Part shown: piece after piece, positions 1 to 64,000 of the stretch | How positions within the stretch are numbered: position 1 is the first letter of the stretch | Layout: every line of letters starts with the position of its first letter | Source: Bacillota bacterium | GTDB lineage: Bacteria; Bacillota; Clostridia; Christensenellales; Pumilibacteraceae | Reading direction: 5' to 3' | Length of the DNA: 64,000 bases | Assembly (NCBI GenBank): GCA_009780135.1 | Contig: WRAP01000002.1 | Coordinates: forward strand, 5,840 to 69,839 | Position numbers and translations under genes: made by a program | The notes under the pieces: model-generated | Database searches by the model: none | What the model was told of the DNA's origin: nothing | The model's input: only the letters and a program-made list of their open reading frames with translations

Positions 1-1218
1 ATCTATATTTTGACTCCAAGGAAACCCATAAGCATTTCTAATGCTCTCATCTCTAAACCACGGATAACCGCCGAAAATCTCGTCTGCACATTCACCACTT
101 AGAGCTACACTGATATGTTTTTTTACTTGTTTAGAAAATAATAAAAGCGAGCTATCAACATCTGCCATGCCAGGCATATCTCTAGCATCTACTGCATCAA
201 AAAGCCCTTCTGCTAACTCATCGCTATCTAACAAGATTCTTATATGTTTAGCACTTAGAAAATCATTCATTTTTCGAATATAGCTAACGTCAGAATTTGG
301 TTGAAATTTAGATGCAGTAAAATGTTTATCGTTATCTACATAATCTACCGAAAAGGTGGTTAAGGGAGTGCCTTGTTTTTTAATATAAGAATTTGCTATA
401 GATGATATTATAGAACTATCTAAGCCACCAGATAAAAATGTGCCTAGTGGAGTATCGCTGATTAGTTGTTTTTCGATTGAATTAAGAACGAGAGAGCGTG
501 TTTTTTCAACAGTTTGAGAAAAGTTATCGGTATGTGGATGGTCTTGTAGCTTCCAATATGCGTCCATTATAAGATTATTGTTTTCTACAAAATAGTAACC
601 GCTATAAGCAGGTAGAAGTTCATAAATTCCATAGAATGGAGTTTTACCAGGTGTTCTGCCGGGACCCAATAGCACAACTTCGGCAAGTTCTTCTGTAGTT
701 AAGATAGGATCTACAAGTGGGTGAGCAAGTAGTGATTTAATTTCTGAACCAAATACAAAAAGTCCGTTTATGCGAGTGTAAAAAAACGGTTTAACCCCAA
801 AATGGTCTCTAGCGACAAAAAGTCGATTATTATGCTTTTCATAAATGACAAACGCAAAAACGCCGTTAAACTTCTTTACGCAATCTTCGCCCCATTCTAA
901 ATAAGCGGATAAAATAATTTCTGTGTCGCTATAGCCTAAAAGACAATGTCTTCTTTTTCTTAATTCCGCTTTAATTTCTTCTTTATTGTAAAGCCGTCCG
1001 TCGCAAACAATAGAGAAATCTTTTTCACCGTACTTTACTGTAAAAGGTTTTGAAATTTTAGAATTAAAATCTAAAGAAGTTTGTATTAGAGCAACATTAT
1101 TATATGTCAAAATTCCGCTACTGCTACTTCCTCGCTTAGCTAACGATTTTCTCATAGCTTCCCAAACTTTAGGTTGTGGTTTAAATTTTTTTCCTATTTC
1201 TCCCGCTATCCCGCACAT
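1..1218 (-). CDS. asnB: Asparagine synthase (glutamine-hydrolysing). The N-terminal 406 codons are present; the 3' end lies beyond the window start.
   Basis: This ORF is absent from the ORF track because it is open at the window edge. Reverse-strand translation starts MCGIAGEIG, with the N-terminal catalytic Cys of class-II amidotransferases. It continues through FLSGGLDSS (PP-loop) and SGECADEIFGGYPWF. Confidence 0.85.
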   Translation of the reverse strand, partial: MCGIAGEIGKKFKPQPKVWEAMRKSLAKRGSSSSGILTYNNVALIQTSLDFNSKISKPFTVKYGEKDFSIVCDGRLYNKEEIKAELRKRRHCLLGYSDTEIILSAYLEWGEDCVKKFNGVFAFVIYEKHNNRLFVARDHFGVKPFFYTRINGLFVFGSEIKSLLAHPLVDPILTTEELAEVVLLGPGRTPGKTPFYGIYELLPAYSGYYFVENNNLIMDAYWKLQDHPHTDNFSQTVEKTRSLVLNSIEKQLISDTPLGTFLSGGLDSSIISSIANSYIKKQGTPLTTFSVDYVDNDKHFTASKFQPNSDVSYIRKMNDFLSAKHIRILLDSDELAEGLFDAVDARDMPGMADVDSSLLLFSKQVKKHISVALSGECADEIFGGYPWFRDESIRNAYGFPWSQNID

Positions 1219-1294
1219 ATAATCATTATATGTTTATAATTATTCAATGTGTAAAAAATAAACTAAGAAGTTGAATAAATATTCAAAAAAGAAG

Positions 1295-1323
1295 TTGACA
1301 GAGTTTTTTTTGTGGGGTATAAT
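1295..1323 (+). promoter_or_regulatory. Sigma-A type promoter for the TetR/ABC operon
   Basis: TTGACA at 1295-1300 and TATAAT at 1318-1323 are separated by a 17-nt spacer. The site lies ~130 nt upstream of the TetR start. Confidence 0.6.
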
Positions 1324-1356
1324 TGAGTGGATGTTCAAATTGAACATCCACTCAAT
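1322..1356. promoter_or_regulatory. Perfect 17-bp inverted repeat, the probable TetR operator
   Basis: ATTGAGTGGATGTTCAA-A-TTGAACATCCACTCAAT has 17+1+17 nt with no mismatch. It overlaps the -10 hexamer and the predicted +1 of the promoter above. Confidence 0.65.
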
Positions 1357-1453
1357 ACTATTTTTTGCAAAATTGTAAACAAAAATTAGGTTGAAAAACA
1401 ATCTTAGATTCAAGCTACTCAAGCTAATTACTATACTCTAAAAGTGAGGTCTT

Positions 1454-2056
1454 ATGCCACGAACAAAAGAATATGGAGAGATTAAAAGAGCCGAAACTAG
1501 AGAAAAAATTCTGTCTAGTGCTGTTAGCCTTTTCGCAAAGAAAGGACTAGCGGCTACAAGTGCCGTTGACATCGCTCAAAATGCAGGTGTCAGCGTTGGT
1601 CTTATGTATCACTACTATAAAACTAAAGAAGAAGTTTTTGGAACTCTTATAAAACTTGCTCTAAAAGATATCGCAGAGCTTAAAAAAATGTTATCCGATA
1701 GCGATTGTCCTAAAAAGGCTTTAGAGAACTTAAGTACCGAGATAATTGCAGAGTTTGAAGCGGGCTATGAGTTTTCAGAATGGATGATGCTTTTATTGCA
1801 ACCGCCTCTGTCTAAGGGCGAATCCGAGTGGGCTAGCGGAATTATAGCTTTTCATACCGAGTTTATAGACGAGATTGCTGTACTAATATCAAAAGGACAA
1901 AGGGAAAAGCTGTTTTGCTACGGGAATGCAGTAGGCTTGGCTCAGATTTTTATGGCGAATTTTAAGGGTTTATGCTTGTTGCAATTGATGCTAAAAGAAG
2001 AATTTATTGTGCCAAATCCAGAGGCTTTAACGGCATATCTAAGGAGAGAAGATTAA
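1454..2056 (+). CDS. TetR/AcrR family transcriptional regulator
   Basis: The N-terminal HTH reads REKILSSAVSLFAKKGLAATSAVDIAQNAGVSVGLMYHYYKTKEEVF, typical of TetR_N. The protein is 200 aa and lies just upstream of the ABC exporter genes. Confidence 0.85.
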   Translation: MPRTKEYGEIKRAETREKILSSAVSLFAKKGLAATSAVDIAQNAGVSVGLMYHYYKTKEEVFGTLIKLALKDIAELKKMLSDSDCPKKALENLSTEIIAEFEAGYEFSEWMMLLLQPPLSKGESEWASGIIAFHTEFIDEIAVLISKGQREKLFCYGNAVGLAQIFMANFKGLCLLQLMLKEEFIVPNPEALTAYLRRED

Positions 2057-2112
2057 AAAAACAGTTGGAACAGAAACTAAAACATTTTAACCAGCTGTAC
2101 GACAGTAAAAAT

Positions 2113-3945
2113 ATGATAAAATTATTAAAAGTATTTAGTAAAAAAGATTTGTTGCTTGTTTTAGTAGCGTTAATCTTGATAGTGTGTAGTGTATGGCTAG
2201 ACCTTAGGGTTCCTGCGTATATGGGTCGTATTACCGGTCTTGTAACAACCGGTATTTATGGCTTTGAGTATGAGTATATACAGGGTTTTGGTAATGTCTT
2301 GGTGCCGATTATGGCTACAGTTAGCGATGTGTGGCGATATGGTGGCATTATTATAGGCTACACTGTGGGTAGCTTAGTTATAAGTATGATAACGACACTA
2401 ATAACGGCTATTTTAGCTAGTAGCTACAGTGCTAAGCTTAGGCAAAAAATATGGCTACAAGTGGGCGACTTTGCAAATGGCGATATTAAAAAGTTTAGTA
2501 TACCGAGCTTAATTGTGCGTTCTACCGGCGATGTTACGCAAGTGCAATTATTGGTAGCATTCGGAATGCAAATTTTAGTGCGTATTCCAATTTTAGTTGT
2601 CTGGACAGTTATCCGAATGACTAGTGTTAGTAGAGAGCTATCTATGATAACTTGGTTAGCGGTAGCAAGCATAATTGTAGTTAGCTTAATAATACTAATA
2701 TTCTGCCTTCCGCAATTTAAGCGTATAAGAGATAACACAGACCTTATGAATAAGTCCGCTAGAGAAAATCTATCGGGTGTTAGAGTTGTTAGGGCATATA
2801 ATGCCGAGAGCTTCGAGGAAGCAAAATTCAAAAAATCTAACGAGAGTTTAACAAAATCTAACCTAACTATGAATAGGGCAATAGGTTTTGCAATGCCGTT
2901 TATAATGCTTGTTATGAGTGCTGTAACGGTAGCGATTTATTGGGTAGGTGCACATTTAATAGATAGTGGAACTGTACCGTATTATCAAAGCGAATATTTC
3001 TTTGCAGACACTATGGTGTTTATGCAGTATGCTTTTCAAATTTTAGGTGCGTTTGTAATGCTTGTGTTTATGCTAACAATGCTACCTGGTATTATTGTTT
3101 CGGGCAGAAGAATTAGCGAGATATTAAAAACAAATTCAAGTATAGATTCCTCTAATAAAAAGCCTATCGGACTAGAAAAAGCATTTGATAGAGAACAAAA
3201 TATTAAATTTGATAAAGTTAGCTTTAGGTATCCAGGGGCAGAAAATGATGTTTTGTTAGATATATCGTTAGAAATCAAAAAGGGTCAAACTGTAGCATTT
3301 ATAGGTAGCACCGGTAGCGGTAAATCTACACTTGTAAATTTAATTCCAAGAATTATGGATGCTACAGAAGGCAGTATTACAATTGGTGGCAAGTGTATAA
3401 AGAATGCACCACTAGAAGAAATTAACGATATTGTTGGTTTTGTTCCGCAAACTGCGATTATATTTAGTGGTACGGTACGAGATAATATTGCCTTAGGTAT
3501 GGTTAAAGGTAAGGAGATAACAGACGAGGCGATAGAGAAAGCACTTAGAATATCGCAAAGTAAGGAGTTTGTAGATGAGTTAGAGGGTAGATTAGAGTTT
3601 GAGGTTAAGCAACGGGGTCGTAACTTTAGTGGCGGTCAAAAGCAAAGACTTAGTATTGCTAGGACAGTGGCGAGAGAGCCTAAAATTTATATCTTTGACG
3701 ATACTTTTAGTGCGCTAGACTATAAAACAGACAAAGAACTAAGAGATGCTTTAAAAGCTGAAACTTCCGATGCTACGGTGCTTATTGTGGCTCAGCGCAT
3801 AGGAACTATTAGAAATGCCGACCAAATTTTTGTATTAGACGAAGGTAGAATTGTAGGCAGAGGCTCACACAACGACTTAATAAAAAATTGCGAGATCTAC
3901 AAGCAAATAGCACTAAGCCAATTGTCAGAGGAGGAAATTGCGTAA
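2113..3945 (+). CDS. ABC exporter permease/ATPase half of a heterodimer, carrying the degenerate ATP site
   Basis: The protein has a six-TM region followed by an NBD. Walker A is GSTGSGKST and the signature is FSGGQKQR. Walker B is IYIFDD, with Asp in place of the catalytic Glu. The start was moved to the internal ATG (MIKLLKVFSKK) because the track ORF overlaps the TetR gene. Confidence 0.85.
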   Translation: MIKLLKVFSKKDLLLVLVALILIVCSVWLDLRVPAYMGRITGLVTTGIYGFEYEYIQGFGNVLVPIMATVSDVWRYGGIIIGYTVGSLVISMITTLITAILASSYSAKLRQKIWLQVGDFANGDIKKFSIPSLIVRSTGDVTQVQLLVAFGMQILVRIPILVVWTVIRMTSVSRELSMITWLAVASIIVVSLIILIFCLPQFKRIRDNTDLMNKSARENLSGVRVVRAYNAESFEEAKFKKSNESLTKSNLTMNRAIGFAMPFIMLVMSAVTVAIYWVGAHLIDSGTVPYYQSEYFFADTMVFMQYAFQILGAFVMLVFMLTMLPGIIVSGRRISEILKTNSSIDSSNKKPIGLEKAFDREQNIKFDKVSFRYPGAENDVLLDISLEIKKGQTVAFIGSTGSGKSTLVNLIPRIMDATEGSITIGGKCIKNAPLEEINDIVGFVPQTAIIFSGTVRDNIALGMVKGKEITDEAIEKALRISQSKEFVDELEGRLEFEVKQRGRNFSGGQKQRLSIARTVAREPKIYIFDDTFSALDYKTDKELRDALKAETSDATVLIVAQRIGTIRNADQIFVLDEGRIVGRGSHNDLIKNCEIYKQIALSQLSEEEIA

Positions 3946-5837
3946 TGGAAAAAATTATAGAAAACGAAAAAATAAAAAATGATAATTCACAAATGGAAAA
4001 TCCAAAAACGGAGACTCCTGTTAAAAAAGTTGGTTATAAAAAAACGCTTAAAAAGTTATTGCAATTTGCTCGCCCTTGGTATCCCTTGCTTATAGCCGTG
4101 GTGGTGTTGGCTCTTGTTGGTGTAGCACTACAACTAATTGTTCCAAACTTTGTACAAGATATGGTAAATTATCTGCTTGGCGGAATAATGTACCTAAATA
4201 ATGTGCCGTATAGCCCGGATATGCCATACTGGCTACCACAACCAACCCCTAACTTTTTAGAACTTATAACTAGGTTAGGTATAATTATTGCTATTATTTA
4301 TGGGGTTGCGTTTGTAGTGGGTTATATTCAGCAATTTGTTATGGCAGGCGTTACAGCGAAGGTTCAAAAATCACTTAGAAAAAAACTTAGCCAAAAAATC
4401 AACAGACTACCGCTTTCATACCTAGATAAACAACCAATGGGCGATGTTCTTAGTCGCATAACTAACGATGTGGACAGCGTTACAATGACGCTTAACTTTA
4501 CAGTATCGAGTATGGTTAGTGCTGCTACAATGATGATAGGTGCTACTGTAGCTATGTTTATTATGGAATGGCGAATGGCGCTAGTGGCGGTTGGAAGTAG
4601 TATTTTTGCTTTTATGCTTATTGCCGTAGTTATGAGTAGATCTATGAAATTTTTTACGGCGCAACAAAAAGAAGTGGGCGATGTAAATGCTTTAGTAGAA
4701 GAATACTTTACGGGTCATTTAGCTATGAAGACTAATAATGGCAGAAAAAAAGCTAATAAATCATTTGATAAACTTAATAATAGCCTTTTTGCTAACAACT
4801 GGAAGGGTCAGGCATTTGCTGGCTTAGGTATGCCAATGGTTATGTTTATGTCTACATTTGCCCAAATTGCCGTACTTATTGTTGGCGCTGTACTAGCATT
4901 TGGTTACGACCCAACAATTTCATTCGGTACAATTATTGCATTTCAAATTTATGTAGCATTATTTACTAATCCACTTACCGAATTAACTCAAGGTGCATTT
5001 GAAACTCAAAGCACGGTGGCAGCGGCAGATAGAATTTTCGAATTATTAAATGCCGAAGAGATGGAAGACGAAAGTGACTTAAATGCGGTCTCAAGAGATG
5101 TTGTCGGTGATGTGGTGTTTGAGAATGTAAAATTTGGTTACGATAAAGAAAAAGTAATTATTCATAACTTTAGTGCCGATATAAAAGCAGGTAGTAAGGT
5201 GGCTATAGTAGGACCAACCGGTGCAGGCAAAACAACGCTAGTGAATCTACTGATGAAATTTTACGATATAGATGGTGGTGATATAAAAATAGACGGCAAA
5301 AGTATTAGTAAAATCAGGCGAGGCAATGTTAGTAATAAGTTTAGTATGGTACTTCAGGATGCGTGGATTTTTAACGGTACTGTTAGAGAAAATTTATTAT
5401 ATAATTTAAAAATTGATAAAAAGGACGAAAAGGATTTGATTGTGCGAGCCACAAAAGCGTGTGGAGTCTATCACTTTATTAAAACTCTTCCAAATGGTTT
5501 TGATACTGTGCTAGACGAGAATACTTCAATTTCAGATGGTCAAAAACAGTTATTAACAATCGCTAGAGCTATGATAAAGGATGCTCCGCTACTTATACTA
5601 GACGAAGCGACAAGTAGTGTAGATACCCGAACAGAATTTATCGTGAAAGAAGCTATGGATAAGTTGACAGAAGGTAGAACTTCATTTGTAATAGCTCATC
5701 GCCTTAGCACAATAAAAAATGCTGATATGATTTTGGTATTAAAGGACGGCGATATTATAGAAAAAGGCACTCACGAAGGACTGTTAGAACAACAAGGTTT
5801 CTATCATGAGTTGTATAACGCTCAGTTTGCTAGCTAA
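3945..5837 (+). CDS. ABC exporter permease/ATPase half of a heterodimer, carrying the canonical catalytic Glu
   Basis: Walker A is GPTGAGKTT and Walker B is LLILDEATS. The signature is degenerate (ISDGQKQ). The start MEKIIENEK overlaps the upstream stop as TAATG, which suggests translational coupling. Confidence 0.85.
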   Translation: MEKIIENEKIKNDNSQMENPKTETPVKKVGYKKTLKKLLQFARPWYPLLIAVVVLALVGVALQLIVPNFVQDMVNYLLGGIMYLNNVPYSPDMPYWLPQPTPNFLELITRLGIIIAIIYGVAFVVGYIQQFVMAGVTAKVQKSLRKKLSQKINRLPLSYLDKQPMGDVLSRITNDVDSVTMTLNFTVSSMVSAATMMIGATVAMFIMEWRMALVAVGSSIFAFMLIAVVMSRSMKFFTAQQKEVGDVNALVEEYFTGHLAMKTNNGRKKANKSFDKLNNSLFANNWKGQAFAGLGMPMVMFMSTFAQIAVLIVGAVLAFGYDPTISFGTIIAFQIYVALFTNPLTELTQGAFETQSTVAAADRIFELLNAEEMEDESDLNAVSRDVVGDVVFENVKFGYDKEKVIIHNFSADIKAGSKVAIVGPTGAGKTTLVNLLMKFYDIDGGDIKIDGKSISKIRRGNVSNKFSMVLQDAWIFNGTVRENLLYNLKIDKKDEKDLIVRATKACGVYHFIKTLPNGFDTVLDENTSISDGQKQLLTIARAMIKDAPLLILDEATSSVDTRTEFIVKEAMDKLTEGRTSFVIAHRLSTIKNADMILVLKDGDIIEKGTHEGLLEQQGFYHELYNAQFAS

Positions 5838-5844
5838 GGAATAA

Positions 5845-6033
5845 CTACAAATCATCCGCATCCTGCGTTGGTATTCCATCATCCCAAATACTTGTGCCTG
5901 TATAACTGCCTGATGGATCTTGTGGCGAACCGCAAGACTCAAATATTTTGCATATTCTATCTGTTAACTCTAACGAAACAGAAGCATCAGTTAATAATTT
6001 TTGTTTATCTTTTTTGTTTTTTTCTCTTTTCAT
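5845..6033 (-). CDS. Small hypothetical protein of 62 aa with a basic N-terminus and an acidic C-terminus
   Basis: Called from an ORF only. The start was placed at the internal MKREKNKKDKQK. I recognise no family. Confidence 0.3.
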   Translation of the reverse strand: MKREKNKKDKQKLLTDASVSLELTDRICKIFESCGSPQDPSGSYTGTSIWDDGIPTQDADDL

Positions 6034-6142
6034 AATATCAGTAGTGTGTGTATGTTTTATTATAAAAATTCGCACTTGACAAAGTTGGCAATCTATAACA
6101 TAATAAAAATCTGCCAAAGTATGCAGTGATGAATAATTTTTT

Positions 6143-6895
6143 ATGGAAGTAATAAAAATAAAATCAAAAAATAAAAAAAATAAATTAGTTTTAGTAACGA
6201 TAATTATGCTTTCTATAAGTTTGTTTTTTGTAGGTTGCTTTTGGCAAGATTCTAGAGTAGTCTACACCGAGTGCGGATTTAGACTTTCTAGATTAACAGG
6301 TACTGGTCAAATGGGGCATACTTTTATTGCTCAAAAATATTTGGGCGATAACTTAGACATAACAATTCCTATAGAGCATAACGGTTACACAATCACTACA
6401 TTAGGTGAACGACTTGCAATTCCGAGGCATTTTAGATTAGCTAATCAAGTAGAAAAAATCACAATTCAATCAAACATTATACAGTTTAATGGAATTGTTG
6501 GTTTAGAGGAAGCGACTCCGCTGCAGCTTAAAGAAATTTATGTTACTAGCGATAATACTAATTACAAATCTATAAATGGAGTATTATATAGAATAAGCGA
6601 TGGTGTTTTAGCTTTTTATCCGCCTGCTAAGCAAAATTTATCATATGTATTGCCGATAGCCGGAGTGCAATATCACTCGGAGAGTCGGCTTCTTAGGCAT
6701 GTGTTAAATAATAGATATTTACAAAATCTATTTATCCCATGGAATGAAGTTTTACGTATAGAGTTTAATTTGTCTGCTCTGCAAAATATTTTTGTGCCAA
6801 ATTCGCTAGTTGGAGCATATCGCTTGCACTTTAGAGATTTCGGATTAGAAGATTTGGTGCAACCGCTACCGAGAAACTGGCAAGAATTGGTTTGA
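6143..6895 (+). CDS. Putative lipoprotein with BspA-like leucine-rich repeats
   Basis: The signal sequence and lipobox read LSISLFFVGC. The segment TSDNTNYKSINGVLYRISDGVLAFYPPAK resembles BspA-type LRR proteins. Confidence 0.55.
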   Translation: MEVIKIKSKNKKNKLVLVTIIMLSISLFFVGCFWQDSRVVYTECGFRLSRLTGTGQMGHTFIAQKYLGDNLDITIPIEHNGYTITTLGERLAIPRHFRLANQVEKITIQSNIIQFNGIVGLEEATPLQLKEIYVTSDNTNYKSINGVLYRISDGVLAFYPPAKQNLSYVLPIAGVQYHSESRLLRHVLNNRYLQNLFIPWNEVLRIEFNLSALQNIFVPNSLVGAYRLHFRDFGLEDLVQPLPRNWQELV

Positions 6896-6948
6896 CACAA
6901 GTAGAATAGTATACTAAATTATAATATTCAAGGGGAAATAATAAAACT

Positions 6949-7212
6949 ATGAAAGCAGTTGTAACAGTTATAGGAAAAGATAAAACGGGCATTATTGCTT
7001 CGGTTACAGGGGAGCTACATAAGCTAGGTGCTAATGTAGAGGATATCTCGCAAACAATTTTGCAAGAATATTTTGTTATGACGATGCTTGTAAGTTGTCG
7101 TAGTGTAGAATTTGAAAAGTTATCTAATGCTTTAAGCGAATTAGCAAAAAAAGTCGGCGTAGACATTAAAGCTATGCATGAGGATTTATTTAATGTAATG
7201 CATCGAATATAG
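6949..7212 (+). CDS. ACT domain protein (UPF0237 family)
   Basis: The sequence MKAVVTVIGKDKTGIIASVTGELHKLGANVEDISQT is a typical ACT fold start. The gene is paired with a UPF0210 gene, as in many Firmicutes. Confidence 0.8.
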   Translation: MKAVVTVIGKDKTGIIASVTGELHKLGANVEDISQTILQEYFVMTMLVSCRSVEFEKLSNALSELAKKVGVDIKAMHEDLFNVMHRI

Positions 7213-7326
7213 TGCCATAAGGGCATAGTGAAGGTTTTATTTATGATATTAAAATTATGTTCTTATTAGTTATTAAATAAATCTAAAATTATGCACTAAG
7301 TACTATGCTCTATGTACTGAAAAATT

Positions 7327-8679
7327 ATGGTTTCAAAAAACGAAATACTGCAAACGGTTCAAATGATTAGTGAACAACATTTGGACATAAGAACTCTTAC
7401 GCTTTCGCTAGGATTATTTGATTGTATATCAACCGATAAGAAAAAAACGGCTGATATGGTTTATGATAAAATTTGTAGATTGGGCGGAAACTTGGTAAGT
7501 GTAGGTGAGGCACTTTCTAGGGAATATGGTGTTCCTATTGTTAATAAAAGGATAGCAGTAACGCCAATTGCTATGATTGGAGCGTCAAGCGGAGGATATA
7601 TCGAATTAGCGAAAGCGTTGGATAAATCCGCAAAAGAAATTGGTATAGATTTTATCGGCGGATATTCGGCATTAGTACAAAAGGATTTTTGTGAAAAAGA
7701 AAAGCAGTTTTTACTATCTATTCCAGAGGCTCTATCATCAACAAATAAAGTATGTGGTTCGGTTGCTGTAGCTAGCACAAGGGCAGGTATAAATATGGAC
7801 GCTGTTGCCTTAATGGGCGATATTATAAAGGATTTGGCAAAAAAAACAGCTAAGGACGGTGGAATCGGTTGTGCTAAATTGGTTGTGTTTTGTAATGCGG
7901 TAGAGGATAATCCGTTTATGGCAGGAGCATTCACAGGTGTTGGTGAGGGTGATGCGGCACTTAATGTCGGTGTTAGTGGTCCAGGTGTTGTAGAAAAAGC
8001 GGTTAAGGCATATCCGAGTGCGGATTTTGCTACACTTGCTGAGGTTATCAAAAAAACAGCTTTCAAAATCACTAGAGCAGGGGAGCTTATAGGTAGACAA
8101 GCAGCAAAGCGTTTGGGGGTAAAGTTTGGAATATTAGATTTATCGCTAGCACCTACTCCTCTAGAAGGCGACTCAGTGGCAAGCATTTTAGAAGAGTTTG
8201 GTTTAGAGCGAGTTGGTACGCATGGCACAACGGCAGCACTTGCAATGCTTAACGATGCAGTTAAAAAAGGTGGAATTATGGCTAGTGGCTCTTGTGGTGG
8301 TCTTAGTGGTGCGTTTATTCCGGTTAGCGAAGATGCAGGCATGATAAGAAGTGCTAAAGAGGGGATTTTAACAATAGATAAATTAGAAGCTATGACAAGT
8401 GTGTGTTCGGTTGGTTTAGATATGATAGCTGTGCCAGGCGATACGCCTGCTAGTACAATATCAGCTATTATAGCAGACGAGTGTGCTATTGGTATGATAA
8501 ACAATAAAACCACCGCTGTTAGAATTATTCCTGCTCCAAATAAAGAAGTAGGTGATGAGGTAGAGTTTGGTGGGTTGCTTGGTACAGCCCCAATAATGTC
8601 AGTGCACAAATCATCAAGCGAAAAATTCATAAAACGAGGCGGTAGAATCCCCGCTCCATGTCATAGTTATAAGAATTAA
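7327..8679 (+). CDS. UPF0210 (DUF711/PFL-like) protein
   Basis: The protein is 450 aa with a Gly/Ala-rich conserved core ([20 protein letters not shown]). It keeps the conserved pairing with the upstream ACT gene. Confidence 0.75.
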
Positions 8680-8757
8680 CTTTCTTAATCTTGAAAATCT
8701 ATTAAAAAATTATTAAAAAAATGTTTGCATTAAAATAAATAATATGTTATTATATAA

Positions 8758-8796
8758 ATACGCTGTGTAGGGAAATTATACATATAGCGTATTTTT
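8758..8796 (+). terminator. Rho-independent terminator candidate downstream of the UPF0210 gene
   Basis: ATACGCTTGTGTA...TACATAAGCGTAT forms a ~13-bp stem with one G-U pair and an 8-nt loop. It is followed by TTTT. Confidence 0.5.
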
Positions 8797-8873
8797 GTTA
8801 AAATATAATCATAGATTAGCAATAATATCCGATTAGTAAATCACCCCCAAAAAAGGAGTAACAATATAAAATA

Positions 8874-10658
8874 ATGACAAAACAACTAAAACAACAAGAT
8901 GTACAAGAAAAGCACAGATGGCGTCTAGAGGATATTTATGCTTCGCCTACTGAGTGGGAAGAAGAGCTACAAAAAGCTAACAAGGATTCTGTTAAGGTTC
9001 TTAAGTTTAAGGGTAAGCTGAGTTCTGCCGACGGAGTTTTAGAAGCATATGCTTTTTGCGACGATTTCGAGCAAAGATTAGAAAAGCTTTATTGTTATGC
9101 TATGTTGGCTAGCGACAGAGATTTAGCCGATAGTAAATTTCAAGAATATCGCACAAAAGCATATACGCTAATGGTAAAATTTAATTCTGCGGCATCATTT
9201 ATGAATCCCGAGTTATCTAAATTAGAAGAGAGTTTTCTACAAGAGCTTATACAAGATTCAAGATTTTCAGCTTATACATATCGCTTAGAAGAAATTATAA
9301 AAAATAAGAAGTATATCTTAAGCGAGGCGGAGGAAAGAATTTTAGCATTAGCAGGTAAAACTCTAGCAGGTTTTAAGGAAACCTTTTCTAAAATAGATAA
9401 TGTAGACCTTAAATTCCCTACAATCACGGTAGATGGCGAAAAACATCCGTTAACTCATGCCACTTACGCTGAGCTTCTGAGTCATCCAAATCAAGAGCTT
9501 CGTAAAAAAGCATTTAGAACACTTTACAAAACTTACGAAGGAGTTATTCATACGCTGTGTGCTAATTTTGGTTCCAGCATAAATAAAGATAACTTTTTGG
9601 CAACAGTTAAAGGTTATAAAAGTGCATTAGATTTATCGCTTACTAATAACGATGTGCCAAGTGAAGTTTATGGTAAATTGCTTAGCCAAGTAGACGAAAA
9701 CCTACCCGCTATGCATGACTATATGGAGTTTAGAAAAAAGCAACTTAAATTAGAAGAAATTCATATGTACGATCTTCATGTAGCACTTTTTGAGGATGCT
9801 GAATTAAGATTAGATTACGAAGGTGCTTATGACTTAATGCTAGAAGCACTTAAACCTATGGGCGAAGAATACCTTCAACTTCTTACAAAGGCACGAAAAA
9901 ACCGTTGGATAGATGTAGAAGAAACCGAAAATAAAAGAAGCGGTGCCTATAGCTGTGGTGTTTATGGTGTTCATCCGTTTGTACTGCTTAATTATAAGCC
10001 AACTACTCATGATGTGTTTACTTTAGCACATGAAATGGGTCATGCACTTCATAGCTTTTATTCTAGTAAAAACCAGCCTTACGCTAAAAATGATTACTCT
10101 ATATTTGTAGCAGAGGTGGCATCGACTGTAAATGAAGTGTTATTACTTAAGCATCTTCAAAAAACAGTTACAGACGAAAAAATTAAAAGATACTTATTGT
10201 CTTACTATTTAGATATGTTTAGAACAACTCTATTTAGACAAACTATGTTTGCTGAATTTGAAAGAGAGGTTCATACTAAAGAACAAGCAGGCACTCCGTT
10301 GACTGTAGACTATTTAAGTAAGTATTACTTAAAATTAAACAAAAAATACTACGGCAGTGCAGTTTCTGTAGATAGGCAAATTAAGTACGAATGGGCGAGA
10401 ATTCCTCATTTTTACAGTGCTTATTATGTATATCAGTATGCTACAGGTATTACAAGTGCTGTTACTATTGCTAACGGTATTTTATCTGGTGATCCTAAGG
10501 CATTAGAGAGATATAAGCAATTCTTGTCTGCTGGCGGTCATAAGTCTCCGTATGAGATTCTAAAAGATGCCGGTGTAGATTTACTTACAGACCAGCCGTA
10601 TAAAGTGGCATTTGGCGAGTTTAAGTCGGCACTTAAAGAACTTAAAAAACTTTGTTAA
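8874..10658 (+). CDS. pepF: Oligoendopeptidase F (M3B family)
   Basis: The protein is 594 aa and carries the zinc motif TLAHEMGHALHS. The overall M3B layout is present. Confidence 0.9.
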   Translation: MTKQLKQQDVQEKHRWRLEDIYASPTEWEEELQKANKDSVKVLKFKGKLSSADGVLEAYAFCDDFEQRLEKLYCYAMLASDRDLADSKFQEYRTKAYTLMVKFNSAASFMNPELSKLEESFLQELIQDSRFSAYTYRLEEIIKNKKYILSEAEERILALAGKTLAGFKETFSKIDNVDLKFPTITVDGEKHPLTHATYAELLSHPNQELRKKAFRTLYKTYEGVIHTLCANFGSSINKDNFLATVKGYKSALDLSLTNNDVPSEVYGKLLSQVDENLPAMHDYMEFRKKQLKLEEIHMYDLHVALFEDAELRLDYEGAYDLMLEALKPMGEEYLQLLTKARKNRWIDVEETENKRSGAYSCGVYGVHPFVLLNYKPTTHDVFTLAHEMGHALHSFYSSKNQPYAKNDYSIFVAEVASTVNEVLLLKHLQKTVTDEKIKRYLLSYYLDMFRTTLFRQTMFAEFEREVHTKEQAGTPLTVDYLSKYYLKLNKKYYGSAVSVDRQIKYEWARIPHFYSAYYVYQYATGITSAVTIANGILSGDPKALERYKQFLSAGGHKSPYEILKDAGVDLLTDQPYKVAFGEFKSALKELKKLC

Positions 10659-10719
10659 TGCATTTAACATAATAAAAGCATATAAAATAACACAAAATAT
10701 AAAAAGGAAATAAGATATT

Positions 10720-11271
10720 ATGATAAATTTTTTTGAAGCTATGCTAAATTTAGCATTTATAGACACCATTAGAGATGCAAGTCCGGCACTCTTTTGGATA
10801 ATTGTAATAGTGGGAGCTGTTCTTCTTATTCACATCATAATTGCAATAGTCTTGCTTATTCGCAAGAAAAGAAACACTATGATCCTAAGAAAGGGAGAAG
10901 TTCTAAGAAAAGCATCAGAGGATGAAGCTAGAAGAGAACAAGAAGCTGAAGCAGCTTTAAGAGCTGCCGAAGAAGATGCTGCTAGAGCAAGAGAAGATGC
11001 TGTTAGAGCAAGGGAGGAAGCTGAAAGGGCTAGGCAAGCGGCAGCGGTATCTGCAGCTGAAGCTGAAGCACTTGCCACAATGCCTCCACAGGTTGAGGTT
11101 AAAGAGGTAGAAAAAATAGTGTTTGTTGAAACACCAAGACCTCCTAAGCCGAAAGGTCCTACCCGCAGTAAAGACGAAGACTTTACTTGTCCTCCGGATA
11201 GAATGGAAGAGGCAGTTCATATCAATAGTACTCTAGATAAATATGCTTATACATTTTTAGATAAGCAATAG
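10720..11271 (+). CDS. Membrane-anchored hypothetical protein with an Glu/Ala/Arg-rich helix
   Basis: The N-terminus MINFFEAML precedes one TM segment (LFWIIVIVGAVLLIHIIIAIVLLI). The charged repeat EDEARREQEAEAALRAAEEDAARAREDAVRAREEAERARQ follows. Confidence 0.55.
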   Translation: MINFFEAMLNLAFIDTIRDASPALFWIIVIVGAVLLIHIIIAIVLLIRKKRNTMILRKGEVLRKASEDEARREQEAEAALRAAEEDAARAREDAVRAREEAERARQAAAVSAAEAEALATMPPQVEVKEVEKIVFVETPRPPKPKGPTRSKDEDFTCPPDRMEEAVHINSTLDKYAYTFLDKQ

Positions 11272-11555
11272 TCTTTATCAATGTATATTGTTTAATGCTC
11301 AACGCACGATGAAAGATTTCTTAGTCTTTTGTTGTGCGTTGTTTGTATTATTATGTATTTATGCAAAAATAAAAATGATTTAATTTTTTTGTTTTTTAAA
11401 AAAGTAGAAGACATAGGGCTTAGGATGTTCATTCTTAAAAAATTAACAAAAAAATAAGAGTTGACATTATTGTTATCGTGTAGTACACTATAAAAGTGTA
11501 TTCTCTTTGGGAAAGCTGTTAAGCAAATTATAAGCGAAAACACTTAGAAAAACAT

Positions 11556-14036
11556 ATGATAAATTATTTTATAAATTCGATACAAAGTCTAAACATCTTA
11601 GACCAAATAAATGCTTTAGATACTTGGCTACGAATACTCGTTTGGGTAGGGGTAGCATTAGTGGGAGTTATACTTATACAGCTAATTGTCCTGTTTTTTA
11701 TTTTAATTTTTAGAAATAACGATTCTAAACAGCAGTCAGGCTCAAATAGGTCAAAATTAGTCGATGATAACATGGCTGATGATGAATGGGAAACTTCATC
11801 TACAAGAAATACTTCGCCTATAGAGAGCGATGCTTTATCTAACCTTCATACTAGACTAGAAAATATGAATACTCTATTGGATGATTTTGTTAATGCCAAT
11901 CAACAAGACTATCCAACTACAGCCGAACGAAATCTCGCTGATAGATGTACTTTAGAACTAGCGGCAGAGCTAGGTTTTAATCCTTATGTTGCTCCAACTA
12001 TACTTTTAACAGAAGAAATAGAGAGAGGTTTTTTGTATTCTCATACGGGTGATTATTTAACAGATGAGGAACTGCTTGTTAAACAAGCTAGATTAAAGTT
12101 AGAGGTTAGTGAATTAGAACTAAGCGAACTACACTATCGTGCAGGTATGATAGATTATGTTAGCGAAAAATTCGAAAAGGAAATTGTCATTTGCGATCAG
12201 TCAGCTATAGAGATTTATAGCAAAATGAAAAATTTAAAGCAAGAGGCTGATATGCTTATAGAAGATTTGTCAATTGCTAAAAAAGGTCAAAAAACATTTA
12301 TTCAAGATGACATAGATAAAAAATTATTTAGATACAGCGTGCTAGAAGAAAAATTGAATGTGGCTAACGCTAAAAAAGAAGCTAGCATAGAGTTGTTGCC
12401 TCAAGCGGCGGCGGCAAAAGACTATAATAATTCTCAAATTGGTGTTCAAGAAACAAACATAGCGGAAAATAAAAGACGCTATAATGAATTTGTTAGAAAA
12501 ATGGAAGCATCAAAACTTTATAACGATGCTAGAATTAACAATAAACCGTTTGATTATAATAGTTGCTTACTTATTGTTGCTCAAAAAGATATATGTATTT
12601 TAGAGAGCGAAATTAAAGAATTAGAAAAAATTTGTCTTAGATTAAGAAACGAAAGAGAAATTTCTTATAACAAACTAGAATCACTTAAAGAAATGGCTCA
12701 AAAAGCAACTACAGAAGAAGAATATTATCCGATATTAGCAGAATTTAATGTTAAAAGTGAAAGTGCTGATGTATTAAATATAGAACTAAACAAAAAACAA
12801 AAGCTTAAGGAAGAAAAAGAAGTAGAACTTTTAGATGCTATAAGGACTAGAGACAATTTAATTGAAGTTGAAGCTATTAGCTCTAGCGAAATAGCTAGAT
12901 GCAATGAGGTTGTTAGACTAAATATAAAAACCGCCGAGCAAAGAGTAGCTCTTATAAAAGAGTTAGAGTTAGCAAGGGCGGCCTTAAGATTAGCAGACGA
13001 CAATCATCATGCTGCTTGTAAAGAGAACGATCACGCTAAAATTAAAGATGCGGCTTTAACTTATACTGTGTCATATAATAGATACGAAAAATTAGAAGAA
13101 GAATTAAATAGATTTACTATACAGCATTATCCAAATGAAGCATTTATTGCTGTAATAGAAGAGCCTCAAGAAACTAAAAGCGAAGAAGATAATCTAGAGA
13201 ATAAACAAAGAGTGGCTCAAAAAATTAAAAAACGCAAAGAAGAAGTTGCTTATCTTAGAGCGACTATTCCGTATATAGATAATGTAAAATCTGCTAACGA
13301 ATTATGCGAAAGATTCAATCAGCTTAAATTATCTTTAGATGAAGAAGAATCCGCTAGTGCTGAGCTTAGAGAAATTATAGAGCGTTCTATAAGTGATGCT
13401 CAAAGAGCAGGCAAGGATGCTATGTACGAAGAGCGAATTAGAAATGCGGAGCATAAAACAAATAATTTTAATAAAGAGCGTGTTGTAAATGCTGGCACTA
13501 TTAAAAGACCGCCGCATCTACATCCACAAAGACGACCTGCTATGTCACAGAAACATCTGCCACCAAGACCTGTACGATACGGCTATCCAATGCCACATTC
13601 ATATCCATACGGCGGTTATGTGCCACCGGTAATATCTCGTAGAGTGCCATCATCGTATCCGCCACAATATTATCCATATGTAAGACCTATGGTTCGCAGA
13701 GTTTATCCATCTAGTTATCCTCCGCCTATGTACGCTATACCTACTAGGGAATATCCGGTAAGACCAACCTCTAACACAGTACCGCCAAGGGCATCAGCTA
13801 ATTCAAGTGCTAGTCAAAGAGGTAGTGCACCTCCGCCTGATTACAAGGGGCAGGATGGTTACCCTATAACTGTGCCACTGCACACTAGCCCTCCGACAAT
13901 TCCAGAAACTAACAAAGACTATATGTCTTCATCATATTCCAACTCGCAACACGGATATTCTAAGACTAATGTTCGTTCTAGAGTATCCAGAAATACAACT
14001 AATAGACAAAACAATAATTATCCATCGGACGAGTAA
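11556..14036 (+). CDS. Large membrane-anchored coiled-coil protein with a Pro/Tyr-rich C-terminal region
   Basis: The N-terminus MINYFINSI precedes one TM segment. About 550 aa of charged, heptad-like sequence follow, and then a ~170-aa P/Y/R-rich tail (YPMPHSYPYGGYVPP, YPPQYYPYVRP). I recognise no family. Confidence 0.6.
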   Translation: MINYFINSIQSLNILDQINALDTWLRILVWVGVALVGVILIQLIVLFFILIFRNNDSKQQSGSNRSKLVDDNMADDEWETSSTRNTSPIESDALSNLHTRLENMNTLLDDFVNANQQDYPTTAERNLADRCTLELAAELGFNPYVAPTILLTEEIERGFLYSHTGDYLTDEELLVKQARLKLEVSELELSELHYRAGMIDYVSEKFEKEIVICDQSAIEIYSKMKNLKQEADMLIEDLSIAKKGQKTFIQDDIDKKLFRYSVLEEKLNVANAKKEASIELLPQAAAAKDYNNSQIGVQETNIAENKRRYNEFVRKMEASKLYNDARINNKPFDYNSCLLIVAQKDICILESEIKELEKICLRLRNEREISYNKLESLKEMAQKATTEEEYYPILAEFNVKSESADVLNIELNKKQKLKEEKEVELLDAIRTRDNLIEVEAISSSEIARCNEVVRLNIKTAEQRVALIKELELARAALRLADDNHHAACKENDHAKIKDAALTYTVSYNRYEKLEEELNRFTIQHYPNEAFIAVIEEPQETKSEEDNLENKQRVAQKIKKRKEEVAYLRATIPYIDNVKSANELCERFNQLKLSLDEEESASAELREIIERSISDAQRAGKDAMYEERIRNAEHKTNNFNKERVVNAGTIKRPPHLHPQRRPAMSQKHLPPRPVRYGYPMPHSYPYGGYVPPVISRRVPSSYPPQYYPYVRPMVRRVYPSSYPPPMYAIPTREYPVRPTSNTVPPRASANSSASQRGSAPPPDYKGQDGYPITVPLHTSPPTIPETNKDYMSSSYSNSQHGYSKTNVRSRVSRNTTNRQNNNYPSDE

Positions 14037-14082
14037 TAAAAACTATATACACATACTATAATCATATTAGGTAGAAAAAATT

Positions 14083-16338
14083 ATGGCACAAAATAATAGA
14101 TTTCCACAAGACGAAGATATCGATTTCGATAAAGAATTAGATAATGGCGAATTTTACGAAAATGAGCCTTATAGAGAAAATTTTCCTCAACCCAACGAGG
14201 TTTATGGAGGTAGTTTTGTCGAGCATCCTATGCACTACGACCCATATTATCCACATCCTCCGATGTACGAAGTTATAGAAGAGCCACCGCACTACCATAG
14301 AGAGCGTTATATGATGGAAAAAATGGCAAGCGATTTAGAGGAACTTAAAAAAGCTATTCCAAGTCAGCAACCGCAACAGCCTGCTCAACAACCGCAACAA
14401 TCTAAGCCTAGTATAGATGTGCAGTCGGAACTTAAGCGTTTAAGGAAAAATATGGCATATGCTGAGCGTGACTTCTCTGAATTGGAAGAATCTGTCTCTT
14501 TATCGCTTATCGAAATTGCTGACAAACTAGATGCGATTTTATATGGCACTGGTGAGAATAATGATGATGATAACATCCAACTACTTTTAGCCGATGTTGC
14601 CGATATTAAAGAAAAGATTTTTGCTGTAGACGAAACCCTTCTTCCTGCTGTTAGTAAATTAAGCGATAATGTTTTATTAGCACTCAGAGTTATTGAGGCT
14701 AGACAAGCAGAACAAGTTTCTACGACTAAACAAAAAGAAGGACTTCAGCGTGATGTATCAGAAGAAATGTTACTTGTGCTAGAGGATTTAACCGGCATAA
14801 AAGAAAAAGTTAGAGAGCTTAGCGAGGATGGTTATCGAGAACTTAAAGATTGCGTAGCATATTATAGCTCTAAAGAAACAGAGTATTTAGATGTTGAGCT
14901 AGTTAAAATTTACGACAGCTTAAAGCAAATTCAATTAGATGTTTCTAGTTTAGCTGAAATAAGTGGTAAAATAACAGGTTTCAGTGAAGAAATCAAAAAA
15001 ACTAACGAATTAGAAGTACCATTAGCCGACGATATGGGGCTTATTTTAGATGAATTAGCAGTTCTTAGGGAAGAGGTTAAAATAGGTGGTGTAGCACCAG
15101 CATCAACAAACGACAATATAAATATGCTTATAAACGAGGTTGTTGATTTAAGAGACGAAATACAAGCCTATCGAAACGAATTAGTAGGGACAGTGGTTCC
15201 AGTGCCGGTTAATGAAGATTTATCTATCATAAAAGCACAAATGGCTAATCTAACAGAGCAAAACGCTATGATTCTAGAGCAGAATGCAATGTTATTAGAA
15301 GCACTTCAGTCGCAATCAAATATTGGTGCTGTAGTTGCTAGCGAGCCTAATGAGCAAGTTTTATTGGAGCTTCAAGCATTAAGAGATCAAATTTTTGGTA
15401 TAAGTATGGCTCAAATTGAAGGTGGCAAAGGCAAGAATGCATACGAGAGTTATAATAACATTATCTTAGATGAACTTAATGTAATAAAATCTCAGTTAGA
15501 AAAACATCAGAAAGATAATAGCACTAAAGAAAAATTGGTGGCAGTTAGTAAGGAAGTGCTTGCTGTAAATAAAGCGGTAGAAAGTATTAAAAAAGAAATA
15601 ATTAAAGATAAAGGTAATGTAGCATCTAAAAAGCAAGTTGAAGTGTTAGGTAAAGAATTATCTGGTATAACTACAGCGGTAAAAAATCTTAATAAAGAAG
15701 TGGTGGCTACAGCAACAAAAACAGCTAAGACTGAAGCGCCTAAAAAAGCAGTTTCTCATAAAAAAAATTCAGTTAATGATTTAGAAAACGAACTTTCTAA
15801 ATCGTTAGCGGATTTTCAAAAGGAATTAACTTCTATAGCAGATTTTGCATCTAAGCCTGCTACTGAGCAATCTAAAAAGAAGCCTACTAAAAAAAAGTCA
15901 ATAGAAGCAGCAGAAGAAGAAAAACCACAAGCTAAAGCAACTACAGCAGAATTAAAAGCTAAGTCAGCATCTAAACCGGAAGCTATAACATCAGTTACCC
16001 CTAAAACAATTCCAGCAAAAAAGCCAGCAACACTTAAAGCGACCACTGCAGAAAAATCTACCGCTATTAAAGGCAAGGAGCAACCTAAAGAAGAGGATCT
16101 TCTAGACATAGCATCGGTATTGGCTAAACAGGTTGCAAATAAGCTAGTTATGGAGCAACTTGTGCATAAACTAGGCGATGGAGAGGTTACACAATCTAAA
16201 GTAGAAGAGTTAGTAAATGAGATTTTGCCGCAAGAATTTACAACGCTTCAACTGGAAAATCAAAGTGACCAAGTTAGAAGATTAGCAAATTCTCTTGTAC
16301 TAGATAAATTAAAAGACCGCCTAAAAGGTAACGAGTAA
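14083..16338 (+). CDS. Acidic coiled-coil hypothetical protein
   Basis: The protein is 751 aa. It has a P/Y-rich N-terminus, a QPQQP stretch, a long charged helical region and a Lys/Ala/Thr-rich segment. No TM segment is present and I recognise no family. Confidence 0.55.
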   Translation: MAQNNRFPQDEDIDFDKELDNGEFYENEPYRENFPQPNEVYGGSFVEHPMHYDPYYPHPPMYEVIEEPPHYHRERYMMEKMASDLEELKKAIPSQQPQQPAQQPQQSKPSIDVQSELKRLRKNMAYAERDFSELEESVSLSLIEIADKLDAILYGTGENNDDDNIQLLLADVADIKEKIFAVDETLLPAVSKLSDNVLLALRVIEARQAEQVSTTKQKEGLQRDVSEEMLLVLEDLTGIKEKVRELSEDGYRELKDCVAYYSSKETEYLDVELVKIYDSLKQIQLDVSSLAEISGKITGFSEEIKKTNELEVPLADDMGLILDELAVLREEVKIGGVAPASTNDNINMLINEVVDLRDEIQAYRNELVGTVVPVPVNEDLSIIKAQMANLTEQNAMILEQNAMLLEALQSQSNIGAVVASEPNEQVLLELQALRDQIFGISMAQIEGGKGKNAYESYNNIILDELNVIKSQLEKHQKDNSTKEKLVAVSKEVLAVNKAVESIKKEIIKDKGNVASKKQVEVLGKELSGITTAVKNLNKEVVATATKTAKTEAPKKAVSHKKNSVNDLENELSKSLADFQKELTSIADFASKPATEQSKKKPTKKKSIEAAEEEKPQAKATTAELKAKSASKPEAITSVTPKTIPAKKPATLKATTAEKSTAIKGKEQPKEEDLLDIASVLAKQVANKLVMEQLVHKLGDGEVTQSKVEELVNEILPQEFTTLQLENQSDQVRRLANSLVLDKLKDRLKGNE

Positions 16339-16351
16339 AGCTGGTTAAACA

Positions 16352-16382
16352 AAGTGCGAGCGACATTCTGTCGCTCGCACTT
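16352..16382 (+). terminator. GC-rich hairpin terminator after the coiled-coil gene cluster
   Basis: GTGCGAGCGACA-TTC-TGTCGCTCGCAC is a perfect 12-bp stem, 14 nt after the stop codon. The U-tract is weak (TTAAATAATTT). Confidence 0.6.
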
Positions 16383-16553
16383 AAATAATTTCAGTTAAAC
16401 TATCCTTGCTTGCATGAGCAGATGCCTCGGTTGCCGACATATAAATTCTGATATAATTCAAAAAGTTCATTGTAGTAGGTATAGTAGTCGAGAAACCAAA
16501 GTATATTAAGCACCACTTAAGTTGCATTTTGTCGTCTATGCCTTATAAAAACT

Positions 16554-17474
16554 ATGTCAAATCAACAAAATCAAACATCAAATTCATCAATAAACAATCT
16601 GCCGACATTAGAACTCAAAAAAATGGTAGATAAACTCAAAAAAACATATAAGCTACTAATTTATAGCATAATTGTAGCACTATTTTTAGCTTCAATTTGT
16701 ATACTAGTTGCCATTGTTTTTCAAAATCAAGATAGTGATAGCGATTTAAATCTTAGTGGAATTATGTTTGGTATAAGTGCATTTTTTCTAGGTTATACGG
16801 TATTAGGCTTTTTATTATATTTTAGATGGGTTCGTTCTAGGAATTATTATGTTTATCAAATGATGGTAAGGCTTCTAGACTACAGAGAATTTATGGCAAC
16901 TTCCAATAGCGAATTTAAGGGTATAATAAACTCATCAAAATTGCCAATGAAAACTCCAATTTCTTATGACGATATTATTGTATTTCTTACAAAAAAAATA
17001 TCAGAATACACAATAAAGGAATTTTCTAATGGCACATTATTTTATACGCTTTCAGCTAATTCGCTTAATACAAGCAAAAGCTCTATTGATGGCTTTTTTG
17101 TAGTAAAAGAGGGGGTAGTAAATTCTTATAATCCAGCTATTGAAAGAGAGCAGATTAAAAATCTTTCTAGAGAAATCGAAACTAATTTATCGCTAGAATT
17201 TCCTCAAAATGATTTTTATCACATAATAATAATGTTTTTAGAAACAGCTATTACAGCCGAAAACCAACAACAAATAACAGAATTTTATCATAATTTTTAC
17301 GGCTTTGTAGATCTAAGCCAAGGAGCAAATGCTAAATTAAATTCTGCTAAAATCTACACCTATTTAGGAATAAATTCAATGACAGGGCAATTATATACAT
17401 TTCTACCCCTAACTCAAGACTACGGCATTCCTGCCAATCTTGAAAACCTAATAGAAGAAGAGTTATTAAAATAA
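16554..17474 (+). CDS. Two-TM membrane protein, hypothetical
   Basis: The protein is 306 aa with two hydrophobic segments (LLIYSIIVALFLASICILVAIVF and GIMFGISAFFLGYTVLGFLLYF). A soluble ~200-aa domain follows. Confidence 0.5.
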   Translation: MSNQQNQTSNSSINNLPTLELKKMVDKLKKTYKLLIYSIIVALFLASICILVAIVFQNQDSDSDLNLSGIMFGISAFFLGYTVLGFLLYFRWVRSRNYYVYQMMVRLLDYREFMATSNSEFKGIINSSKLPMKTPISYDDIIVFLTKKISEYTIKEFSNGTLFYTLSANSLNTSKSSIDGFFVVKEGVVNSYNPAIEREQIKNLSREIETNLSLEFPQNDFYHIIIMFLETAITAENQQQITEFYHNFYGFVDLSQGANAKLNSAKIYTYLGINSMTGQLYTFLPLTQDYGIPANLENLIEEELLK

Positions 17475-17500
17475 ATAATAAAATTTTCTCAAAATTTTAG

Positions 17501-17529
17501 TTGACATTCACTTCACAATATGTGATAAT
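17501..17529 (+). promoter_or_regulatory. recA promoter candidate
   Basis: TTGACA at 17501-17506 is followed by a 17-nt spacer and an extended -10, TGTGATAAT, at 17521-17529. Confidence 0.55.
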
Positions 17530-17615
17530 GAACGAGTGGCGTGTTCACAAAGAATAGAACTTTAAAATCAATATTATGTATTTAATAAATCAAAATAAAT
17601 TAGGGAAAAATAAAA

Positions 17616-18716
17616 ATGGATAAAAAAAAGCAGTTAGCGGAAGATAACGCTAGATTAGAAAAAGAAAAAGCATTAGATTTAGCGATTGCCTCTATAGAAA
17701 AGGCTCACGGCAAAGGTAGCATAATGCTATTAACGGAGAAAAATATTTCTAAAGTAGAAGCAATTCCAACGGGATGTTTAACAGTGGATATTGCTCTTGG
17801 AATCGGCGGTTTGCCTCGTGGGCGAATTGTAGAAATTTATGGACCTGAGAGTAGCGGTAAAACCACTCTTAGCCTTCATGTTATTGCTGAGGCTCAAAAG
17901 CTAGGTGGTGCGGTTGCATTTATTGATGCTGAGCATGCACTTGATCCGATTTATGCTAGTAAACTAGGTATAGATTTAGGCAGGCTTTATGTGTCGCAAC
18001 CCGATAACGGTGAGCAAGCATTAGAGATTACAGATACGCTTGTGCGTAGCGGTGCGTTTGATGTTATTGTTATAGATTCTGTAGCGGCACTTACTCCTAA
18101 AGCAGAGATAGAGGGCGAGATGGGTGAGAGTCGCATCGGTGCTCAAGCAAGACTTATGAGTCAAGCACTTAGAAAGCTGACTGCAATCGGTGCTAAAAGT
18201 AAAACTTGTATTATTTTTATAAATCAACTTAGAGAAAAAGTTGGTGTTATGTTTGGTAGTCCCGAGGTTACTCCGGGCGGTAAAGCCCTTAAATTTTACT
18301 CTAGTGTGCGTCTTGATGTCCGTCGTGGCGAGCAGGTTAAAGAGGGCACTAATATACTTGGCAATCACACAAAAGTAAAGGTAGTTAAAAATAAGCTGGC
18401 TCCTCCGTTTAAGGTTGCCGAGTTTGATATTATTTATGGTCAAGGAATTTCTAATGAAGGCTGTATTATTGATTTAGCCGTTAACTATAAGTTGGTTAAC
18501 AAAAGTGGCTCGTGGTTTAGCTATATGGATGAAAGACTGTGTCAAGGTAGAGAAGCTTTTAGAACAATATTAAAAACTAACGAAGGTTTGCGTAGAGAGT
18601 TAGAAGAAAAAATTCGTGCTAAAGCTAACGAAGAAACAGGCGACAGTAATGATGTCGAGTTCAGCGTAGACGAACCTGATGCTGAAGTCGAAGCAATGAT
18701 TATGGAAGAAGTTTAA
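17616..18716 (+). CDS. recA: Recombinase RecA
   Basis: Walker A is GPESSGKTT. The canonical RecA core ([26 protein letters not shown]-like) is present, with an acidic C-terminal tail. Confidence 0.97.
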
Positions 18717-18892
18717 TAACTTGTTATTTTTACTTGCAAAGCCTGATAAAAGTTTAATAAAAAACTTCTTGACAAGGATTCCTTATCTGCTATACTGGAT
18801 AACAAGGAAATAAATCAACACTTGAGCAAAAAAGGATTTTATTTGTAAGCTTAAGAGTTGCTAGCTTTTACCTTACAAGGAGGATATTAAAA

Positions 18893-20503
18893 ATGTTTGT
18901 TGAATTATTTATAGCAAACGCTCTTCTTGTTCCTTTAATTGTTGTTCCCATTGTAACATTGGCACTAGGTGCATTAGTAGGGATATTCGTATTTCGCATA
19001 ATTCAAGGTAAAAAAATTGACGACAGTAAAAAATCTGCCGACAAAATTTTAGCTGAGGCTGTAGCAAAATCGCAATCAATTTCTAGAGAAGCACAATTAA
19101 AAGCACAAGAGGAAGTATTAAAACTAAGACAAGTATTCGATGGAGAAAAACAAGAATACGAAAAAGACTTAAAAGAAAGGCGAAGCGAGATTTCGCAAAA
19201 CGAAAACCGTATTCGTCAAAAGGAAGAATTACTAGATCGCAAGGACCAATCGCTAGAGGCAAAACTGGATAATGTAGAAAAGGCTAGAGAAAAGCTAAAA
19301 GTAAGCGAGGACGCGTTAGTAGTTAAAGAGCAAGAATTAGCAATTGCTAGTGAAAAAGCATTGGGCGAGTTAGAAAGAGTTGCTAAGCTAACTCAGCAAG
19401 AAGCAAAAGTAGAACTTATTGCAGTTATCGAGGAAGATGCAAAAATCGATGCGGCAAAAATGGTTCGTAAGTTAGAAGAAGATGCTAAAGAAGAAGCTAA
19501 CAAAAAAGCTAAAGAAATTGTAGCATCGGCAATTCAGCGTTGTGCAGTAGATCATTCGAGTGAGATTACAGTATCGGTTGTTCCGTTACCGAGTGATGAG
19601 ATGAAGGGTAGAATTATTGGTAGAGAAGGTCGTAATATTAGAACACTGGAGCAAGCAACAGGTATAGATTTTATTATAGACGACACACCGGAGAGTATTG
19701 TTTTAAGCGGGTTTGATCCTGTTAGAAGAGAGGTTGCAAGAATCACGCTTGAAAGGCTTATTGCTGACGGGCGTATACATCCAACTCGTATAGAGGAACT
19801 TGCTGAAAAGACTCGCAAGGAATTAGACCTTCAAATGAAAGAAGCAGGCGAAACTGCTAGCTTTGAGGCGGGGGTGTTTGGACTTAATGCTGAGGTTGTT
19901 AAATTACTTGGTCGATTAAAATATCGTACAAGCTATGGTCAAAATGTATTAAAGCATTCGCTAGAAGTGTCGTATTTAGCAGGGCTTATGGCGGCAGAAT
20001 TAGGTGCCGATGTTGCAGTTGCTAAACGAGGTGGATTACTTCACGATTTAGGTAAAGCGGTAGATCACGAAATGGAAGGCACTCATGTGTCGATTGGTGT
20101 AGAGCTTGCTAAAAAATACAAAGAAAATGAAAAAGTTATTCATTGTATTGCGGCTCATCACGGCGATATAGAGGCTAAAACGCTAGAGGCAATATTGGTG
20201 CAAACTGCAGACGCTATCAGCGGTTCTAAACCTGGTGCCAGAAGAGAAAGTTTAGATGCTTATGTAAAACGACTTGAAAAACTAGAAGAAATTTCTAATG
20301 AGTTTAAGGGCGTAGAAAAAGCATTTGCAATTCAAGCGGGTAGAGAAGTTCGTGTTATCGTTAAGCCCGAGGTTGTTAACGATGCTTCAATGGTATTTTT
20401 AGCAAAAGACATTGCTAAGCAAATTGAAAGTGAAATGCAATATCCGGGTCAGATAAAAGTACATGTTATAAGAGAAACCCGTAGCACAGAATACGCTAAA
20501 TAA
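18893..20503 (+). CDS. rny: Ribonuclease Y
   Basis: The protein has an N-terminal TM segment, a coiled coil, a KH domain ([12 protein letters not shown]) and an HD domain ([14 protein letters not shown]). It follows recA, as is usual in Firmicutes. Confidence 0.95.
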
Positions 20504-20512
20504 AAACCTAAT

Positions 20513-20551
20513 AAAAACCACCAAAAATGCAAAGCATTTTTGGTGGTTTTT
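20513..20551 (+). terminator. Rho-independent terminator of rny
   Basis: AAAAACCACCAAAAATGC-AAA-GCATTTTTGGTGGTTTTT is a perfect 18-bp stem ending in a U-tract. Confidence 0.85.
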
Positions 20552-20692
20552 ATTTAGATTAGGTTTGGATGATTTGATATTTATTTTAATAGAATGAGAA
20601 ATAAAATCATCGAATATAAAGAGTGCATTATTTATTCCTAAGTTTTAGAGGAATTTATTAGCTGTGGATAATTATTAAACACTCTTACGATT

Positions 20693-22882
20693 TTAAACAA
20701 GTCTTACAAAATCTCTACTAACAAAGCCTGTTCTATTTTGCCAAGTTGTTTGATAAAAATTACTTACAACATCTGTAATTGTTAGCCTTGTACCGTTAGG
20801 GATTGTGCCTATAACAGCACCTTGAGTATTTGGTGTAGTTCTAAAATTAAGATTGCCGCCTTGAGTTGTAACAACTCCTATTCTAGGATCCAACTCTACA
20901 AAATCTCGAGAAACCCAACCTAATCTTCCATCAAAAACTATATGATAAAACCCGTTGCTTTCGCCGGTTACTTGCACTCTAGTACCGTTTGGAATTAAGC
21001 CGATTATAGGGCTTTGTGTTGTGGGTCCGCTTCTAAAATTAAGACTTCCGCCCATTGTGCGTACTGTGCCCCAAAATCTATCCGGTCCTATTGGCGGAGT
21101 AGGTGGTACAGGTGGTGTAGGTGGCTCTGGAGGAATTGGTGGAGTGGGTGGTATTGGGGCAGGGGCAGGAGAATTTGCTTGTATGCGTCTAAATACTTCA
21201 TAAAGCCTATTCCAAGTTATCGGTCCTACAACACCGTCTGGGTTTAGACCAAAATTTCGTTGAAATTCTCTTACTGAAGTTTCGGTTCTAGTGCCAAATC
21301 GTCCGTCCACAGTTAGCTCGCCCGGAACAACAGGATAATATTGGCTAATATAATTTAGTAGCCATTGTAATTGTCTAACATCATTTCCGCTAGAGCCGTT
21401 TCTAAGTACAACATTCGGAGGATTCGGTCCAATGCCGATACGAACGCCTTCGCTGTTTAGGTTGGCTAAATTAGTAACTCCTACCCAAATTTGAGTAATT
21501 CGATTCCAAGTAGCCGCTCCGATTACACCGTCAACTCCAAGTCCGTTAATCCGTTGAAACTCTCTGACAGCTGCTTGAGTATCCGTACCAAAATTACCGT
21601 CTTCTCTAGTAATAAGAGGAATAAGCGGGAAGTTTTGTCTTATGCGGTTAAGATGTTGCTGCATAAGCTGTACATGTGCCCCGGTACTGCCTAAACGCAA
21701 AGGAGTGCCGGGGAAGGTTGTGCGAACATCTTGAATATTAGTCGTTGTAGTAATATTTATATCATTTCCATAGAAATGTCTTAAAATTTGTAGAGAATTT
21801 TGTCCTTGATTAGCAAGCGTTACTGTACCCCACTGACTAAGACATCCTGCTCCGCAAGCGTTAGCACGATATGTAGTAAAATGTGGATTTTGGAAACCGA
21901 TTCGGTGTACATAGCTGTTAAAAATTCGTGCTGAAATTTGCATTAAATTTTCAAAGATATTTCTGCCATACACGAAGAATTGATCAAATTGAGTTGTGTT
22001 TGTTATGTCAAAATTAAAACCCCTAGAGCGATACCATTCTGTAAAAAGACGGTTTAGAGCAAAATTGGTAATTGCATGTATGTTTGCCTCTAAGCTAGCA
22101 ACCGGCCAAGTGGCAAAAATTTCACTACTAGCTACATTGGCAATATACTCTACAAACGGAACTCGTACATTTCTGGCGGCATTATTTGTGGGTGCTCCCA
22201 ATCTAACAGTAATGTAAGTAGGTATAAAAACTTCTCTAACCCTAGTCGCGTCGCCACCAACTGAGCCGCTCTGAAAAGGCTGAAGTACAGCAGGCATAGG
22301 AATATTTATATCATCCATATCATCGGCAACAGTTACCGGTGCATCAGCAATAGCGTCGTCTCTAAGATCTCGATGAGGCACAGGATTAACGGCTCCTGGA
22401 TTTTGAATATAAGCGCCCTGTCCGCCAAAGCTCGCTATAGGGGCATTGTATCGAGTGAGTAAAGAGTAGTTTTGAGCCTGCTGTACGCTTTGCACAGAAG
22501 CTTGTGGTTCAACTTTTTTAAAATTTTCACTTACATAAATATGCTCGGGAGTATCTTCAAGACTCAAACACGGGTGCATTTGTACAGGCAGATAACTGTT
22601 TACACTCGCTAAGATTTCTACACCGTGTATATGTACGGTGTGATAGCCGTGCTTAGATACCTCTACATCGTATAAGCTATAGCAACTTTGTGCGGTGTCT
22701 GGAGAGAGTGATAAACTGGGGTCGGGTGCGGTAAGGGTTATGTAGTCGGTCATACCGTCGGAATCGGTAATTTGCCTTGCGATTATATCGCCGTTTTTGT
22801 TTTTTGTTATAACTGTAGCGCCGGCAAGCGGCAGCATTTCGAGAGCGGTATTAACAAAAACTCTTTGATTAGTGGTGGGCAT
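20693..22882 (-). CDS. SleC-like spore cortex-lytic enzyme with two PG_binding_1 repeats, a Pro-rich linker and two SH3b-like repeats
   Basis: The core reads SSEIFATWPVASLEANIHAITNFALNRLFTEWYRSRGFNFDITN...YGRNIFEN...LQILRHFYGNDINI. It matches my recollection of Clostridium SleC. It is followed by two copies of GxxGxxVxxLQxxLN...DGxFGxxTxxAVxxFQ, then PAPAPIPPTPPIPPEPPTPPVPPTPP, then two copies of LNFRxxP...G. Confidence 0.7.
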   Translation of the reverse strand: MPTTNQRVFVNTALEMLPLAGATVITKNKNGDIIARQITDSDGMTDYITLTAPDPSLSLSPDTAQSCYSLYDVEVSKHGYHTVHIHGVEILASVNSYLPVQMHPCLSLEDTPEHIYVSENFKKVEPQASVQSVQQAQNYSLLTRYNAPIASFGGQGAYIQNPGAVNPVPHRDLRDDAIADAPVTVADDMDDINIPMPAVLQPFQSGSVGGDATRVREVFIPTYITVRLGAPTNNAARNVRVPFVEYIANVASSEIFATWPVASLEANIHAITNFALNRLFTEWYRSRGFNFDITNTTQFDQFFVYGRNIFENLMQISARIFNSYVHRIGFQNPHFTTYRANACGAGCLSQWGTVTLANQGQNSLQILRHFYGNDINITTTTNIQDVRTTFPGTPLRLGSTGAHVQLMQQHLNRIRQNFPLIPLITREDGNFGTDTQAAVREFQRINGLGVDGVIGAATWNRITQIWVGVTNLANLNSEGVRIGIGPNPPNVVLRNGSSGNDVRQLQWLLNYISQYYPVVPGELTVDGRFGTRTETSVREFQRNFGLNPDGVVGPITWNRLYEVFRRIQANSPAPAPIPPTPPIPPEPPTPPVPPTPPIGPDRFWGTVRTMGGSLNFRSGPTTQSPIIGLIPNGTRVQVTGESNGFYHIVFDGRLGWVSRDFVELDPRIGVVTTQGGNLNFRTTPNTQGAVIGTIPNGTRLTITDVVSNFYQTTWQNRTGFVSRDFVRLV

Positions 22883-23058
22883 ATATAAAAAATCTCCTAT
22901 CTTTGTACAATATGAAAGATAAGAGATTTTTGTGAAAATAGATTTTATATAGTGTAAAAAAGCAAATAAAAGACGAAATAATTAGTTAGTTAAGCGAGTT
23001 TTGCACTTAATTAAAAATCGTTGTCAAGATGGTTTTTTTATTATATACTATTGCTATA

Positions 23059-24678
23059 ATGAACTCGTCAAAAACTAGCAAGAATACAAAAGATAATAAA
23101 TACTATATTACAACTCCCATATATTTTCCTAGTGGTAAGTGGCACTTAGGGCATAGCTACACAACTGTGTGTTGCGATAGCTTAGCTAGATTTAATAGGT
23201 TAGAAGGTAAAGAGGTGTTTTATTTAACGGGTACGGACGAACATGGCCAAAAAATAGAAGAAAATGCTAAAAAAGCAGGTAAATCTCCTAAAGAGTTTGT
23301 AGATGAATTAGTAGCAAGTATAAAAGAGCTGTGGAAATTATTTAACATACAGTACGATGGATTTATCCGTACAACAGATTTTCATCACGAAAAAACGGTG
23401 CAAGGGATTTTTAATAAACTTTTAAAGCAGGGCGATATTTATAAGGGTTCTTATAGCGGATTTTATTGCACTCCATGCGAGAGCTTTTGGACAAACACTC
23501 AAACTAAAGGTGGAAAATGCCCCGATTGTGGACGGGAAGTAGCTGTTTCACAAGAAGAATGCTATTTTTTTAGGCTATCAAAATATAAAGATAGATTGCT
23601 TAAACTACTTACAGAAGATAATTTTTTAGAGCCTAAAAGCCGTGTTAATGAAATGGTTAATAATTTTCTAAAATCTGAGAGTGGGTTAGAGGATTTGGCG
23701 GTTAGTCGTACTAGTTTTAGTTGGGGTGTGCCGGTTAATGGCGATGAGAATCATATCATATATGTTTGGATTGATGCTTTAAGCAACTATATTACTGCAC
23801 TTGGCTATAATTCCGATAAATCTTTTGAAGAGCAAAGTGAGCATTTTAAGAAATTTTGGCCTGCGGATTTGCATCTTATGGCAAAAGAAATTGTGCGATT
23901 TCATGCTCTTATTTGGCCGGCACTTCTTATGGCATTAGATTTGCCATTGCCTAAAAAGATTTACGGGCATGGTTGGTTACTTTTTGATGGCGATAAAATG
24001 AGTAAGAGTAAAGGTAATGTTGTAGATCCGTTTATTTTGTGCGATAGATACGGAGTTGATGCAATGCGTTATTGTTTACTTAGGGAGATTAGTTTTGGTC
24101 AAGATTGCGATTATTCTACCGAAAATTTTTTAATGAGAATAAATACCGATTTATGTAATGATTTAGGTAACTTAACTAAACGCACAATGGCAATGAGTAG
24201 GCAATATTTTGAGGGTATAGTAATAAAACCTAAACCAGGCGAGGGTACAGAATTTGATGTGGAGTTAATAGAAAAAATAAACGATTTGTATTCGGCGGTT
24301 AAAGGTAAATTAGAAAAGCTAGAAATCAGTAAGGCGCTCGAAAGCATTTTTGAAGTAATTTCTTCTAGTAATAAATATATAGATAATACAACTCCATGGA
24401 TACTTAATAAAGAAGGTACACCAGAGGCGAAAATACGCTTAAATGCTGTTATTTATAATCTGCTTGAGGTTATTAGGGTTTGTAGCAATATGCTTTTGCC
24501 GTTTATGCCTGATACTCCACAAATCATCTACAACCAACTAGGTTTAAAGCTCCCTAAAGATTTCAAATCCACAAAACACGGCTTAATAAAACAATACACC
24601 ACAGTTGAGGGCGAAGCATTATTTTTACGCCTAGATATCAAAAAAGAATTAGAAGAATTAGAAAAAATAAATTTATAA
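23059..24678 (+). CDS. metG: Methionine--tRNA ligase, short form without the C-terminal tRNA-binding domain
   Basis: The HIGH-type motif reads YYITTPIYFPSGKWHLGHSYT. A zinc knuckle (CTPCESF...CPDCG) and the KMSKS motif are both present. The start was placed at MNSSKTSK; the upstream ATG at 23029 lies inside the putative promoter. Confidence 0.9.
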   Translation: MNSSKTSKNTKDNKYYITTPIYFPSGKWHLGHSYTTVCCDSLARFNRLEGKEVFYLTGTDEHGQKIEENAKKAGKSPKEFVDELVASIKELWKLFNIQYDGFIRTTDFHHEKTVQGIFNKLLKQGDIYKGSYSGFYCTPCESFWTNTQTKGGKCPDCGREVAVSQEECYFFRLSKYKDRLLKLLTEDNFLEPKSRVNEMVNNFLKSESGLEDLAVSRTSFSWGVPVNGDENHIIYVWIDALSNYITALGYNSDKSFEEQSEHFKKFWPADLHLMAKEIVRFHALIWPALLMALDLPLPKKIYGHGWLLFDGDKMSKSKGNVVDPFILCDRYGVDAMRYCLLREISFGQDCDYSTENFLMRINTDLCNDLGNLTKRTMAMSRQYFEGIVIKPKPGEGTEFDVELIEKINDLYSAVKGKLEKLEISKALESIFEVISSSNKYIDNTTPWILNKEGTPEAKIRLNAVIYNLLEVIRVCSNMLLPFMPDTPQIIYNQLGLKLPKDFKSTKHGLIKQYTTVEGEALFLRLDIKKELEELEKINL

Positions 24679-24726
24679 GCAATAAAAAGCATCAATACAA
24701 GAGATCACAAAAAGGAGCGATTAAAA

Positions 24727-26250
24727 TTGTTTGCAAAAGTTAAAGCATTTGGGCTTAGCGGCATAGAAGGTGTAGAAGTTACTGTTGAGGCAGATATTCA
24801 TGCAGGATTGCCAGGCACGGATTTAAGCGGACTGCCCGATACTTCTATAAAGGAAAGCCGAGAGAGGGTTAGAAGTGCTATTAAAAATAGTGGTTTTTTG
24901 TTTACACCTCGTAGAATCACGCTTAATTTAGCTCCTGCTGATACAAAAAAGGAGGGACCTCTTTTTGATTTAGCGATAGCTCTTAGTATTATGAGTGCAT
25001 ATGAACAACTAAGGCTTGATAGATTGGCACAAGAAACAGTATTTATAGGAGAGCTTAGTTTAGATGGTTTTTTACGACCTGTTAGAGGAATTTTGCCGAT
25101 TTTAATTTCCGCGGTTAATAAGGGTTTTAAACGATTTGTAATTCCGAAGGACAATGCACTTGAAGCTAGCTTTATAGAGGGTGCGGAGGTTTATGCTTTG
25201 GATAGTCTTACGGGAGTAGTGCATTTTATACAAAATCCTGCTAGATTTGAGCCGATTGCTCATCGCAAATATGAGGCAACCACAACCAACAAATTTAAAG
25301 AGGATTTTAAGTACATAAGAGGTCAAGTGTTTGCCAGAAGAGCTATGGAAATTGCGGCGAGTGGCGGTCATAATATTTTACTTATTGGTCCGCCGGGATC
25401 GGGTAAGACTATGCTTGCTAAATGCTTGCCGAGCATTTTACCAACTATGAATGTAGTTGAGGCTATGGAGACAACTAAAATTCATAGTATAGCGGGCATT
25501 TTGCCGTTAGAGCAGGGAATTGTGACTAATCGTCCATTTAGAGCACCTCATCATACTGCAAGTCAAATTTCGATAACAGGTGGTGGCAGCAAAGCTAATC
25601 CCGGTGAAATATCGCTAGCACATAACGGAGTTTTATTTTTAGATGAATTGCCCGAGTATCCTAGAGCGGTATTAGAGATTTTACGGCAACCACTTGAAGA
25701 TAAGTCGATTTTAATTAGTAGGGCAAACCGAACAGTAAAATATCCTGCAGATTTTATGATGGTATCGGGGATGAACCCTTGTCCGTGTGGAAATGCCGGC
25801 TCTAAGCTAAAGGAATGTAGTTGTACACCCGCACATATTAACAAGTATTTAGCTAAGCTATCCGGACCACTACTTGATAGGATAGATATGCACATCGAAG
25901 TTGATAGTGTTACTTACGATGACATTAAAGGTGCTGAGGGTGAGGATAGCGAAACGATAAGAATAAGAGTGCAGTCGGCAAGAGAAATTCAATCAACTCG
26001 TTATGCTGGTACAGGGGTTAGTTGCAATGCATCATTAGATCCGTTATTATTAGAAAAGCATTGTCAGCTAGACGAAAAATCTGAAATTCTAATCAAAAAA
26101 GCATTTGAGCGATTAGGGTTAAGTGTTAGGGCATACACTCGTGTATTAAAGGTTGCTCGCACCATAGCTGACCTCTCGGGCGAGGAAAATATTCAATTTC
26201 AACATTTATCCGAAGCATTATCTTATAGATGTCTAGACAGAAGAAAGTGA
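24727..26250 (+). CDS. YifB/ComM family Mg-chelatase-like ATPase
   Basis: An N-terminal Lon-like domain is followed by an AAA+ core (LLIGPPGSGKTM, GVLFLDELPE) and a Cys-rich insert (CPCGNAGSKLKECSC). The gene has a TTG start. Confidence 0.9.
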   Translation: MFAKVKAFGLSGIEGVEVTVEADIHAGLPGTDLSGLPDTSIKESRERVRSAIKNSGFLFTPRRITLNLAPADTKKEGPLFDLAIALSIMSAYEQLRLDRLAQETVFIGELSLDGFLRPVRGILPILISAVNKGFKRFVIPKDNALEASFIEGAEVYALDSLTGVVHFIQNPARFEPIAHRKYEATTTNKFKEDFKYIRGQVFARRAMEIAASGGHNILLIGPPGSGKTMLAKCLPSILPTMNVVEAMETTKIHSIAGILPLEQGIVTNRPFRAPHHTASQISITGGGSKANPGEISLAHNGVLFLDELPEYPRAVLEILRQPLEDKSILISRANRTVKYPADFMMVSGMNPCPCGNAGSKLKECSCTPAHINKYLAKLSGPLLDRIDMHIEVDSVTYDDIKGAEGEDSETIRIRVQSAREIQSTRYAGTGVSCNASLDPLLLEKHCQLDEKSEILIKKAFERLGLSVRAYTRVLKVARTIADLSGEENIQFQHLSEALSYRCLDRRK

Positions 26251-26350
26251 TAGGTGAAATTTATAATTTAAAAAATGAAAAGACTCCGTAAGATAATTCT
26301 CGTGCGGTGTTTTTTGTATAATTTTATACGCTTTTTCACACTATAAAATT

Positions 26351-27805
26351 GTGATAGAAAATGCGGAAAAAATCTTAAATAAATTTCCTAATGACGACCT
26401 TGTTAAAAGGCGTGATTTTGTATTTAACGGCAAAAAGGGTGCGATGCTTTTTATGCCTGATTTAACAAAGGAAGAAGTTTTAGAAAAGACAATTTTTGCT
26501 CTTAATACTCTCTCTAAAGACGAAAATAAAAAGATAAAATCTGCTAAGGATATTATAGAAAACTTACTTTTTACTAGACACAATATAATCGAAAGTGATA
26601 TAGAAGAGGCTACAAATTTTATACTTTCAGGCGATGCTGTTGTTATTATAGACGGCTTTAGAGAGATGATAGTAGTTGACAGCAAAGCGTGGGATAAGCG
26701 AAGCATAATGGAACCTCCTGTAGAAAATGTACTTAGAGGTCCAAGAGAAGGTTTTATAGAGGATGTTAAAACTAACTTAACGCTTATTCAGCGTCGTATG
26801 CGGTCTACAAATTTAAAAGTGGAGCGTATGCGTATAGGTAAGCAATCTTATACTGCAATAGCGATAGTTTATTTAAACGATGTAGCAAATCCTGCGATAG
26901 TTAAAGAAATTAAAGAGCGTCTAAAAAAGGTTGATATTGATATGCTTTACGATAGCTACAGCCTAGAGCCGTTTTTAGAGCATCGCCCGTATTCGATTTT
27001 TAAGCAGGTTGGCTACACCGAGCGTCCTGATATTGCATGCAGTCGCATAGCAGAGGGAAGAGTGGCTATAGTTGTAGACGGCTCGCCAATTGTTTTAACT
27101 TTGCCTTTTTTACTTATAGAAGATTTTCACTCAGCTGAAGATCATTATCAGAAATTTTCGGCAGCTACTTTTTTAAGATTTTTGAGGCTATTTGCTCTTA
27201 TAACAGCTTTAATACTACCAGGCATTTATATCACATTATTACAATTTAATTACAATTTAGTTCCGCTCTCATTTTTAATGAGCATTCTAAACGCTACAAA
27301 AGGTACACCTTTGCCACCGCTAGCAGAGATTCTTTTAGTAATGTTTTTATTTGAAGTCTTACGAGAATCAGCGCTACGAATGCCCAAAATTATCGGTCTT
27401 GCTATGGGTATAGTGGGCGGTATCGTTTTAGGTGAAGCGGCTATTTTATCGGGTTTACTAAGTCCGTCCAGTATACTCGTTGTAGCGGTTAGCTCTATTG
27501 CTATGTTTACAGTACCTAATCATTTGGGTGCATCTATGTTATTGCGAATTGCTTTTACAATTATTGGTGGTTTATTAGGCTTATGGGGTATGTTGGCTTT
27601 AGCTGTATTTGTTATTCATTATTTAGCGAATTTCCATGCTTACGAAGCGCCGTATTTAGCACCCTTAGCCCCGCTTATCCAAAAAGATTGCAAGGATTCG
27701 TTTATAAAACGCCCCGTGTTCGAGCTTGATACTCGTCCCGAATGCGTTGGAGCAATAAATAAAAACCGTTGCGAAACTAAGGAGGCGAAGGATGGAGCAA
27801 GTTAA
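26351..27805 (+). CDS. Spore germination protein, GerA/KA (A-subunit) family
   Basis: The conserved GerA block reads EPPVENVLRGPREGFIEDVKTNLTLIQRR. C-terminal TM helices are present. This is the first gene of an A-B-C operon with overlapping junctions. Confidence 0.9.
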   Translation: MIENAEKILNKFPNDDLVKRRDFVFNGKKGAMLFMPDLTKEEVLEKTIFALNTLSKDENKKIKSAKDIIENLLFTRHNIIESDIEEATNFILSGDAVVIIDGFREMIVVDSKAWDKRSIMEPPVENVLRGPREGFIEDVKTNLTLIQRRMRSTNLKVERMRIGKQSYTAIAIVYLNDVANPAIVKEIKERLKKVDIDMLYDSYSLEPFLEHRPYSIFKQVGYTERPDIACSRIAEGRVAIVVDGSPIVLTLPFLLIEDFHSAEDHYQKFSAATFLRFLRLFALITALILPGIYITLLQFNYNLVPLSFLMSILNATKGTPLPPLAEILLVMFLFEVLRESALRMPKIIGLAMGIVGGIVLGEAAILSGLLSPSSILVVAVSSIAMFTVPNHLGASMLLRIAFTIIGGLLGLWGMLALAVFVIHYLANFHAYEAPYLAPLAPLIQKDCKDSFIKRPVFELDTRPECVGAINKNRCETKEAKDGAS

Positions 27806-29027
27806 TCAAACACAAGTAACAGAAAAGTTAGATAATATTGATATTAAAGCATTATCGATAAGACAGCTTGCAATATTGGTTTTTATAGTAAGTTTAGGAG
27901 CTAAATTTTTTACTCTACCGATTTTAATGATGAAAATGGGGGGTAGGGTAGCCTGGGTTGCTCTTTTAGCATTACTTGTTATTGATATTCTAGTAATAGC
28001 AGCATTTAGTGTAGCAAGTCGTAAAAGTCCAGATAAAACAGCTTTTAGTATAATAGAGGAAACATTAGGAAGGATTGGGTCGAGAATAATATTTATAGCT
28101 ATTTTTGTCCTTTTAGCATTTAGAGCGATAATGCTTTTTGGCGATATAGCTCAGTTTTTTTCTAGAAATATTTTTGACGGATTGCCAAACTGGATTTTAC
28201 TTTTGCCTGTAGTGATTTTATGTATTTCTTTTGGTAGCAAAAGTCTAAGAAGTTTAGGTAGAACAAGCGAGATTTTAATTTTTTTTATAGTACCTGCAAT
28301 CATAGTTGTTTTTTTACTACTCTTAAAAACTTCTAATTGGGTAAGACTTTTGCCGTTAGTTGGCGAAGGCTCGACTGTTGATATATGGCATATGTTAACA
28401 AAACTTCCACTATTCTTTTTTGATGTAATAGCACTTTTTGTAGCACTTGGCAAAATTAATCGCAAAGCTGGCGAAAAAGAAAAGGTTAGTAGTAGAGGTG
28501 ACAAAGTGTCCTCCGCATCTATTAAACAAAAGCGTTTCGGTTTTGTTCCGATTATTAGTGTGGCAATAGCCAGTACAATTATTTTTGTGCTTTTTTTAGG
28601 TGTTTTTTCATCATATATGGATGTTAAAACCGTAATCAATCCACAAGAGATTGGTAGCTTAACTCATACAGCAATTTCTAGATTCTCATTTGGACGGTTT
28701 GATATTATTGCATTGGTTGTAATGATGGCAGGGGTGCTTTTAACTTTAGGTGTTGTATTTTATTCACTTACTAATACGGCATCTTATATAATAAAATCAA
28801 GCAAAAAAACTCCGATAGCATTGGTGCTAGCGGCGGCAGTTTATCTTTTTGTAGTATTGATGAATCCGATAGTATTAAACGAATTTATATTAAAATATGG
28901 CATATATTTTGCTGGTATATTAGGCGGCGGATTTATTGTAATTCTTATAATTTGTAGTGTGATTTCTAATAAAAAAATCAGTAAGGAGGTAGCAATTGAT
29001 GGAGAACAAAATCAAGAAGTTGGATAA
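27792..29027 (+). CDS. Spore germination protein, B subunit (APC-like permease)
   Basis: This is a ~10-TM protein of 411 aa beginning ...LSIRQLAILVFIVSLGAKFF. It overlaps the A-subunit gene by 14 nt. Confidence 0.8.
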   Translation: MEQVNQTQVTEKLDNIDIKALSIRQLAILVFIVSLGAKFFTLPILMMKMGGRVAWVALLALLVIDILVIAAFSVASRKSPDKTAFSIIEETLGRIGSRIIFIAIFVLLAFRAIMLFGDIAQFFSRNIFDGLPNWILLLPVVILCISFGSKSLRSLGRTSEILIFFIVPAIIVVFLLLLKTSNWVRLLPLVGEGSTVDIWHMLTKLPLFFFDVIALFVALGKINRKAGEKEKVSSRGDKVSSASIKQKRFGFVPIISVAIASTIIFVLFLGVFSSYMDVKTVINPQEIGSLTHTAISRFSFGRFDIIALVVMMAGVLLTLGVVFYSLTNTASYIIKSSKKTPIALVLAAAVYLFVVLMNPIVLNEFILKYGIYFAGILGGGFIVILIICSVISNKKISKEVAIDGEQNQEVG

Positions 29028-30504
29028 AAAATATACTGAAACTAAACGCAAAAAGATAATCATTTATAAAATTATAGCTGTAGCTTTAGCTGCCATCGTT
29101 GTTTTTGGTTTAACGAATGCAAATATGCCTCAAGCTAACGAGAGAAGTATTGTTACAATGATGGCGATTGATACTCACGAAGACGGTGTTTTAGTTAGTA
29201 CCCATATGCTTGTAGCAACACCCGGTATTATGGAAAATGAATTTAGGCAAGACTTAGCAGAGGCAAGCGGCCGTAATATTTTTGAAGCTATAAGTAAATT
29301 AAATATAGCTAAAGGCAGAAAGGCTGAGTTTTCGCAATGCGGATTAGTAGTTTTTGGTAGCGAGTTAGCACAAGAAGGCATTTTAGAGCATACAAAGGCA
29401 TTATTGGCTAGCAATACCGTTAGTGGAGGTACGCTATTGCTTACTACTGATGGTACTGGTAAAGACTTTTTAGAAAGTGCCGGACTACTTGGTGAGCAAA
29501 CCAGTGAAACTCTAAGTAAATTTATAACACGCTTTCAAGATACGCTAGATATGCCTATGCTTGTATTAAGTAGTTATTTATCTAGCGAGCTAAGTGAAAG
29601 CGGAGCATCCTTTATGCCGATTTTGAAATTTAGTAATGAGGAAAAGAATGAGGAGGAATTAAGAGATGAAGATGAGTTAGATGAAGAAAGTGAAGATAAA
29701 GGAAATGCTGGTTGCAAATCTAAAGAAGAAGGTACAGATGATGTTTTATTTAGCGAATCTAATGAAAATGAAAATTTAGAAGAAGAAAATGGTAAGGATT
29801 ATGATTTATCATCCGAGTCTAACAAAGAGGAAGAAATGTATGATGAAAACACGCAGGAGGATAGCGAAAATAACGAAGCTAACGATAAGAAAGAGGAAGA
29901 AGAAGTTGACGAAAGTCTCGACAATGATAATCCAGATGACTCCGATAATGACGAAGCCGATATAAAAAGTGTTGGTACAGTAGCGATTTTTAAGGGTGGA
30001 AAAAGAGAGGGATACTTAAACGAGCAGCAAACAAGGGGTCTTAATTTAATCCAAAATGAAAGCAGGCGAGGTCGTTATATTGTAGACGGTTTTACTTTTG
30101 ATAATCAAGAATATAGTGCTATTTTGGGACAAGTTAGAAGCAAATCTGTAAGGATAAAAACAGATTTTAATAGTGGCAAACCCTATATAGAATACTCAAT
30201 CAACGCTACCATAGATATAACAAAAAATCACGAATTAACATATCTTTTAAGTATAAACCCTTTAAGCAAAACAGATCTTTATCGCAATATAGAAAAAGCA
30301 TTTCAAAAAGCAATTATACAAGATGTAAAATCAGCTATATCCGTCAGCCAAGAATTAAATGCTGACTTTATGCAAATTCAATATCGATTTTGGCGAAAAA
30401 ACCATAAAGAAATGTCAATTTATTTAAACAACAACATCAACGAAGAAAATACATTCTTGCAAAATCTAACAACTACAATCAACGCAAATATAAGAGTAAG
30501 ATGA
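28999..30504 (+). CDS. Ger(x)C family germination protein with a long acidic insertion and no lipobox Cys
   Basis: Ger(x)C-like blocks (VGTVAIFKGGKREGYLNEQQTRGLNLI, and a C-terminal domain with ELNADFMQIQYRFWRKN) are present. An AAGGAGG sequence lies 9 nt upstream of the ATG. Confidence 0.75.
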   Translation: MENKIKKLDKKYTETKRKKIIIYKIIAVALAAIVVFGLTNANMPQANERSIVTMMAIDTHEDGVLVSTHMLVATPGIMENEFRQDLAEASGRNIFEAISKLNIAKGRKAEFSQCGLVVFGSELAQEGILEHTKALLASNTVSGGTLLLTTDGTGKDFLESAGLLGEQTSETLSKFITRFQDTLDMPMLVLSSYLSSELSESGASFMPILKFSNEEKNEEELRDEDELDEESEDKGNAGCKSKEEGTDDVLFSESNENENLEEENGKDYDLSSESNKEEEMYDENTQEDSENNEANDKKEEEEVDESLDNDNPDDSDNDEADIKSVGTVAIFKGGKREGYLNEQQTRGLNLIQNESRRGRYIVDGFTFDNQEYSAILGQVRSKSVRIKTDFNSGKPYIEYSINATIDITKNHELTYLLSINPLSKTDLYRNIEKAFQKAIIQDVKSAISVSQELNADFMQIQYRFWRKNHKEMSIYLNNNINEENTFLQNLTTTINANIRVR

Positions 30505-30509
30505 AAGTA

Positions 30510-30549
30510 GAGAACAGCCAAATAGCTAATTAGCTATTTGGCTGTTCTC
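30510..30549. terminator. Bidirectional hairpin between the convergent gerC-like and dnaI genes
   Basis: GAGAACAGCCAAATAGCTA-AT-TAGCTATTTGGCTGTTCTC is a perfect 19-bp stem. It overlaps the last codons of dnaI. Confidence 0.7.
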
Positions 30550-31430
30550 ATATCTTTGCCGGCTAGGGCATCGGAATAAGCTAAGTTTTTATCGAATAAT
30601 CTAGAATAAATTCTTGTGCCGTAGCGCTTCTCAATGCCGTCCTTACTTAGATTTGTAGTTATAAATGTTAGTTTACCTGTGTTTATTCTTTCGTTAAGCA
30701 CTAAGTATAAGTATTCATTTGTGATATTTTTAAGAATACTTTCGGTGCCTAAGTCATCTATAACTAATAAGTCAGCCTCTAGTAGAGGTTCTAAAAATGA
30801 TAATTTATTATCATCAAATGTTGTGTGATATTTAAGTGTACGATTTATAAATCCAAATGCGGTTACTGCAACAACGCAAAAACCTCGAGATAAAAATTCG
30901 TTGGCAGTAGCTCCAGCTAAAAGAGTTTTTCCATTTCCTGTACCGCCTAATAGCGTGATAACTCGGCGTTTGTTATTTGGATATAAATTACAAATTTTTT
31001 GTACATCTTCATAAATTCCTTTATTCCTAGTAACAAAATCACTATCAAAGCGTTTATAATCGATTTTAGAAAAGGGGGTTGTGGGGATTTCAATATTTTC
31101 AGTTTTATTGAGTGCTAAGCTAGAAACACATTTACAATAATCTTTACAAACAAAGCCAGTATCGTTGCATTTTTTGCATTCCGGAGATGGGGGAGTAAGT
31201 GATAGTCCTGCTTTTTTAAGTAGTTCGTCTTTTTGTTTTTGTAATTCTAATAGTTGCTTTTTGGCTTTAATATCGCCTTTAGCTTCTAATATACTAAGCG
31301 TTCTAATGTTTTTTTCTATATCAAAAAGCACCGCGTCATTTTCTATAGCAGAGTTTAATGCCAGCGTATGATATTCTAATGCTAGCTTCCGATTATGTAC
31401 AATTTGTTCTATGGTGTATTTATAGGTCAT
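30534..31430 (-). CDS. dnaI: DnaI/DnaC-type helicase loader (AAA+)
   Basis: An N-terminal Cys cluster (CKKCNDTGFVCKDYCKC) is followed by Walker A (GGTGNGKTLL) and Walker B (LLVIDDLGTE). The gene lies downstream of, and overlaps, a DnaD-domain gene. That is the classic dnaB-dnaI arrangement of Firmicutes. Confidence 0.8.
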   Translation of the reverse strand: MTYKYTIEQIVHNRKLALEYHTLALNSAIENDAVLFDIEKNIRTLSILEAKGDIKAKKQLLELQKQKDELLKKAGLSLTPPSPECKKCNDTGFVCKDYCKCVSSLALNKTENIEIPTTPFSKIDYKRFDSDFVTRNKGIYEDVQKICNLYPNNKRRVITLLGGTGNGKTLLAGATANEFLSRGFCVVAVTAFGFINRTLKYHTTFDDNKLSFLEPLLEADLLVIDDLGTESILKNITNEYLYLVLNERINTGKLTFITTNLSKDGIEKRYGTRIYSRLFDKNLAYSDALAGKDMRTAK

Positions 31431-32679
31431 TATCGTCTATCCTCTCAAACATTTCGTTAAGTTGTTCGGCTGTAAGCGTTCTGCTTATGAAATTTTTATT
31501 CCCTTCTCTAGCAACAACAGTATCATCATCTTTTATTTTTATGTTTTTTTGATTTTTTGATGGTTGAATTTCAGCTATTTTCTCTTTAACAAAAAATTCG
31601 TTTATGCTCTCTATGCTAAAGCAGTTTTCATTAGCAAAAGGCATAATAAAATTATCAGCAATAGATTTTAGCGAACGTTTATGATAGGGGAATTCTTTGC
31701 AATTATTGGCGATAGCAAGTAATCCATCGGCGGAAAAGCCTAGCTTTAACCATGGCTCAAAATATACCTCAACTGCCCACTCGTATGGCTCGTAAATTCC
31801 TAAAATAGTAATAAATTCTTTTACTAACTCAATATTTTTAGTTCTATTTACAACAAATTCCTCAATTTTTTCTATAGTTGCTAGACGATGTTTATTATAT
31901 AAAGCTAATTCGGTGTCAAATTTATCAATAGTTACCTTGCTTTTAGCATTTTTACTAAACAATTTTGCTACTGCTAAAATCATTTCTAAATCAAATTTAA
32001 ACTCAGTTTTCCATTTTATAAGTAGCTGTTTATCTAAATGATTTGGCACACTTGAGATTTTTAACGCTTTATAAATATCTATTAAGTCTGTCTCATATAG
32101 AGCAGTTTTTTCTATATGCTCGTTTACAGTTTTAAATGTACGGTAACCTTTTTCTATAAAATCATAAGCTACCCTTGTTATGTATCTATGATTGATGCTT
32201 TCGTCTTTTTTAAGTCGTTTAGAGTAGCCGATAATGGCAAGTAAAGCGTTTTCTTCCAGTCCATAACCTTCAATAAGAGAATAATATTCGTTATACTCGG
32301 TTTGAGAAATTTCCCGCTTGTTTATAAGGCGACAAAGTTCTTTATTGAAATCGGCAAATTTAGCTTTATCGTATTTTAATACTTGCTTAGAAATAGGTAC
32401 AACTTTATTAAAAATAATGTTAAGTGGTTCAAAATTTATATCTACTAATCCTTTTCGCTCCCAAAACTTAAATGCCTCTAAAACTTCACTTTTTTCCATA
32501 TCTAACTTAGCACAAATGCTTTCTAAACTACAGCCTCCCGCATTAGCATAAGTAAAAGCCATTAAATACACTTTAGTATATTCTTCGGGTGCTAACGGCA
32601 TATAGTCCAAAACAAATACGGCATCCAAGACTATTTTTTTGCTATCATTAAATTCTTTATGTAGCGAGACAAAACTCAT
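31420..32679 (-). CDS. DnaD-domain replication initiation/membrane attachment protein (B. subtilis DnaB-like)
   Basis: The protein is 419 aa. It has an N-terminal winged-helix-like region (VFVLDYMPLAPEEYTKVYLMAF) and a DnaD-like repeat region. It overlaps dnaI by 11 nt. Confidence 0.65.
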   Translation of the reverse strand: MSFVSLHKEFNDSKKIVLDAVFVLDYMPLAPEEYTKVYLMAFTYANAGGCSLESICAKLDMEKSEVLEAFKFWERKGLVDINFEPLNIIFNKVVPISKQVLKYDKAKFADFNKELCRLINKREISQTEYNEYYSLIEGYGLEENALLAIIGYSKRLKKDESINHRYITRVAYDFIEKGYRTFKTVNEHIEKTALYETDLIDIYKALKISSVPNHLDKQLLIKWKTEFKFDLEMILAVAKLFSKNAKSKVTIDKFDTELALYNKHRLATIEKIEEFVVNRTKNIELVKEFITILGIYEPYEWAVEVYFEPWLKLGFSADGLLAIANNCKEFPYHKRSLKSIADNFIMPFANENCFSIESINEFFVKEKIAEIQPSKNQKNIKIKDDDTVVAREGNKNFISRTLTAEQLNEMFERIDDNDL

Positions 32680-32797
32680 AATTTTACTTTAGCATAAACT
32701 TCAAAAAAAGACAAGCATAATCTAAAATAATTCTTAAAATCGTTTGCGAGTTTTTGGGCTTTATAGTATAATAAAATGTGTAGGGGAAGTGGAGAAA

Positions 32798-33751
32798 ATG
32801 CCTAAAAATATAAGCGAAAAAATGTTTAAGAATAATGCTTTTTGTGAGCTATTAGGGATAGAATATCCTATTATACAAGGTGGAATGGCGTGGATTTCTG
32901 ACGCCGAATTAGCGGCTGGAGTTTCTAATGCTGGCGGTTTAGGTCTTATTGCAGCGATGAGCAGTAATGGCGAGCAATTAAGGGCAGAAATTCAAAAATG
33001 TAAAAAATTGACGGATAAACCGTTTGGTGTAAATATAATGCTTATGAGTCCATTTTGCGATGAGGTAGCTAAAGTTGTTATAGAAGAAGGGGTTAAAGTA
33101 TTAACAACAGGTGCAGGTAATCCGGCTAAATATATGCCGATGTGGCTAGAAGCCGGTATTAAAGTTATACCTGTTACGGCAAGTGTAGCTCACGCAAAAC
33201 TAATGCAAAGAGCTGGGGCGAGTGCTTTAATTGCTGAGGGACAAGAAGCAGGTGGTCATATAGGAGAACTTACTACTATGGCACTAATTCCGCAAGTTGC
33301 AGATGCTGTTACTGTTCCGCTAGCGGCGGCAGGCGGTATTGCTGACGGGCGTGGTATTGCTGCAGTATTTATGTTGGGAGCTGAAGCTGTTCAGGTCGGC
33401 ACAAGATTTTTAGTAGCTAAAGAGTGCGGTATTCATCAAAATTATAAGGATTTTGTGCTTAAGGCTAACGATGTAGCGACTACCGTTACCGGCAGAAGAA
33501 CAGGTCATCCTGTTAGAAGTTTGAAATCGGAATTTAGTAGAAGTTTTAGTAAGATAGAAAATGACCCTAATGTAACAGATGAGGAAATTGGCAAGTTAGG
33601 TAGTGGTGCGCTTAGAGCGGCGGCAAAAGACGGCGATAAACTAAAGGGTAGCTTTATGGCAGGGCAAATAGCCGGGCTAGTTAATAAAGAGCAGACAGCA
33701 AAAGATATTATAGAAGAAATGTTTAGTAAAGCTAAGGAGTTATTGTCGTAA
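32798..33751 (+). CDS. fabK: Enoyl-[ACP] reductase FabK (FMN, nitronate monooxygenase fold)
   Basis: Characteristic segments YPIIQGGMAWIS, GAGNP and AEGQEAGGHIG are present. The gene sits directly upstream of fabD. The start was placed at MPKNISEK, preceded by a GGGGAAGTGGAG RBS. Confidence 0.85.
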   Translation: MPKNISEKMFKNNAFCELLGIEYPIIQGGMAWISDAELAAGVSNAGGLGLIAAMSSNGEQLRAEIQKCKKLTDKPFGVNIMLMSPFCDEVAKVVIEEGVKVLTTGAGNPAKYMPMWLEAGIKVIPVTASVAHAKLMQRAGASALIAEGQEAGGHIGELTTMALIPQVADAVTVPLAAAGGIADGRGIAAVFMLGAEAVQVGTRFLVAKECGIHQNYKDFVLKANDVATTVTGRRTGHPVRSLKSEFSRSFSKIENDPNVTDEEIGKLGSGALRAAAKDGDKLKGSFMAGQIAGLVNKEQTAKDIIEEMFSKAKELLS

Positions 33752-34602
33752 TGAAAAAAGCAATATTATTCCCCGGTCAAGGGGCACAAGCGAGTGGAAT
33801 GGGGAAAGCATTGTATGAAAGTTCATTTGTTGCTCAAGAGGTTTTTGATAAATTAGAAGCAATTCGTTCGGGAACAATTAAGCAATGCTTTGAAGGTAGT
33901 AAAGAAGAATTATCACAAACTATAAATACTCAACCATGTATTTTTGCGGTTAGTATGGCAAATGCGATGGCAACTGTAGGGGAATTCACTGAACTTCCGA
34001 TTGTAGCAGGTTTTTCACTTGGAGAGGTTGTGGCATTAACATTTGCAGGAGTTATGAGTTTAGAGGACGGCTTTAGAACGGTTGTAGAAAGAGCTAAACT
34101 TATGAATGAAGCTACTAGCGAAGTAAAAGGCACAATGAGTGCGGTGTTACGATTGGAAACAGAAGTTATTGAACGGTTAGCAAGCGAGAATGGTGTTTAT
34201 ACGGTAAATTATAATTGTCCCGGACAAGTCGTAGTTAGTGGCGAAGTAGATAATATGGCAAAGTTTAACGAGGCTGTAAATTCAGCGGGTGGACGAGCAA
34301 TGCCATTGGCTGTAAGCGGTGCGTTTCATAGCCCATATATGAAGTCGGCTAGCGACAAATTTAGAAAATTTTTAGATACAATAGAAATATCTCCGCCAAA
34401 AATGTCAGTTTATAGTAATGTTACAGCAAAGCCGTATCCAAACGATATAGAAAAAATAAAGGATTTATTTGCAAGCCAAATTTCAAGCCCTGTATTGTGG
34501 GAGCAAACAGTTAGGGATGTGATAGCTAGTGGAGCTATGGAATTTATAGAAATGGAACCTGGTAAGGTTTTAACGGGATTGGTAGCAAAAATAAAATCGT
34601 AG
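33751..34602 (+). CDS. fabD: Malonyl-CoA:ACP transacylase
   Basis: FPGQGAQ is present. The active-site motif GFSLGE (the GHSLGE equivalent) and AFHSPYM are also present. The start overlaps the fabK stop as TAATG. Confidence 0.9.
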   Translation: MKKAILFPGQGAQASGMGKALYESSFVAQEVFDKLEAIRSGTIKQCFEGSKEELSQTINTQPCIFAVSMANAMATVGEFTELPIVAGFSLGEVVALTFAGVMSLEDGFRTVVERAKLMNEATSEVKGTMSAVLRLETEVIERLASENGVYTVNYNCPGQVVVSGEVDNMAKFNEAVNSAGGRAMPLAVSGAFHSPYMKSASDKFRKFLDTIEISPPKMSVYSNVTAKPYPNDIEKIKDLFASQISSPVLWEQTVRDVIASGAMEFIEMEPGKVLTGLVAKIKS

Positions 34603-34651
34603 GGATTATTACTGAACTCCCAAATCAAATAAAAAAGGAAAATCATATTAA

Positions 34652-35086
34652 ATGAAAAAAACACTTAAATCAATTTGCATTATATTAGCAATATCTTTAT
34701 TCGGCTTTTTGCTGGTTGGTTGTGGTGCATACGAGCCGACAGTCCCTGATTTTGTTGTTAATCCACCCGAGTGCCGTTTAGAGATAGAAGAGATATTAGA
34801 AAGAGAAGGTTGGGCGATAGTTCCAATATTTACAGGTGTTGATGTTATAACAGCTAGAAAAAATTCCTATACGACTAGATACGACATTATAGAGGAGGTT
34901 CGATTTCATTTTCCTCTACTCGACCGTCCGGCAACGACCGTAGAAAGGTCTTATGAGTTTCAAAAAAATCATATGATTCAAAGAGACGAATTCCATCACG
35001 GCAGGGGTGATCGCTTTTGGTGGGCGGTATTTAGAAACGACTCAGTAGTGTCTGTTTGGAATAGAGTGGAGATTGATAGGGAGTAA
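34652..35086 (+). CDS. Small lipoprotein, hypothetical
   Basis: The signal peptide and lipobox read ILAISLFGFLLVGCGA. The protein is 144 aa and I recognise no family. Confidence 0.55.
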   Translation: MKKTLKSICIILAISLFGFLLVGCGAYEPTVPDFVVNPPECRLEIEEILEREGWAIVPIFTGVDVITARKNSYTTRYDIIEEVRFHFPLLDRPATTVERSYEFQKNHMIQRDEFHHGRGDRFWWAVFRNDSVVSVWNRVEIDRE

Positions 35087-35138
35087 AAAACAAAATTATA
35101 TCGGAACGCAGAAATAATACTAACTAAAATAGAAAATT

Positions 35139-35897
35139 ATGAACAGAATAAAAGAAAAAAATGTAATTGTAACAGGCGGAGCCAGAGGTATTGGATACGC
35201 TATCGCCGAAAAGTTTGCTTTAGAGGGTGCTAATATCATTCTTAATGATTTTTGCGACCAAAGCGTACTAGAAGAATCCGCTAAAAACTTGCAAGCAACA
35301 GCAAAACAAAACGGACACAGCATAAGAACTGCTTCATACCGCTTTGATGTATCGAATTTTGAAGCCTCTAAAGAGGGTATAGATGTTATACTTAAAGACT
35401 TTACTAAGGTTGATATTTTAATCAATAATGCAGGTATCACCAAGGATAAGCTGGTTATGCAAATGACCGAAGCCGATTTTGATAGCGTTATTGGTGTTAA
35501 TCTAAAGGGTAGCTTTAATATGATTAGGCATCTGTACCGTAATTTTATGGCTAACCGTAGCGGTAGCATTATCAATATCGCAAGCGTAGTTGGACTTATG
35601 GGTAGTGCCGGGCAGGCAAATTACTCGGCCGCAAAGGCAGGTGTTGTTGGTTTAACAAAAACTGTTGCAAGAGAGCTTGGCGGTAGAGGAATCACAGTAA
35701 ACGCAATCGCCCCCGGCTTTATTGAAACAGCTATGACGGCAGTTTTAAGCGATGAGGTTAAGCAAAAATATTTCGAGCTTATTCCTCTAAAACGAGGCGG
35801 AACAGCCGAAGAAGTAGCACATTTAGCATTATTTTTAGCAACCGCAGGCTATATTACAGGCGAAGTTGTTAAAATAGATGGCGGGTTGTATATATAG
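35139..35897 (+). CDS. fabG: 3-oxoacyl-[ACP] reductase (SDR)
   Basis: TGGARGIG, NNAGI, the YSAAKAG catalytic motif and IAPGFIET are all present. Confidence 0.9.
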   Translation: MNRIKEKNVIVTGGARGIGYAIAEKFALEGANIILNDFCDQSVLEESAKNLQATAKQNGHSIRTASYRFDVSNFEASKEGIDVILKDFTKVDILINNAGITKDKLVMQMTEADFDSVIGVNLKGSFNMIRHLYRNFMANRSGSIINIASVVGLMGSAGQANYSAAKAGVVGLTKTVARELGGRGITVNAIAPGFIETAMTAVLSDEVKQKYFELIPLKRGGTAEEVAHLALFLATAGYITGEVVKIDGGLYI

Positions 35898-36030
35898 TGC
35901 ATGGTGCTTAGTTCGTAGTGTATTAGTGAAGGATAAAATAATATTGTATGGGCGGGTATCAACCGACCGAACCTTATAAAAAATGAATCATTTTTAAGTC
36001 TTAAATTTTAAGTCTTAAGTGGAGAAAATT

Positions 36031-38544
36031 ATGGCAAAAAAAAGAGATGAAGAACTAAATATCGTAGACAAAACGAAAGTTGTTAAGCGTCAGCTAAAAG
36101 AAGAGATGGAACGCAGTTTTATAGCATATGCTATGGCTGTTAATGTTTCTAGGGCTATTCCCGATGTTAGAGACGGCTTAAAGCCTGTGCATCGCCGTAT
36201 ACTTTACGCTATGCATGATATGGGTATTCATAGCGATAAACCGCATAAAAAGTGCGCTAGAATTGTCGGTGAAGTGTTGGGTAAATACCATCCTCATGGT
36301 GATAGCAGTGTTTATATGGCACTTGTGCGTATGGGACAACCATTCTCTATACGCAATCCGCTTATAGATGGGCAAGGTAACTTTGGCTCTATAGATAACG
36401 ACCCTCCTGCCGCTATGCGTTACACGGAGGCTCGTTTATCTAAAATCGCAGGCGAAATGCTTCGTGACATAGATAAGGAAACTGTAGATTGGGCTCCTAA
36501 CTTTGATGATACGTTAGAGCAACCTACAATTCTGCCAGCTAAATTTCCTAACCTTTTGGTAAATGGCTCCGACGGTATTGCTGTTGGTATGGCTACTAAT
36601 ATTCCTCCTCATAATCTAGCTGAATGTATAGATGCGGTAACAGCCTTAATCGATGACCCAGATATTGGCATCGACGATTTATGCAAATTTATGCCTGCTC
36701 CCGATTATCCGACAGGCGGTGTTATTATGGGCAGAATGAATATTCGCCACGCATATCGCACTGGTCGTGGCGGTGTTGTAACAAGAGCAAAAACCGAAAT
36801 CGAAGAATATAAAGCCAAAGAAGGCGGAGAGGCAACTCGTCAACGCATTATTGTAACTGAGCTTCCTTATCAGGTTTGTAAAGAAGATTTAGTTATAGCT
36901 ATTGCCAATATGGTAAAAGAAAAGCGTATCGAAGGTATTGCCGACCTTAAAGACGAATCCGACCGTACAGGTATCCGTATTGTTATTGAGGTTAAAAGAG
37001 ATGCTCAAGCGCCTGTTGTATTAAATATGCTCTATAAGCATACTAATTTGCAGGTTTCTAACGGTATAATTTTCTTATCGCTTGTAAACGGCGAGCCTAA
37101 AATCCTTAATCTTAAAGAGATGCTTTACTACTACTTAGAGCATCAAAAAGAGATTATTGTTAGAAGAACTAAGTTCGAGTTAGAAAAAGCGTTAGAGCGT
37201 GAGCATATTGTAGAGGGGCTTGTTATTGCACTTGCTAATATAGACGAGGTTATCGCTATAATTAAGCAAAGTAGAGATAAGTTTGAGGCTTGTGAAAAAC
37301 TGATGTCTAGGTTTATTTTGTCAGACAAGCAAGCAAATGCAATTTTAGAAATGCGTTTATCTCGTCTTACCAGCTTAGAGGTTGAGAAATTAAACGAGGA
37401 ATTAGCGGAATTAAAAGAACTTATTTCTAAACTAAAAGGTATTTTAGCCGACCCACAGAAAGTTTTAGATATTATTAAAACGGAATTGCTTGAAATTAAA
37501 GAGAAATTTGGTGAGCCAAGACGCACAGAGCTTCAAGTAGATTATGACGAAATTGATATTGGCGATTTAATAGATAAAGAAGATGTTGTAATTTCTATGA
37601 CTCACTTTGGTTATATTAAGCGACTTCCTAAAAACGAATATAAAGCCCAAAAGCGTGGCGGTAAGGGTGTTACAGCTCATAAGCCTAAAGAGGCAGACTT
37701 TGTAGAGAAAATGTTTGTTACAAATACTCATGACAATTTGCTATTCTTTACAAATGCAGGCAAGGTTTATGTTTGTAAAGCGTACGAAATTCCCGAAGCT
37801 GAAAGAGCGGCGAGGGGCAGAGCAATTGTTAATTTATTGCAATTAGGCGAGGGTGAGAAGGTTACTGCTGTTATAAAAGTAGAAGAAGACGGTTATAGAG
37901 GTAATCTTATGATGGCAACTCGTAAGGGTTTAATTAAGAAAACCGCGCTTGCAGAATTTGAAAATATTAGAAAGGTTGGTAAAAGGGCGATAACTCTACT
38001 AGAAGGCGACGAGTTAATGCATGTACAGTTGACTAACGGCAGAGACGAAATTCTTATGGCAAGTCACGAGGGTAAATGTATTAGATTTAGCGAAGAAAAT
38101 GTTAGAAGAATGGGTCGCACAAGTCAAGGTGTTCGCAGTATGAAACTAAATCCAAACGATTATGTTGTAGATATGACAGTTGTTGTAGACGGCTATGAGG
38201 TGCTTACAATAAGTGAAAACGGCTACGGAAAACGAAGCGATTTAGAAGATTACCGTCTGCAATCCAGGGCAGGTAAAGGCATACTTGCTGGTCAATTTAA
38301 TGAAAAAACCGGTAAATTAGTAAACCTAAAACTAATCGACCCTGAAAACGATATTATGATAATCGCAGATAATGGTATTATTATCCGTATGCGTGCTAAA
38401 GAAGTTTCTAACATCGGCCGTAACACTCAAGGTGTAAGAATGATGAAATTAAAGAACGAAGGCAAAGTTGTCTGTGTTGCTCTAACTCCACCCGAAGCCG
38501 AAGAACTCGACGAAGGCGAAGAGGGTGAGGGAAGTGAAGAATAA
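36031..38544 (+). CDS. gyrA: DNA gyrase subunit A
   Basis: [14 protein letters not shown], the QRDR-type segment HPHGDSSVY and the active-site segment [10 protein letters not shown] are present. The GyrA-box QKRGGKG distinguishes this protein from ParC. An acidic tail is present. The start is ATG 36031, after the RBS AAGTGGAG. Confidence 0.93.
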
Positions 38545-38646
38545 AGCTATATAGGGGGACGCACACTGGGTGTCCAGAGAAGCACCGCCAAATTGTGTAT
38601 ATGAGAACTTGCCATCCGAGCACTAAAAAAACATAAAAGGTAAAAA

Positions 38647-38985
38647 ATGTGTGAAAATAATAAAAAAAAGCCTAATAATAAGATATGGCAACCTATTACC
38701 ATATTGGTGCTTGTTTTAATCGTATATGGGATGCTAATTTCAACAACTCTTCTGTTTCTTTTTACTTCAAGCTGGTATGGATTGTTGTTTGGATTAACTT
38801 TGCATTTTGGGACAGTATTAGCGACTGTCGTAATAGTTGTGGCAGTTAAATATTTTGACATAGAATATTCAGCTCCAAAATTCTGCAAAAATATTGTCAA
38901 AATTTCCATTGTACTTGCTATACTGGCACTTGTAGTTATTGGTGTAATATTTTTTATTATAATTATAGGTTTTGCGTGTAGTTAA
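38647..38985 (+). CDS. Small multi-TM membrane protein, hypothetical
   Basis: The protein is 112 aa and almost wholly hydrophobic, with three predicted TM segments. Confidence 0.45.
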   Translation: MCENNKKKPNNKIWQPITILVLVLIVYGMLISTTLLFLFTSSWYGLLFGLTLHFGTVLATVVIVVAVKYFDIEYSAPKFCKNIVKISIVLAILALVVIGVIFFIIIIGFACS

Positions 38986-39102
38986 TTTATATGGTTATAA
39001 AAAATAAAAAACTAAAAACCGTAGGTGCGGATAAGTAATATTCGCATCTTAGAAAATCGTATGAGACGCACTCTTCAGTGTCTCAAAAACAAAGGGAAAA
39101 TC

Positions 39103-40146
39103 ATGTCAACAACAAAACCAATAACATACGCCGATGCAGGTGTCGATGTCGAAAAAGGCTATAAGGCCGTAGAGCTTATAAAAAAGCACTCAAAAAGTAC
39201 TTTTAATAAAAATGTGTTATCTGATTTAGGTAGCTTTGGTGGCCTATACAGTATTGCTAACGAAAATCTTAAAGAACCTGTGCTAGTTAGTGGTACGGAC
39301 GGAGTAGGCACAAAGCTGAAATATGCGTTTATTGCTAATAAACATGATACAATCGGCATAGATTGTGTGGCGATGTGTGTAAATGATGTTGTGTGCCACG
39401 GAGCAAAACCGCTTTTCTTTTTGGATTACTTAGCAACAGGTAAGCTAGAGCCCGAAAAAGCGGCCGAAATTGTTGGCGGGATAGCTGAGGGTTGTAGGCA
39501 AGCTGGGTCTGCTTTAATTGGTGGTGAAACTGCTGAAATGCCTGGTTTTTACGAGGCAGGCGAGTACGATATGGCAGGCTTTTGCGTTGGCATTGTAGAT
39601 AAATCTAAGATTATAAATGGTAGCGATATTAAAGCGGGCGATAGTCTTATAGGGATAGCGTCTAGCGGTATTCATTCAAACGGTTTTTCGCTTATTCGTA
39701 AGTTATTCGGCGAGGATAAAAAAGTTTTAGAAAATACAAAAGGCGAGCATTGCTCTAGCCAAAATTCACTACTAGATGAGTTTTTAATCCCGACAAAAAT
39801 ATATGTAAAAACTGTATTGCATTTAGTGGATAAATTTAACATTAAAGGAATTGCTCACATAACGGGCGGTGGCTTTATAGAAAATATTCCGAGAATTTTT
39901 CCAAAAGGCATCGGCGGAGTAGTAGAACTTAGTAGCTACAAACTGCCAACAATTTTCGAATTCATTAAAGAAAAATCGGGTTTAAGCGATAAAGAGTTAT
40001 ACAATACTTTTAATATGGGGATAGGCTTAGTGTTATGCGTAGATAAAAAAGACGAACAAACAGTTTTAGCCGAACTTAAAAACTTAGGCGAACCTGCATT
40101 TGTTATTGGTAAAACAATATCAGGTGAAGGATTGGAATTAAGATAA
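39103..40146 (+). CDS. purM: Phosphoribosylformylglycinamidine cyclo-ligase
   Basis: ITYADAGVDVEKG, GTDGVGTKL and DCVAMCVNDV are present. The start MSTTKP follows the RBS AAAGGGAAAA. Confidence 0.93.
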   Translation: MSTTKPITYADAGVDVEKGYKAVELIKKHSKSTFNKNVLSDLGSFGGLYSIANENLKEPVLVSGTDGVGTKLKYAFIANKHDTIGIDCVAMCVNDVVCHGAKPLFFLDYLATGKLEPEKAAEIVGGIAEGCRQAGSALIGGETAEMPGFYEAGEYDMAGFCVGIVDKSKIINGSDIKAGDSLIGIASSGIHSNGFSLIRKLFGEDKKVLENTKGEHCSSQNSLLDEFLIPTKIYVKTVLHLVDKFNIKGIAHITGGGFIENIPRIFPKGIGGVVELSSYKLPTIFEFIKEKSGLSDKELYNTFNMGIGLVLCVDKKDEQTVLAELKNLGEPAFVIGKTISGEGLELR

Positions 40147-40147
40147 A

Positions 40148-40747
40148 ATGCAAAACGCACAAAAAAAACGAATAGCGGTGCTGTGTTCAGGTAGCGGGTC
40201 TAATCTGCAAGCACTTATTGACGCCGAGAAAGAAAATAAATTTAACGGCGAAATTTGTTTAGTTATTGCTTCTAATCCTAACGCATACGCTCTTGAGCGA
40301 GCAAAACAAAACAACATTCAAACCGCTGTTTTTTACTTATCAACTTTTGCAACTCCAGAGCTTCGTGACAATGCTATCACAAATCTACTCAACCTACATA
40401 ATATTGATTTAGTTGTGCTTGCAGGCTATTTAGGTATTTTAACTCCTGACTTTTTTGCTAACTTTACTAATCCCATTATCAATATCCATCCCTCGCTTTT
40501 GCCAAAATTTGGTGGAGCAGGTATGCATGGATTGGCAGTACATACGGCAGTGATAAATGCAAAAGAAACTCATAGCGGTGCTACAGTACATTATGTGGAT
40601 TGTGGGATAGATACAGGTTGCATTATAGCACAAGATAGTCTAGAAATATTATCAACAGATACTCCCGAAATACTTCAACAAAGAATGCTACACCAAATAG
40701 AACACCCTCTTTTAGTTAAAGCGGTTACACAGTTGTGTAGCGAATAA
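40148..40747 (+). CDS. purN: Phosphoribosylglycinamide formyltransferase
   Basis: SGSGSNLQALID, VLAGYLGIL, NIHPSLLP and GATVHYVD are present. Confidence 0.92.
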   Translation: MQNAQKKRIAVLCSGSGSNLQALIDAEKENKFNGEICLVIASNPNAYALERAKQNNIQTAVFYLSTFATPELRDNAITNLLNLHNIDLVVLAGYLGILTPDFFANFTNPIINIHPSLLPKFGGAGMHGLAVHTAVINAKETHSGATVHYVDCGIDTGCIIAQDSLEILSTDTPEILQQRMLHQIEHPLLVKAVTQLCSE

Positions 40748-40762
40748 TATAGGAAAACAACT

Positions 40763-40785
40763 TATGAAAAAATATGCACTATTAT
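40763..40785 (+). repeat. attL core, the left copy of a 23-bp direct repeat
   Basis: TATGAAAAAATATGCACTATTAT is identical to 56796-56818. This copy encodes only MKKYALL followed by a stop, so it is a 7-codon stub of purH. Confidence 0.85.
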
Positions 40786-40862
40786 GATGTTTTTAATCAC
40801 TAGATATAGTATTTTCACAGGCATTTTTGACGCTTTTACCACTATATATGGATGCTAAAATG

Positions 40863-40883
40863 ATTTAGTCACAATTTAGTCAC
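40863..40883 (+). repeat. Two direct ATTTAGTCAC copies 11 bp apart, candidate arm-type integrase sites on the left arm
   Basis: ATTTAGTCAC occurs at 40863-40872 and 40874-40883. The same decamer recurs three to four times on the right arm, at 56677-56727. Confidence 0.55.
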
Positions 40884-41989
40884 TAAATTATGTTGTCTAG
40901 CTTGTTTACTATTTCTAATTGCTTATTTGGCATCAAGTGAGCATAGCGATTTAAAGTCATTTTTACATCGGCATGCCCTAATCTTCGAGCAACTGTCAGA
41001 ATATCAGAACCCAAACTAATTAACAAGGAGGCATGTGAATGCCTTAGATCATGCACTCGGATAATTTTTATTTTGGATTTTTTGCAATATCTTCTCATAG
41101 CATCTCTTACCAGTGTTGAATTTAGTGGTTTTAGATTTCCGAATATAAAGTTGTCTTCCGAAAACAAATCAAATTCTCTGTAGTATTCTTTTAACTCACA
41201 TAAAAGAACTTGCAAATCATTCGGCATCAAAATATCTCTATTTGAATAAATGCTTTTAGGCGTAGTGATTTTATAATCGTTTTTTAACGAGTGGTGAAAT
41301 AGTGTTTTTCGAATTTTTACGATATTGCCAACTATGTCTTTCCAAGTTAAAGCAAGGGCTTCGCCTTTTCTACATCCTGTTAAAAATAAAAAACTAAAGA
41401 GCACTTTATACAAGATGCGATCTACGCTATTAATAAATGTTTTGAATTCTTCCGTAGTCCATATTTGTATATCTTTCTTTATTTCTCTGTTTTTGATCAT
41501 AGGTACTTTTTTACAAGGATTAATTTTTATTAAATTGATTCCAATAAGATAATTGAAAAAAGTATTTAATAATTTTTGAATATATTCTTTAGTAGCAAAT
41601 GCCATTTTTAGTCTTTCAACAAACTTGTAGAACTCTAATATATTGTTAGCCCCGATGGTTGGGATTTTTGAACCTTTGAAATGAGGTAAGATATATTTTG
41701 TAAACTTAATTTTTATAGTAATAAATGAACTTTCTTTCATTTCCCTCATAGCATTCATTAAATATCTATTAGCAGCATTTTCAAACAATAGTTCATCATC
41801 GCTGTTTGTCGTGATTTGTATTTCTTCTGGTTTGTAGTTTGCCACAAATGAAACATATTCTAAATTTGCTTCTTGTTTGGTATCAAAACCACTCAACCTT
41901 TTTTGCTTACGAACAGTATGACCAGGCAGGTCAAACACAACAGTCCATTTCTCTTGTCCTTTTTTCCCAATCTTTTTAAATGTTGGCAT
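40883..41989 (-). CDS. int: Tyrosine recombinase / phage-type integrase
   Basis: The catalytic region contains TGCRKGEALAL (Arg I), VHDLRHSHASLL (HxxR) and GHADVKMTLNRYAHL (His and Tyr). The start is at MPTFKKIGKK, preceded by AAGGAGG. Confidence 0.9.
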   Translation of the reverse strand: MPTFKKIGKKGQEKWTVVFDLPGHTVRKQKRLSGFDTKQEANLEYVSFVANYKPEEIQITTNSDDELLFENAANRYLMNAMREMKESSFITIKIKFTKYILPHFKGSKIPTIGANNILEFYKFVERLKMAFATKEYIQKLLNTFFNYLIGINLIKINPCKKVPMIKNREIKKDIQIWTTEEFKTFINSVDRILYKVLFSFLFLTGCRKGEALALTWKDIVGNIVKIRKTLFHHSLKNDYKITTPKSIYSNRDILMPNDLQVLLCELKEYYREFDLFSEDNFIFGNLKPLNSTLVRDAMRRYCKKSKIKIIRVHDLRHSHASLLISLGSDILTVARRLGHADVKMTLNRYAHLMPNKQLEIVNKLDNII

Positions 41990-42404
41990 TTTCAACACAT
42001 CCTCCTTTAAGGTTATGTATTGAATTAAGCCTTTCCACTGCTGCAATTTCTGCAAAAGCAAAGGATTGGATCTCATCGAAATCCCACTTCATATATTCAC
42101 AAAATGACTGCCTTGAAACCCTTCCTTTGACCGGTCTTTTAGATCCTGGTGTCTTAGCTATCTTTTCGTGTATGTTGTTTATAATTTTTGTAGCCCAAGT
42201 TTTACTACAGTCAGTCATAAAACAAATATCATTATAGGTCAGCCCGCCAGGCTTTGTTAAAATACGATACATCGCAATGTTATCGCATCCTAAGTATGGC
42301 ATTTTGCCTATGCAATTTTGTTCATTTGTCTTCACTGTAGTTAAATGGTTTTGATTTTTCGGTGTCCCAATGTGGCTACGTTTTTTAGTTAAGAAGTCCG
42401 CCAT
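41976..42404 (-). CDS. Hypothetical protein, possibly an HTH-type DNA-binding or directionality factor
   Basis: The protein is 142 aa. It overlaps the integrase start by 14 nt. The segment GGLTYNDICFMTDCSKTWATKIINNI looks HTH-like. No family is recognised with confidence. Confidence 0.35.
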   Translation of the reverse strand: MADFLTKKRSHIGTPKNQNHLTTVKTNEQNCIGKMPYLGCDNIAMYRILTKPGGLTYNDICFMTDCSKTWATKIINNIHEKIAKTPGSKRPVKGRVSRQSFCEYMKWDFDEIQSFAFAEIAAVERLNSIHNLKGGCVENANI

Positions 42405-42417
42405 AATGCGGACGCTC

Positions 42418-43311
42418 TTACTTATTTAAATTTTCTTTCCAGTTTTGGTAATCTTTTACTATTGCGAAAGCAACTTTGTTGTCTTTGCGAGAGCACTTAA
42501 AATATTTTTCAATCTTCTCTATATCACTAAGACCTGAATTATCTTGTAACACCTTAGCAAATCTTCCGTTTTTTTGCAGTCTCTTTACAGAGATGTGTTG
42601 CTTGCTGTTTTGTATAAGGAGATTGAATTTTTTTATTTGTCCCGCAATTTCTGATACTGGTATTCTATCTAGCTTTATTCGAGTTGGACGGAATAAGTAA
42701 CTAGCATCTCCAGTAAACATAATTTGTTTTCCAGATGGTAGGGCGTTGTAATAGTCTGACAAAGCCAGGCGGTTTAACACATCATGTTCCTTATTAGCAA
42801 GTAAACTAAAGTCAAAATCAAAAGAAGTTATACTCTTGTTTCTTACATCGGATTTTTGAATCTCAACCATATTGCCTTCAGACAAACCATACCAGGCTAG
42901 CATAGATATTGTCTTAATAAGAACATTGTCTGTGTTGGGATTATATCCAACAAACTTCCTCTTTACGGCAGAATCTATGAAACTCAAAAGTTCATCAATG
43001 TCTTTGAAATAAATATCAGAAGGGGAGTGTTTTAATACTACATCCCTATCTGGTATAGCAATATCTACTACATTAAACTGCTCTCCAAGAAATAATAATC
43101 TTCCTCTAATTCTATAGTATTGAGATCTTGAAACGGCATCGCTTTTTTTATTTGTAAAGAAGCTATTCAACACAAATGCATCATCTCTTAAAGAAGCTGG
43201 CAATCCACTTTCTGCTGACCGCTTAATAAGTTCAGACAACCATTCTTTAAATGCGTCAATGCTATTTTCATAACCCATTAGTTCGTATTTTTTGACTAAC
43301 TCTATGGACAT
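42418..43311 (-). CDS. Hypothetical protein with a possible degenerate tyrosine-recombinase-like region
   Basis: The protein is 297 aa. The segment KTISMLAWYGLSEGNMVEIQKSDV resembles the start of an integrase catalytic domain but lacks the Arg. No HxxR or Tyr motif is seen. Confidence 0.35.
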   Translation of the reverse strand: MSIELVKKYELMGYENSIDAFKEWLSELIKRSAESGLPASLRDDAFVLNSFFTNKKSDAVSRSQYYRIRGRLLFLGEQFNVVDIAIPDRDVVLKHSPSDIYFKDIDELLSFIDSAVKRKFVGYNPNTDNVLIKTISMLAWYGLSEGNMVEIQKSDVRNKSITSFDFDFSLLANKEHDVLNRLALSDYYNALPSGKQIMFTGDASYLFRPTRIKLDRIPVSEIAGQIKKFNLLIQNSKQHISVKRLQKNGRFAKVLQDNSGLSDIEKIEKYFKCSRKDNKVAFAIVKDYQNWKENLNK

Positions 43312-43396
43312 CTTATCACCTCGTTCAATAGCATACCTTAAATTTTATCACTTTGTCAAATGATTATATGCTATGTATATGAGGACAAAATGTGTT

Positions 43397-43708
43397 TTAC
43401 GACAAATTTTTGTATTCCTCTGGAATGTATTGAGATATGTATCGCCTTAGCTCGTCTGCTTCGGTATCTGTAGGGGTAGCAATGAACTCATGTTCGTCAC
43501 GCCCATCGCCAGAGTTGCCAAATATATTAAACCCGCCCATGTTATCAAGTTCAATAACATAAAAGTGTTTATCCATATTAAAGCTGACATAGTAGCCACT
43601 GCTAATATGCCCACTGCAAACTCCGATAATATTACCGATGTTAATCTTGGTTTCCTCCTGGAGAAGGTTGCCTTTGTGGTCAAAGTTGTTTGTATATGTT
43701 AAAATCAT
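43397..43708 (-). CDS. Hypothetical protein of 103 aa
   Basis: Called from an ORF only. I recognise no family. Confidence 0.35.
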   Translation of the reverse strand: MILTYTNNFDHKGNLLQEETKINIGNIIGVCSGHISSGYYVSFNMDKHFYVIELDNMGGFNIFGNSGDGRDEHEFIATPTDTEADELRRYISQYIPEEYKNLS

Positions 43709-43768
43709 TGTGTTTCCTCCGTTTCTTATTCTTAATCTATTTTGTTTGTTTTGTTCTCATCTATATCT

Positions 43769-44287
43769 CTATATTACTAACAAATGATTTATATGACTAT
43801 TTCCTAAAACAAATTCGCTAACTTCTATTTCCATACTATCTCCGAATTGGTCAAGGATTCCCAAATACTTAAATGTTGTTCTTATATCTGAATGATTGAG
43901 TCTGTACTGCATCGCTACTACAAAATTCATATCAATACTAGACTTAAATGTGCAAGCTGCTATACTAGCAAAACTTTTTCTCATTGTGTGAGAACCAATA
44001 TTAATTGGCAAGTTTAAGGCTTTGCCGGCATCAGAAAGAATTTGCCACCCAGTGGCTGTGTGTATTTTGCCACCCTTCTTTCTGCTGGGAAACAAATAAT
44101 CATCTGCATCAAACTGCCACTTGATTAAATCTAACAGTTTAATTACGGCGAACTTAACAGATTCTGTAATTAAAATACTATTAAGTTTATTATTTTTCTG
44201 CTCAATAATATTTAATCTAGTTCTAAAAGTGTTGTCTGGGTTTAGTAGATGTCTTATTCTTAAAGAACTTAGGTCTGAAAATCTTAT
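43769..44287 (-). pseudogene. 5'-truncated tyrosine recombinase relic
   Basis: The frame is open from the stop at 44288-44290 down to 43769. It reads ...LRIRHLLNPDNTF...IIEQKNNK...YLFPSRKKGGKIHTATGWQIL...HTMRKSFA...LNHSDIRTTFKYLG, which contains Arg I, HxxR and His/Tyr. There is no N-terminal domain, and no ATG or GTG start before the TTG at 44095. Confidence 0.7.
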
Positions 44288-44333
44288 TCAAACAAACCTG
44301 ATATGGTTTAACTTAGAATCAGAAGAGATTAAA

Positions 44334-44975
44334 GTGCATCCAGTAAGTACAGGCAATAACATTACATCGTTTGTTGGAATATTGACAAGTACACATTTAT
44401 GGTACACGGAGACAGGATGGCCTGGTACTGGAGGTATATTTAGAATGTCTATAACAACAGGTGATTTAGAGCCTGTTACATTCACAAATCGTACCGCAGG
44501 TTCACCTATAGTTCTAAATAATAATCATATATATAGTGCAACTACTGGAACGCTTAATATAGGTAGATTAAATATTAATACATTAGAGACAGAAGTTTTT
44601 GCACAAGCTGTCGGTGTAAATAATAATGTATATGCTTCGCTAGACAATCATGTAATATATATGGCAAGCAGTAATGCTACTAGGTGTGACCTGTTTAATG
44701 TTCACACTGGACAGTGGATAAGGGCTGACTTGACTGGCGGAGCCGGAGTCAATCCCGCTATTAGGCAATACGGTAACTTTGTATATATTATCCCGCTTTC
44801 CCAACCACGCATTTTTGTAATTGATTTAACGGGCGTACAGTCTGGGCAAGTTATACCACAAATGTTGTTTGAAAGTACATTAAGGTTTTCTAACGCTAAT
44901 GTTATAGTAAGCCCAAAATATTTGTATGTTAGAAGTTTGCCGGCAGACGGAAATTTAAACTGGAGGATTGGTTGA
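44334..44975 (+). CDS. Hypothetical protein, possibly phage tail-fibre or beta-propeller-like; start uncertain
   Basis: The track ORF begins at 44121, but its first ~55 codons overlap the integrase relic on the other strand. A GTG at 44334 is the first plausible start downstream of the relic. The sequence is rich in N, T, G and V, with repeated beta-like segments. Confidence 0.4.
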   Translation: MHPVSTGNNITSFVGILTSTHLWYTETGWPGTGGIFRMSITTGDLEPVTFTNRTAGSPIVLNNNHIYSATTGTLNIGRLNINTLETEVFAQAVGVNNNVYASLDNHVIYMASSNATRCDLFNVHTGQWIRADLTGGAGVNPAIRQYGNFVYIIPLSQPRIFVIDLTGVQSGQVIPQMLFESTLRFSNANVIVSPKYLYVRSLPADGNLNWRIG

Positions 44976-44976
44976 T

Positions 44977-45435
44977 ATGAAAATATCTATATTGTTTGAT
45001 GATAATAATATGCCGAGTGCTTGGCATGAAGTTATAGGCGAAACTACTTTTAATGAAGAAACTCAGGTGTTGATAAGAGAACATCTAGCAGAATATGATT
45101 TTACTGTGAATATAGATGATAAAGAGATAAATCATTTCTTTGGTAGTGGTTTAGATTATATGGACTATAGTCTTGTTGATGGCGAGTTAGTATACGATAA
45201 AACTCAAGCAAGGTCTAAAAGAACTCTACGGAGAGAGGATTATAACTACCGTATTTCTTTATTACAAGATTGGTTTAATTGGTATATGAATCAAGTGTCT
45301 CAAGCCACAACTGATGAAGCTTTGGGTATAGAGTGGGATGGAGCTACGGATAGCTTCGGTAATAATTATAAGACGCTTCTTGAGTTAAGGAAGCAAGCAA
45401 AAGAATTTCAGTTAGAGCTGAGAAAGATTAGATGA
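44977..45435 (+). CDS. Hypothetical protein, possibly a phage-derived remnant
   Basis: A GGAGG sequence lies 10 nt upstream of the ATG. The gene begins 1 nt after the upstream stop. The protein is 152 aa. Its C-terminal helix LELRKQAKEFQLELRKI resembles small phage tail-associated proteins, but only weakly. Confidence 0.4.
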   Translation: MKISILFDDNNMPSAWHEVIGETTFNEETQVLIREHLAEYDFTVNIDDKEINHFFGSGLDYMDYSLVDGELVYDKTQARSKRTLRREDYNYRISLLQDWFNWYMNQVSQATTDEALGIEWDGATDSFGNNYKTLLELRKQAKEFQLELRKIR

Positions 45436-45443
45436 TTTTTAAT

Positions 45444-45492
45444 AAAAAAATAGCCCCGTGTGGATTTTATTTCCACACGGGGCTATTTTTTT
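45444..45492 (+). terminator. Strong rho-independent, potentially bidirectional terminator
   Basis: AAAAAAA-TAGCCCCGTGTGGA-TTTTATT-TCCACACGGGGCTA-TTTTTTT is a perfect 14-bp stem. Confidence 0.85.
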
Positions 45493-45532
45493 AATCTTTT
45501 TATTCATAATATAGATTAGTTATAGAATTGTT

Positions 45533-45777
45533 ATGACATATGCAACACTTATAAATATGAAAAAGAAAAACAAATTACTAACTATAGTAACTATGACAAT
45601 ATTGTTGCTGTTTTTTGTAGCGGTAACTCCTCCTAGTGCTATGGTAGGGATAATTGATTCTAGTATAGAAGGGCTACATGGAACTCATGTTGCAGGTATA
45701 ATAGATATTGAGATGGTACTTCTCATGCTGCGCCTCATGTTGTAGGTTTTGTAGCTGTGTTCCAAAGTTATATCTAA
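45533..45777 (+). pseudogene. Collapsed subtilisin-like (S8) serine protease relic
   Basis: A signal peptide (MKKKNKLLTIVTMTILLLFFVAV) is followed by VGIIDSS (Asp-motif-like) and HGTHVAGII (His motif). After a frame change, GTSHAAPHVVGFVAV (Ser motif) follows. All of this fits within ~80 codons. Confidence 0.6.
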
Positions 45778-45855
45778 ATAGTCAGCATTGTAGCATTAAG
45801 CTAACGCAAAACATATAACTATAAAGGGTTGTCCGTAATTTATTATAAATAAACT

Positions 45856-45881
45856 ATTCTTATTCTTATAAGAATAAGAAT
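45856..45881. repeat. Perfect 26-bp palindrome
   Basis: ATTCTTATTCTTATAAGAATAAGAAT is its own reverse complement. It lies in the non-coding spacer upstream of the 46122 gene. Confidence 0.8.
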
Positions 45882-46121
45882 ATAATAGAAAGGTTGTAAC
45901 ATTTTTAATACTGTTTTCTATAGTTGTATTTTCGGGATGTGAGATGTGAGTTATATCACTCTTAGGTAGGTAAAACAAATAAAGGGTTTGTTATGAAAAC
46001 CTATGACGCAGACATATTATGGTTTAATTGCTGTCGTTAAGTAGCAACAATAGTTGACAGGGCATATAATATAAAAGGCTTGTCCAAAAACTACATATTA
46101 TAAATTAAAGGAGAAAGAATC

Positions 46122-46529
46122 ATGAACTCTATGACGGCTGAAGCGGTATCTCGCTTCTATTGTAAGATGAAAATCTTTTCGAATTCTGTATCTCGTGGAA
46201 CGAGGAAGATCTCTAAATTTGCATCAAAGCATTATCTGAAGTGCAAATGGTCTAACATAAGTGCGATCAAAATGCAGTGCATTTTATATGAGACAGAAAA
46301 AATTCACAAAGAAACATTAGCAAAATGTGTAGCCAATGGTTATTTAGTAATCTCCGATAAGGGTGTAGACATTACTAGTAAAGGAATAGGTGAGTTTGAG
46401 ACATATATATCTAAACAAATGAAGGAATCTAATGCTAAACTTGTTGCCACTATAAAAATAGTTACTACCGTTGTGATTATGGCAACGGGTATAGTTGCAG
46501 TTATTATACAAATTCTTGGTTTAATTTGA
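46122..46529 (+). CDS. Tail-anchored membrane protein with a winged-helix-like domain (module gene A)
   Basis: AAAGGAGAAAG is the RBS. The protein is 135 aa. The segment ETLAKCVANGYLVISDKGVDITSKGIGEFE resembles a wHTH wing. A single C-terminal TM segment (IKIVTTVVIMATGIVAVIIQILGLI) ends the protein. Confidence 0.55.
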   Translation: MNSMTAEAVSRFYCKMKIFSNSVSRGTRKISKFASKHYLKCKWSNISAIKMQCILYETEKIHKETLAKCVANGYLVISDKGVDITSKGIGEFETYISKQMKESNAKLVATIKIVTTVVIMATGIVAVIIQILGLI

Positions 46530-46625
46530 TTTGGTTGCAGTTATTTATTAATTTTTAATATAATAGTTGATTAATTGATAGATGTATGTTAAAATATTTG
46601 CATTCATGCTTTGGAGGATTCTAAA

Positions 46626-47210
46626 ATGAGTAGCAGACTTGAGATACAATACATTGATAAAATTATGGTTCTTGGAGCTATAAGAGTTTACTATAGTCAC
46701 TATCGTGCCTATAGTTTAAGTTCAGAACTTGAGTTGATTGGCGAGGCAAGTGAGCAAGAATTAAACGCAGCGCATGAAAGAATAAGGTTAAGAGAATTAG
46801 ATGAAAACAAGATTGCTAAAGAAATAAATGATATAACTAAAACAAGAACGAAAGACGAAGCAGAAGAGGAGATTTTAAATAAAAAAAGAAGAATTTTTGT
46901 ATTGGCGATCAAAGATATTATACATAGACATATTCCAAAATCCAAAGATATACCAGATGCAAATAAAATAAATGCGATAATAGGTGAGTTTCTTTGTTTG
47001 GGCTATATTGAAATAACTGAGTTTAATACATTTTGTTTCAAACTAACTTCGTTGGGCTATGATCATATTGAAAAGTGTGAAAAAGAAATTTTTGAAAAAG
47101 ATGAGCGTCTCAAAAAAATAAAAATTATATTACTTTCAACTATATTACCATTCGTAGGCGTTGTTATAGCTATAGCTACACCTATCATAATACAAATGAT
47201 TTCATGTTAA
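46626..47210 (+). CDS. Tail-anchored membrane protein with a winged-helix-like domain (module gene B, an architectural paralogue of A)
   Basis: A GGAGG sequence lies upstream of ATG 46626. The protein is 194 aa. The segment IIGEFLCLGYIEITEFNTFCFKLTSLGYDHIE is followed by a helix and a C-terminal TM segment (IKIILLSTILPFVGVVIAIATPIIIQMISC). Confidence 0.55.
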   Translation: MSSRLEIQYIDKIMVLGAIRVYYSHYRAYSLSSELELIGEASEQELNAAHERIRLRELDENKIAKEINDITKTRTKDEAEEEILNKKRRIFVLAIKDIIHRHIPKSKDIPDANKINAIIGEFLCLGYIEITEFNTFCFKLTSLGYDHIEKCEKEIFEKDERLKKIKIILLSTILPFVGVVIAIATPIIIQMISC

Positions 47211-47369
47211 TAAAAAGAACCACCCACCCATTGCACCAAATATTAAACAAAAGAAACTGGTTAAATAGGCTGTTAACCTATTGCGGAACTTCAAATTAAT
47301 TAGGATGCTTATAATAGAAACTATAGTTAAATATACTACAAGCCCAATAATGCGAATTGTTAGTGGCAT
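47199..47369 (-). CDS. Possible small two-TM hydrophobic peptide of 56 aa, convergent with gene B
   Basis: This ORF is absent from the track because it is under 60 aa. My translation is MPLTIRIIGLVVYLTIVSIISILINLKFRNRLTAYLTSFFCLIFGAMGGWFFLLT. Its stop overlaps the last 12 nt of gene B. I see no clear RBS. Confidence 0.25.
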
Positions 47370-47560
47370 ATCATTTATTATTAACCAATCTATTGTAATT
47401 AAATCTACAAAAAAGCATATTCGTTTAGATAGTTATTCTATATATTATGATTTAGTTTGTCGAAATATGTATATATTGCAAATATAAGATATCATACACT
47501 AAAAATTGTTTTTATTTTATAGTTATTTTGTGGTACAATTCTTTTGTAGGAGATATTATT

Positions 47561-49069
47561 GTGTTAAAGCTTTTCATCGGTTCAACAGTAGAGGCACTTA
47601 AATACGCAGAAGCCTTGCAGTCAATTCTTGTGCATGATTTTGAGGTAACGATTTGGAATCAAGGTGTGTTTACTCCAGGTTATTCTAATCTCGAAAGTTT
47701 AGTGAGTGCAATTTATGGATTTGATTGTGCTATTTTTTTCTTCACATGCGATGATGTTGTTGCTAAACGAGACAACATACAAAACTCTGTAAGAGATAAT
47801 ATTTTATTTGAATATGGGCTGTTTATGGGTGCACTGGGAAGAGACAGAGTATGGTTCGCTTATGATTTGAATGATGATGTGTCAAACTTGCCCACTGATA
47901 TAGCAGGAGTATGTCCTATGCCTTTTCATTCACATAATAAAAATATTTCTAGCGCGGTTGGTGTTATAGCGACAAATATAAAGCAGAGAGCAGCTTCGTT
48001 TTCTATCAATATTAAAGAGTTCGAAAAGTTAGAAAATGATAAAGATTATAAGAAGTTTATTGAAAGAAAAAATGAATTTTTATTTTATATTAAAAAATTC
48101 ATATCCAAACCAAAGAAAAATGTATTGCTTAATGATTCATTAAAAGATGAAATATATTTTGCAATAGCAGTAGATGTAGATAAGTTTGAAGCCATCAACA
48201 GAATGTACGGAGTCAATACTGGTGATGCAATAATAACTGAGTTAAAAAAGATCTTTAACGAGAGGATGAGATTTTTAAAATGCACCGATATTTTGACGCA
48301 ATGTTTTATTGAATATCATATTGATTTGTTGGACAATGATGAGTTTTTTATAATTTTAAAATTTAATATATCTCAAGAGCCAAAAATAGCTTCATATCGA
48401 ATAGCAGAAAATACATATGAACGCTCAATGACTTTGACCGAAGATTATAATAGGCTTTTAGCTCAACTTAAATCCAATACAAATGAAGATATATGTGAAA
48501 AACCTACAACAAAACATTTAAAGCGCAACTGGGAAGCTCATGGCATATTAGAAGAAATGAATGCTTTTTTGTGCAATGTCATAAATAAGGTCGTCAATAT
48601 AAAAGATGGCGAAATAAAAGATTCAGTACAACACCTAAAAGATTTACTAGAAAAAGCAATGTGTTCTGCTGTGCCTGAGTTGATTGATAAAACTAAAAGC
48701 TATGAAACTTTTTTATTTCATAGTTTAGAATCTATTTATAATCAACGAACTCAAGAGTTATTTGATCTAGTAAAGTCTGTGGCTGACGATTTGATTGGTT
48801 CAGTAGCAAAGTATGACTGGGATCAATATGCAAAAGATTTATATGTAACTTGCTCTAGTGGAATAGCATTAAAAAATGATGATGAGCCCGTAGAGAAATG
48901 GTTATCACGCTCGTTACATGGTGTTAAAATTGCAAAAAAAAATGGAGGAAACCAAACAGAGAGAGCTCCTGTTGAACTTGCATACAACCAGGTTTACACT
49001 TTGGAAAACCATAGTAGTGATTCTAGCTATGTAAGTAAGAGGTTTGTAAGAAACAAAATGAGATTATAA
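47561..49069 (+). CDS. Fusion protein with an N-terminal TIR-like domain (PF10137/COG4271 type) and a C-terminal divergent GGDEF/palm-cyclase-like domain (module gene C)
   Basis: An AGGAG sequence lies 8 nt upstream of GTG 47561. The TIR-like block reads LFIGSTVEALKYAEALQSIL...FDCAIFFFTCDDVV...VRDNILFEYGLFMGALGRDRVWFAY...LPTDIAGV. The GGDEF-like blocks read AIAVDVDKFEAINRMYGVNTGD, LLDNDEFFIIL and VTCSSGIA...HGVKIAKKNGGN. Confidence 0.7.
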   Translation: MLKLFIGSTVEALKYAEALQSILVHDFEVTIWNQGVFTPGYSNLESLVSAIYGFDCAIFFFTCDDVVAKRDNIQNSVRDNILFEYGLFMGALGRDRVWFAYDLNDDVSNLPTDIAGVCPMPFHSHNKNISSAVGVIATNIKQRAASFSINIKEFEKLENDKDYKKFIERKNEFLFYIKKFISKPKKNVLLNDSLKDEIYFAIAVDVDKFEAINRMYGVNTGDAIITELKKIFNERMRFLKCTDILTQCFIEYHIDLLDNDEFFIILKFNISQEPKIASYRIAENTYERSMTLTEDYNRLLAQLKSNTNEDICEKPTTKHLKRNWEAHGILEEMNAFLCNVINKVVNIKDGEIKDSVQHLKDLLEKAMCSAVPELIDKTKSYETFLFHSLESIYNQRTQELFDLVKSVADDLIGSVAKYDWDQYAKDLYVTCSSGIALKNDDEPVEKWLSRSLHGVKIAKKNGGNQTERAPVELAYNQVYTLENHSSDSSYVSKRFVRNKMRL

Positions 49070-49215
49070 TAATTGTGTTTGGCAATTATAAAAAATCAAT
49101 CATTGCGTAAATCTTTTAGTCTTGTAACAAATTGCTTTTTTGTAATAATATAAAATATGACCTAGCTTTTATTTTTTATGCAACAAACTCTTATGTAATT
49201 TTTTCAAAAAGGATG

Positions 49216-49243
49216 TTGACAAATGATTTCTCTGTGTTATAAT
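49216..49243 (+). promoter_or_regulatory. Promoter of the Rhs toxin gene
   Basis: TTGACA at 49216-49221 is followed by a 16-nt spacer and an extended -10, TGTTATAAT, at 49235-49243. It lies ~50 nt upstream of the ATG. Confidence 0.6.
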
Positions 49244-49291
49244 GCTTCTATAAACTCCGCAGAAAGTTGCGGTATAAAAGGAGAAAATATT

Positions 49292-52200
49292 ATGAATACA
49301 AAAGGAAAATCTATTAAGACACAAAGAAGTGTTTATAGGTCTATTATCGCAATACTGATGTCTGCTATTTTGGCATTTGTATTTATGAGCGATACAACTA
49401 GAGCGGTTATTGCTTTAGATCGTGATATAGTAGAAGACGAATTTTTTTGTCGAATATCACATCAAGCACAATTATACCGAGATGAAGTATCTCGTAGACT
49501 AGAAGCAGAGAGTGAAGAAGATCCACATATATTGTTAGAAGATATATCAAGGCGCACTAGCTTTGAACGATATTTCTTTATGAGTGATGGTTCAGTTATG
49601 AGAGAGGAATTTATCGAGCCTATTCACTTTGCTTACGATGAGTATATTTATAGACAAATAGATAACTCCTTTGTAGCAAGATCTGACGAGCGCGGGAACA
49701 GCACGATTGTTAATAGAAGCAATGCTTTTCAGACAGAATTTGCAGTAAATCCAAATGATAATTTGCCACTAGCAGCTATAACAAGCGGTGAACATAGTTT
49801 GCAATTTTTCTCTGCTACTCAAGGCTATACATTAGAAAGACAAAGAACACAAGAAGTGCAAAGAGAAAGTCAATTAGAAAACTCTGAAAGGCAGTCAGAT
49901 AACTTTGTAACCAACGAAATAACTGAAAGGCGAGAATTATCTAATGTCGAAGTAGAGTCTAAATTTATGACAAGCGATGAAGTAACGCTTGATTACGATT
50001 ACAGCAGAGAACGCCGCACTAGTAGTGTTGTAACAGGTAATTTAACAAGTGAACTAAGTTTTTCTAATATAGAACCAAATATAGATAGACGCTTTGAAGT
50101 AACTCAATTTGGAATGAGTGAAAATATAATTATTAACGAAAGGCAAAGGCGATTACAATTTGCATTTGAGTTTGTAATTAGAGCCGAAGGATTGGAGTTA
50201 GTAAATTCTAATAATAGGATTTTAGCATATGACTATATGATGGAAAGAATATTCTATATTCCTACGCCATATATGTTTGATGCTTATGGATATTACAATA
50301 CTTCCGATGTTGTTTATAATTTAGAATATCTTGGCGACTACGAATATAGATTTATAATTACAGCTTGTTCTATGTGGATTAACGCTACCGATAGAGCTTT
50401 TCCAGTACAGATTAGTTCTATGAATGTGCAACCATTGAATGGAATTGTAAATTTTCCTAATTCAAATTTTACTATTATACGAATAAGCGAATTTGATGAC
50501 AGGCGAACAGGTATAGATAATCATGATATTCGTCATAGCACTTTTTATAATAGGCGACTGATGGTTCAATATAGTGCCGGCTTAGCCGTTAGAGGTAATT
50601 TACTGTTTGACATTCACAATACATCATCTAGTAATCGGCAGACAGTTATAGGCAATAGATTACAATACGGTGTATTAAACAATATAAGATTTCACCAACT
50701 ACCACAATCTCCTAACATTTTTAACAGAGAGTTGTTAGGAAATCAAACGGCATTCAATCAACAAATAGAATTCGTTGGAAGCTATATGGCGGTAGTCTTT
50801 AGGCTTGCGGGTTGGCTTACTAGTGCTAGAGATGTAACCTTTAGAAACTTTAGAATAGTGACCTCTAGTCCAACTAAAACAGGTCAACCTATAAATTTTA
50901 GTGGTGATGATTTTAATGTATCTATTGATTCATTGACTCTTGATCAGCGAGCGATAGTACCTTACTTTATACAGCAAGCACCTATCATGCCAATAGAAGT
51001 ATATGGTGTATTTAATCCAGGTTTTACCGCAAGAAGAAATAGTGTTATTGCAAATAATGTGCCTATCACACAGCTTAGACCCCCGCAAATTACTTCCTAT
51101 GGCTTAGACATGAAGTTAAACTTTGAACAATATATGTTGCGACAGTACCTTGGCGGAAGAGTACATTATATTTACATAGATGCGATGGGTGATTTTCATT
51201 TATTTATGAGATTGCGTGATAAGTTTCCTTCATTATCTTACCGATGTGACAATCTATTTAGGTCGAGTACAACAGATTTAATATACGACGGAGCTTTGCT
51301 ACTTGGTAATGAATTGAATAAAGCAATGTTTAGATTTGATGCACGTGGACGATTAGATAGAATTAGAAATAATAATGGGCAAGCAATTTATATATCTCAT
51401 GACGCTAGTGGTAGAATATCTTCAATTCGAAATTATTTTATTATATCCAATTTTTCATTTATGCCTGATAATAGATTGTTTTCTAGCGTAAATCTTAGAT
51501 ACCATCCTACACATGGTCGATTAAACAATATCGGCTTTTCAGGATTAGAAACTTTAGAAACAACAATTGCTTATCATTCATGCGGAAGAGTGCACAATAT
51601 AAACATACCAAGCAGTGCAAAAAATATCAGCTTAACTTATTCGTTTGGTAACTTGTATCATATTACCAACTCCGCAAATGCTAGAAACGGGTTTCTTTTT
51701 ACTAGAAGCAATAATCTGTGGTGGATTAGAGAGCATCATGAAAACTCTAACTCAAAAATGCGAATTGGTAGAGATGAACCAAATAATAGAACTTTTATAT
51801 ACTCTTATGGGCGTCATAATAATAATTTCCAATATACATTACTATATAGGACTTATCATCGTTTTGATGATAGTAATAGACTTGTAGATATACAAACTCG
51901 AAATGAAGGGCTAGATAACATAAACGCATTAACAAGAGAACATATTACAAAAGAGTTTAGAACATCATCGTATACTTATAACGGTATTTCCACCGGAGGT
52001 AGAACCACAAACATAACACGCCATAATTACCGTATGTCTAATGTAAGTGATACGGGTTCTTGGCAGTATATAAGAACATATACTAATACATCGGGTGCTC
52101 TTATACGAAAAATTGTAAGACAAGATATTATATGCAACTTTACTGGAAACATTTTAGAGCAAACGACTCAGAACATAGATGGCTTTAGAAGAATTACCCA

Positions 52201-55015
52201 AAACATACATCGTGATTTAAGAGAAACTATTACTACAACCTATGTGTATGATAGTAATTCTGCTAGACGCCATATATTAACTCGTATAGATACAGCACAA
52301 ACAAATGTTAGTTTCAATCGAGTTCATCGGACATATTTTAGAGACCATAATAAATGGGGATTTCCTGAAGATATTAGACACGGTGAAGTGGTGGGAGCAG
52401 GTTTTAGAGAGCGAGTTTCTGAAAGTTTTGATTTCGACAACTATGGCAATCTTATAAGCCACACAGACACACATCGTGTAACTCATACCTTTGAGTATGA
52501 TTGGCTTGGAGACACTGGTGATGTTGGTATCAGCACTACAGGTACTCATATGGGTATTATAAATGCCTTTACAGGCAATGAAAAAATAGTATTTAATTAT
52601 GATGACTATATGATAACAAGTATAAGCACTCAAGATATGTCCGGTACAATTAGATATACGCATAACATTAACCAAAGTTTTTCTCAAAACAGCAATAGCG
52701 ATATTTTTACTATGGGGTCTGTAACTCATAGAATAAATTATTCCAATGGTAAAGTAGCAAGTATAGCAAGGAATAATGTAAATATGCTTGAATTTGACTA
52801 TACTCCTAAAGGCGATATAGTCGGAATATCATTTGCAAACAACCAAAGAATGGCATATAGCTATAATGCATTTGGGCAAATGACACAAAAAAGAGCCTAT
52901 ACTAACGGAATGGAAACGCAAAGATTTAACTATGGCTATCATAGAAATGGAGAGCTAGGATGGGTAGATTTTACTAGTTATGGTAGAGGTTGGAGCAATA
53001 TTATTAGAAGCTTTAGAAGAATCAGAGAGAATGTAACTGGAAGAGAAAATGTAAGCGAAGTGGATACTATTGGATTAAGCAAAAGATTTAGAGTAACAAC
53101 TGAGATCAATCCCAACAATGATAGTATTGGCTCTACAAGTGGTTCGTTTGTTCCCGTTGCTATAAATTATCAATTTGATAATAGTGCATCCCGTAGATTT
53201 TCTATTTCAAAAGCTAGACAGGCATTTAATAATTCGATTCTTGTAACTGATGCTCTCTTTACAGCAAATTATACTTTTGATACTTTTGGCAGATTAGATA
53301 CTCATAGAAGGCATGTAACGACAGGTAGTTCACAAGTTGGACAAATAAGAAGTGTCCATTATTTTAATGATCGTGTTGATAGAGTTGTAGATGCTCTTCA
53401 TATAAACACCGTTAGTCAAGGAAGTTTTACTACAACTCTGTGGTACGATACAGCCGGCAACATAAGTCATGCGTTTGGAGGCAGGGTAGATAGGAATATA
53501 GCGTTTGGATATAGGCACGGTAGATTAGAGTGGGAAGAATGGGATTGTGCGGCAACAAACACCCGCAGAAGAATTTATTATAAATACGATGCTAATAATA
53601 ATTTAGCCAGAACCTATGAATATAGGATTATTAGCACCACTCAAAGAACTAGAGTTAACGCCCAGCGATTTAACCATAGTGGCGATAGACTTACTGGCAT
53701 TACAAATACTCATAGAACATATTTAAACAAGACAATCCCTCTCAATTCCTATGATGATTTGGGTAATCCTCTAGTATATGGTAATTGGGATATGGCATGG
53801 GTTAGAGGACGACTACTACACACTATGCGCCCTAGAAACGGTCTGGGGAATAGCTGGGAGTTCAGATATGACGAAAATGGTATTAGGTATCGTAAGATAG
53901 AAAGAAATGCTACTAATACTTTAACACAAAATACAACTGATTTCTTTGTGAATGGCACTCAGATTATAGCAGAACACAGTGGCAGATATGGCTTTATTGA
54001 GTATTTTTACGATACTCAAGGTGTATCTGGAATGCGTGTAAGTGGAGTTTTGTCTAGTAGTAATCCTAATGCAAATCAAATAAACAATCGTAATTTTCTT
54101 TTTTTGCGTGATGTGTTTGGTAATGTTGTAGAGATTAGACGGGATTGTGGACTTCTTGTAGCTAGGTACAGCTACGATGCGTGGGGCAATACTAGCATTG
54201 TATACAATAGATACAACATCGGTCATATGAATCCGTTTAGATATAGGGGTAAGTATATGGATAGAGGCACGGGGCTTTACTATTTACAGACTAGATTTTA
54301 TGACCCTGCCATTAGGCGATTTATAAATGCCGATAATTTTATGCTTGTGCCGCATTTGGCACAGAGTATGGAGCTAAATATGCACGCTTATGCTAGGAAT
54401 AATCCTGTTATGTTTACAGACCCTACCGGGCAGTTGGCTATTTCGACATTATTTTTAATTGGAATGGGCGTAGGATTTGCTCTTGGATTCGGTGGAAGTG
54501 TTGTTGTTCAGGGGCTAACAAAAGGATGGGATAGTATATGTTTTTGGACGGCAGGAATAGCTGGCGTGACAGGTGCAATAGGTGGCGGGCTTATGATGAC
54601 AGGACTAGGGGCTGGATGGATGGCACTAGCAATGGCAGGGTTAAGCGGAGTTAATAATGTAGGAAGTCAGCTTCTTTCAGATAAAGATTTTAATGTATGG
54701 CAATTGTTATTTTCCATGGCAGCAGGTGGTGCAGTTGGATGGCTAGGTGGCAGTGGGGTCTTTGCAAAAAAACCGGTTATACAGGCAGCCAACAAACTAG
54801 CCAACCAAAAGAAAAATACTGCAAATGTAATGGCAAATTTAGCTATGAAGAAAAAGCCAGGAACTGCTGCGGCCAAAACAAATTGGTGGCTAAATCTTAG
54901 AACAACACAATTTAATAACGCAGTAACAAGTGCTTTTGGACAGAGTGTGCTACAAAAAACAGGAGCTTCAGCATTTGGATGGGGAGCCAACATAGCGTTT
55001 GGTCATTTAGCATAG
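49292..55015 (+). CDS. Rhs/YD-repeat polymorphic toxin with an N-terminal signal/anchor sequence and a glycine-zipper membrane C-terminal domain
   Basis: The RBS AAAGGAG precedes the start MNTKGKSIK. A hydrophobic signal segment (IIAILMSAILAFVFM) follows. Many YD-type repeats are present (YxYDxxGN/R-like: YSYNAFGQM, WYDTAGNI, YKYDANNNL, YSYDAWGN). The Rhs core end reads PFRYRGKYMDRGTGLYYLQTRFYDPAIRRFINAD...NNPVMFTDPTGQ. Confidence 0.9.
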   Translation: MNTKGKSIKTQRSVYRSIIAILMSAILAFVFMSDTTRAVIALDRDIVEDEFFCRISHQAQLYRDEVSRRLEAESEEDPHILLEDISRRTSFERYFFMSDGSVMREEFIEPIHFAYDEYIYRQIDNSFVARSDERGNSTIVNRSNAFQTEFAVNPNDNLPLAAITSGEHSLQFFSATQGYTLERQRTQEVQRESQLENSERQSDNFVTNEITERRELSNVEVESKFMTSDEVTLDYDYSRERRTSSVVTGNLTSELSFSNIEPNIDRRFEVTQFGMSENIIINERQRRLQFAFEFVIRAEGLELVNSNNRILAYDYMMERIFYIPTPYMFDAYGYYNTSDVVYNLEYLGDYEYRFIITACSMWINATDRAFPVQISSMNVQPLNGIVNFPNSNFTIIRISEFDDRRTGIDNHDIRHSTFYNRRLMVQYSAGLAVRGNLLFDIHNTSSSNRQTVIGNRLQYGVLNNIRFHQLPQSPNIFNRELLGNQTAFNQQIEFVGSYMAVVFRLAGWLTSARDVTFRNFRIVTSSPTKTGQPINFSGDDFNVSIDSLTLDQRAIVPYFIQQAPIMPIEVYGVFNPGFTARRNSVIANNVPITQLRPPQITSYGLDMKLNFEQYMLRQYLGGRVHYIYIDAMGDFHLFMRLRDKFPSLSYRCDNLFRSSTTDLIYDGALLLGNELNKAMFRFDARGRLDRIRNNNGQAIYISHDASGRISSIRNYFIISNFSFMPDNRLFSSVNLRYHPTHGRLNNIGFSGLETLETTIAYHSCGRVHNINIPSSAKNISLTYSFGNLYHITNSANARNGFLFTRSNNLWWIREHHENSNSKMRIGRDEPNNRTFIYSYGRHNNNFQYTLLYRTYHRFDDSNRLVDIQTRNEGLDNINALTREHITKEFRTSSYTYNGISTGGRTTNITRHNYRMSNVSDTGSWQYIRTYTNTSGALIRKIVRQDIICNFTGNILEQTTQNIDGFRRITQNIHRDLRETITTTYVYDSNSARRHILTRIDTAQTNVSFNRVHRTYFRDHNKWGFPEDIRHGEVVGAGFRERVSESFDFDNYGNLISHTDTHRVTHTFEYDWLGDTGDVGISTTGTHMGIINAFTGNEKIVFNYDDYMITSISTQDMSGTIRYTHNINQSFSQNSNSDIFTMGSVTHRINYSNGKVASIARNNVNMLEFDYTPKGDIVGISFANNQRMAYSYNAFGQMTQKRAYTNGMETQRFNYGYHRNGELGWVDFTSYGRGWSNIIRSFRRIRENVTGRENVSEVDTIGLSKRFRVTTEINPNNDSIGSTSGSFVPVAINYQFDNSASRRFSISKARQAFNNSILVTDALFTANYTFDTFGRLDTHRRHVTTGSSQVGQIRSVHYFNDRVDRVVDALHINTVSQGSFTTTLWYDTAGNISHAFGGRVDRNIAFGYRHGRLEWEEWDCAATNTRRRIYYKYDANNNLARTYEYRIISTTQRTRVNAQRFNHSGDRLTGITNTHRTYLNKTIPLNSYDDLGNPLVYGNWDMAWVRGRLLHTMRPRNGLGNSWEFRYDENGIRYRKIERNATNTLTQNTTDFFVNGTQIIAEHSGRYGFIEYFYDTQGVSGMRVSGVLSSSNPNANQINNRNFLFLRDVFGNVVEIRRDCGLLVARYSYDAWGNTSIVYNRYNIGHMNPFRYRGKYMDRGTGLYYLQTRFYDPAIRRFINADNFMLVPHLAQSMELNMHAYARNNPVMFTDPTGQLAISTLFLIGMGVGFALGFGGSVVVQGLTKGWDSICFWTAGIAGVTGAIGGGLMMTGLGAGWMALAMAGLSGVNNVGSQLLSDKDFNVWQLLFSMAAGGAVGWLGGSGVFAKKPVIQAANKLANQKKNTANVMANLAMKKKPGTAAAKTNWWLNLRTTQFNNAVTSAFGQSVLQKTGASAFGWGANIAFGHLA

Positions 55016-55027
55016 GGGGGTATATTG

Positions 55028-55585
55028 ATGAGTATGATAACAACATATACGCTTTTGTCAATGAGTAACCAAATGCCTGCCACCATGACATCAATAATTA
55101 TCACCTCTGTTATTGCTGCAATAATAATGATTGGCTTAATTATATTTTGCATTGTGCAACATAAACGGGTGAGGAGTTCAACATATCCATCATTTCGACA
55201 TAATTTTGAAAGCTATCTTATGGTAGCTACTACAGCGATGTTTCTAGGTTTTGTTATATTGTTTTTTTGCCTAGCTTATGCAGATAATGAAACTGCAACA
55301 TGGTTATCTTTTGTACTTTTTGTTTTAGTGGCTGTAATATCGATATTAGTGACTATAGGAACAAATCTTTTTCGCTTCACATTCTATGAAACCGAGATTC
55401 ACTGGCGTACCTACTTTGGAAAAAAAAGAATCTACACATACAAAGATATTGCAGATTGTTTTAGTGGATATAAACGCGCATTTCTGTTTATCCAAATAGA
55501 GTTTAAGGACGGCAAGAAAAAAGATTTGCGAGCAACAAAAAGACTTGTCGCAGCACTAGAGGATAAAAAAATTAAAATTAGATAA
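55028..55585 (+). CDS. Putative cognate immunity protein, a polytopic membrane protein
   Basis: The gene starts 10 nt after the rhs stop and is preceded by AGGGGGG. Three TM segments are followed by a small cytosolic domain (WRTYFGKKRIYTYKDIADCFSGYKRAFLFIQIEFKDGKKK). Confidence 0.6.
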   Translation: MSMITTYTLLSMSNQMPATMTSIIITSVIAAIIMIGLIIFCIVQHKRVRSSTYPSFRHNFESYLMVATTAMFLGFVILFFCLAYADNETATWLSFVLFVLVAVISILVTIGTNLFRFTFYETEIHWRTYFGKKRIYTYKDIADCFSGYKRAFLFIQIEFKDGKKKDLRATKRLVAALEDKKIKIR

Positions 55586-55660
55586 TCATAAAAATTATAA
55601 CCTAACTCACCACCCTAGCGGCGTTAAAAGATACATCTCATAAGAGTGGGAGGTAAAATT

Positions 55661-56227
55661 ATGAATACACCATTGTATATTAATGATAACATTTCTTCGA
55701 TAACTCCTGTGATAATTATACTTATAGTGGTAGGGAGTATAATCACATTAGGACTTATTCTTCTTATTGTTTATCAATCTAAATCATGCAGAAATAAAGA
55801 AAAACCATCTTTTATGCATTTTGGTTCTGTTATTGTTGCAATAATTACACAGGCTGGACTTCAGGCACCTGCAATTGCTGTTGTTTATTTTCTGGATATA
55901 ACTAATGAGCTTCCATCATTTTTTGTTTTTTTTGTTTTTTGCACTTATGTCAATAGTGGCAACATTAGGTGCTTTTAGCACAAATATATACAAAGTTACT
56001 TTTTAGAAGAGGAAATACATTGGAGAGGTCATTTGGGCAAAAAACGAGTTTACACATACAAAGACATAACCGATTGTTTTTATGGTTATAAAAGCGGAGT
56101 ATTGTTTGTACAAATAGAGTTTGCCGGAAAGAAAAAGGTGGAGTTAATGGCTGCTAAAAGACTTATTGCTGTGTTAAGAGAAAAAAAGATAAAGAAAATA
56201 AACTTACCAACATTTGCTAAACACTAA
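55661..56227 (+). pseudogene. Decayed paralogue of the immunity-like gene
   Basis: Track ORFs 55646-55978 and 56033-56227 together cover one homologue of the 55028 gene. Compare GKKRVYTYKDITDCFYGYKSGVLFVQIEFAGKKK with GKKRIYTYKDIADCFSGYKRAFLFIQIEFKDGKKK. The paralogue is broken by a frame change in a T-run near 55920-55945. A TAG also replaces the Tyr of FTFYETEIHWR. Confidence 0.7.
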
Positions 56228-56297
56228 GTAAAATGAAAGGAGCCGTAAAGTGTCGTTTGATATAGTATATATTTTGTAATATTGTCTAACATTATAT

Positions 56298-56537
56298 TTA
56301 TGACTCAATATCATGGCAGATTTCTTGGAACAGAAGAATGTCATTTTTGCTGTAGCGGTTTAGAATTTCTTTTTGTTTTTGTTGGCGATGTTTTGCATTG
56401 AAGATATCGCACATAAGCGCCCATTTAAGAGCATTAAATTCGACGGCTTCATTAAAGATATCTCGAATATCTTTTTTGAAGGCAAAGCCTTCTAGTTTTT
56501 TTATTAGTTGTTTTTGTATATTTGTCATAAATTTCAC
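56298..56537 (-). CDS. Hypothetical protein of 79 aa, possibly an N-terminal fragment
   Basis: Called from an ORF only. It is the last gene before the right-arm repeats. I recognise no family. Confidence 0.3.
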   Translation of the reverse strand: MKFMTNIQKQLIKKLEGFAFKKDIRDIFNEAVEFNALKWALMCDIFNAKHRQQKQKEILNRYSKNDILLFQEICHDIES

Positions 56538-56676
56538 AATATAAAAGCATCGTTAGATGGTTTTTATGTATCAACTAACTAAGTAAATTGGTTTCGATTT
56601 TTTTATTTGATAATAAATTATAAATACTGTATTATATATTTGTGGTTACAAAAAAAATATAATAAAACTACAGTAG

Positions 56677-56790
56677 ATTTAGTCACAGATTTAGTCACAT
56701 AATTCATTTAGTCACGCTAAAAGTCACTTAAAAAGTGTTCTAAAGTGTGCCAAAGTGAACTAAAGTGAACTAAAATGTACTAAAAAACAC
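56677..56790 (+). repeat. Right-arm array of short direct repeats, with ATTTAGTCAC-type copies followed by six phased 10-bp units
   Basis: ATTTAGTCAC occurs at 56677, 56689 and 56706, with a variant TAAAAGTCAC at 56718. Contiguous 10-mers then follow: AAAAGTGTTC, TAAAGTGTGC, CAAAGTGAAC, TAAAGTGAAC, TAAAATGTAC and TAAAAAACAC (56731-56790). The array ends 5 nt before the att core. Confidence 0.8.
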
Positions 56791-56795
56791 AATTA

Positions 56796-56818
56796 TATGA
56801 AAAAATATGCACTATTAT
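56796..56818 (+). repeat. attR core, the right copy of the 23-bp direct repeat
   Basis: This copy is identical to 40763-40785. It contains the start codon and first seven codons of the intact purH. Confidence 0.85.
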
Positions 56819-58341
56819 CAGTTAGCAATAAAACAGGAATTGTAGAATTTGCAAGTGAGTTAGTTAAATTAGGCTACTCAATTTTAAGTACTGGCGGTAC
56901 GGCAAAAACGCTAATTGAGAATAAAATCTCGTGCCAAGAAGTCAGTGACTTAACAGGCTTTCCTGAATGTCTAGATGGCAGAGTTAAAACTCTTCATCCA
57001 AAAATTCATGGCGGAATTTTGGCCCTTAGAGATAATCCGTCTCATATGGAGCAAATTAGAAATCTCGGAATCGACATCATTGACATTGTAGCCGTTAATC
57101 TTTATCCATTTAGACAAACAATTCTCAAAGAAGATTGTAGCTTTGATTTAGCAGTAGAAAATATCGACATCGGTGGTCCAAGTATGATAAGGGCGGCCGC
57201 TAAAAACTATGGCGGAGTTGCAGTGCTAGTTGAGCATAGCGATTACGATGGCGTGATTGCCGAAATTAAATCAAAAGGCGAAGTTAGCTTAAAAACTAAA
57301 AAAGAGCTTATGGCAAAGGCATTTAGGCACACTGCTAACTACGACAGTCTTATTGCTAACTATTTAGCTACAGCTACATATGAGGTTTTTCCTAGCGATT
57401 TATCTATTCCATTCTCACTTGTAACAGAGTTGCGTTATGGTGAAAATCCACACCAAAAAGCAGCATTTTATCAGGATTTAATTCCGCGAAAAAACTCGCT
57501 TTCTACTGCACTTCAGCTAAACGGCAAGGAACTTTCGTATAACAATATCGGCGATGCGGCAGCGGCGTTAGAGTTGCTAAATGAGTTTAACGAGTGTGCA
57601 TGTGTGGCTGTAAAACACGCTAGCCCTTGCGGTGTGACAATGGGTAAAAATTCGTTAGAGGCTTATATTTCAGTTTATAACGCTGATCCAGTTTCAATTT
57701 TTGGCGGAATAGTTGTTTTTAATAGAGAAGTTTGCGAAAAAACGGCGAGTAAGCTAAACGAGATTTTTTTAGAAATAGTCATTGCTCCTAGTTATAATAA
57801 AGTTGCTTTAGAAATTTTAAAACAAAAGCCTAACCTTAGAGTTTTACTTATTAAAGGGTTAGAAAATCAAGTTGAATTTAGTAAAGTATTAGAGAAAAAA
57901 TATGTTTATGGTGGGCTTTTAGTGCAAGAAAAGGATGCGTCATTATATAACGAAAACGAATTAAAATTTGTTACAGAGGTTAAGCCGACTAAAGAGCAAT
58001 TAGAGCAGTTAAAATTTGCTTATAAAGTTGTTAAACATACTAAAAGTAACGCAATTGTTGTAGCAAGAGAGGGAAGTGCAATTGGCATAGCCGGCGGTCA
58101 GACTAACAGAATATGGGCATGCAAGCAAGCATTAGAAAGGGCAGACGATAGGGCAAACGGAGCGGTTTTAGCAAGTGATGCGTTTTTCCCGTTTAACGAT
58201 TGTGTGGAGGTAGCTGTACAAGCTGGTATCAAAGCAATAATTCAACCCGGTGGCAGTATAAAAGACCAAGACAGCATAGACCTTTGTAATAAACACGCTA
58301 TAGCAATGGTTTTATGTGGCGAGAGGCATTTTAAACACTAA
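56797..58341 (+). CDS. purH: Bifunctional AICAR transformylase / IMP cyclohydrolase
   Basis: MKKYALLSVSNKTGIVEFA, LSTGGTAK, GRVKTLHPKIHGGIL and the C-terminal QPGGSIKD are present. The protein is 514 aa. Confidence 0.95.
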   Translation: MKKYALLSVSNKTGIVEFASELVKLGYSILSTGGTAKTLIENKISCQEVSDLTGFPECLDGRVKTLHPKIHGGILALRDNPSHMEQIRNLGIDIIDIVAVNLYPFRQTILKEDCSFDLAVENIDIGGPSMIRAAAKNYGGVAVLVEHSDYDGVIAEIKSKGEVSLKTKKELMAKAFRHTANYDSLIANYLATATYEVFPSDLSIPFSLVTELRYGENPHQKAAFYQDLIPRKNSLSTALQLNGKELSYNNIGDAAAALELLNEFNECACVAVKHASPCGVTMGKNSLEAYISVYNADPVSIFGGIVVFNREVCEKTASKLNEIFLEIVIAPSYNKVALEILKQKPNLRVLLIKGLENQVEFSKVLEKKYVYGGLLVQEKDASLYNENELKFVTEVKPTKEQLEQLKFAYKVVKHTKSNAIVVAREGSAIGIAGGQTNRIWACKQALERADDRANGAVLASDAFFPFNDCVEVAVQAGIKAIIQPGGSIKDQDSIDLCNKHAIAMVLCGERHFKH

Positions 58342-58451
58342 CTATAAATAAATTACAAACTACAGCTGATGATGAACTACAGATTTTGTAATAATATTAA
58401 AGAAGTCAATAATTTGTAGGTTGTAGTTATTAAATATCTAAGGACGGTATT

Positions 58452-59747
58452 TTGCTGCCCTTATTTAATAAAAAAATGAAAAAAAATATACTTATAATAG
58501 GCGGAGGCGGTAGAGAACATGCTATTGCTATTGCCTTAAAAAAATCCCCTGATGTGGGTAAGTTGTATGCTATACCTGGTAATGCCGGAATGAGCGAAAT
58601 TTGTGAATGTCATAGTAATATTACTGCTATGAAACTTGATAAAATTATAGATTTTATAGCAAGTCATCCTGATATCTATCTAACTATGGTGGCTCCTGAT
58701 GACCCTTTAGCAGCAGGTTTAGTAGATAAGCTAAATGCAAAAGGCTTTAGGGCTTTTGGACCTAGCCAATTAGCCGCCGAGATAGAAAGTAGTAAAGTAT
58801 TTTCTAAAGGCTTTATGGCTCGGCATAATATCCCAACAGCAAGATATGAAGCATTTGATAATTTTGATTTAGCTTTAGCATATATAAAGGACCATCCTCT
58901 TCCGCTTGTGATTAAAGCAGACGGATTGGCTCTTGGTAAAGGTGTTAGTATTTGTAATACGCTAGTCGAAGCCGAAGCAGCATTAAAAAATACAATGCAG
59001 GATTTAGCATTTGGCTCAGCGGGTAGGTCGGTTGTAATAGAGGAATTTTTAACAGGCTTCGAGGTTAGCGTTTTAGCTTTTTGCGATGGCGAAACAGTTG
59101 TGCCGATGGTGTCTGCTAGTGATTATAAAAGGGCACATAACGGTGATGCCGGATTAAATACAGGCGGTATGGGTACGATTAGTCCTAGTCCTAGCTATAC
59201 TAACGATATGGCAAAAATAGCAATGGAAACAATCTTTTTGCCAACAGTTAAAGAGATGAAGTCCGAAGGGCGAGAATTTAAGGGAGTATTATATTTTGGT
59301 CTTATTATTTGTGACGGAGTGCCTAAGGTAATAGAATATAACGCTCGCTTTGGCGACCCCGAAACACAAGTTATTTTGCCAAGACTAAAAACGGATTTAT
59401 TAGAAGTTTTTGATGCTTGCATAGACGGCACTTTAGATAAAATCAATTTGCAGTGGGAAGATAATGCTACGGTTTGCGTATGTTTAGCAAGTGGCGGCTA
59501 TCCTCTAAATTATAACAAAGGCGAAGAAATTTCTATAGGTAATAACCTAGATAAAGACATAACAATTTATCACGCAGGTACAGCGATTGATAAGAATGGC
59601 AAGTTAGTTACAAACGGTGGTAGGGTACTAAATGTTGTAGCCACTGCCGAAAACTTAGTAACTGCTAGGAGTATTGCTTACGCTAATATTAGCAAAGTCT
59701 ACTTCAAAAATATGCACTATCGTACTGATATTGGGTTGAACCGTTAA
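58452..59747 (+). CDS. purD: Phosphoribosylamine--glycine ligase
   Basis: ILIIGGGGREHAI, the ATP-grasp core and YNARFGDPETQ are present. The TTG at 58452 has an AGGA ~7 nt upstream. An alternative ATG at 58476 would give MKKNILIIGGG. Confidence 0.9.
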   Translation: MLPLFNKKMKKNILIIGGGGREHAIAIALKKSPDVGKLYAIPGNAGMSEICECHSNITAMKLDKIIDFIASHPDIYLTMVAPDDPLAAGLVDKLNAKGFRAFGPSQLAAEIESSKVFSKGFMARHNIPTARYEAFDNFDLALAYIKDHPLPLVIKADGLALGKGVSICNTLVEAEAALKNTMQDLAFGSAGRSVVIEEFLTGFEVSVLAFCDGETVVPMVSASDYKRAHNGDAGLNTGGMGTISPSPSYTNDMAKIAMETIFLPTVKEMKSEGREFKGVLYFGLIICDGVPKVIEYNARFGDPETQVILPRLKTDLLEVFDACIDGTLDKINLQWEDNATVCVCLASGGYPLNYNKGEEISIGNNLDKDITIYHAGTAIDKNGKLVTNGGRVLNVVATAENLVTARSIAYANISKVYFKNMHYRTDIGLNR

Positions 59748-59791
59748 AATTTTTAAGTACGAGCGATATTAGTCATCCGAATTTTTATAAG

Positions 59792-61570
59792 ATGCCTTTT
59801 CTACCCACAACAAAAGCGGAATTATCTGCTCTAAATATTGATGTGCCTGATTTTATTGTGGTAACACCCGAGGCGTATGTAGACCACCCTAGCTTTGGAG
59901 CAAGCCTTATCGCACGATTAGTAGAGAGCGAGGGTTTTTCTGTTGTAGTTTTATCTCAGCCAGTTAGTAAAGCTGACTTTACTTCATTTGGTGCTCCTAA
60001 GCATGCGTTTTTGCTATCGTGTGGAGCTATGGACTCTATGGTTGCTAATTATAGTGTTTCGCTTCAAAAAAGAAAAGAGGACGCTTATAGTGACGGTGGA
60101 AAGGCGGGACTCCGCCCCGATAGAGTGTGTCAAACTCATTCTAAAGCACTCAAAAAACATTTCCCTAATACTCCAATAATTGCAGGTGGTTTAGAACCGA
60201 GCTTGCGTCGATTAGCACACTACGATTATTGGAGCAATAGAATAATGCCAAGCATTTTGTTTGATGCTCCGGTCGATTTGATTATCTGCGGTATGGGTGA
60301 AGTACCGATACTTGAAATTTGCAAATTCGCTAAAAAAAACATTCCATTAAATAAAGTAAAGGATATTTTTGGTACAGCATATCTAACACCATTAGAGAAT
60401 GCAAGTAAGGTAGTTAGAGCAGCAATCACAACTGCCGACAACTCAAAGTTTCAAATATTATCGTCATATAACAGCGTAAAATCAGATAAAAAAACATACT
60501 TAAAGACCTTTTTGCAATACTCTGCCACACATAATAAGGGTTTTATTCAAAAACAAGATAACACTCATTACGCAATTATAAATCCGCCAGCTACTCCGTC
60601 GACTACCGAGCTTCTTGATAGAGTTTACGAGTTGCCGTATATGCGTGATTTTCATCCTAAATACAAGCATATTCCTGCAATAGAGGAGGTGCAGTTTTCT
60701 ATTACTGCTCACAGAGGTTGTTTTGGCAACTGTAGCTTTTGTGCTCTAAATTATCATCAAGGCAAATCAATTATTTCTCGTAGTGATGATAGCATTTTGC
60801 GAGAAGTAGAAATATTAACAAAGCATCCTAAATTTAAGGGATATATTCACGATGTGGGAGGACCGAGTGCGAATTTCCATACCAATCCGTGTGAGAAAAA
60901 AGGTGAGCCTTGTAGAGATAAAAACTGCATTGGATTTGATAACTGCAAAAATCTAAATGCTGACCATACTAAATATTTGGAGCTACTTAGAAAAGTAAGG
61001 GCAGTTAAGGGAATTAAAAAAGTATTTGTGCGTAGTGGTGTTAGATTTGATTTTTGCAATATGGATAGTGATAAAGATTTTCTAAATGAGCTTACGGCTC
61101 ATCATATTTCGGGTCAGTTAAAGGTTGCTCCAGAGCATGTTAGTGATGCCGTGTTAAAGTTGATGAATAAGCCGCCACATAAAACATATGTCGAGTTTAG
61201 TAAAGCGTTTAATGCTGCCACAAAAAAGGTAGGCTTAGAACAATACTTGGTGCCTTATTTTGTTTCATCACACCCTGGTGCTACTCTGAAAGATGCCGTA
61301 AAGCTAACAGAGTATCTAATTTCAATTCGCTACGAACCTGAACAAGTGCAAGACTTTTATCCAACACCTGGTACACTTTCTACCGCTATGTACTACACCG
61401 AATTAGACCATGTTAACTTTAAAAAACTATTTGTAGCAAAGACACAAGAAGAGAAAGCTCTTCAAAGGGCACTTCTTCAATATCGCCGAGAAAGAAATCG
61501 CCTCTTAGTAACAAAGGCTCTAAAATTAGTAAACAGGGAAGACCTATTATCAAAAATCAAATTTAGATAA
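59792..61570 (+). CDS. ygiQ: YgiQ family (UPF0313) radical SAM protein
   Basis: The radical SAM cluster motif reads HRGCFGNCSFCAL (CxxxCxxC). The protein is ~590 aa with the typical N-terminal YgiQ domain. Confidence 0.8.
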   Translation: MPFLPTTKAELSALNIDVPDFIVVTPEAYVDHPSFGASLIARLVESEGFSVVVLSQPVSKADFTSFGAPKHAFLLSCGAMDSMVANYSVSLQKRKEDAYSDGGKAGLRPDRVCQTHSKALKKHFPNTPIIAGGLEPSLRRLAHYDYWSNRIMPSILFDAPVDLIICGMGEVPILEICKFAKKNIPLNKVKDIFGTAYLTPLENASKVVRAAITTADNSKFQILSSYNSVKSDKKTYLKTFLQYSATHNKGFIQKQDNTHYAIINPPATPSTTELLDRVYELPYMRDFHPKYKHIPAIEEVQFSITAHRGCFGNCSFCALNYHQGKSIISRSDDSILREVEILTKHPKFKGYIHDVGGPSANFHTNPCEKKGEPCRDKNCIGFDNCKNLNADHTKYLELLRKVRAVKGIKKVFVRSGVRFDFCNMDSDKDFLNELTAHHISGQLKVAPEHVSDAVLKLMNKPPHKTYVEFSKAFNAATKKVGLEQYLVPYFVSSHPGATLKDAVKLTEYLISIRYEPEQVQDFYPTPGTLSTAMYYTELDHVNFKKLFVAKTQEEKALQRALLQYRRERNRLLVTKALKLVNREDLLSKIKFR

Positions 61571-61627
61571 AAGGCTATGAAAATCTTAAAATCTTTTAAA
61601 AAGTATAAAAAAGAGTGGATTTATTAT

Positions 61628-61660
61628 AGACGGTAAGGAAAACCCTGCCGTCTTTTTTTT
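61628..61660 (+). terminator. Rho-independent terminator after ygiQ
   Basis: An AGACGG...CCGTCT stem is followed by a run of Ts. Confidence 0.6.
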
Positions 61661-61717
61661 ATTTTACGGCAATTTATCATTTTGACTAGATGTATGATTT
61701 TTGCTATACTATAATTT

Positions 61718-62143
61718 ATGAAGTGTCGCAAATTACTTATTATATTAGCAATATTCAACGCAAGCATGAACACACTTTATTTAGTTAGATTCTTTGGAGT
61801 ATTTGCCCCCGAAAGCGTAGTCTATGGGTATGTACCGTGGTTTATGTCGTTTGCTTTGCCGAATATTGTTTTTAGTTTAATAGCGTGGCTTTTGGTATTT
61901 GCTTTACTAAAAAAACATACCAACTTAGCGGTCATAGTGGGGTTAGTGAATGCCGGAGGTTTAATTTTTCATGCGCTAAACGGATTTATGTTTGTTATTT
62001 ATACAGGCTCACTAGCCGAATTGACAATATTTAATGCGATATTTGAAGTAGCGGTTTATTTGTACGGCTTGGCTCTTGCCGCATTTTATATCTCATATTT
62101 TTTGCGGGTTATTAGAATGGCATCGGACAAAAATAAAGAGTAA
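61718..62143 (+). CDS. Four-TM membrane protein, hypothetical
   Basis: The protein is 141 aa and strongly hydrophobic throughout. Confidence 0.5.
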   Translation: MKCRKLLIILAIFNASMNTLYLVRFFGVFAPESVVYGYVPWFMSFALPNIVFSLIAWLLVFALLKKHTNLAVIVGLVNAGGLIFHALNGFMFVIYTGSLAELTIFNAIFEVAVYLYGLALAAFYISYFLRVIRMASDKNKE

Positions 62144-62655
62144 TGAAATGATATAGGTTTGATGCAGTAATAAAAACACTGCCCGAACATTACTAAGTAA
62201 TTGAATGAAAAGGCGATAAATAGGGCAAAAAGGCATAAAAAATACGACTGAATTAACTTCGTTTTGTCGCGTCTTAATGGCGAGGTCGAACCAAAAGCAA
62301 TCCCTTGCCATTTTTTTATTTTTTCAACCGAACGGAAAGTAACATAAATATAGAATATTAACCAAAATAACACCTAACGGTACCTTTTGAACAATGTCGT
62401 GCTTTTATTTTATTATCGGTAATGAATAAGGAATAAATAAATTTTTGGATATTGAATGGAAAGTAAATTTTCTTGTAATCAATCAAAATTTATCAAATCC
62501 AAGTTTTGTCGAACAAGAGTAAATTTTGATTATGTTCAAATCTTCGATGCAAAAAGGTGATATAGAGGGTCCTTTTGTACTATTTTATTATACAAAATTT
62601 CATACTACTTGTCCAAATAAATGGATAGGGTCCAGTAATAAATGATCAGGGAGCA

Positions 62656-63741
62656 ATGGCAGCATATCAAAGACTAGCGAAGATTATTGAGGGGACGGAC
62701 ATTGAGGACAAGGAGGGCTTTATCTCGTCTCTTTTTATTAATCTAGGAGGAGTAGAGAGTGCGTTGAGCGTTGATATGTTTTTGGATATTGCGGAAATGA
62801 TTAAGGCTGACGAGAGCATTAAAAATGATTTTGAAAATTTACAGAGCAGACAGCTTTTTGATAAGTATCATAATGACAGCGTGTTGAGTGAGAGCATTAA
62901 AGCATACATAAGTAAATTCGGCGCAAGAGTTTGTGATGAATTAAAGTTTGAAACTATTACCATGATTCAAGAGCCTATACTTTTGTATGATTTATTAAAG
63001 GCTCAAATTCAAAACAGTTTTTCTCGTCATAAATTAGAGAAAGAGGAAGTTAGCATTCCTAATATGTCAAAACGGCAAAAGAAAAAGTTTTTGGCGTTGA
63101 CTAAAAAAACAGCATATTTTATTAGAAATCGTGAGAGACTTAGGCTAACTAGAACACACACTTTTTCTGCCATAAGAAATATTTTATTAAGGCTGGGCGA
63201 CTTGTTTTTTGAGGAAGGATTGATAGATGATAGACAAGATATTTTTTATTTAACCAAGCAAGAGGTTTTTTCTTTGGTAGGTGGTAAAAAAGTGGAGAGT
63301 ATACAGAAAATTGTGGGACAAAGAAAGTCAGAGTATGAGGCAGATATTGGTATAGAGCTACCTGACAGGATGGTGTTTTTTGGTGAAGAGAGATTGGATG
63401 TGCTTAGCAGGAGTGGGGGGAGCGGTGGTAACTTGACAGGTATTCCGTCAGGAGCAGGCAAAGTCACCGGCAAGATTAAACTTGTTTTAGACCCTAAAAA
63501 TGCTGATATTAACGGTGAGATTATTTTGGCAAAAAGGACAGACCCTGGGTGGATTACTCTTTTTCCGTTATGTAGTGGTTTGATTGTAGAATATGGAAGC
63601 GTGTTGTCGCATTCAGCAGTAGTAGCAAGAGAAATGGGTATTCCTGCTGTAGTGGGATTAAAGGGGGCGACTAGCTTGATAAAGGACGGGGCAGTTGTTA
63701 CGCTAGATGCAATAAAGGGAGAGGTGATTGTGCATGAGTAA
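62656..63741 (+). CDS. PEP-utilising enzyme family protein with the central and mobile His-domain only, possibly N-terminally truncated
   Basis: The C-terminal swivel domain reads GKIKLVLDP...IILAKRTDPGWITLFPLCSGLIVEYGSVLSHSAVVAREMGIPAVVG and includes the phospho-His motif. No ATP-grasp/PPDK_N domain is present. An in-frame stop lies 30 nt upstream. Confidence 0.7.
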   Translation: MAAYQRLAKIIEGTDIEDKEGFISSLFINLGGVESALSVDMFLDIAEMIKADESIKNDFENLQSRQLFDKYHNDSVLSESIKAYISKFGARVCDELKFETITMIQEPILLYDLLKAQIQNSFSRHKLEKEEVSIPNMSKRQKKKFLALTKKTAYFIRNRERLRLTRTHTFSAIRNILLRLGDLFFEEGLIDDRQDIFYLTKQEVFSLVGGKKVESIQKIVGQRKSEYEADIGIELPDRMVFFGEERLDVLSRSGGSGGNLTGIPSGAGKVTGKIKLVLDPKNADINGEIILAKRTDPGWITLFPLCSGLIVEYGSVLSHSAVVAREMGIPAVVGLKGATSLIKDGAVVTLDAIKGEVIVHE

Positions 63742-64000
63742 AAAACGCTTTAAGATAGAGCCTTATATAAGATATGCAAATTGCTATGAAGACGCCGGAA
63801 CCTTGCATGCAATTATTGATGAAAGCGTGCGGAGCGTTTTGAGTATAGCATCGGGTGGCGATAATAGCCTAGCACTGCTTGCAAATGATAACATAGAGAG
63901 TCTAATGGTTTTTGACAAGAATCCAAGCCAACTATATTTGACCAAATTAAAGTTTTCAGCATTCAAGCATTTAAGTTATGAAAAGGTGTTGATTTTATTC
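63734..64000 (+). CDS. DUF3419 (BtaA-like, SAM-dependent methyltransferase fold) protein; 5' part only, continuing beyond the window end
   Basis: This ORF is absent from the track because it is open at the edge. My translation is MSKKRFKIEPYIRYANCYEDAGTLHAIIDESVRSVLSIASGGDNSLALLANDNIESLMVFDKNPSQLYLTKLKFSA. It matches the NCWED...SI.SaG.N.L.lL...DlNp.Q..L..LK pattern. The start overlaps the upstream stop region. Confidence 0.6.
   Translation, partial: MSKKRFKIEPYIRYANCYEDAGTLHAIIDESVRSVLSIASGGDNSLALLANDNIESLMVFDKNPSQLYLTKLKFSAFKHLSYEKVLILF

What the first reader, a model, noticed from the sequence alone, without database searches (positions are those of the whole stretch)
40763..56818. A 16-kb integrative island is inserted into the first codons of purH and splits the purMN-purHD operon
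Seen:
- The 23-bp sequence TATGAAAAAATATGCACTATTAT occurs exactly twice, at 40763-40785 and 56796-56818.
- The right copy begins the intact purH (MKKYALLSVSNKTG...).
- The left copy, 16 nt after the purN stop, encodes only MKKYALL followed by TGA.
- A complete tyrosine integrase (40883-41989) lies ~100 bp inside the left repeat.
- Everything between the repeats is accessory or decayed. Removing 40786-56818 would restore a seamless purN-purH junction.

Established knowledge: site-specific integration with duplication of a short core that regenerates the target gene's end is typical of tyrosine-recombinase elements. The usual target is the 3' end of a tRNA or protein gene. Targeting the 5' end and start codon of a biosynthetic gene is less common.

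Inference: the element is, or was, a mobile island that uses purH as attB.
Basis: partly seen in the sequence, partly recalled or inferred. Interest (0 to 1): 0.62.

Follow-up and report, generated by a model that had tools for sequence, protein, structure and literature searches.

The report
Prophage-derived island inserted at purH start
A 16-kb remnant of a temperate phage, carrying an Rhs toxin and a TIR-type defence gene, was inserted by its integrase exactly at the start codon of purH in a termite-gut bacterium; other strains of the species still have the empty site, so this is a well-documented but ordinary integrative island with an unusual target.

Summary
The 23-bp repeat occurs only twice, in the window and in the whole 1.58-Mb genome. 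It flanks 16,010 bp that separate purN from purH. These two genes are adjacent in 26 of 29 relatives.

The empty site exists. A contig from another termite-gut sample reads purN, one copy of the core, then purH, exactly as predicted. A third allele has the island decayed by an insertion sequence, which destroys the integrase gene.

The integrase module matches, gene for gene, modules next to phage replication genes in uncultured contigs. These are int, a small overlapping ORF, a 297-aa ORF and a second recombinase that is truncated here. The island's rebuilt attP aligns with their int-adjacent intergenic regions, including ATTTAGTCAC-type arm repeats on both arms. The core of two relatives resembles a tRNA 3' end. 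Only this element has the purH start.

All phage replication and structural genes are missing. The cargo is a TIR-GGDEF fusion, a 1930-aa Rhs toxin and immunity genes.

I found no sign of current excision. Integration leaves purH intact but removes its native upstream region.

Verdict: this is a new member of a known kind. The closest known analogue is SpyCI at the mutL 5' end. Interest is moderate to low.

The parts
40148..40747 (+). purN, the left chromosomal flank
   Evidence: PF00551 at E 1.4e-48. It is directly followed by purH in 26 of 29 relatives.
40763..40785 (+). attL core, the left copy of the 23-bp repeat. It keeps purH's native upstream region and encodes the stub MKKYALL* (40764-40787).
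40786..40882 (.). Int-proximal arm (P' arm). It holds two ATTTAGTCAC arm-type repeats (40863-40872, 40874-40883) and a degenerate copy of the CCACTATATATAGTGG hairpin seen in the relatives.
40883..41989 (-). Tyrosine integrase, 368 aa, with an intact catalytic set
   Evidence: PF00589. phrog_1 at E 9.6e-66. R, K, H, R, H and Y are invariant. The best homologues are only 45-55% identical.
41976..42404 (-). Small ORF that overlaps the int start by 14 nt. The conserved part is about 107 aa. It is a candidate excision or regulatory factor.
   Evidence: 58-67% identical to the gene in the same position in L043-L048. The family has 8 members. The AF2 model has pLDDT 79 but no significant fold match, only weak wHTH-like hits at E>0.5.
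42418..43311 (-). 297-aa ORF of unknown function, part of the conserved int module
   Evidence: 23-31% identical to the syntenic 281-313-aa genes in L043-L048. The structure model is poor, pLDDT 50.
43772..44287 (-). 5'-truncated second tyrosine recombinase (Int2). Only residues about 106-275 remain. This marks the left deletion scar of the phage-derived module.
   Evidence: 52-57% identical to the 275-302-aa recombinases of L043-L048. phrog_216 at E 1.3e-20.
44229..45435 (+). Two cargo ORFs of unknown function (248 and 152-155 aa). A perfect 22-nt inverted repeat follows at 45443-45493.
   Evidence: No family hits. Inverted repeat I4.
46122..47210 (+). Two small ORFs upstream of the TIR gene (135 and 194 aa), unknown function
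47561..49069 (+). Fusion protein of a CAP12/Pycsar-type TIR domain with a GGDEF-like domain. It is candidate defence cargo.
   Evidence: PF10137 at E 2.5e-26 and PF00990 at E 3.4e-9. PADLOC TIR effector at E 6e-36. Absent from 118 other genomes of the family.
49223..55015 (+). Rhs/YD-repeat polymorphic toxin, 1930 aa, with a Gly-rich hydrophobic C-terminal domain after DPTGQ
   Evidence: TIGR03696 Rhs-associated core at residues 1651-1737, E 1e-19.
55025..55585 (+). Membrane protein of the DUF6560 type, the presumed immunity gene
   Evidence: PF20197 at E 6.2e-8
55646..56227 (+). Broken paralogue of the immunity gene, split into two frames
   Evidence: Direct repeat D1 at 74% identity. ORFs of 110 aa and 64 aa.
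56298..56537 (-). 79-aa N-terminal fragment of a phage-type gene of about 250 aa. This is the right deletion scar.
   Evidence: phrog_5696 positions 17-86 of 250, E 2.2e-5
56544..56795 (.). Int-distal arm (P arm). It holds three ATTTAGTCAC repeats (56677, 56689, 56706) and a run of TAAAGTGAAC-like decamers up to 5 nt from the core. A promoter-like site at 56607-56635 faces purH.
56796..56818 (+). attR core, the right copy of the 23-bp repeat. It supplies the start codon and codons 1-7 of purH.
56797..58341 (+). purH, intact. It is followed by purD at 58452-59747.

Best explanation
The 16,010 bp between the two 23-bp cores are the defective remnant of a temperate phage. The phage integrated by tyrosine-integrase site-specific recombination. 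The recombination was between an element attP and a chromosomal attB that spans the base before the purH ATG and the first 22 nt of the gene.

The element carries its own copy of these 23 bp. As a result, integration regenerates a full purH at attR and leaves a 7-codon stub behind purN at attL.

What is shown:
- The exact unique repeat.
- The natural empty site.
- The ancestral purN-purH adjacency.
- An intact integrase.
- Arm-type repeats on both arms.
- Homology of the whole int module and of the rebuilt attP to phage-like contigs. In two of these contigs the core resembles a tRNA 3' end.

What is inferred:
- The phage lost its interior, with scars in Int2 at about 44287 and in the 79-aa fragment at 56298-56537.
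- It now carries 12 kb of cargo: a TIR-GGDEF fusion and an Rhs toxin with immunity genes.
- The element may still be able to excise, because int, the small overlapping ORF and both arms are intact. It cannot replicate, package or transfer by itself.
- purHD expression in the occupied state must come from read-through or from a promoter in the P arm. The native upstream region, with its weak AGGA at -14, has been moved 16 kb away.
For: - **Repeat.** It is unique in the window and in the genome.
- **Empty site.** Contig L034 (Logan, 1012 nt) matches the window with 0 mismatches over 1005 nt of purM/purN sequence (39781-40785). It then continues core+CAGTTAG into purH.
- **Flanks.** purM-purN-purH-purD is contiguous in 26 of 29 relatives.
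- **Integrase.** The catalytic residues are intact.
- **Arm repeats.** All five exact ATTTAGTCAC copies in 64 kb lie within 120 nt of the island ends, in one orientation.
- **Module synteny.** The order int, o142, o297, Int2 is shared with L043-L048. In L045-L048 the module sits next to Sak/ERF, PDDEXK, DnaB, DnaG and (in L047 and L048) PolIII-alpha genes.
- **attP.** The model attP aligns with the int-downstream intergenic regions of L045-L048.
- **Relatives' cores.** The L047 core matches the 3' end of tRNA-Leu(GAG) at 20 of 21 positions. The L045 core matches tRNA-Ala(GGC) at 17 of 21.
- **Composition.** The island is atypical.
- **Distribution.** The integrase (at E<=1e-40) and the TIR-GGDEF gene are absent from 118 other genomes of the family.
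- **Third allele.** An IS-like element replaces 41043-46208 and 56310-56543. This shows ongoing decay.
Against: - No excised circle or attB was seen in the two runs that hold the full island. Only contigs are available there, and contigs drop rare variants.
- No close relative of the element (above 55% integrase identity) was found anywhere. No relative sits at purH. The specificity of the integrase for this core therefore rests on a single element.
- The 12-kb cargo has no detected homology to the parts of the phage contigs that I held. The cargo could have been part of the original element, and the element could have been a small satellite from the start.
- The o79 fragment is not detectably similar to the genes that follow attP in L045 and L048.
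Confidence: 0.82

Rival explanations
1. The element is not a remnant. It is a complete small mobilisable island or phage satellite (PICI/SpyCI-like) that uses a lysogeny module of phage type. It excises and is packaged or transferred with the help of a phage of the same family.
For: - Its 16-kb size, the integrase at one end and the lack of any structural genes fit a satellite.
- int, the overlapping small ORF and both att arms are intact.
- A low-depth contig with a variant of the same arm repeats exists in the same sample. A related element is therefore around.
Against: - No primase/replicase, terminase small subunit, capsid-redirecting gene or repressor was detected.
- Int2 is cut at residue about 106, and a phage-type gene is cut to 79 aa at the other end. 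These look like deletion scars.
- No second copy or helper of this family is present in the MAG.
- The island was found only in one species, in four runs.
Confidence: 0.12
2. The island acts as a reversible switch on purine biosynthesis. When integrated it uncouples purHD from the purMN promoter and ribosome-binding context. When excised it restores the operon, as SpyCIM1 does for mutL.
For: - The insertion sits at the 5' end of the gene and splits an operon.
- The native upstream region, with AGGA at -14, is lost at attR. No Shine-Dalgarno-like sequence replaces it, while nearly all relatives have GGAG-type sites before purH.
- Empty and occupied alleles coexist in the species.
- The precedent is documented in PMC4689407 and PMC3430984.
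Against: - No attB or attP was found in the samples with the intact island.
- The empty and occupied alleles seen together in one sample involve an island whose integrase is destroyed by the IS-like element. They are therefore different strains, not a switching population.
- Only about a third of the long ORFs in this genome have a Shine-Dalgarno-like motif, so its absence need not silence purH.
- A promoter-like site in the P arm faces purH.
- PurH does not show excess loss of conserved residues.
Confidence: 0.05
3. The junctions are assembly artefacts. A foreign 16-kb piece was misjoined to the pur genes through the shared 23-mer.
For: The genome is a metagenome-assembled genome of 27 contigs from a complex community.
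Against: - Three independent assemblies cross attL, and two cross attR as well. These are Logan contigs at k=31 from two runs and a MEGAHIT contig whose name (k141_) points to k=141. Depth is even on both sides: 15.1 and 15.3 in one run, 6.9 and 7.08 in the other.
- A 23-bp repeat is shorter than either k, so it cannot cause a misjoin.
Confidence: 0.01

Closest known systems
SpyCI, the phage-like chromosomal islands of Streptococcus pyogenes (e.g. SpyCIM1), at the 5' end of mutL (PMC4689407, PMC3430984, PMC4129442)
   Same: Both are small phage-derived islands with a tyrosine integrase. Both integrate site-specifically into the 5' end of a housekeeping gene and split an operon (mutS-mutL there, purMN-purHD here). 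In both, the downstream genes depend on excision or on an island promoter.
   Different: - The target gene and the host differ (a termite-gut Firmicute).
- No evidence of dynamic excision was found.
- No replication module was detected.
- The cargo here is an Rhs toxin and a TIR-type gene.
- I made no sequence comparison with SpyCI, so the likeness is one of organisation only.
Lambda-type temperate-phage integration with arm-type sites, as in the uncultured phage contigs L045-L048
   Same: The integrase is 51-53% identical to those of L045-L048 (55% to the non-phage-context contig L043/L044). The gene order int, small ORF, ~290-aa ORF, second recombinase is shared. The attP layout is shared too: TTgGTCAC repeats on both arms, GAACTAAAATG repeats and a hairpin next to int.
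   Different: - Two of these contigs carry attP cores that resemble the 3' end of a tRNA gene (Leu-GAG, and less closely Ala-GGC). This element carries the 5' end of purH.
- The relatives have phage replication genes. This element has none.
Cryptic or defective prophages that carry toxin or defence cargo
   Same: All three show loss of lytic genes, retention of int and att, accessory cargo and further decay by an insertion sequence.
   Different: A large Rhs polymorphic toxin cassette is not typical prophage cargo. Whether it arrived with the phage or later is unknown.

Membership tests
Tyrosine-recombinase site-specific integrative element | Integrase with the catalytic R-K-H-R-H-Y set | tested here: met
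   PF00589 at E 3.7e-21. R207, K245, H313, R316, H339 and Y349 are invariant among 15 sequences.
Tyrosine-recombinase site-specific integrative element | Identical core sequence as direct repeats at both ends, unique in the genome | tested here: met
   A 23-bp exact repeat with two copies only
Tyrosine-recombinase site-specific integrative element | Empty target site with a single core copy in the same species | tested here: met
   Contig L034 equals the empty-site model
Tyrosine-recombinase site-specific integrative element | Arm-type repeats flanking the core on both arms (lambda-Int type) | tested here: met
   There are five exact ATTTAGTCAC copies, all at the ends. They are conserved in the relatives' attP regions. 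Binding by the integrase was not testable.
Tyrosine-recombinase site-specific integrative element | Excision products (attP circle and attB) in a population that carries the element | tested here: inconclusive
   None were seen in the contigs of runs X1 and X2. Contigs drop rare variants, and raw reads were not available.
Intact temperate prophage | Replication, structural, packaging and lysis genes | tested here: not met
   No such family was found among the island ORFs in Pfam, NCBIfam or PHROGs
PICI / SpyCI-type phage satellite | Integrase plus master repressor, primase/replicase and packaging-interference genes | tested here: not met
   Only the integrase was detected. Divergent versions cannot be excluded.
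PICI / SpyCI-type phage satellite | Induction and packaging by a helper phage | not testable with these tools
   This needs culture work.
ICE / IME | Relaxase, coupling protein, type IV secretion genes or oriT | tested here: not met
   No such Pfam or NCBIfam hits
Rhs polymorphic toxin cassette (cargo) | Rhs-associated core domain that ends in DPxG, followed by a variable C-terminal domain and a downstream immunity gene | tested here: met
   TIGR03696 at E 1e-19, residues 1651-1737. DPTGQ and a 193-aa C-terminal domain. A DUF6560 membrane gene lies directly downstream. Immunity function was not tested.

The most novel reading that the evidence does not exclude
The island is still excision-competent and works as a reversible genetic switch on purHD, an 'active lysogeny' element on a purine-biosynthesis operon. 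purMN read-through runs antisense into the convergent int gene, which could couple excision to purine status.
Probability: 0.06. Interest if true: 0.7.

Novelty: new member of a known kind. Interest (0 to 1): 0.36.

Why it matters
- **A complete natural series.** The data show full, empty and IS-decayed alleles in one uncultured species. This series documents integrase-mediated insertion at the 5' end of a biosynthetic gene.
- **A change of target within one integrase family.** Two phage relatives carry cores that resemble tRNA 3' ends, and another relative abuts the 3' end of nifU. This element carries the purH start. That makes the family a candidate for studying how att specificity changes.
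- **Cargo.** The island delivers an Rhs toxin with immunity genes and a TIR-GGDEF gene into a termite-gut Firmicute. This bears on strain competition and phage defence in that community.
- **Mechanism.** Nothing here requires a new mechanism.

Tried and rejected
- **Close relatives of the element.** One scan of genome contigs with the integrase gave a single irrelevant 39% hit. The metagenome-contig scan with an integrase alignment gave only relatives at or below 39-41% identity. None of the 86 loci tested had purH or purN nearby.
- **IMG/VR.** There were no exact matches to the 23-bp core or to the arm repeat pair. The small ORF has no relative there.
- **GenBank phages.** The best integrase match is 34% identical, to Clostridioides phages.
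- **RNA evidence for purH expression.** No RNA run holds the stretch.
- **Excision products in X1 and X2.** None were found.
- **Function of the small ORF.** Its AF2 model is confident, but there is no significant PDB match. The 297-aa ORF model is too poor to search.
- **The 79-aa fragment.** It shows no similarity to the first genes after attP in L045 and L048.
- **Relaxed selection on purH.** I rejected this idea. The window's PurH has 4 unique changes at near-invariant columns, within the range of 1-7 seen in relatives.
I rejected this. The second recombinase is a constant member of the module in all relatives.
- **Rfam.** No RNA family was found in the window.


Full report
**1. Observation**

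The 23-mer TATGAAAAAATATGCACTATTAT lies at 40763-40785 and 56796-56818. There is no other match in the window, even with 3 mismatches, and none in 100 shuffles. It has only these two copies in the 1.58-Mb, 27-contig genome.

The flanks are as follows:
- purM: 39025/39103-40146
- purN: 40148-40747
- purH: 56797-58341
- purD: 58452-59747

The left copy keeps the native region downstream of purN and reads ATG AAA AAA TAT GCA CTA TTA TGA. The right copy starts the intact purH.

**2. The insertion is real and derived**

- In 26 of 29 relatives of the same genus, family or order, purM, purN, purH and purD are contiguous. The purN-purH gaps are about 10-220 nt.
- The window comes from a termite-gut metagenome.
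- In runs X1 and X2, unbranched contigs cross both junctions at even depth: 15.1 and 15.3, and 6.9 and 7.08. An independent MEGAHIT contig of 182 kb has the same structure.
- A 23-bp repeat is shorter than the word size of either assembler, so it cannot cause a misjoin.

**3. The empty site exists**

In runs X3 and X4, a 1012-nt contig (L034) is identical to the window over 39781-40785. It then continues CAGTTAG, the purH sequence that follows the right core. Its last 60 nt match the model in which 40786-56818 is removed.

A second, more divergent empty allele is also visible. Its upstream sequence ...ATAGGAAACAAATCAA lies just before the purH ATG.

**4. A third allele shows decay**

This allele rests on three contigs:
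- The ENA contig L032 is 99.85% identical over 10.9 kb of flank. It runs from purN through attL into the last 53 codons of int (up to 41042). It then enters an element that starts TGGACCCTATCC... and encodes a transposase-type HTH N-terminus (PF01527, E 2.3e-4 for a 46-aa piece).
- Contig L039 from the same assembly has the other end of that element joined to 46209-56309, followed by its first end again.
- In X3 and X4 the same end also abuts 56544 and continues through attR into purH.

This allele has therefore lost 41043-46208 and 56310-56543 to an IS-like element. Its ends read TG...CA, so the IS3 family is my inference. The cargo is kept: it has 4 mismatches in 10,101 nt.

By accession order, the ENA assembly probably derives from the same sample as X3/X4. 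This is an inference. If it is right, the empty and the decayed alleles coexist there as different strains. The Logan contigs do not show that attL branch, which fits the tool's warning that contigs drop minor variants.

**5. Origin of the element**

The integrase (368 aa) has all catalytic residues. Its best homologues in 5.8 billion proteins are only 45-55% identical.

The contexts of four of them all show the same gene order:
- PemK-type toxin
- a 275-302-aa second recombinase
- a gene of about 127 aa
- a gene of 281-313 aa, which is homologous to the window's 297-aa ORF
- a gene of about 100-110 aa, which is homologous to the small ORF overlapping int in the window
- the integrase
- about 300 nt of non-coding DNA

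In L045-L048 phage replication genes follow: Sak/ERF, PDDEXK, DnaB and DnaG, and in L047 and L048 also PolIII-alpha. In L043/L044 a Cas12a-like gene follows the integrase instead.

In the window the second recombinase survives only as residues about 106-275 (44287-43772). At the other end, a 79-aa ORF is the N-terminal piece of a 250-aa phage family (phrog_5696).

I joined the right arm, the core and the left arm in silico. This gives an attP that aligns with the non-coding stretch after int in L045-L048. The shared features are:
- paired TTgGTCAC repeats on both arms
- GAACTAAAATG-type repeats next to the core
- a CCACTATATATAGTGG hairpin next to int

In the window, all five exact ATTTAGTCAC copies lie at 40863, 40874, 56677, 56689 and 56706.

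The core differs. The L047 core equals the 3' end of tRNA-Leu(GAG) at 20 of 21 positions. The L045 core resembles tRNA-Ala(GGC) at 17 of 21. Another relative abuts the 3' end of nifU. None of the 92 loci with related integrases has purH or purN next to it.

**6. Content**

No replication, structural, lysis, conjugation or satellite-type gene was found. The cargo is:
- a CAP12-type TIR domain fused to a GGDEF-like domain
- a 1930-aa Rhs protein
- a DUF6560 membrane protein and a broken paralogue of it
- several unknown ORFs

The island has 33.3% GC against 35.8% for the genome. That is in the lowest 0.65% of 306 same-size windows, and its tetranucleotide distance is in the top 2%.

The integrase (at E<=1e-40) and the TIR-GGDEF gene are absent from 118 other species of the family. 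The MAG has no second copy of the module. Only four runs hold the island.

**7. Consequences for purH**

At the empty site, purH has AGGAAAA ending 11 nt before the ATG and lies 16 nt behind purN. At attR the upstream sequence is ...AAAAAACACAATTAT, with no such motif. Nearly all relatives have GGAG-type sites there.

A crude count finds Shine-Dalgarno-like motifs before only about 35% of long ORFs in this genome, against 9% background. A promoter-like site (TTGATA-17-TATTAT, 56607-56635) faces purH. PurH shows no excess of changes at conserved positions. Whether purHD expression suffers is open.

**8. Comparison with known systems**

[quoted passage not shown] It splits the operon and in some strains rescues downstream genes from its own promoter (PMC4689407, PMC3430984). 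The present element resembles SpyCI in organisation.

Membership of a satellite family is not supported, and dynamic excision was not seen. It is a member of the broad class of lambda-type integrative elements. I found no report of purH as an attachment site in the held library.

**9. Verdict**

The finding is correct and now well supported. It is a new member of a known kind. Its interest lies in three things: the unusual 5' target, the change of target within the integrase family, and the three natural alleles.

Noticed in passing
window 62570-62635 (minus strand): This 65-66-nt stretch is 100% identical to the first end of the IS-like element that decays the island in other strains (TGGACCCTATCC...). 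It looks like a solo remnant. It lies just upstream of a 361-aa ORF (62656-63741). The other end of the element lies on contig C3 of the genome.
   Followed up: partly
window 56806-56808, 56827-56829, 56878-56880: PurH has Tyr4, Asn11 and Ser28. Of 29 relatives, 28 have Arg, 27 have Asp and 28 have Glu at these positions. Tyr4 lies inside the att core, and the empty allele has it too. Overall, PurH shows no excess of unusual changes.
   Followed up: partly
window 47561-49069: A TIR (CAP12/Pycsar effector type) domain is fused to a GGDEF-like domain with a long insertion. It is absent from all 118 other genomes of the family.
   Followed up: partly
window 45443-45493: A perfect 22-nt inverted repeat with A and T runs on either side looks like a two-way terminator. 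It lies between the unknown ORFs and the TIR module.
   Followed up: no
run X1, contig laid at window 56679-56716: A 337-nt low-depth contig carries a variant of the same arm repeats (GATTTAGTCACGCAAAAAGTGG...). A related element is therefore present in the same community.
   Followed up: no
L043/L044; L047 11450-12589: Related int modules sit next to a Cas12a-like gene, and near a reverse transcriptase and a ThiF-like gene (L043/L044). In L047 a TnpB/OrfB_IS605 gene lies directly after the att region. L047 and L048 also carry LAGLIDADG genes.
   Followed up: no
L130 1688-2653: A 46%-identical integrase is directly followed by another CAP12-type TIR gene. TIR effectors may be recurrent cargo next to this integrase family.
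   Followed up: no
window 49851 / 54401: In X1 and X2, a 1075-nt contig at higher depth touches both places with 21-nt sides and has 39 other letters between them. It is probably another Rhs gene of the community. This is not explained.
   Followed up: no

Follow-up and report, generated by a model that had tools for sequence, protein, structure and literature searches.

A solitary, island-borne gene joining a Cap12-type TIR domain to a divergent GGDEF-like palm

What might a protein do that joins, in one polypeptide, a TIR domain of the kind found in CBASS and Pycsar effectors to a palm of the kind found in diguanylate cyclases? The question is raised by a gene at positions 47561–49069 (forward strand) of a 64-kb stretch of Bacillota DNA, here called the window. 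A first-pass annotation had read it as a compact conflict system in which a signal-generating palm is fused to a TIR-like effector. The profile and fold matches of both domains are far above chance, and the questions that we address are which known systems the gene resembles, which active-site residues it keeps, and what the palm is most likely to contribute.

The gene and its mobile setting

The ORF list of the window gives a forward-strand frame running from 47528 or 47561 to 49069. With the GTG codon at 47561 as start, which is preceded by AGGAG at 47548–47552, 8 nt upstream, the gene is complete (502 codons and a stop) and its product is identical to an NCBI/ENA protein, P0001. Residue numbers in the first-pass annotation refer to a 513-residue frame that starts at TTG and are offset by +11, so that its E95, D216/D218 and D271/E272 correspond with E84, D205/D207 and D260/E261 in the 502-residue protein numbered here. 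The order along the chain is TIR domain, linker, a GGDEF-like palm split into two halves, and a basic tail.

The gene rides as cargo in an integrase island of about 16 kb that lies between purN and purH and is inserted into the 5' end of purH. The island is bounded by a perfect 23-nt direct repeat of att type, TATGAAAAAATATGCACTATTAT; the left copy (40763–40785) follows just after purN and keeps the native purH ribosome-binding site, and the right copy (56796–56818) overlaps the ATG of purH (56797–58341; AICARFT_IMPCHas, 1.6e-115). The tyrosine integrase of the island (40883–42076, reverse strand) carries PF00589 (3.6e-21) together with SAM-like and arm-binding domains, and an RHS-core protein is encoded at 49223–55015; a mobile island beside a toxin locus, as first annotated, is thus present. 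Co-transcription with the RHS toxin was rejected because a perfect sigma-70 consensus promoter at 49216–49243 separates the two genes.

A three-gene unit at 46.0–49.1 kb had also been suggested, and this grouping gained no support. The two upstream genes gave no family match in Pfam and PADLOC profile searches, a homologue search with the gene at 46611–47210 returned only itself, and no comparable pair is found at L001–L004, the loci of three other clusters of the family. The two upstream membrane proteins, which are not mutual paralogues, were therefore rejected as parts of a system. No CD-NTase, SMODS or cyclase partner is present among the 43 ORFs of the window, and no conserved neighbour or cyclase was found in the window and 15 homologue loci (about 11 distinct contexts); in all of these the gene is solitary. 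Many of the homologue loci adjoin genes of a mobile or defence type, namely an SLFN/AlbA_2 ATPase, a TIR-TRADD-TM gene, a restriction-modification system, IS elements or a TIR-pentapeptide gene, but the surroundings at L001, L093 and L095 are housekeeping, and the contexts thus resemble defence loci only in part.

A TIR domain of the Cap12/PycTIR type

Residues 1–125 (47561–47935) form a TIR domain of the Cap12/PycTIR type, as judged from PF10137, from alignments with 9lmq and 7un8, and from Foldseek. The PF10137 match, expected from the earlier reading, covers residues 3–122 and profile positions 1–117 of 119 (E = 2.3e-26; 92.6 bits against a cut-off of 24.7). PADLOC assigns the protein to the CBASS 'Effector TIR' model at 6e-36 and to PycTIR at 8e-24, and Cap12 TIR-STING (9lmq) aligns at 2.8e-22 by sequence and 7e-11 by fold in Foldseek, the identity to Cap12 TIR being 45–50% over some 120 aligned residues. 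Neither bSEFIR nor PF08357 matches the window protein; a SEFIR match is seen only for a relative, P0056.

In SfSTING the NADase pocket comprises F6, S10, W33, F37, L47, R78, N80 and E84, with Asp D110 acting in trans (PMC9402430). Alignment to 7un8 gives the predicted pocket of the window protein as F5, T9, W32, F37, L47, R78, N80, E84 and D113. The predicted catalytic residue, E84 (codon 47810–47812) on helix αC, lies in the block RDNILFEYGLF (47792–47824) and aligns with E84 of SfSTING; it is the conserved Glu of the FE[LY]G block that had been picked out as E95. All pocket residues, including the trans-acting Asp, are invariant across the four-member family alignment, and the domain is 72% identical between P0001 and its relative P0002. 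We predict that this domain is the effector, a NAD+ hydrolase whose active site would be complete only upon TIR–TIR packing, as in TIR-STING filaments.

Cap12 TIR-STING of CBASS (SfSTING, PDB 7UN8; 9LMQ) offers the closest parallel, sharing the PF10137 TIR (about 35–50% identity), its N-terminal position, the NADase pocket with an Asp supplied by the partner TIR, and a C-terminal domain linked to the chemistry of guanine nucleotides, STING being a c-di-GMP binder. The window protein differs in carrying a GGDEF palm rather than STING and in having no adjacent CD-NTase, and its score against the NCBIfam Cap12 equivalog is 102 bits, below the cut-off of 450. With no CD-NTase gene in the window or the homologue loci, and no STING, SAVED or other cyclic-oligonucleotide receptor, the gene falls outside CBASS. 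PycTIR of Pycsar (PDB 8JSJ) shares the TIR family (1.4e-9 in the PDB search, besides the PADLOC match above) and the presence of a nucleotide-related domain, but has its own TIR at the C-terminus, senses through a cNMP-binding domain and requires a separate PycC cyclase; neither a PycC cyclase gene nor a cNMP-binding effector domain was found in the window. SEFIR (bSEFIR; Millman et al. 2022) is likewise encoded by one gene, its TIR-like NADase being N-terminal and its presumed sensor C-terminal, although the TIR of the window protein is of the PF10137 and not the SEFIR kind, and the bSEFIR model has no match to the palm. As anticipated, no named defence system claims the gene: PADLOC matches it through the TIR half only, no PADLOC model covers the palm of the wider group described below, and the palm half alone matches nothing even at E ≤ 10.

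The split palm and its relatives

The two domains are joined by a helical linker (residues 126–195; 47936–48145) that comprises helices 129–149 and 157–182 in the AlphaFold2 model, with low-confidence hinges at 151–158 and 187–191, and that is 51% identical between P0001 and P0002. Inter-domain geometry is unreliable in the AlphaFold models (pTM 0.61, hinges disordered), in which no coupling path from palm to TIR is seen. A rigid stalk like that of WspR was rejected, the hinges being disordered in both models and the whole-length rmsd 14–22 Å.

The N-terminal half of the palm (residues 196–275; 48146–48385) contains most of the best PF00990 stretch, 196–288. Its first motif is D205-x-D207-x-F-E-x-x-N213...G221-D222, in the segment DVDKFEAINRMYGVNTGD (48173–48226), and is followed by the hairpin D258-N-D260-E261-F262, whose DNDEF signature lies at 48332–48346. 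The C-terminal half (residues 407–486; 48779–49018), delimited by profile, column statistics and translation, is marked by W420, LYVTCSSG (427–434), R450, AK459KNGGN464, AP470 and a last residue S486, and is the best-scoring profile stretch in all hits from the wider group. PF00990 matches in two stretches (37.2 bits against a cut-off of 23.8; E = 3.2e-9), and Foldseek aligns the window protein with PleD, DgcR, WspR and DosC at E = 3e-8 to 1e-3, with a TM-score of about 0.7 to isolated GGDEF domains. Three features read from the translation at first pass, the C-terminal palm itself, the candidate metal ligands D205/D207 as conserved acidic residues, and the odd D-N-D-E-F signature, are upheld by these matches and alignments. 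S486, at N464+22, is in register with the C-terminal Ser of the wider group, yet the window protein lacks the usual end of the group at a Ser 22 residues after GGN; its ORF runs 16 residues further, as a basic tail (49019–49066) that is specific to the sub-family and has pLDDT below 50.

For comparison we use PleD numbering, in which we take D327, E370 and E371 to be the metal ligands and N335 and D344 the guanine contacts. The equivalents of the former (D205/D207, D260 and E261) and of the latter (N213 and D222) are kept in the window protein. The fold, the Pfam family, the DxD, the third and fourth acidic residues and the equivalents of N335, D344 and K442 are thus common to it and to PleD, WspR, DgcR and DosC, as is the order of flavodoxin-like N-terminal domain, helices and palm. 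The differences from these diguanylate cyclases are also clear. DN replaces GG, and relatives within the family have FSDEF, YSDEF or SGDEF instead of GG[DE]EF; the sub-family lacks both glycines, the R366 position is Leu or His and the R446 position Gly, so that of the R366/K442/R446 contacts only the Lys (K459) is retained. No RxxD I-site is found five residues upstream of the signature in the family and group alignments. The window palm further carries a 130-residue insertion and the features of its own group (Trp, GGN, GP and the Ser tail), and the N-terminal domain is a predicted NADase, not a receiver.

These comparisons bear on whether the protein could be an ordinary c-di-GMP enzyme, in which a TIR-like fold simply replaces the receiver of a PleD- or WspR-type cyclase and plays no immune role. 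Foldseek does align the whole protein with REC-GGDEF cyclases over some 480–500 columns, JGI labels members of the wider group 'diguanylate cyclase (GGDEF)-like protein', and some loci have housekeeping surroundings. With rmsd values of 14–22 Å, however, the whole-length alignments show no more than a shared order of domains; every NADase residue is kept in the TIR, an integrase island carries the gene, its distribution is extremely patchy, and the N-terminal partners of the same palm elsewhere include CHAT, caspase, HNH, PNP and SEFIR. We consider this explanation highly improbable.

The insertion that splits the palm (residues 276–406; 48386–48778), in the region of palm α3, makes the spacing from F262 to S432 170 residues, compared with 46 in P0003 and P0004. 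It is absent from P0003, P0004 and P0034 and is a lineage-specific element of about 130 residues. AlphaFold2 predicts it to be helical (pLDDT 42–80), in keeping with the helical insertion of about 125 residues first proposed. One could imagine that the palm is a pseudo-enzyme which senses a phage protein directly, through the variable insertion here and through other palm surfaces elsewhere, and releases or nucleates TIR assembly, with nucleotides serving only as structural cofactors. The insertion is indeed the fastest-diverging segment (23% identity between P0001 and P0002, against 72% for the TIR) and occurs in part of the family only, and SEFIR, DSR1 and DSR2 are single-protein NADase defences that sense phage by their C-terminal domains. 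It is missing from the short forms and from the whole wider group, and therefore is not a general sensor, and on this view the Mg and guanine ligands would have no need to be so strongly conserved; direct phage-protein sensing by a pseudo-enzyme thus seems quite unlikely.

In a search space of about 15 billion proteins the exact family amounts to four to five protein clusters, and two of these lack the insertion. Two family peptide patterns gave no match in GTDB representative genomes, the C-terminal alignment of the family found no loci in GTDB genomes, IMG/VR or JGI metagenomes, and tblastn with the palm half found none in plasmids and phages; a BFVD fold search returned only separate TIR-like or GGDEF viral proteins, and PHROGs only weak matches to families of unknown function. 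An alignment of the Cap12-TIR sub-group retrieved 80 loci through the TIR alone, the group palm being present at the match in none of the 80 by HMM scan. A word-index search with a 33-sequence palm alignment brought up, for the most part, ordinary cyclases of the REC-, PAS- and GAF-GGDEF kinds without reaching the TIR-fused group, and so confirms homology to true GGDEF domains and no more.

The best profile hits after the family itself define a distinct GGDEF-like palm group with at least 146 representatives. Its motif set is DxD...N...G(D/N), xxD(E/T/Q)F, W...L.VT.S.G and R...AK..GGN...(G/A)P, all of which the window protein has. Most members of the group finish in a tail of fixed length with a C-terminal serine 22 residues after GGN. 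Of 152 family and group proteins, 148 retain the DxD, 145 the third motif Asp, 143 the N335 equivalent and 144 the K442 equivalent, and the D344 equivalent is Asp in 111 and Asn in 29; group-wide, the Asp triad is about 97% conserved, and the fourth motif position is Glu in 41% and Thr, Gln or Ser in 54%. A canonical member, P0047, superimposes on active diguanylate cyclases with TM-scores of 0.81–0.85 (rmsd 2.1–2.7 Å).

The N-terminal partners vary widely. Among the 146 representatives they are TIR_2 (52), TIR (29), Cap12-TIR (12), ThsB_TIR (9), CHAT (8) and SEFIR (3), with EAD11/EAD7, caspase and PNP also present, and P0075 has a CSD plus an HNH domain fused to the palm. This is the set from which CBASS, Pycsar and type III CRISPR draw their effectors, and the fusion of one palm to TIR, SEFIR, CHAT, caspase, HNH and PNP effectors strengthens the conflict or defence role proposed earlier. 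P0056, a SEFIR fused to the group palm, is caught by the PADLOC bSEFIR model at 8.7e-51. A shared palm in the validated SEFIR system was nevertheless rejected, as that model does not match the palm alone; the validated protein probably carries a different C-terminal domain.

Switch, synthase or guard

The reading that we favour, with a confidence somewhat short of even, is that the gene encodes a self-contained NADase of the abortive-infection type, in which the palm binds a guanine nucleotide and controls assembly of the TIR domains. The palm would be the control module. Its candidate residues for Mg2+ (D205, D207, D260, E261), the guanine base (N213, D222) and the triphosphate (K459) are retained, so it most likely binds GTP or another guanine nucleotide; because the GG pair and two Arg contacts are lost in the window sub-family, such binding is predicted only. 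Nucleotide-dependent pairing or unpairing of palms would then decide TIR assembly and NAD+ depletion. The insertion would be a lineage-specific addition to this switch and may be the surface touched by a phage component.

Two considerations make such a switch plausible. The palm sits where STING, SAVED and cNMP-binding sensors sit in Cap12 and PycTIR effectors; this position, the loss of the GG pair and Arg contacts, and a Glu at the fourth position in only 41% of the group together mean that a control domain fits at least as well as a synthase. A precedent may exist in PdeA/CC3396 of Caulobacter, in which a degenerate GGDEF (GEDEF) domain reportedly binds GTP and exerts allosteric control over the enzyme domain next to it. 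An altered signature with A-site nucleotide binding kept, and a fused enzyme domain under allosteric control, are the logic proposed here, although there the controlled domain is reportedly an EAL phosphodiesterase in housekeeping signalling rather than an immune NADase. Gabija, which is gated by NTP levels, may be a second precedent. Against a switch, the metal carboxylates are strictly conserved in about 150 divergent proteins, as one would sooner expect of an enzyme than of a domain that only binds, and the model leaves unexplained why the wider group has a conserved Ser tail at its C-terminus.

The palm could instead be active, as the synthase half of a fused synthase-effector. Upon infection it would dimerise and produce a cyclic dinucleotide or oligonucleotide, or some other product derived from GTP, and this product would switch on the TIR of its own molecule, the TIRs of adjacent copies or an unlinked receptor. 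Across the wider group, conservation reaches 94–97% for the Asp triad, for the residues that specify the base and for the phosphate Lys. The closest folds are active diguanylate cyclases, every other nucleotide-cyclase fold has already been met with in immunity, and the mCpol of Panoptes is active though most of its GGDEF motif is missing. Yet the protein has no recognisable product-receptor domain and no RxxD I-site consensus, the family signatures are DNDEF, FSDEF, YSDEF or SGDEF, more than half of the group (54%) has Thr, Gln or Ser at the fourth position, the R446 equivalent is Gly, and joining synthase to effector in one chain does away with the amplification on which known signalling systems are built. 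We regard a fused synthase-effector of this kind as unlikely. Of the first-pass proposal of a signal-generating palm, then, the GGDEF fold and the acidic residues stand, but signal synthesis is not established and the GG, R366 and R446 equivalents are lost.

It is possible, if doubtful, that the group forms a new class of immune proteins, each a single polypeptide that signals through nucleotides, with an active palm that carries out a GTP reaction other than c-di-GMP synthesis. This could be self-limited synthesis of a ligand that glues palms together, or a nucleotidylation involving the conserved, fixed-length Ser tail. Such chemistry would license assembly of the fused effector, and synthase, receptor and effector would then be one protein.

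The palms of Panoptes mCpol and Cas10 invite a further comparison, as immune relatives of palm-fold nucleotide cyclases in which a degenerate GGDEF motif is tolerated; their synthase and effector genes are separate, with a dedicated receptor, whereas the window palm is fused to its effector. A guard of the Panoptes type would use a decoy nucleotide made constitutively by the palm to hold the TIR off, and phage sponges or nucleases that remove immune nucleotides would release it. In Panoptes and Panoptoo, nucleotides made by a palm or a DAC are documented negative regulators, and the gene is solitary and without a sensor. Such a guard is very unlikely here: the palm is of the diguanylate-cyclase and not the mCpol type (only 4 of the 146 group members have a Cas10 palm2 hit), no stand-alone mCpol and no S-2TMβ, CARF-TM or SAVED-TM effector gene lies near the window gene, the protein has no nucleotide-binding receptor domain, and CBASS linkage is absent from every locus examined.

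In CBASS, Pycsar, Thoeris, type III CRISPR and Panoptes, to our knowledge, the signal-making enzyme is always separate from the signal reader. In the window gene a palm of the diguanylate-cyclase type is joined to a killing domain with no partner gene, and across the group this palm is combined with at least seven kinds of effector. We found no paper that describes a TIR-GGDEF fusion or this palm; what is new here is the island with its perfect 23-bp repeats, the family of four to five clusters, and the distinct palm group with swappable effectors, whose 146 or more representatives are visible to current defence-annotation models only through their TIR, SEFIR or CHAT halves. If the palm is a sensor, a GGDEF A-site has been recruited as an immune receptor and could tie infection to guanine-nucleotide status; should it instead be an enzyme, a GGDEF domain proper would for the first time have a dedicated immune role, and the activation logic would be new. 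In either case the system is a compact, testable one of a single gene, and it belongs to a larger and apparently unstudied family of probable one-protein anti-virus genes.

Domain organisation of P0001

ORF calling places the gene for P0001, the TIR and palm protein, on the forward strand from 47528 (TTG) or 47561 (GTG) to 49069. An AGGAG sequence at 47548-47552 lies 8 nt ahead of the GTG, which is also the start in the public annotation and gives the 502-residue protein, named 'MAG: nucleotide-binding protein [Firmicutes bacterium]'. The first-pass annotation had found the right reading frame, and the motifs it quoted agree with the translation, but its residue numbers are those of the 513-residue TTG version and run 11 ahead of the numbering used here.

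Residues 3-122 match PF10137 (Cap12/PycTIR TIR) in Pfam with E=2.3e-26, and PF00990 (GGDEF) is matched in two separate stretches with 37.2 bits, above the curated cut-off of 23.8. PADLOC models for the CBASS 'Effector TIR' (6e-36) and PycTIR (8e-24) also recognise the N-terminus, and a sequence search of the PDB returns Cap12 TIR-STING (9lmq, 2.8e-22; 7un8, 4.5e-13), PycTIR (8jsj) and, weakly, the GGDEF domain of DosC. The AlphaFold2 model, built from a 129-sequence alignment, has a mean pLDDT of 82, rising above 90 in the TIR and palm core; in Foldseek comparisons with the PDB, this predicted model aligns with TIR-STING over residues 1 to ~148 (E=7e-11, 35% identity) and over the remainder with GGDEF domains including those of PleD, DgcR, WspR and DosC. 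Profiles and folds thus both uphold the original assignment of a TIR-like and a GGDEF domain to one polypeptide. The odd spacing between the DEF and SSGIA strands is likewise real, with F262 and S432 separated by 170 residues compared with 46 in short relatives; the extra segment, residues 276-406, is predicted by AlphaFold2 to be helical with low to moderate confidence.

Close relatives and the wider palm group

A search of 5.8 billion clusters for homologues of both halves yields four clusters, P0001-P0004, that share the TIR and the palm. P0002 (531 residues, 46% identity to P0001) carries the insertion; P0003 and P0004 (367 and 370 residues) are without it. When 1.84 billion representatives are searched exhaustively with a profile of the C-terminal halves, the family gains only a fragment, P0033, and a 369-residue short form, P0034. 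Pattern scanning found no family member in GTDB representative genomes, in IMG/VR or in JGI metagenomes, nor did tblastn in plasmid and phage records. The signature varies within the family (DNDEF, FSDEF, YSDEF, SGDEF), with D-E-F-F alone fixed; the motifs DxDxFExxNRxxG, CSxG and AKxxGGN are kept without change throughout. The TIRs of P0001 and P0002 are 72% identical, their linkers 51%, their two palm halves 39% and 51%, and their insertions 23%. The palm could on this basis be a pseudo-enzyme that senses a protein through its hypervariable insertion, a reading that we consider improbable; the short forms have the same palm and no such segment.

The next-best profile matches after the family are 146 representatives (P0035-P0180; E 7e-23 to 1.4e-8), the whole library giving 86 proteins at E<=1e-10 and 827 at E<=1e-3. 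These are not ordinary signalling cyclases. A GGDEF domain is present in 144 of the 146, and the N-termini comprise TIR_2 (52), TIR (29), Cap12-TIR (12), ThsB_TIR (9), CHAT (8), SEFIR (3) and EAD11 (3), with EAD7, caspase, PNP and a lipase-like hydrolase besides; many of the remaining matches are fragments. PADLOC identifies a cold-shock domain and an HNH-type CBASS-like endonuclease joined to the group palm in P0075. It matches P0056, a SEFIR and palm protein, to its bSEFIR model (8.7e-51) through the N-terminal 249 residues, and defence-annotation tools probably lump this architecture into 'SEFIR'.

Hallmark residues, counted over 152 proteins, are DxD (148) and N (143), a G-D/N motif (D in 111, N in 29), and R-x-G-x-D-x-F, in which the Asp is kept in 145 and followed by E (62), T (53), Q (21) or S (8). 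An almost invariant Trp (148/152) precedes L-x-V-T-x-S-x-G, and an Arg (143/152) and an AK pair (Lys in 144/152) are followed by GGN and G/A-P. An RxxD I-site consensus does not emerge from the set. In the predicted model of P0047, a canonical member (mean pLDDT 89.8), the palm superimposes on active GGDEF domains with TM 0.81-0.85 and rmsd 2.1-2.7 Å, and the TIR on that of SfSTING, a Cap12 TIR-STING, with 1.9 Å.

The group also has a characteristic C-terminus. The last residue is Ser in 115 of the 146 representatives (79%). Tail length, counted from GGN, has a sharp peak at 22 residues, and the consensus reads ...S-R-x-[LI]-R-D-[YFH]-[FLY]-S-COOH. The P0047 tail is modelled as a coil, but with a pLDDT of 85-96, and is therefore predicted to be docked. 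In P0001, S486 (49016-49018) is in exact register with the group Ser, and this sub-family extends beyond it, the reading frame running for 16 more, basic, residues. That the Ser tail auto-inhibits the palm or the TIR, or serves as a nucleotidyl acceptor, is speculation.

Genomic setting

Perfect 23-nt direct repeats, TATGAAAAAATATGCACTATTAT, at 40763-40785 and 56796-56818 bound a 16-kb island that separates purN from purH and is inserted at the latter's 5' end; a tyrosine integrase lies just within the left end of the island. These features identify the TIR-GGDEF gene as cargo of an integrative island, as the mobile setting first proposed for it implied. The right repeat overlaps the purH ATG; the left copy, after purN, retains the native purH ribosome-binding site, leaving purH with a poor one after integration. 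A truncated second tyrosine integrase inside the island, on the reverse strand (43769-44095, C-terminal catalytic part only), hints at a decayed nested element. Elsewhere the window carries gyrA, recA, RNase Y, metG, GerA and the pur operon, housekeeping genes of a spore-forming Firmicute. The 64-kb window has no gene for a CD-NTase, a cyclase or any other signalling partner.

A strong terminator occupies 45445-45491. The TIR-GGDEF gene is immediately preceded by two others (46122-46529 and 46611-47210) for small proteins with a transmembrane helix at the C-terminus; these proteins match no family and are not paralogous, and the second finds only itself among 5.8 billion clusters. The neighbouring toxin locus noted earlier is an RHS-core protein of 1930 residues (49223-55015) on the same island. 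A perfect (12/12) sigma-70 consensus promoter with TG extension, between the two genes at 49216-49243, overlaps the opening codons of the RHS frame as called mechanically; translation probably begins further downstream, at an ATG near 49289 (MNTKGK...). The C-terminal 190 residues of the RHS protein are glycine-rich and membrane-like and could be a pore-type toxin tip. Small multi-TM proteins follow at 55025-55585 and 55646-55978, one of them DUF6560, together with a 111-nt repeat of 74% identity (55394-55504 and 56012-56122), which suggests duplicated or orphan immunity genes.

Outside the window, 15 loci with a homologue, representing about 11 different contexts, all show the TIR-GGDEF-type gene as solitary, with no recurring neighbour. 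Nearby genes encode a Schlafen/AlbA_2 ATPase (L003), a TIR_2-TRADD-TM protein (L004), two methyltransferases and a BfiI-like nuclease (L007, L008), IS elements and a large helicase (L009), a TIR-pentapeptide protein, a trypsin-like protease and an IS (L010), HEPN_AbiU2 at 6 kb (L091), or plain housekeeping functions (L001, L093). The only apparent operon partner among all members examined is a 620-residue PF13941 protein ('MutL', actin-like ATPase fold; L095 1692-3554), ending 16 bp before a TIR_2-GGDEF-like gene. Three unrelated members have a radical-SAM gene no more than a few kb away (L006 4920-6395, L009 14654-17101, L010 12806-14374); these genes differ in position and strand, and their presence may be coincidental. 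The defence-island signal is suggestive; absent synteny and sparse distribution fit a horizontally moving single-gene module and do not fit a housekeeping regulator.

Possible mode of action

The NADase pocket of SfSTING comprises F6, W33, F37 and L47, with S10, R78 and N80, the catalytic E84, and D110 from the partner TIR (PMC9402430). By alignment the P0001 equivalents are F5, W32, F37, L47, T9, R78, N80, E84 and D113, each unchanged across the family, and to judge from these residues the TIR half is almost certainly a Cap12-kind NADase. Because the pocket is completed in trans, activity needs TIR-TIR assembly and hence some control of it, for which the palm is the sole candidate.

Sequence comparison indicates that the P0001 palm retains the ligands for Mg2+, the Asn and Asp that specify guanine, and the Lys that contacts phosphate. 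Both glycines and two Arg contacts are lost, and an I-site is lacking. P0001 has every tested feature of the PF10137 family. By fold it also falls in the GGDEF family, yet it lacks the GG signature that defines that family, along with several of the substrate contacts, and 'diguanylate cyclase' is not a label it should be given. A plain c-di-GMP enzyme is scarcely credible.

The group palm occupies the position of the STING, SAVED or cNMP-binding domains in CBASS and Pycsar effectors, with the same effector menu. Given this sensor-like position and the retained ligands, we tentatively favour a model in which the palm binds a guanine nucleotide as a switch, and nucleotide-dependent pairing of palms would license or block TIR assembly, leading to NAD+ depletion and abortive infection. 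The degenerate GGDEF domain of PdeA/CC3396 binds GTP and controls its fused enzyme, and Gabija is an NTP-gated defence. Synthesis of a signal by the palm, as first envisaged, is unlikely but a serious rival, since the carboxylate triad, 97% conserved, resembles that of an enzyme.

Partner genes and sensor domains being absent, P0001 is none of CBASS, Pycsar, Panoptes, Thoeris or SEFIR, and a Panoptes-like decoy guard is a very improbable role for its palm. PADLOC recognises group proteins through their N-terminal halves only, and the palm alone matches none of its models even at E<=10, in keeping with the earlier view that no named system claims the gene. TIR-GGDEF fusions are undescribed in the literature searched, the likeliest comparative-genomics survey lying outside that coverage. 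We rate P0001 as a known scheme, the immune protein that joins an effector to a nucleotide domain, in a new form; there is a real chance of mechanistic novelty, which hinges on the chemistry of the palm or on the Ser tail.
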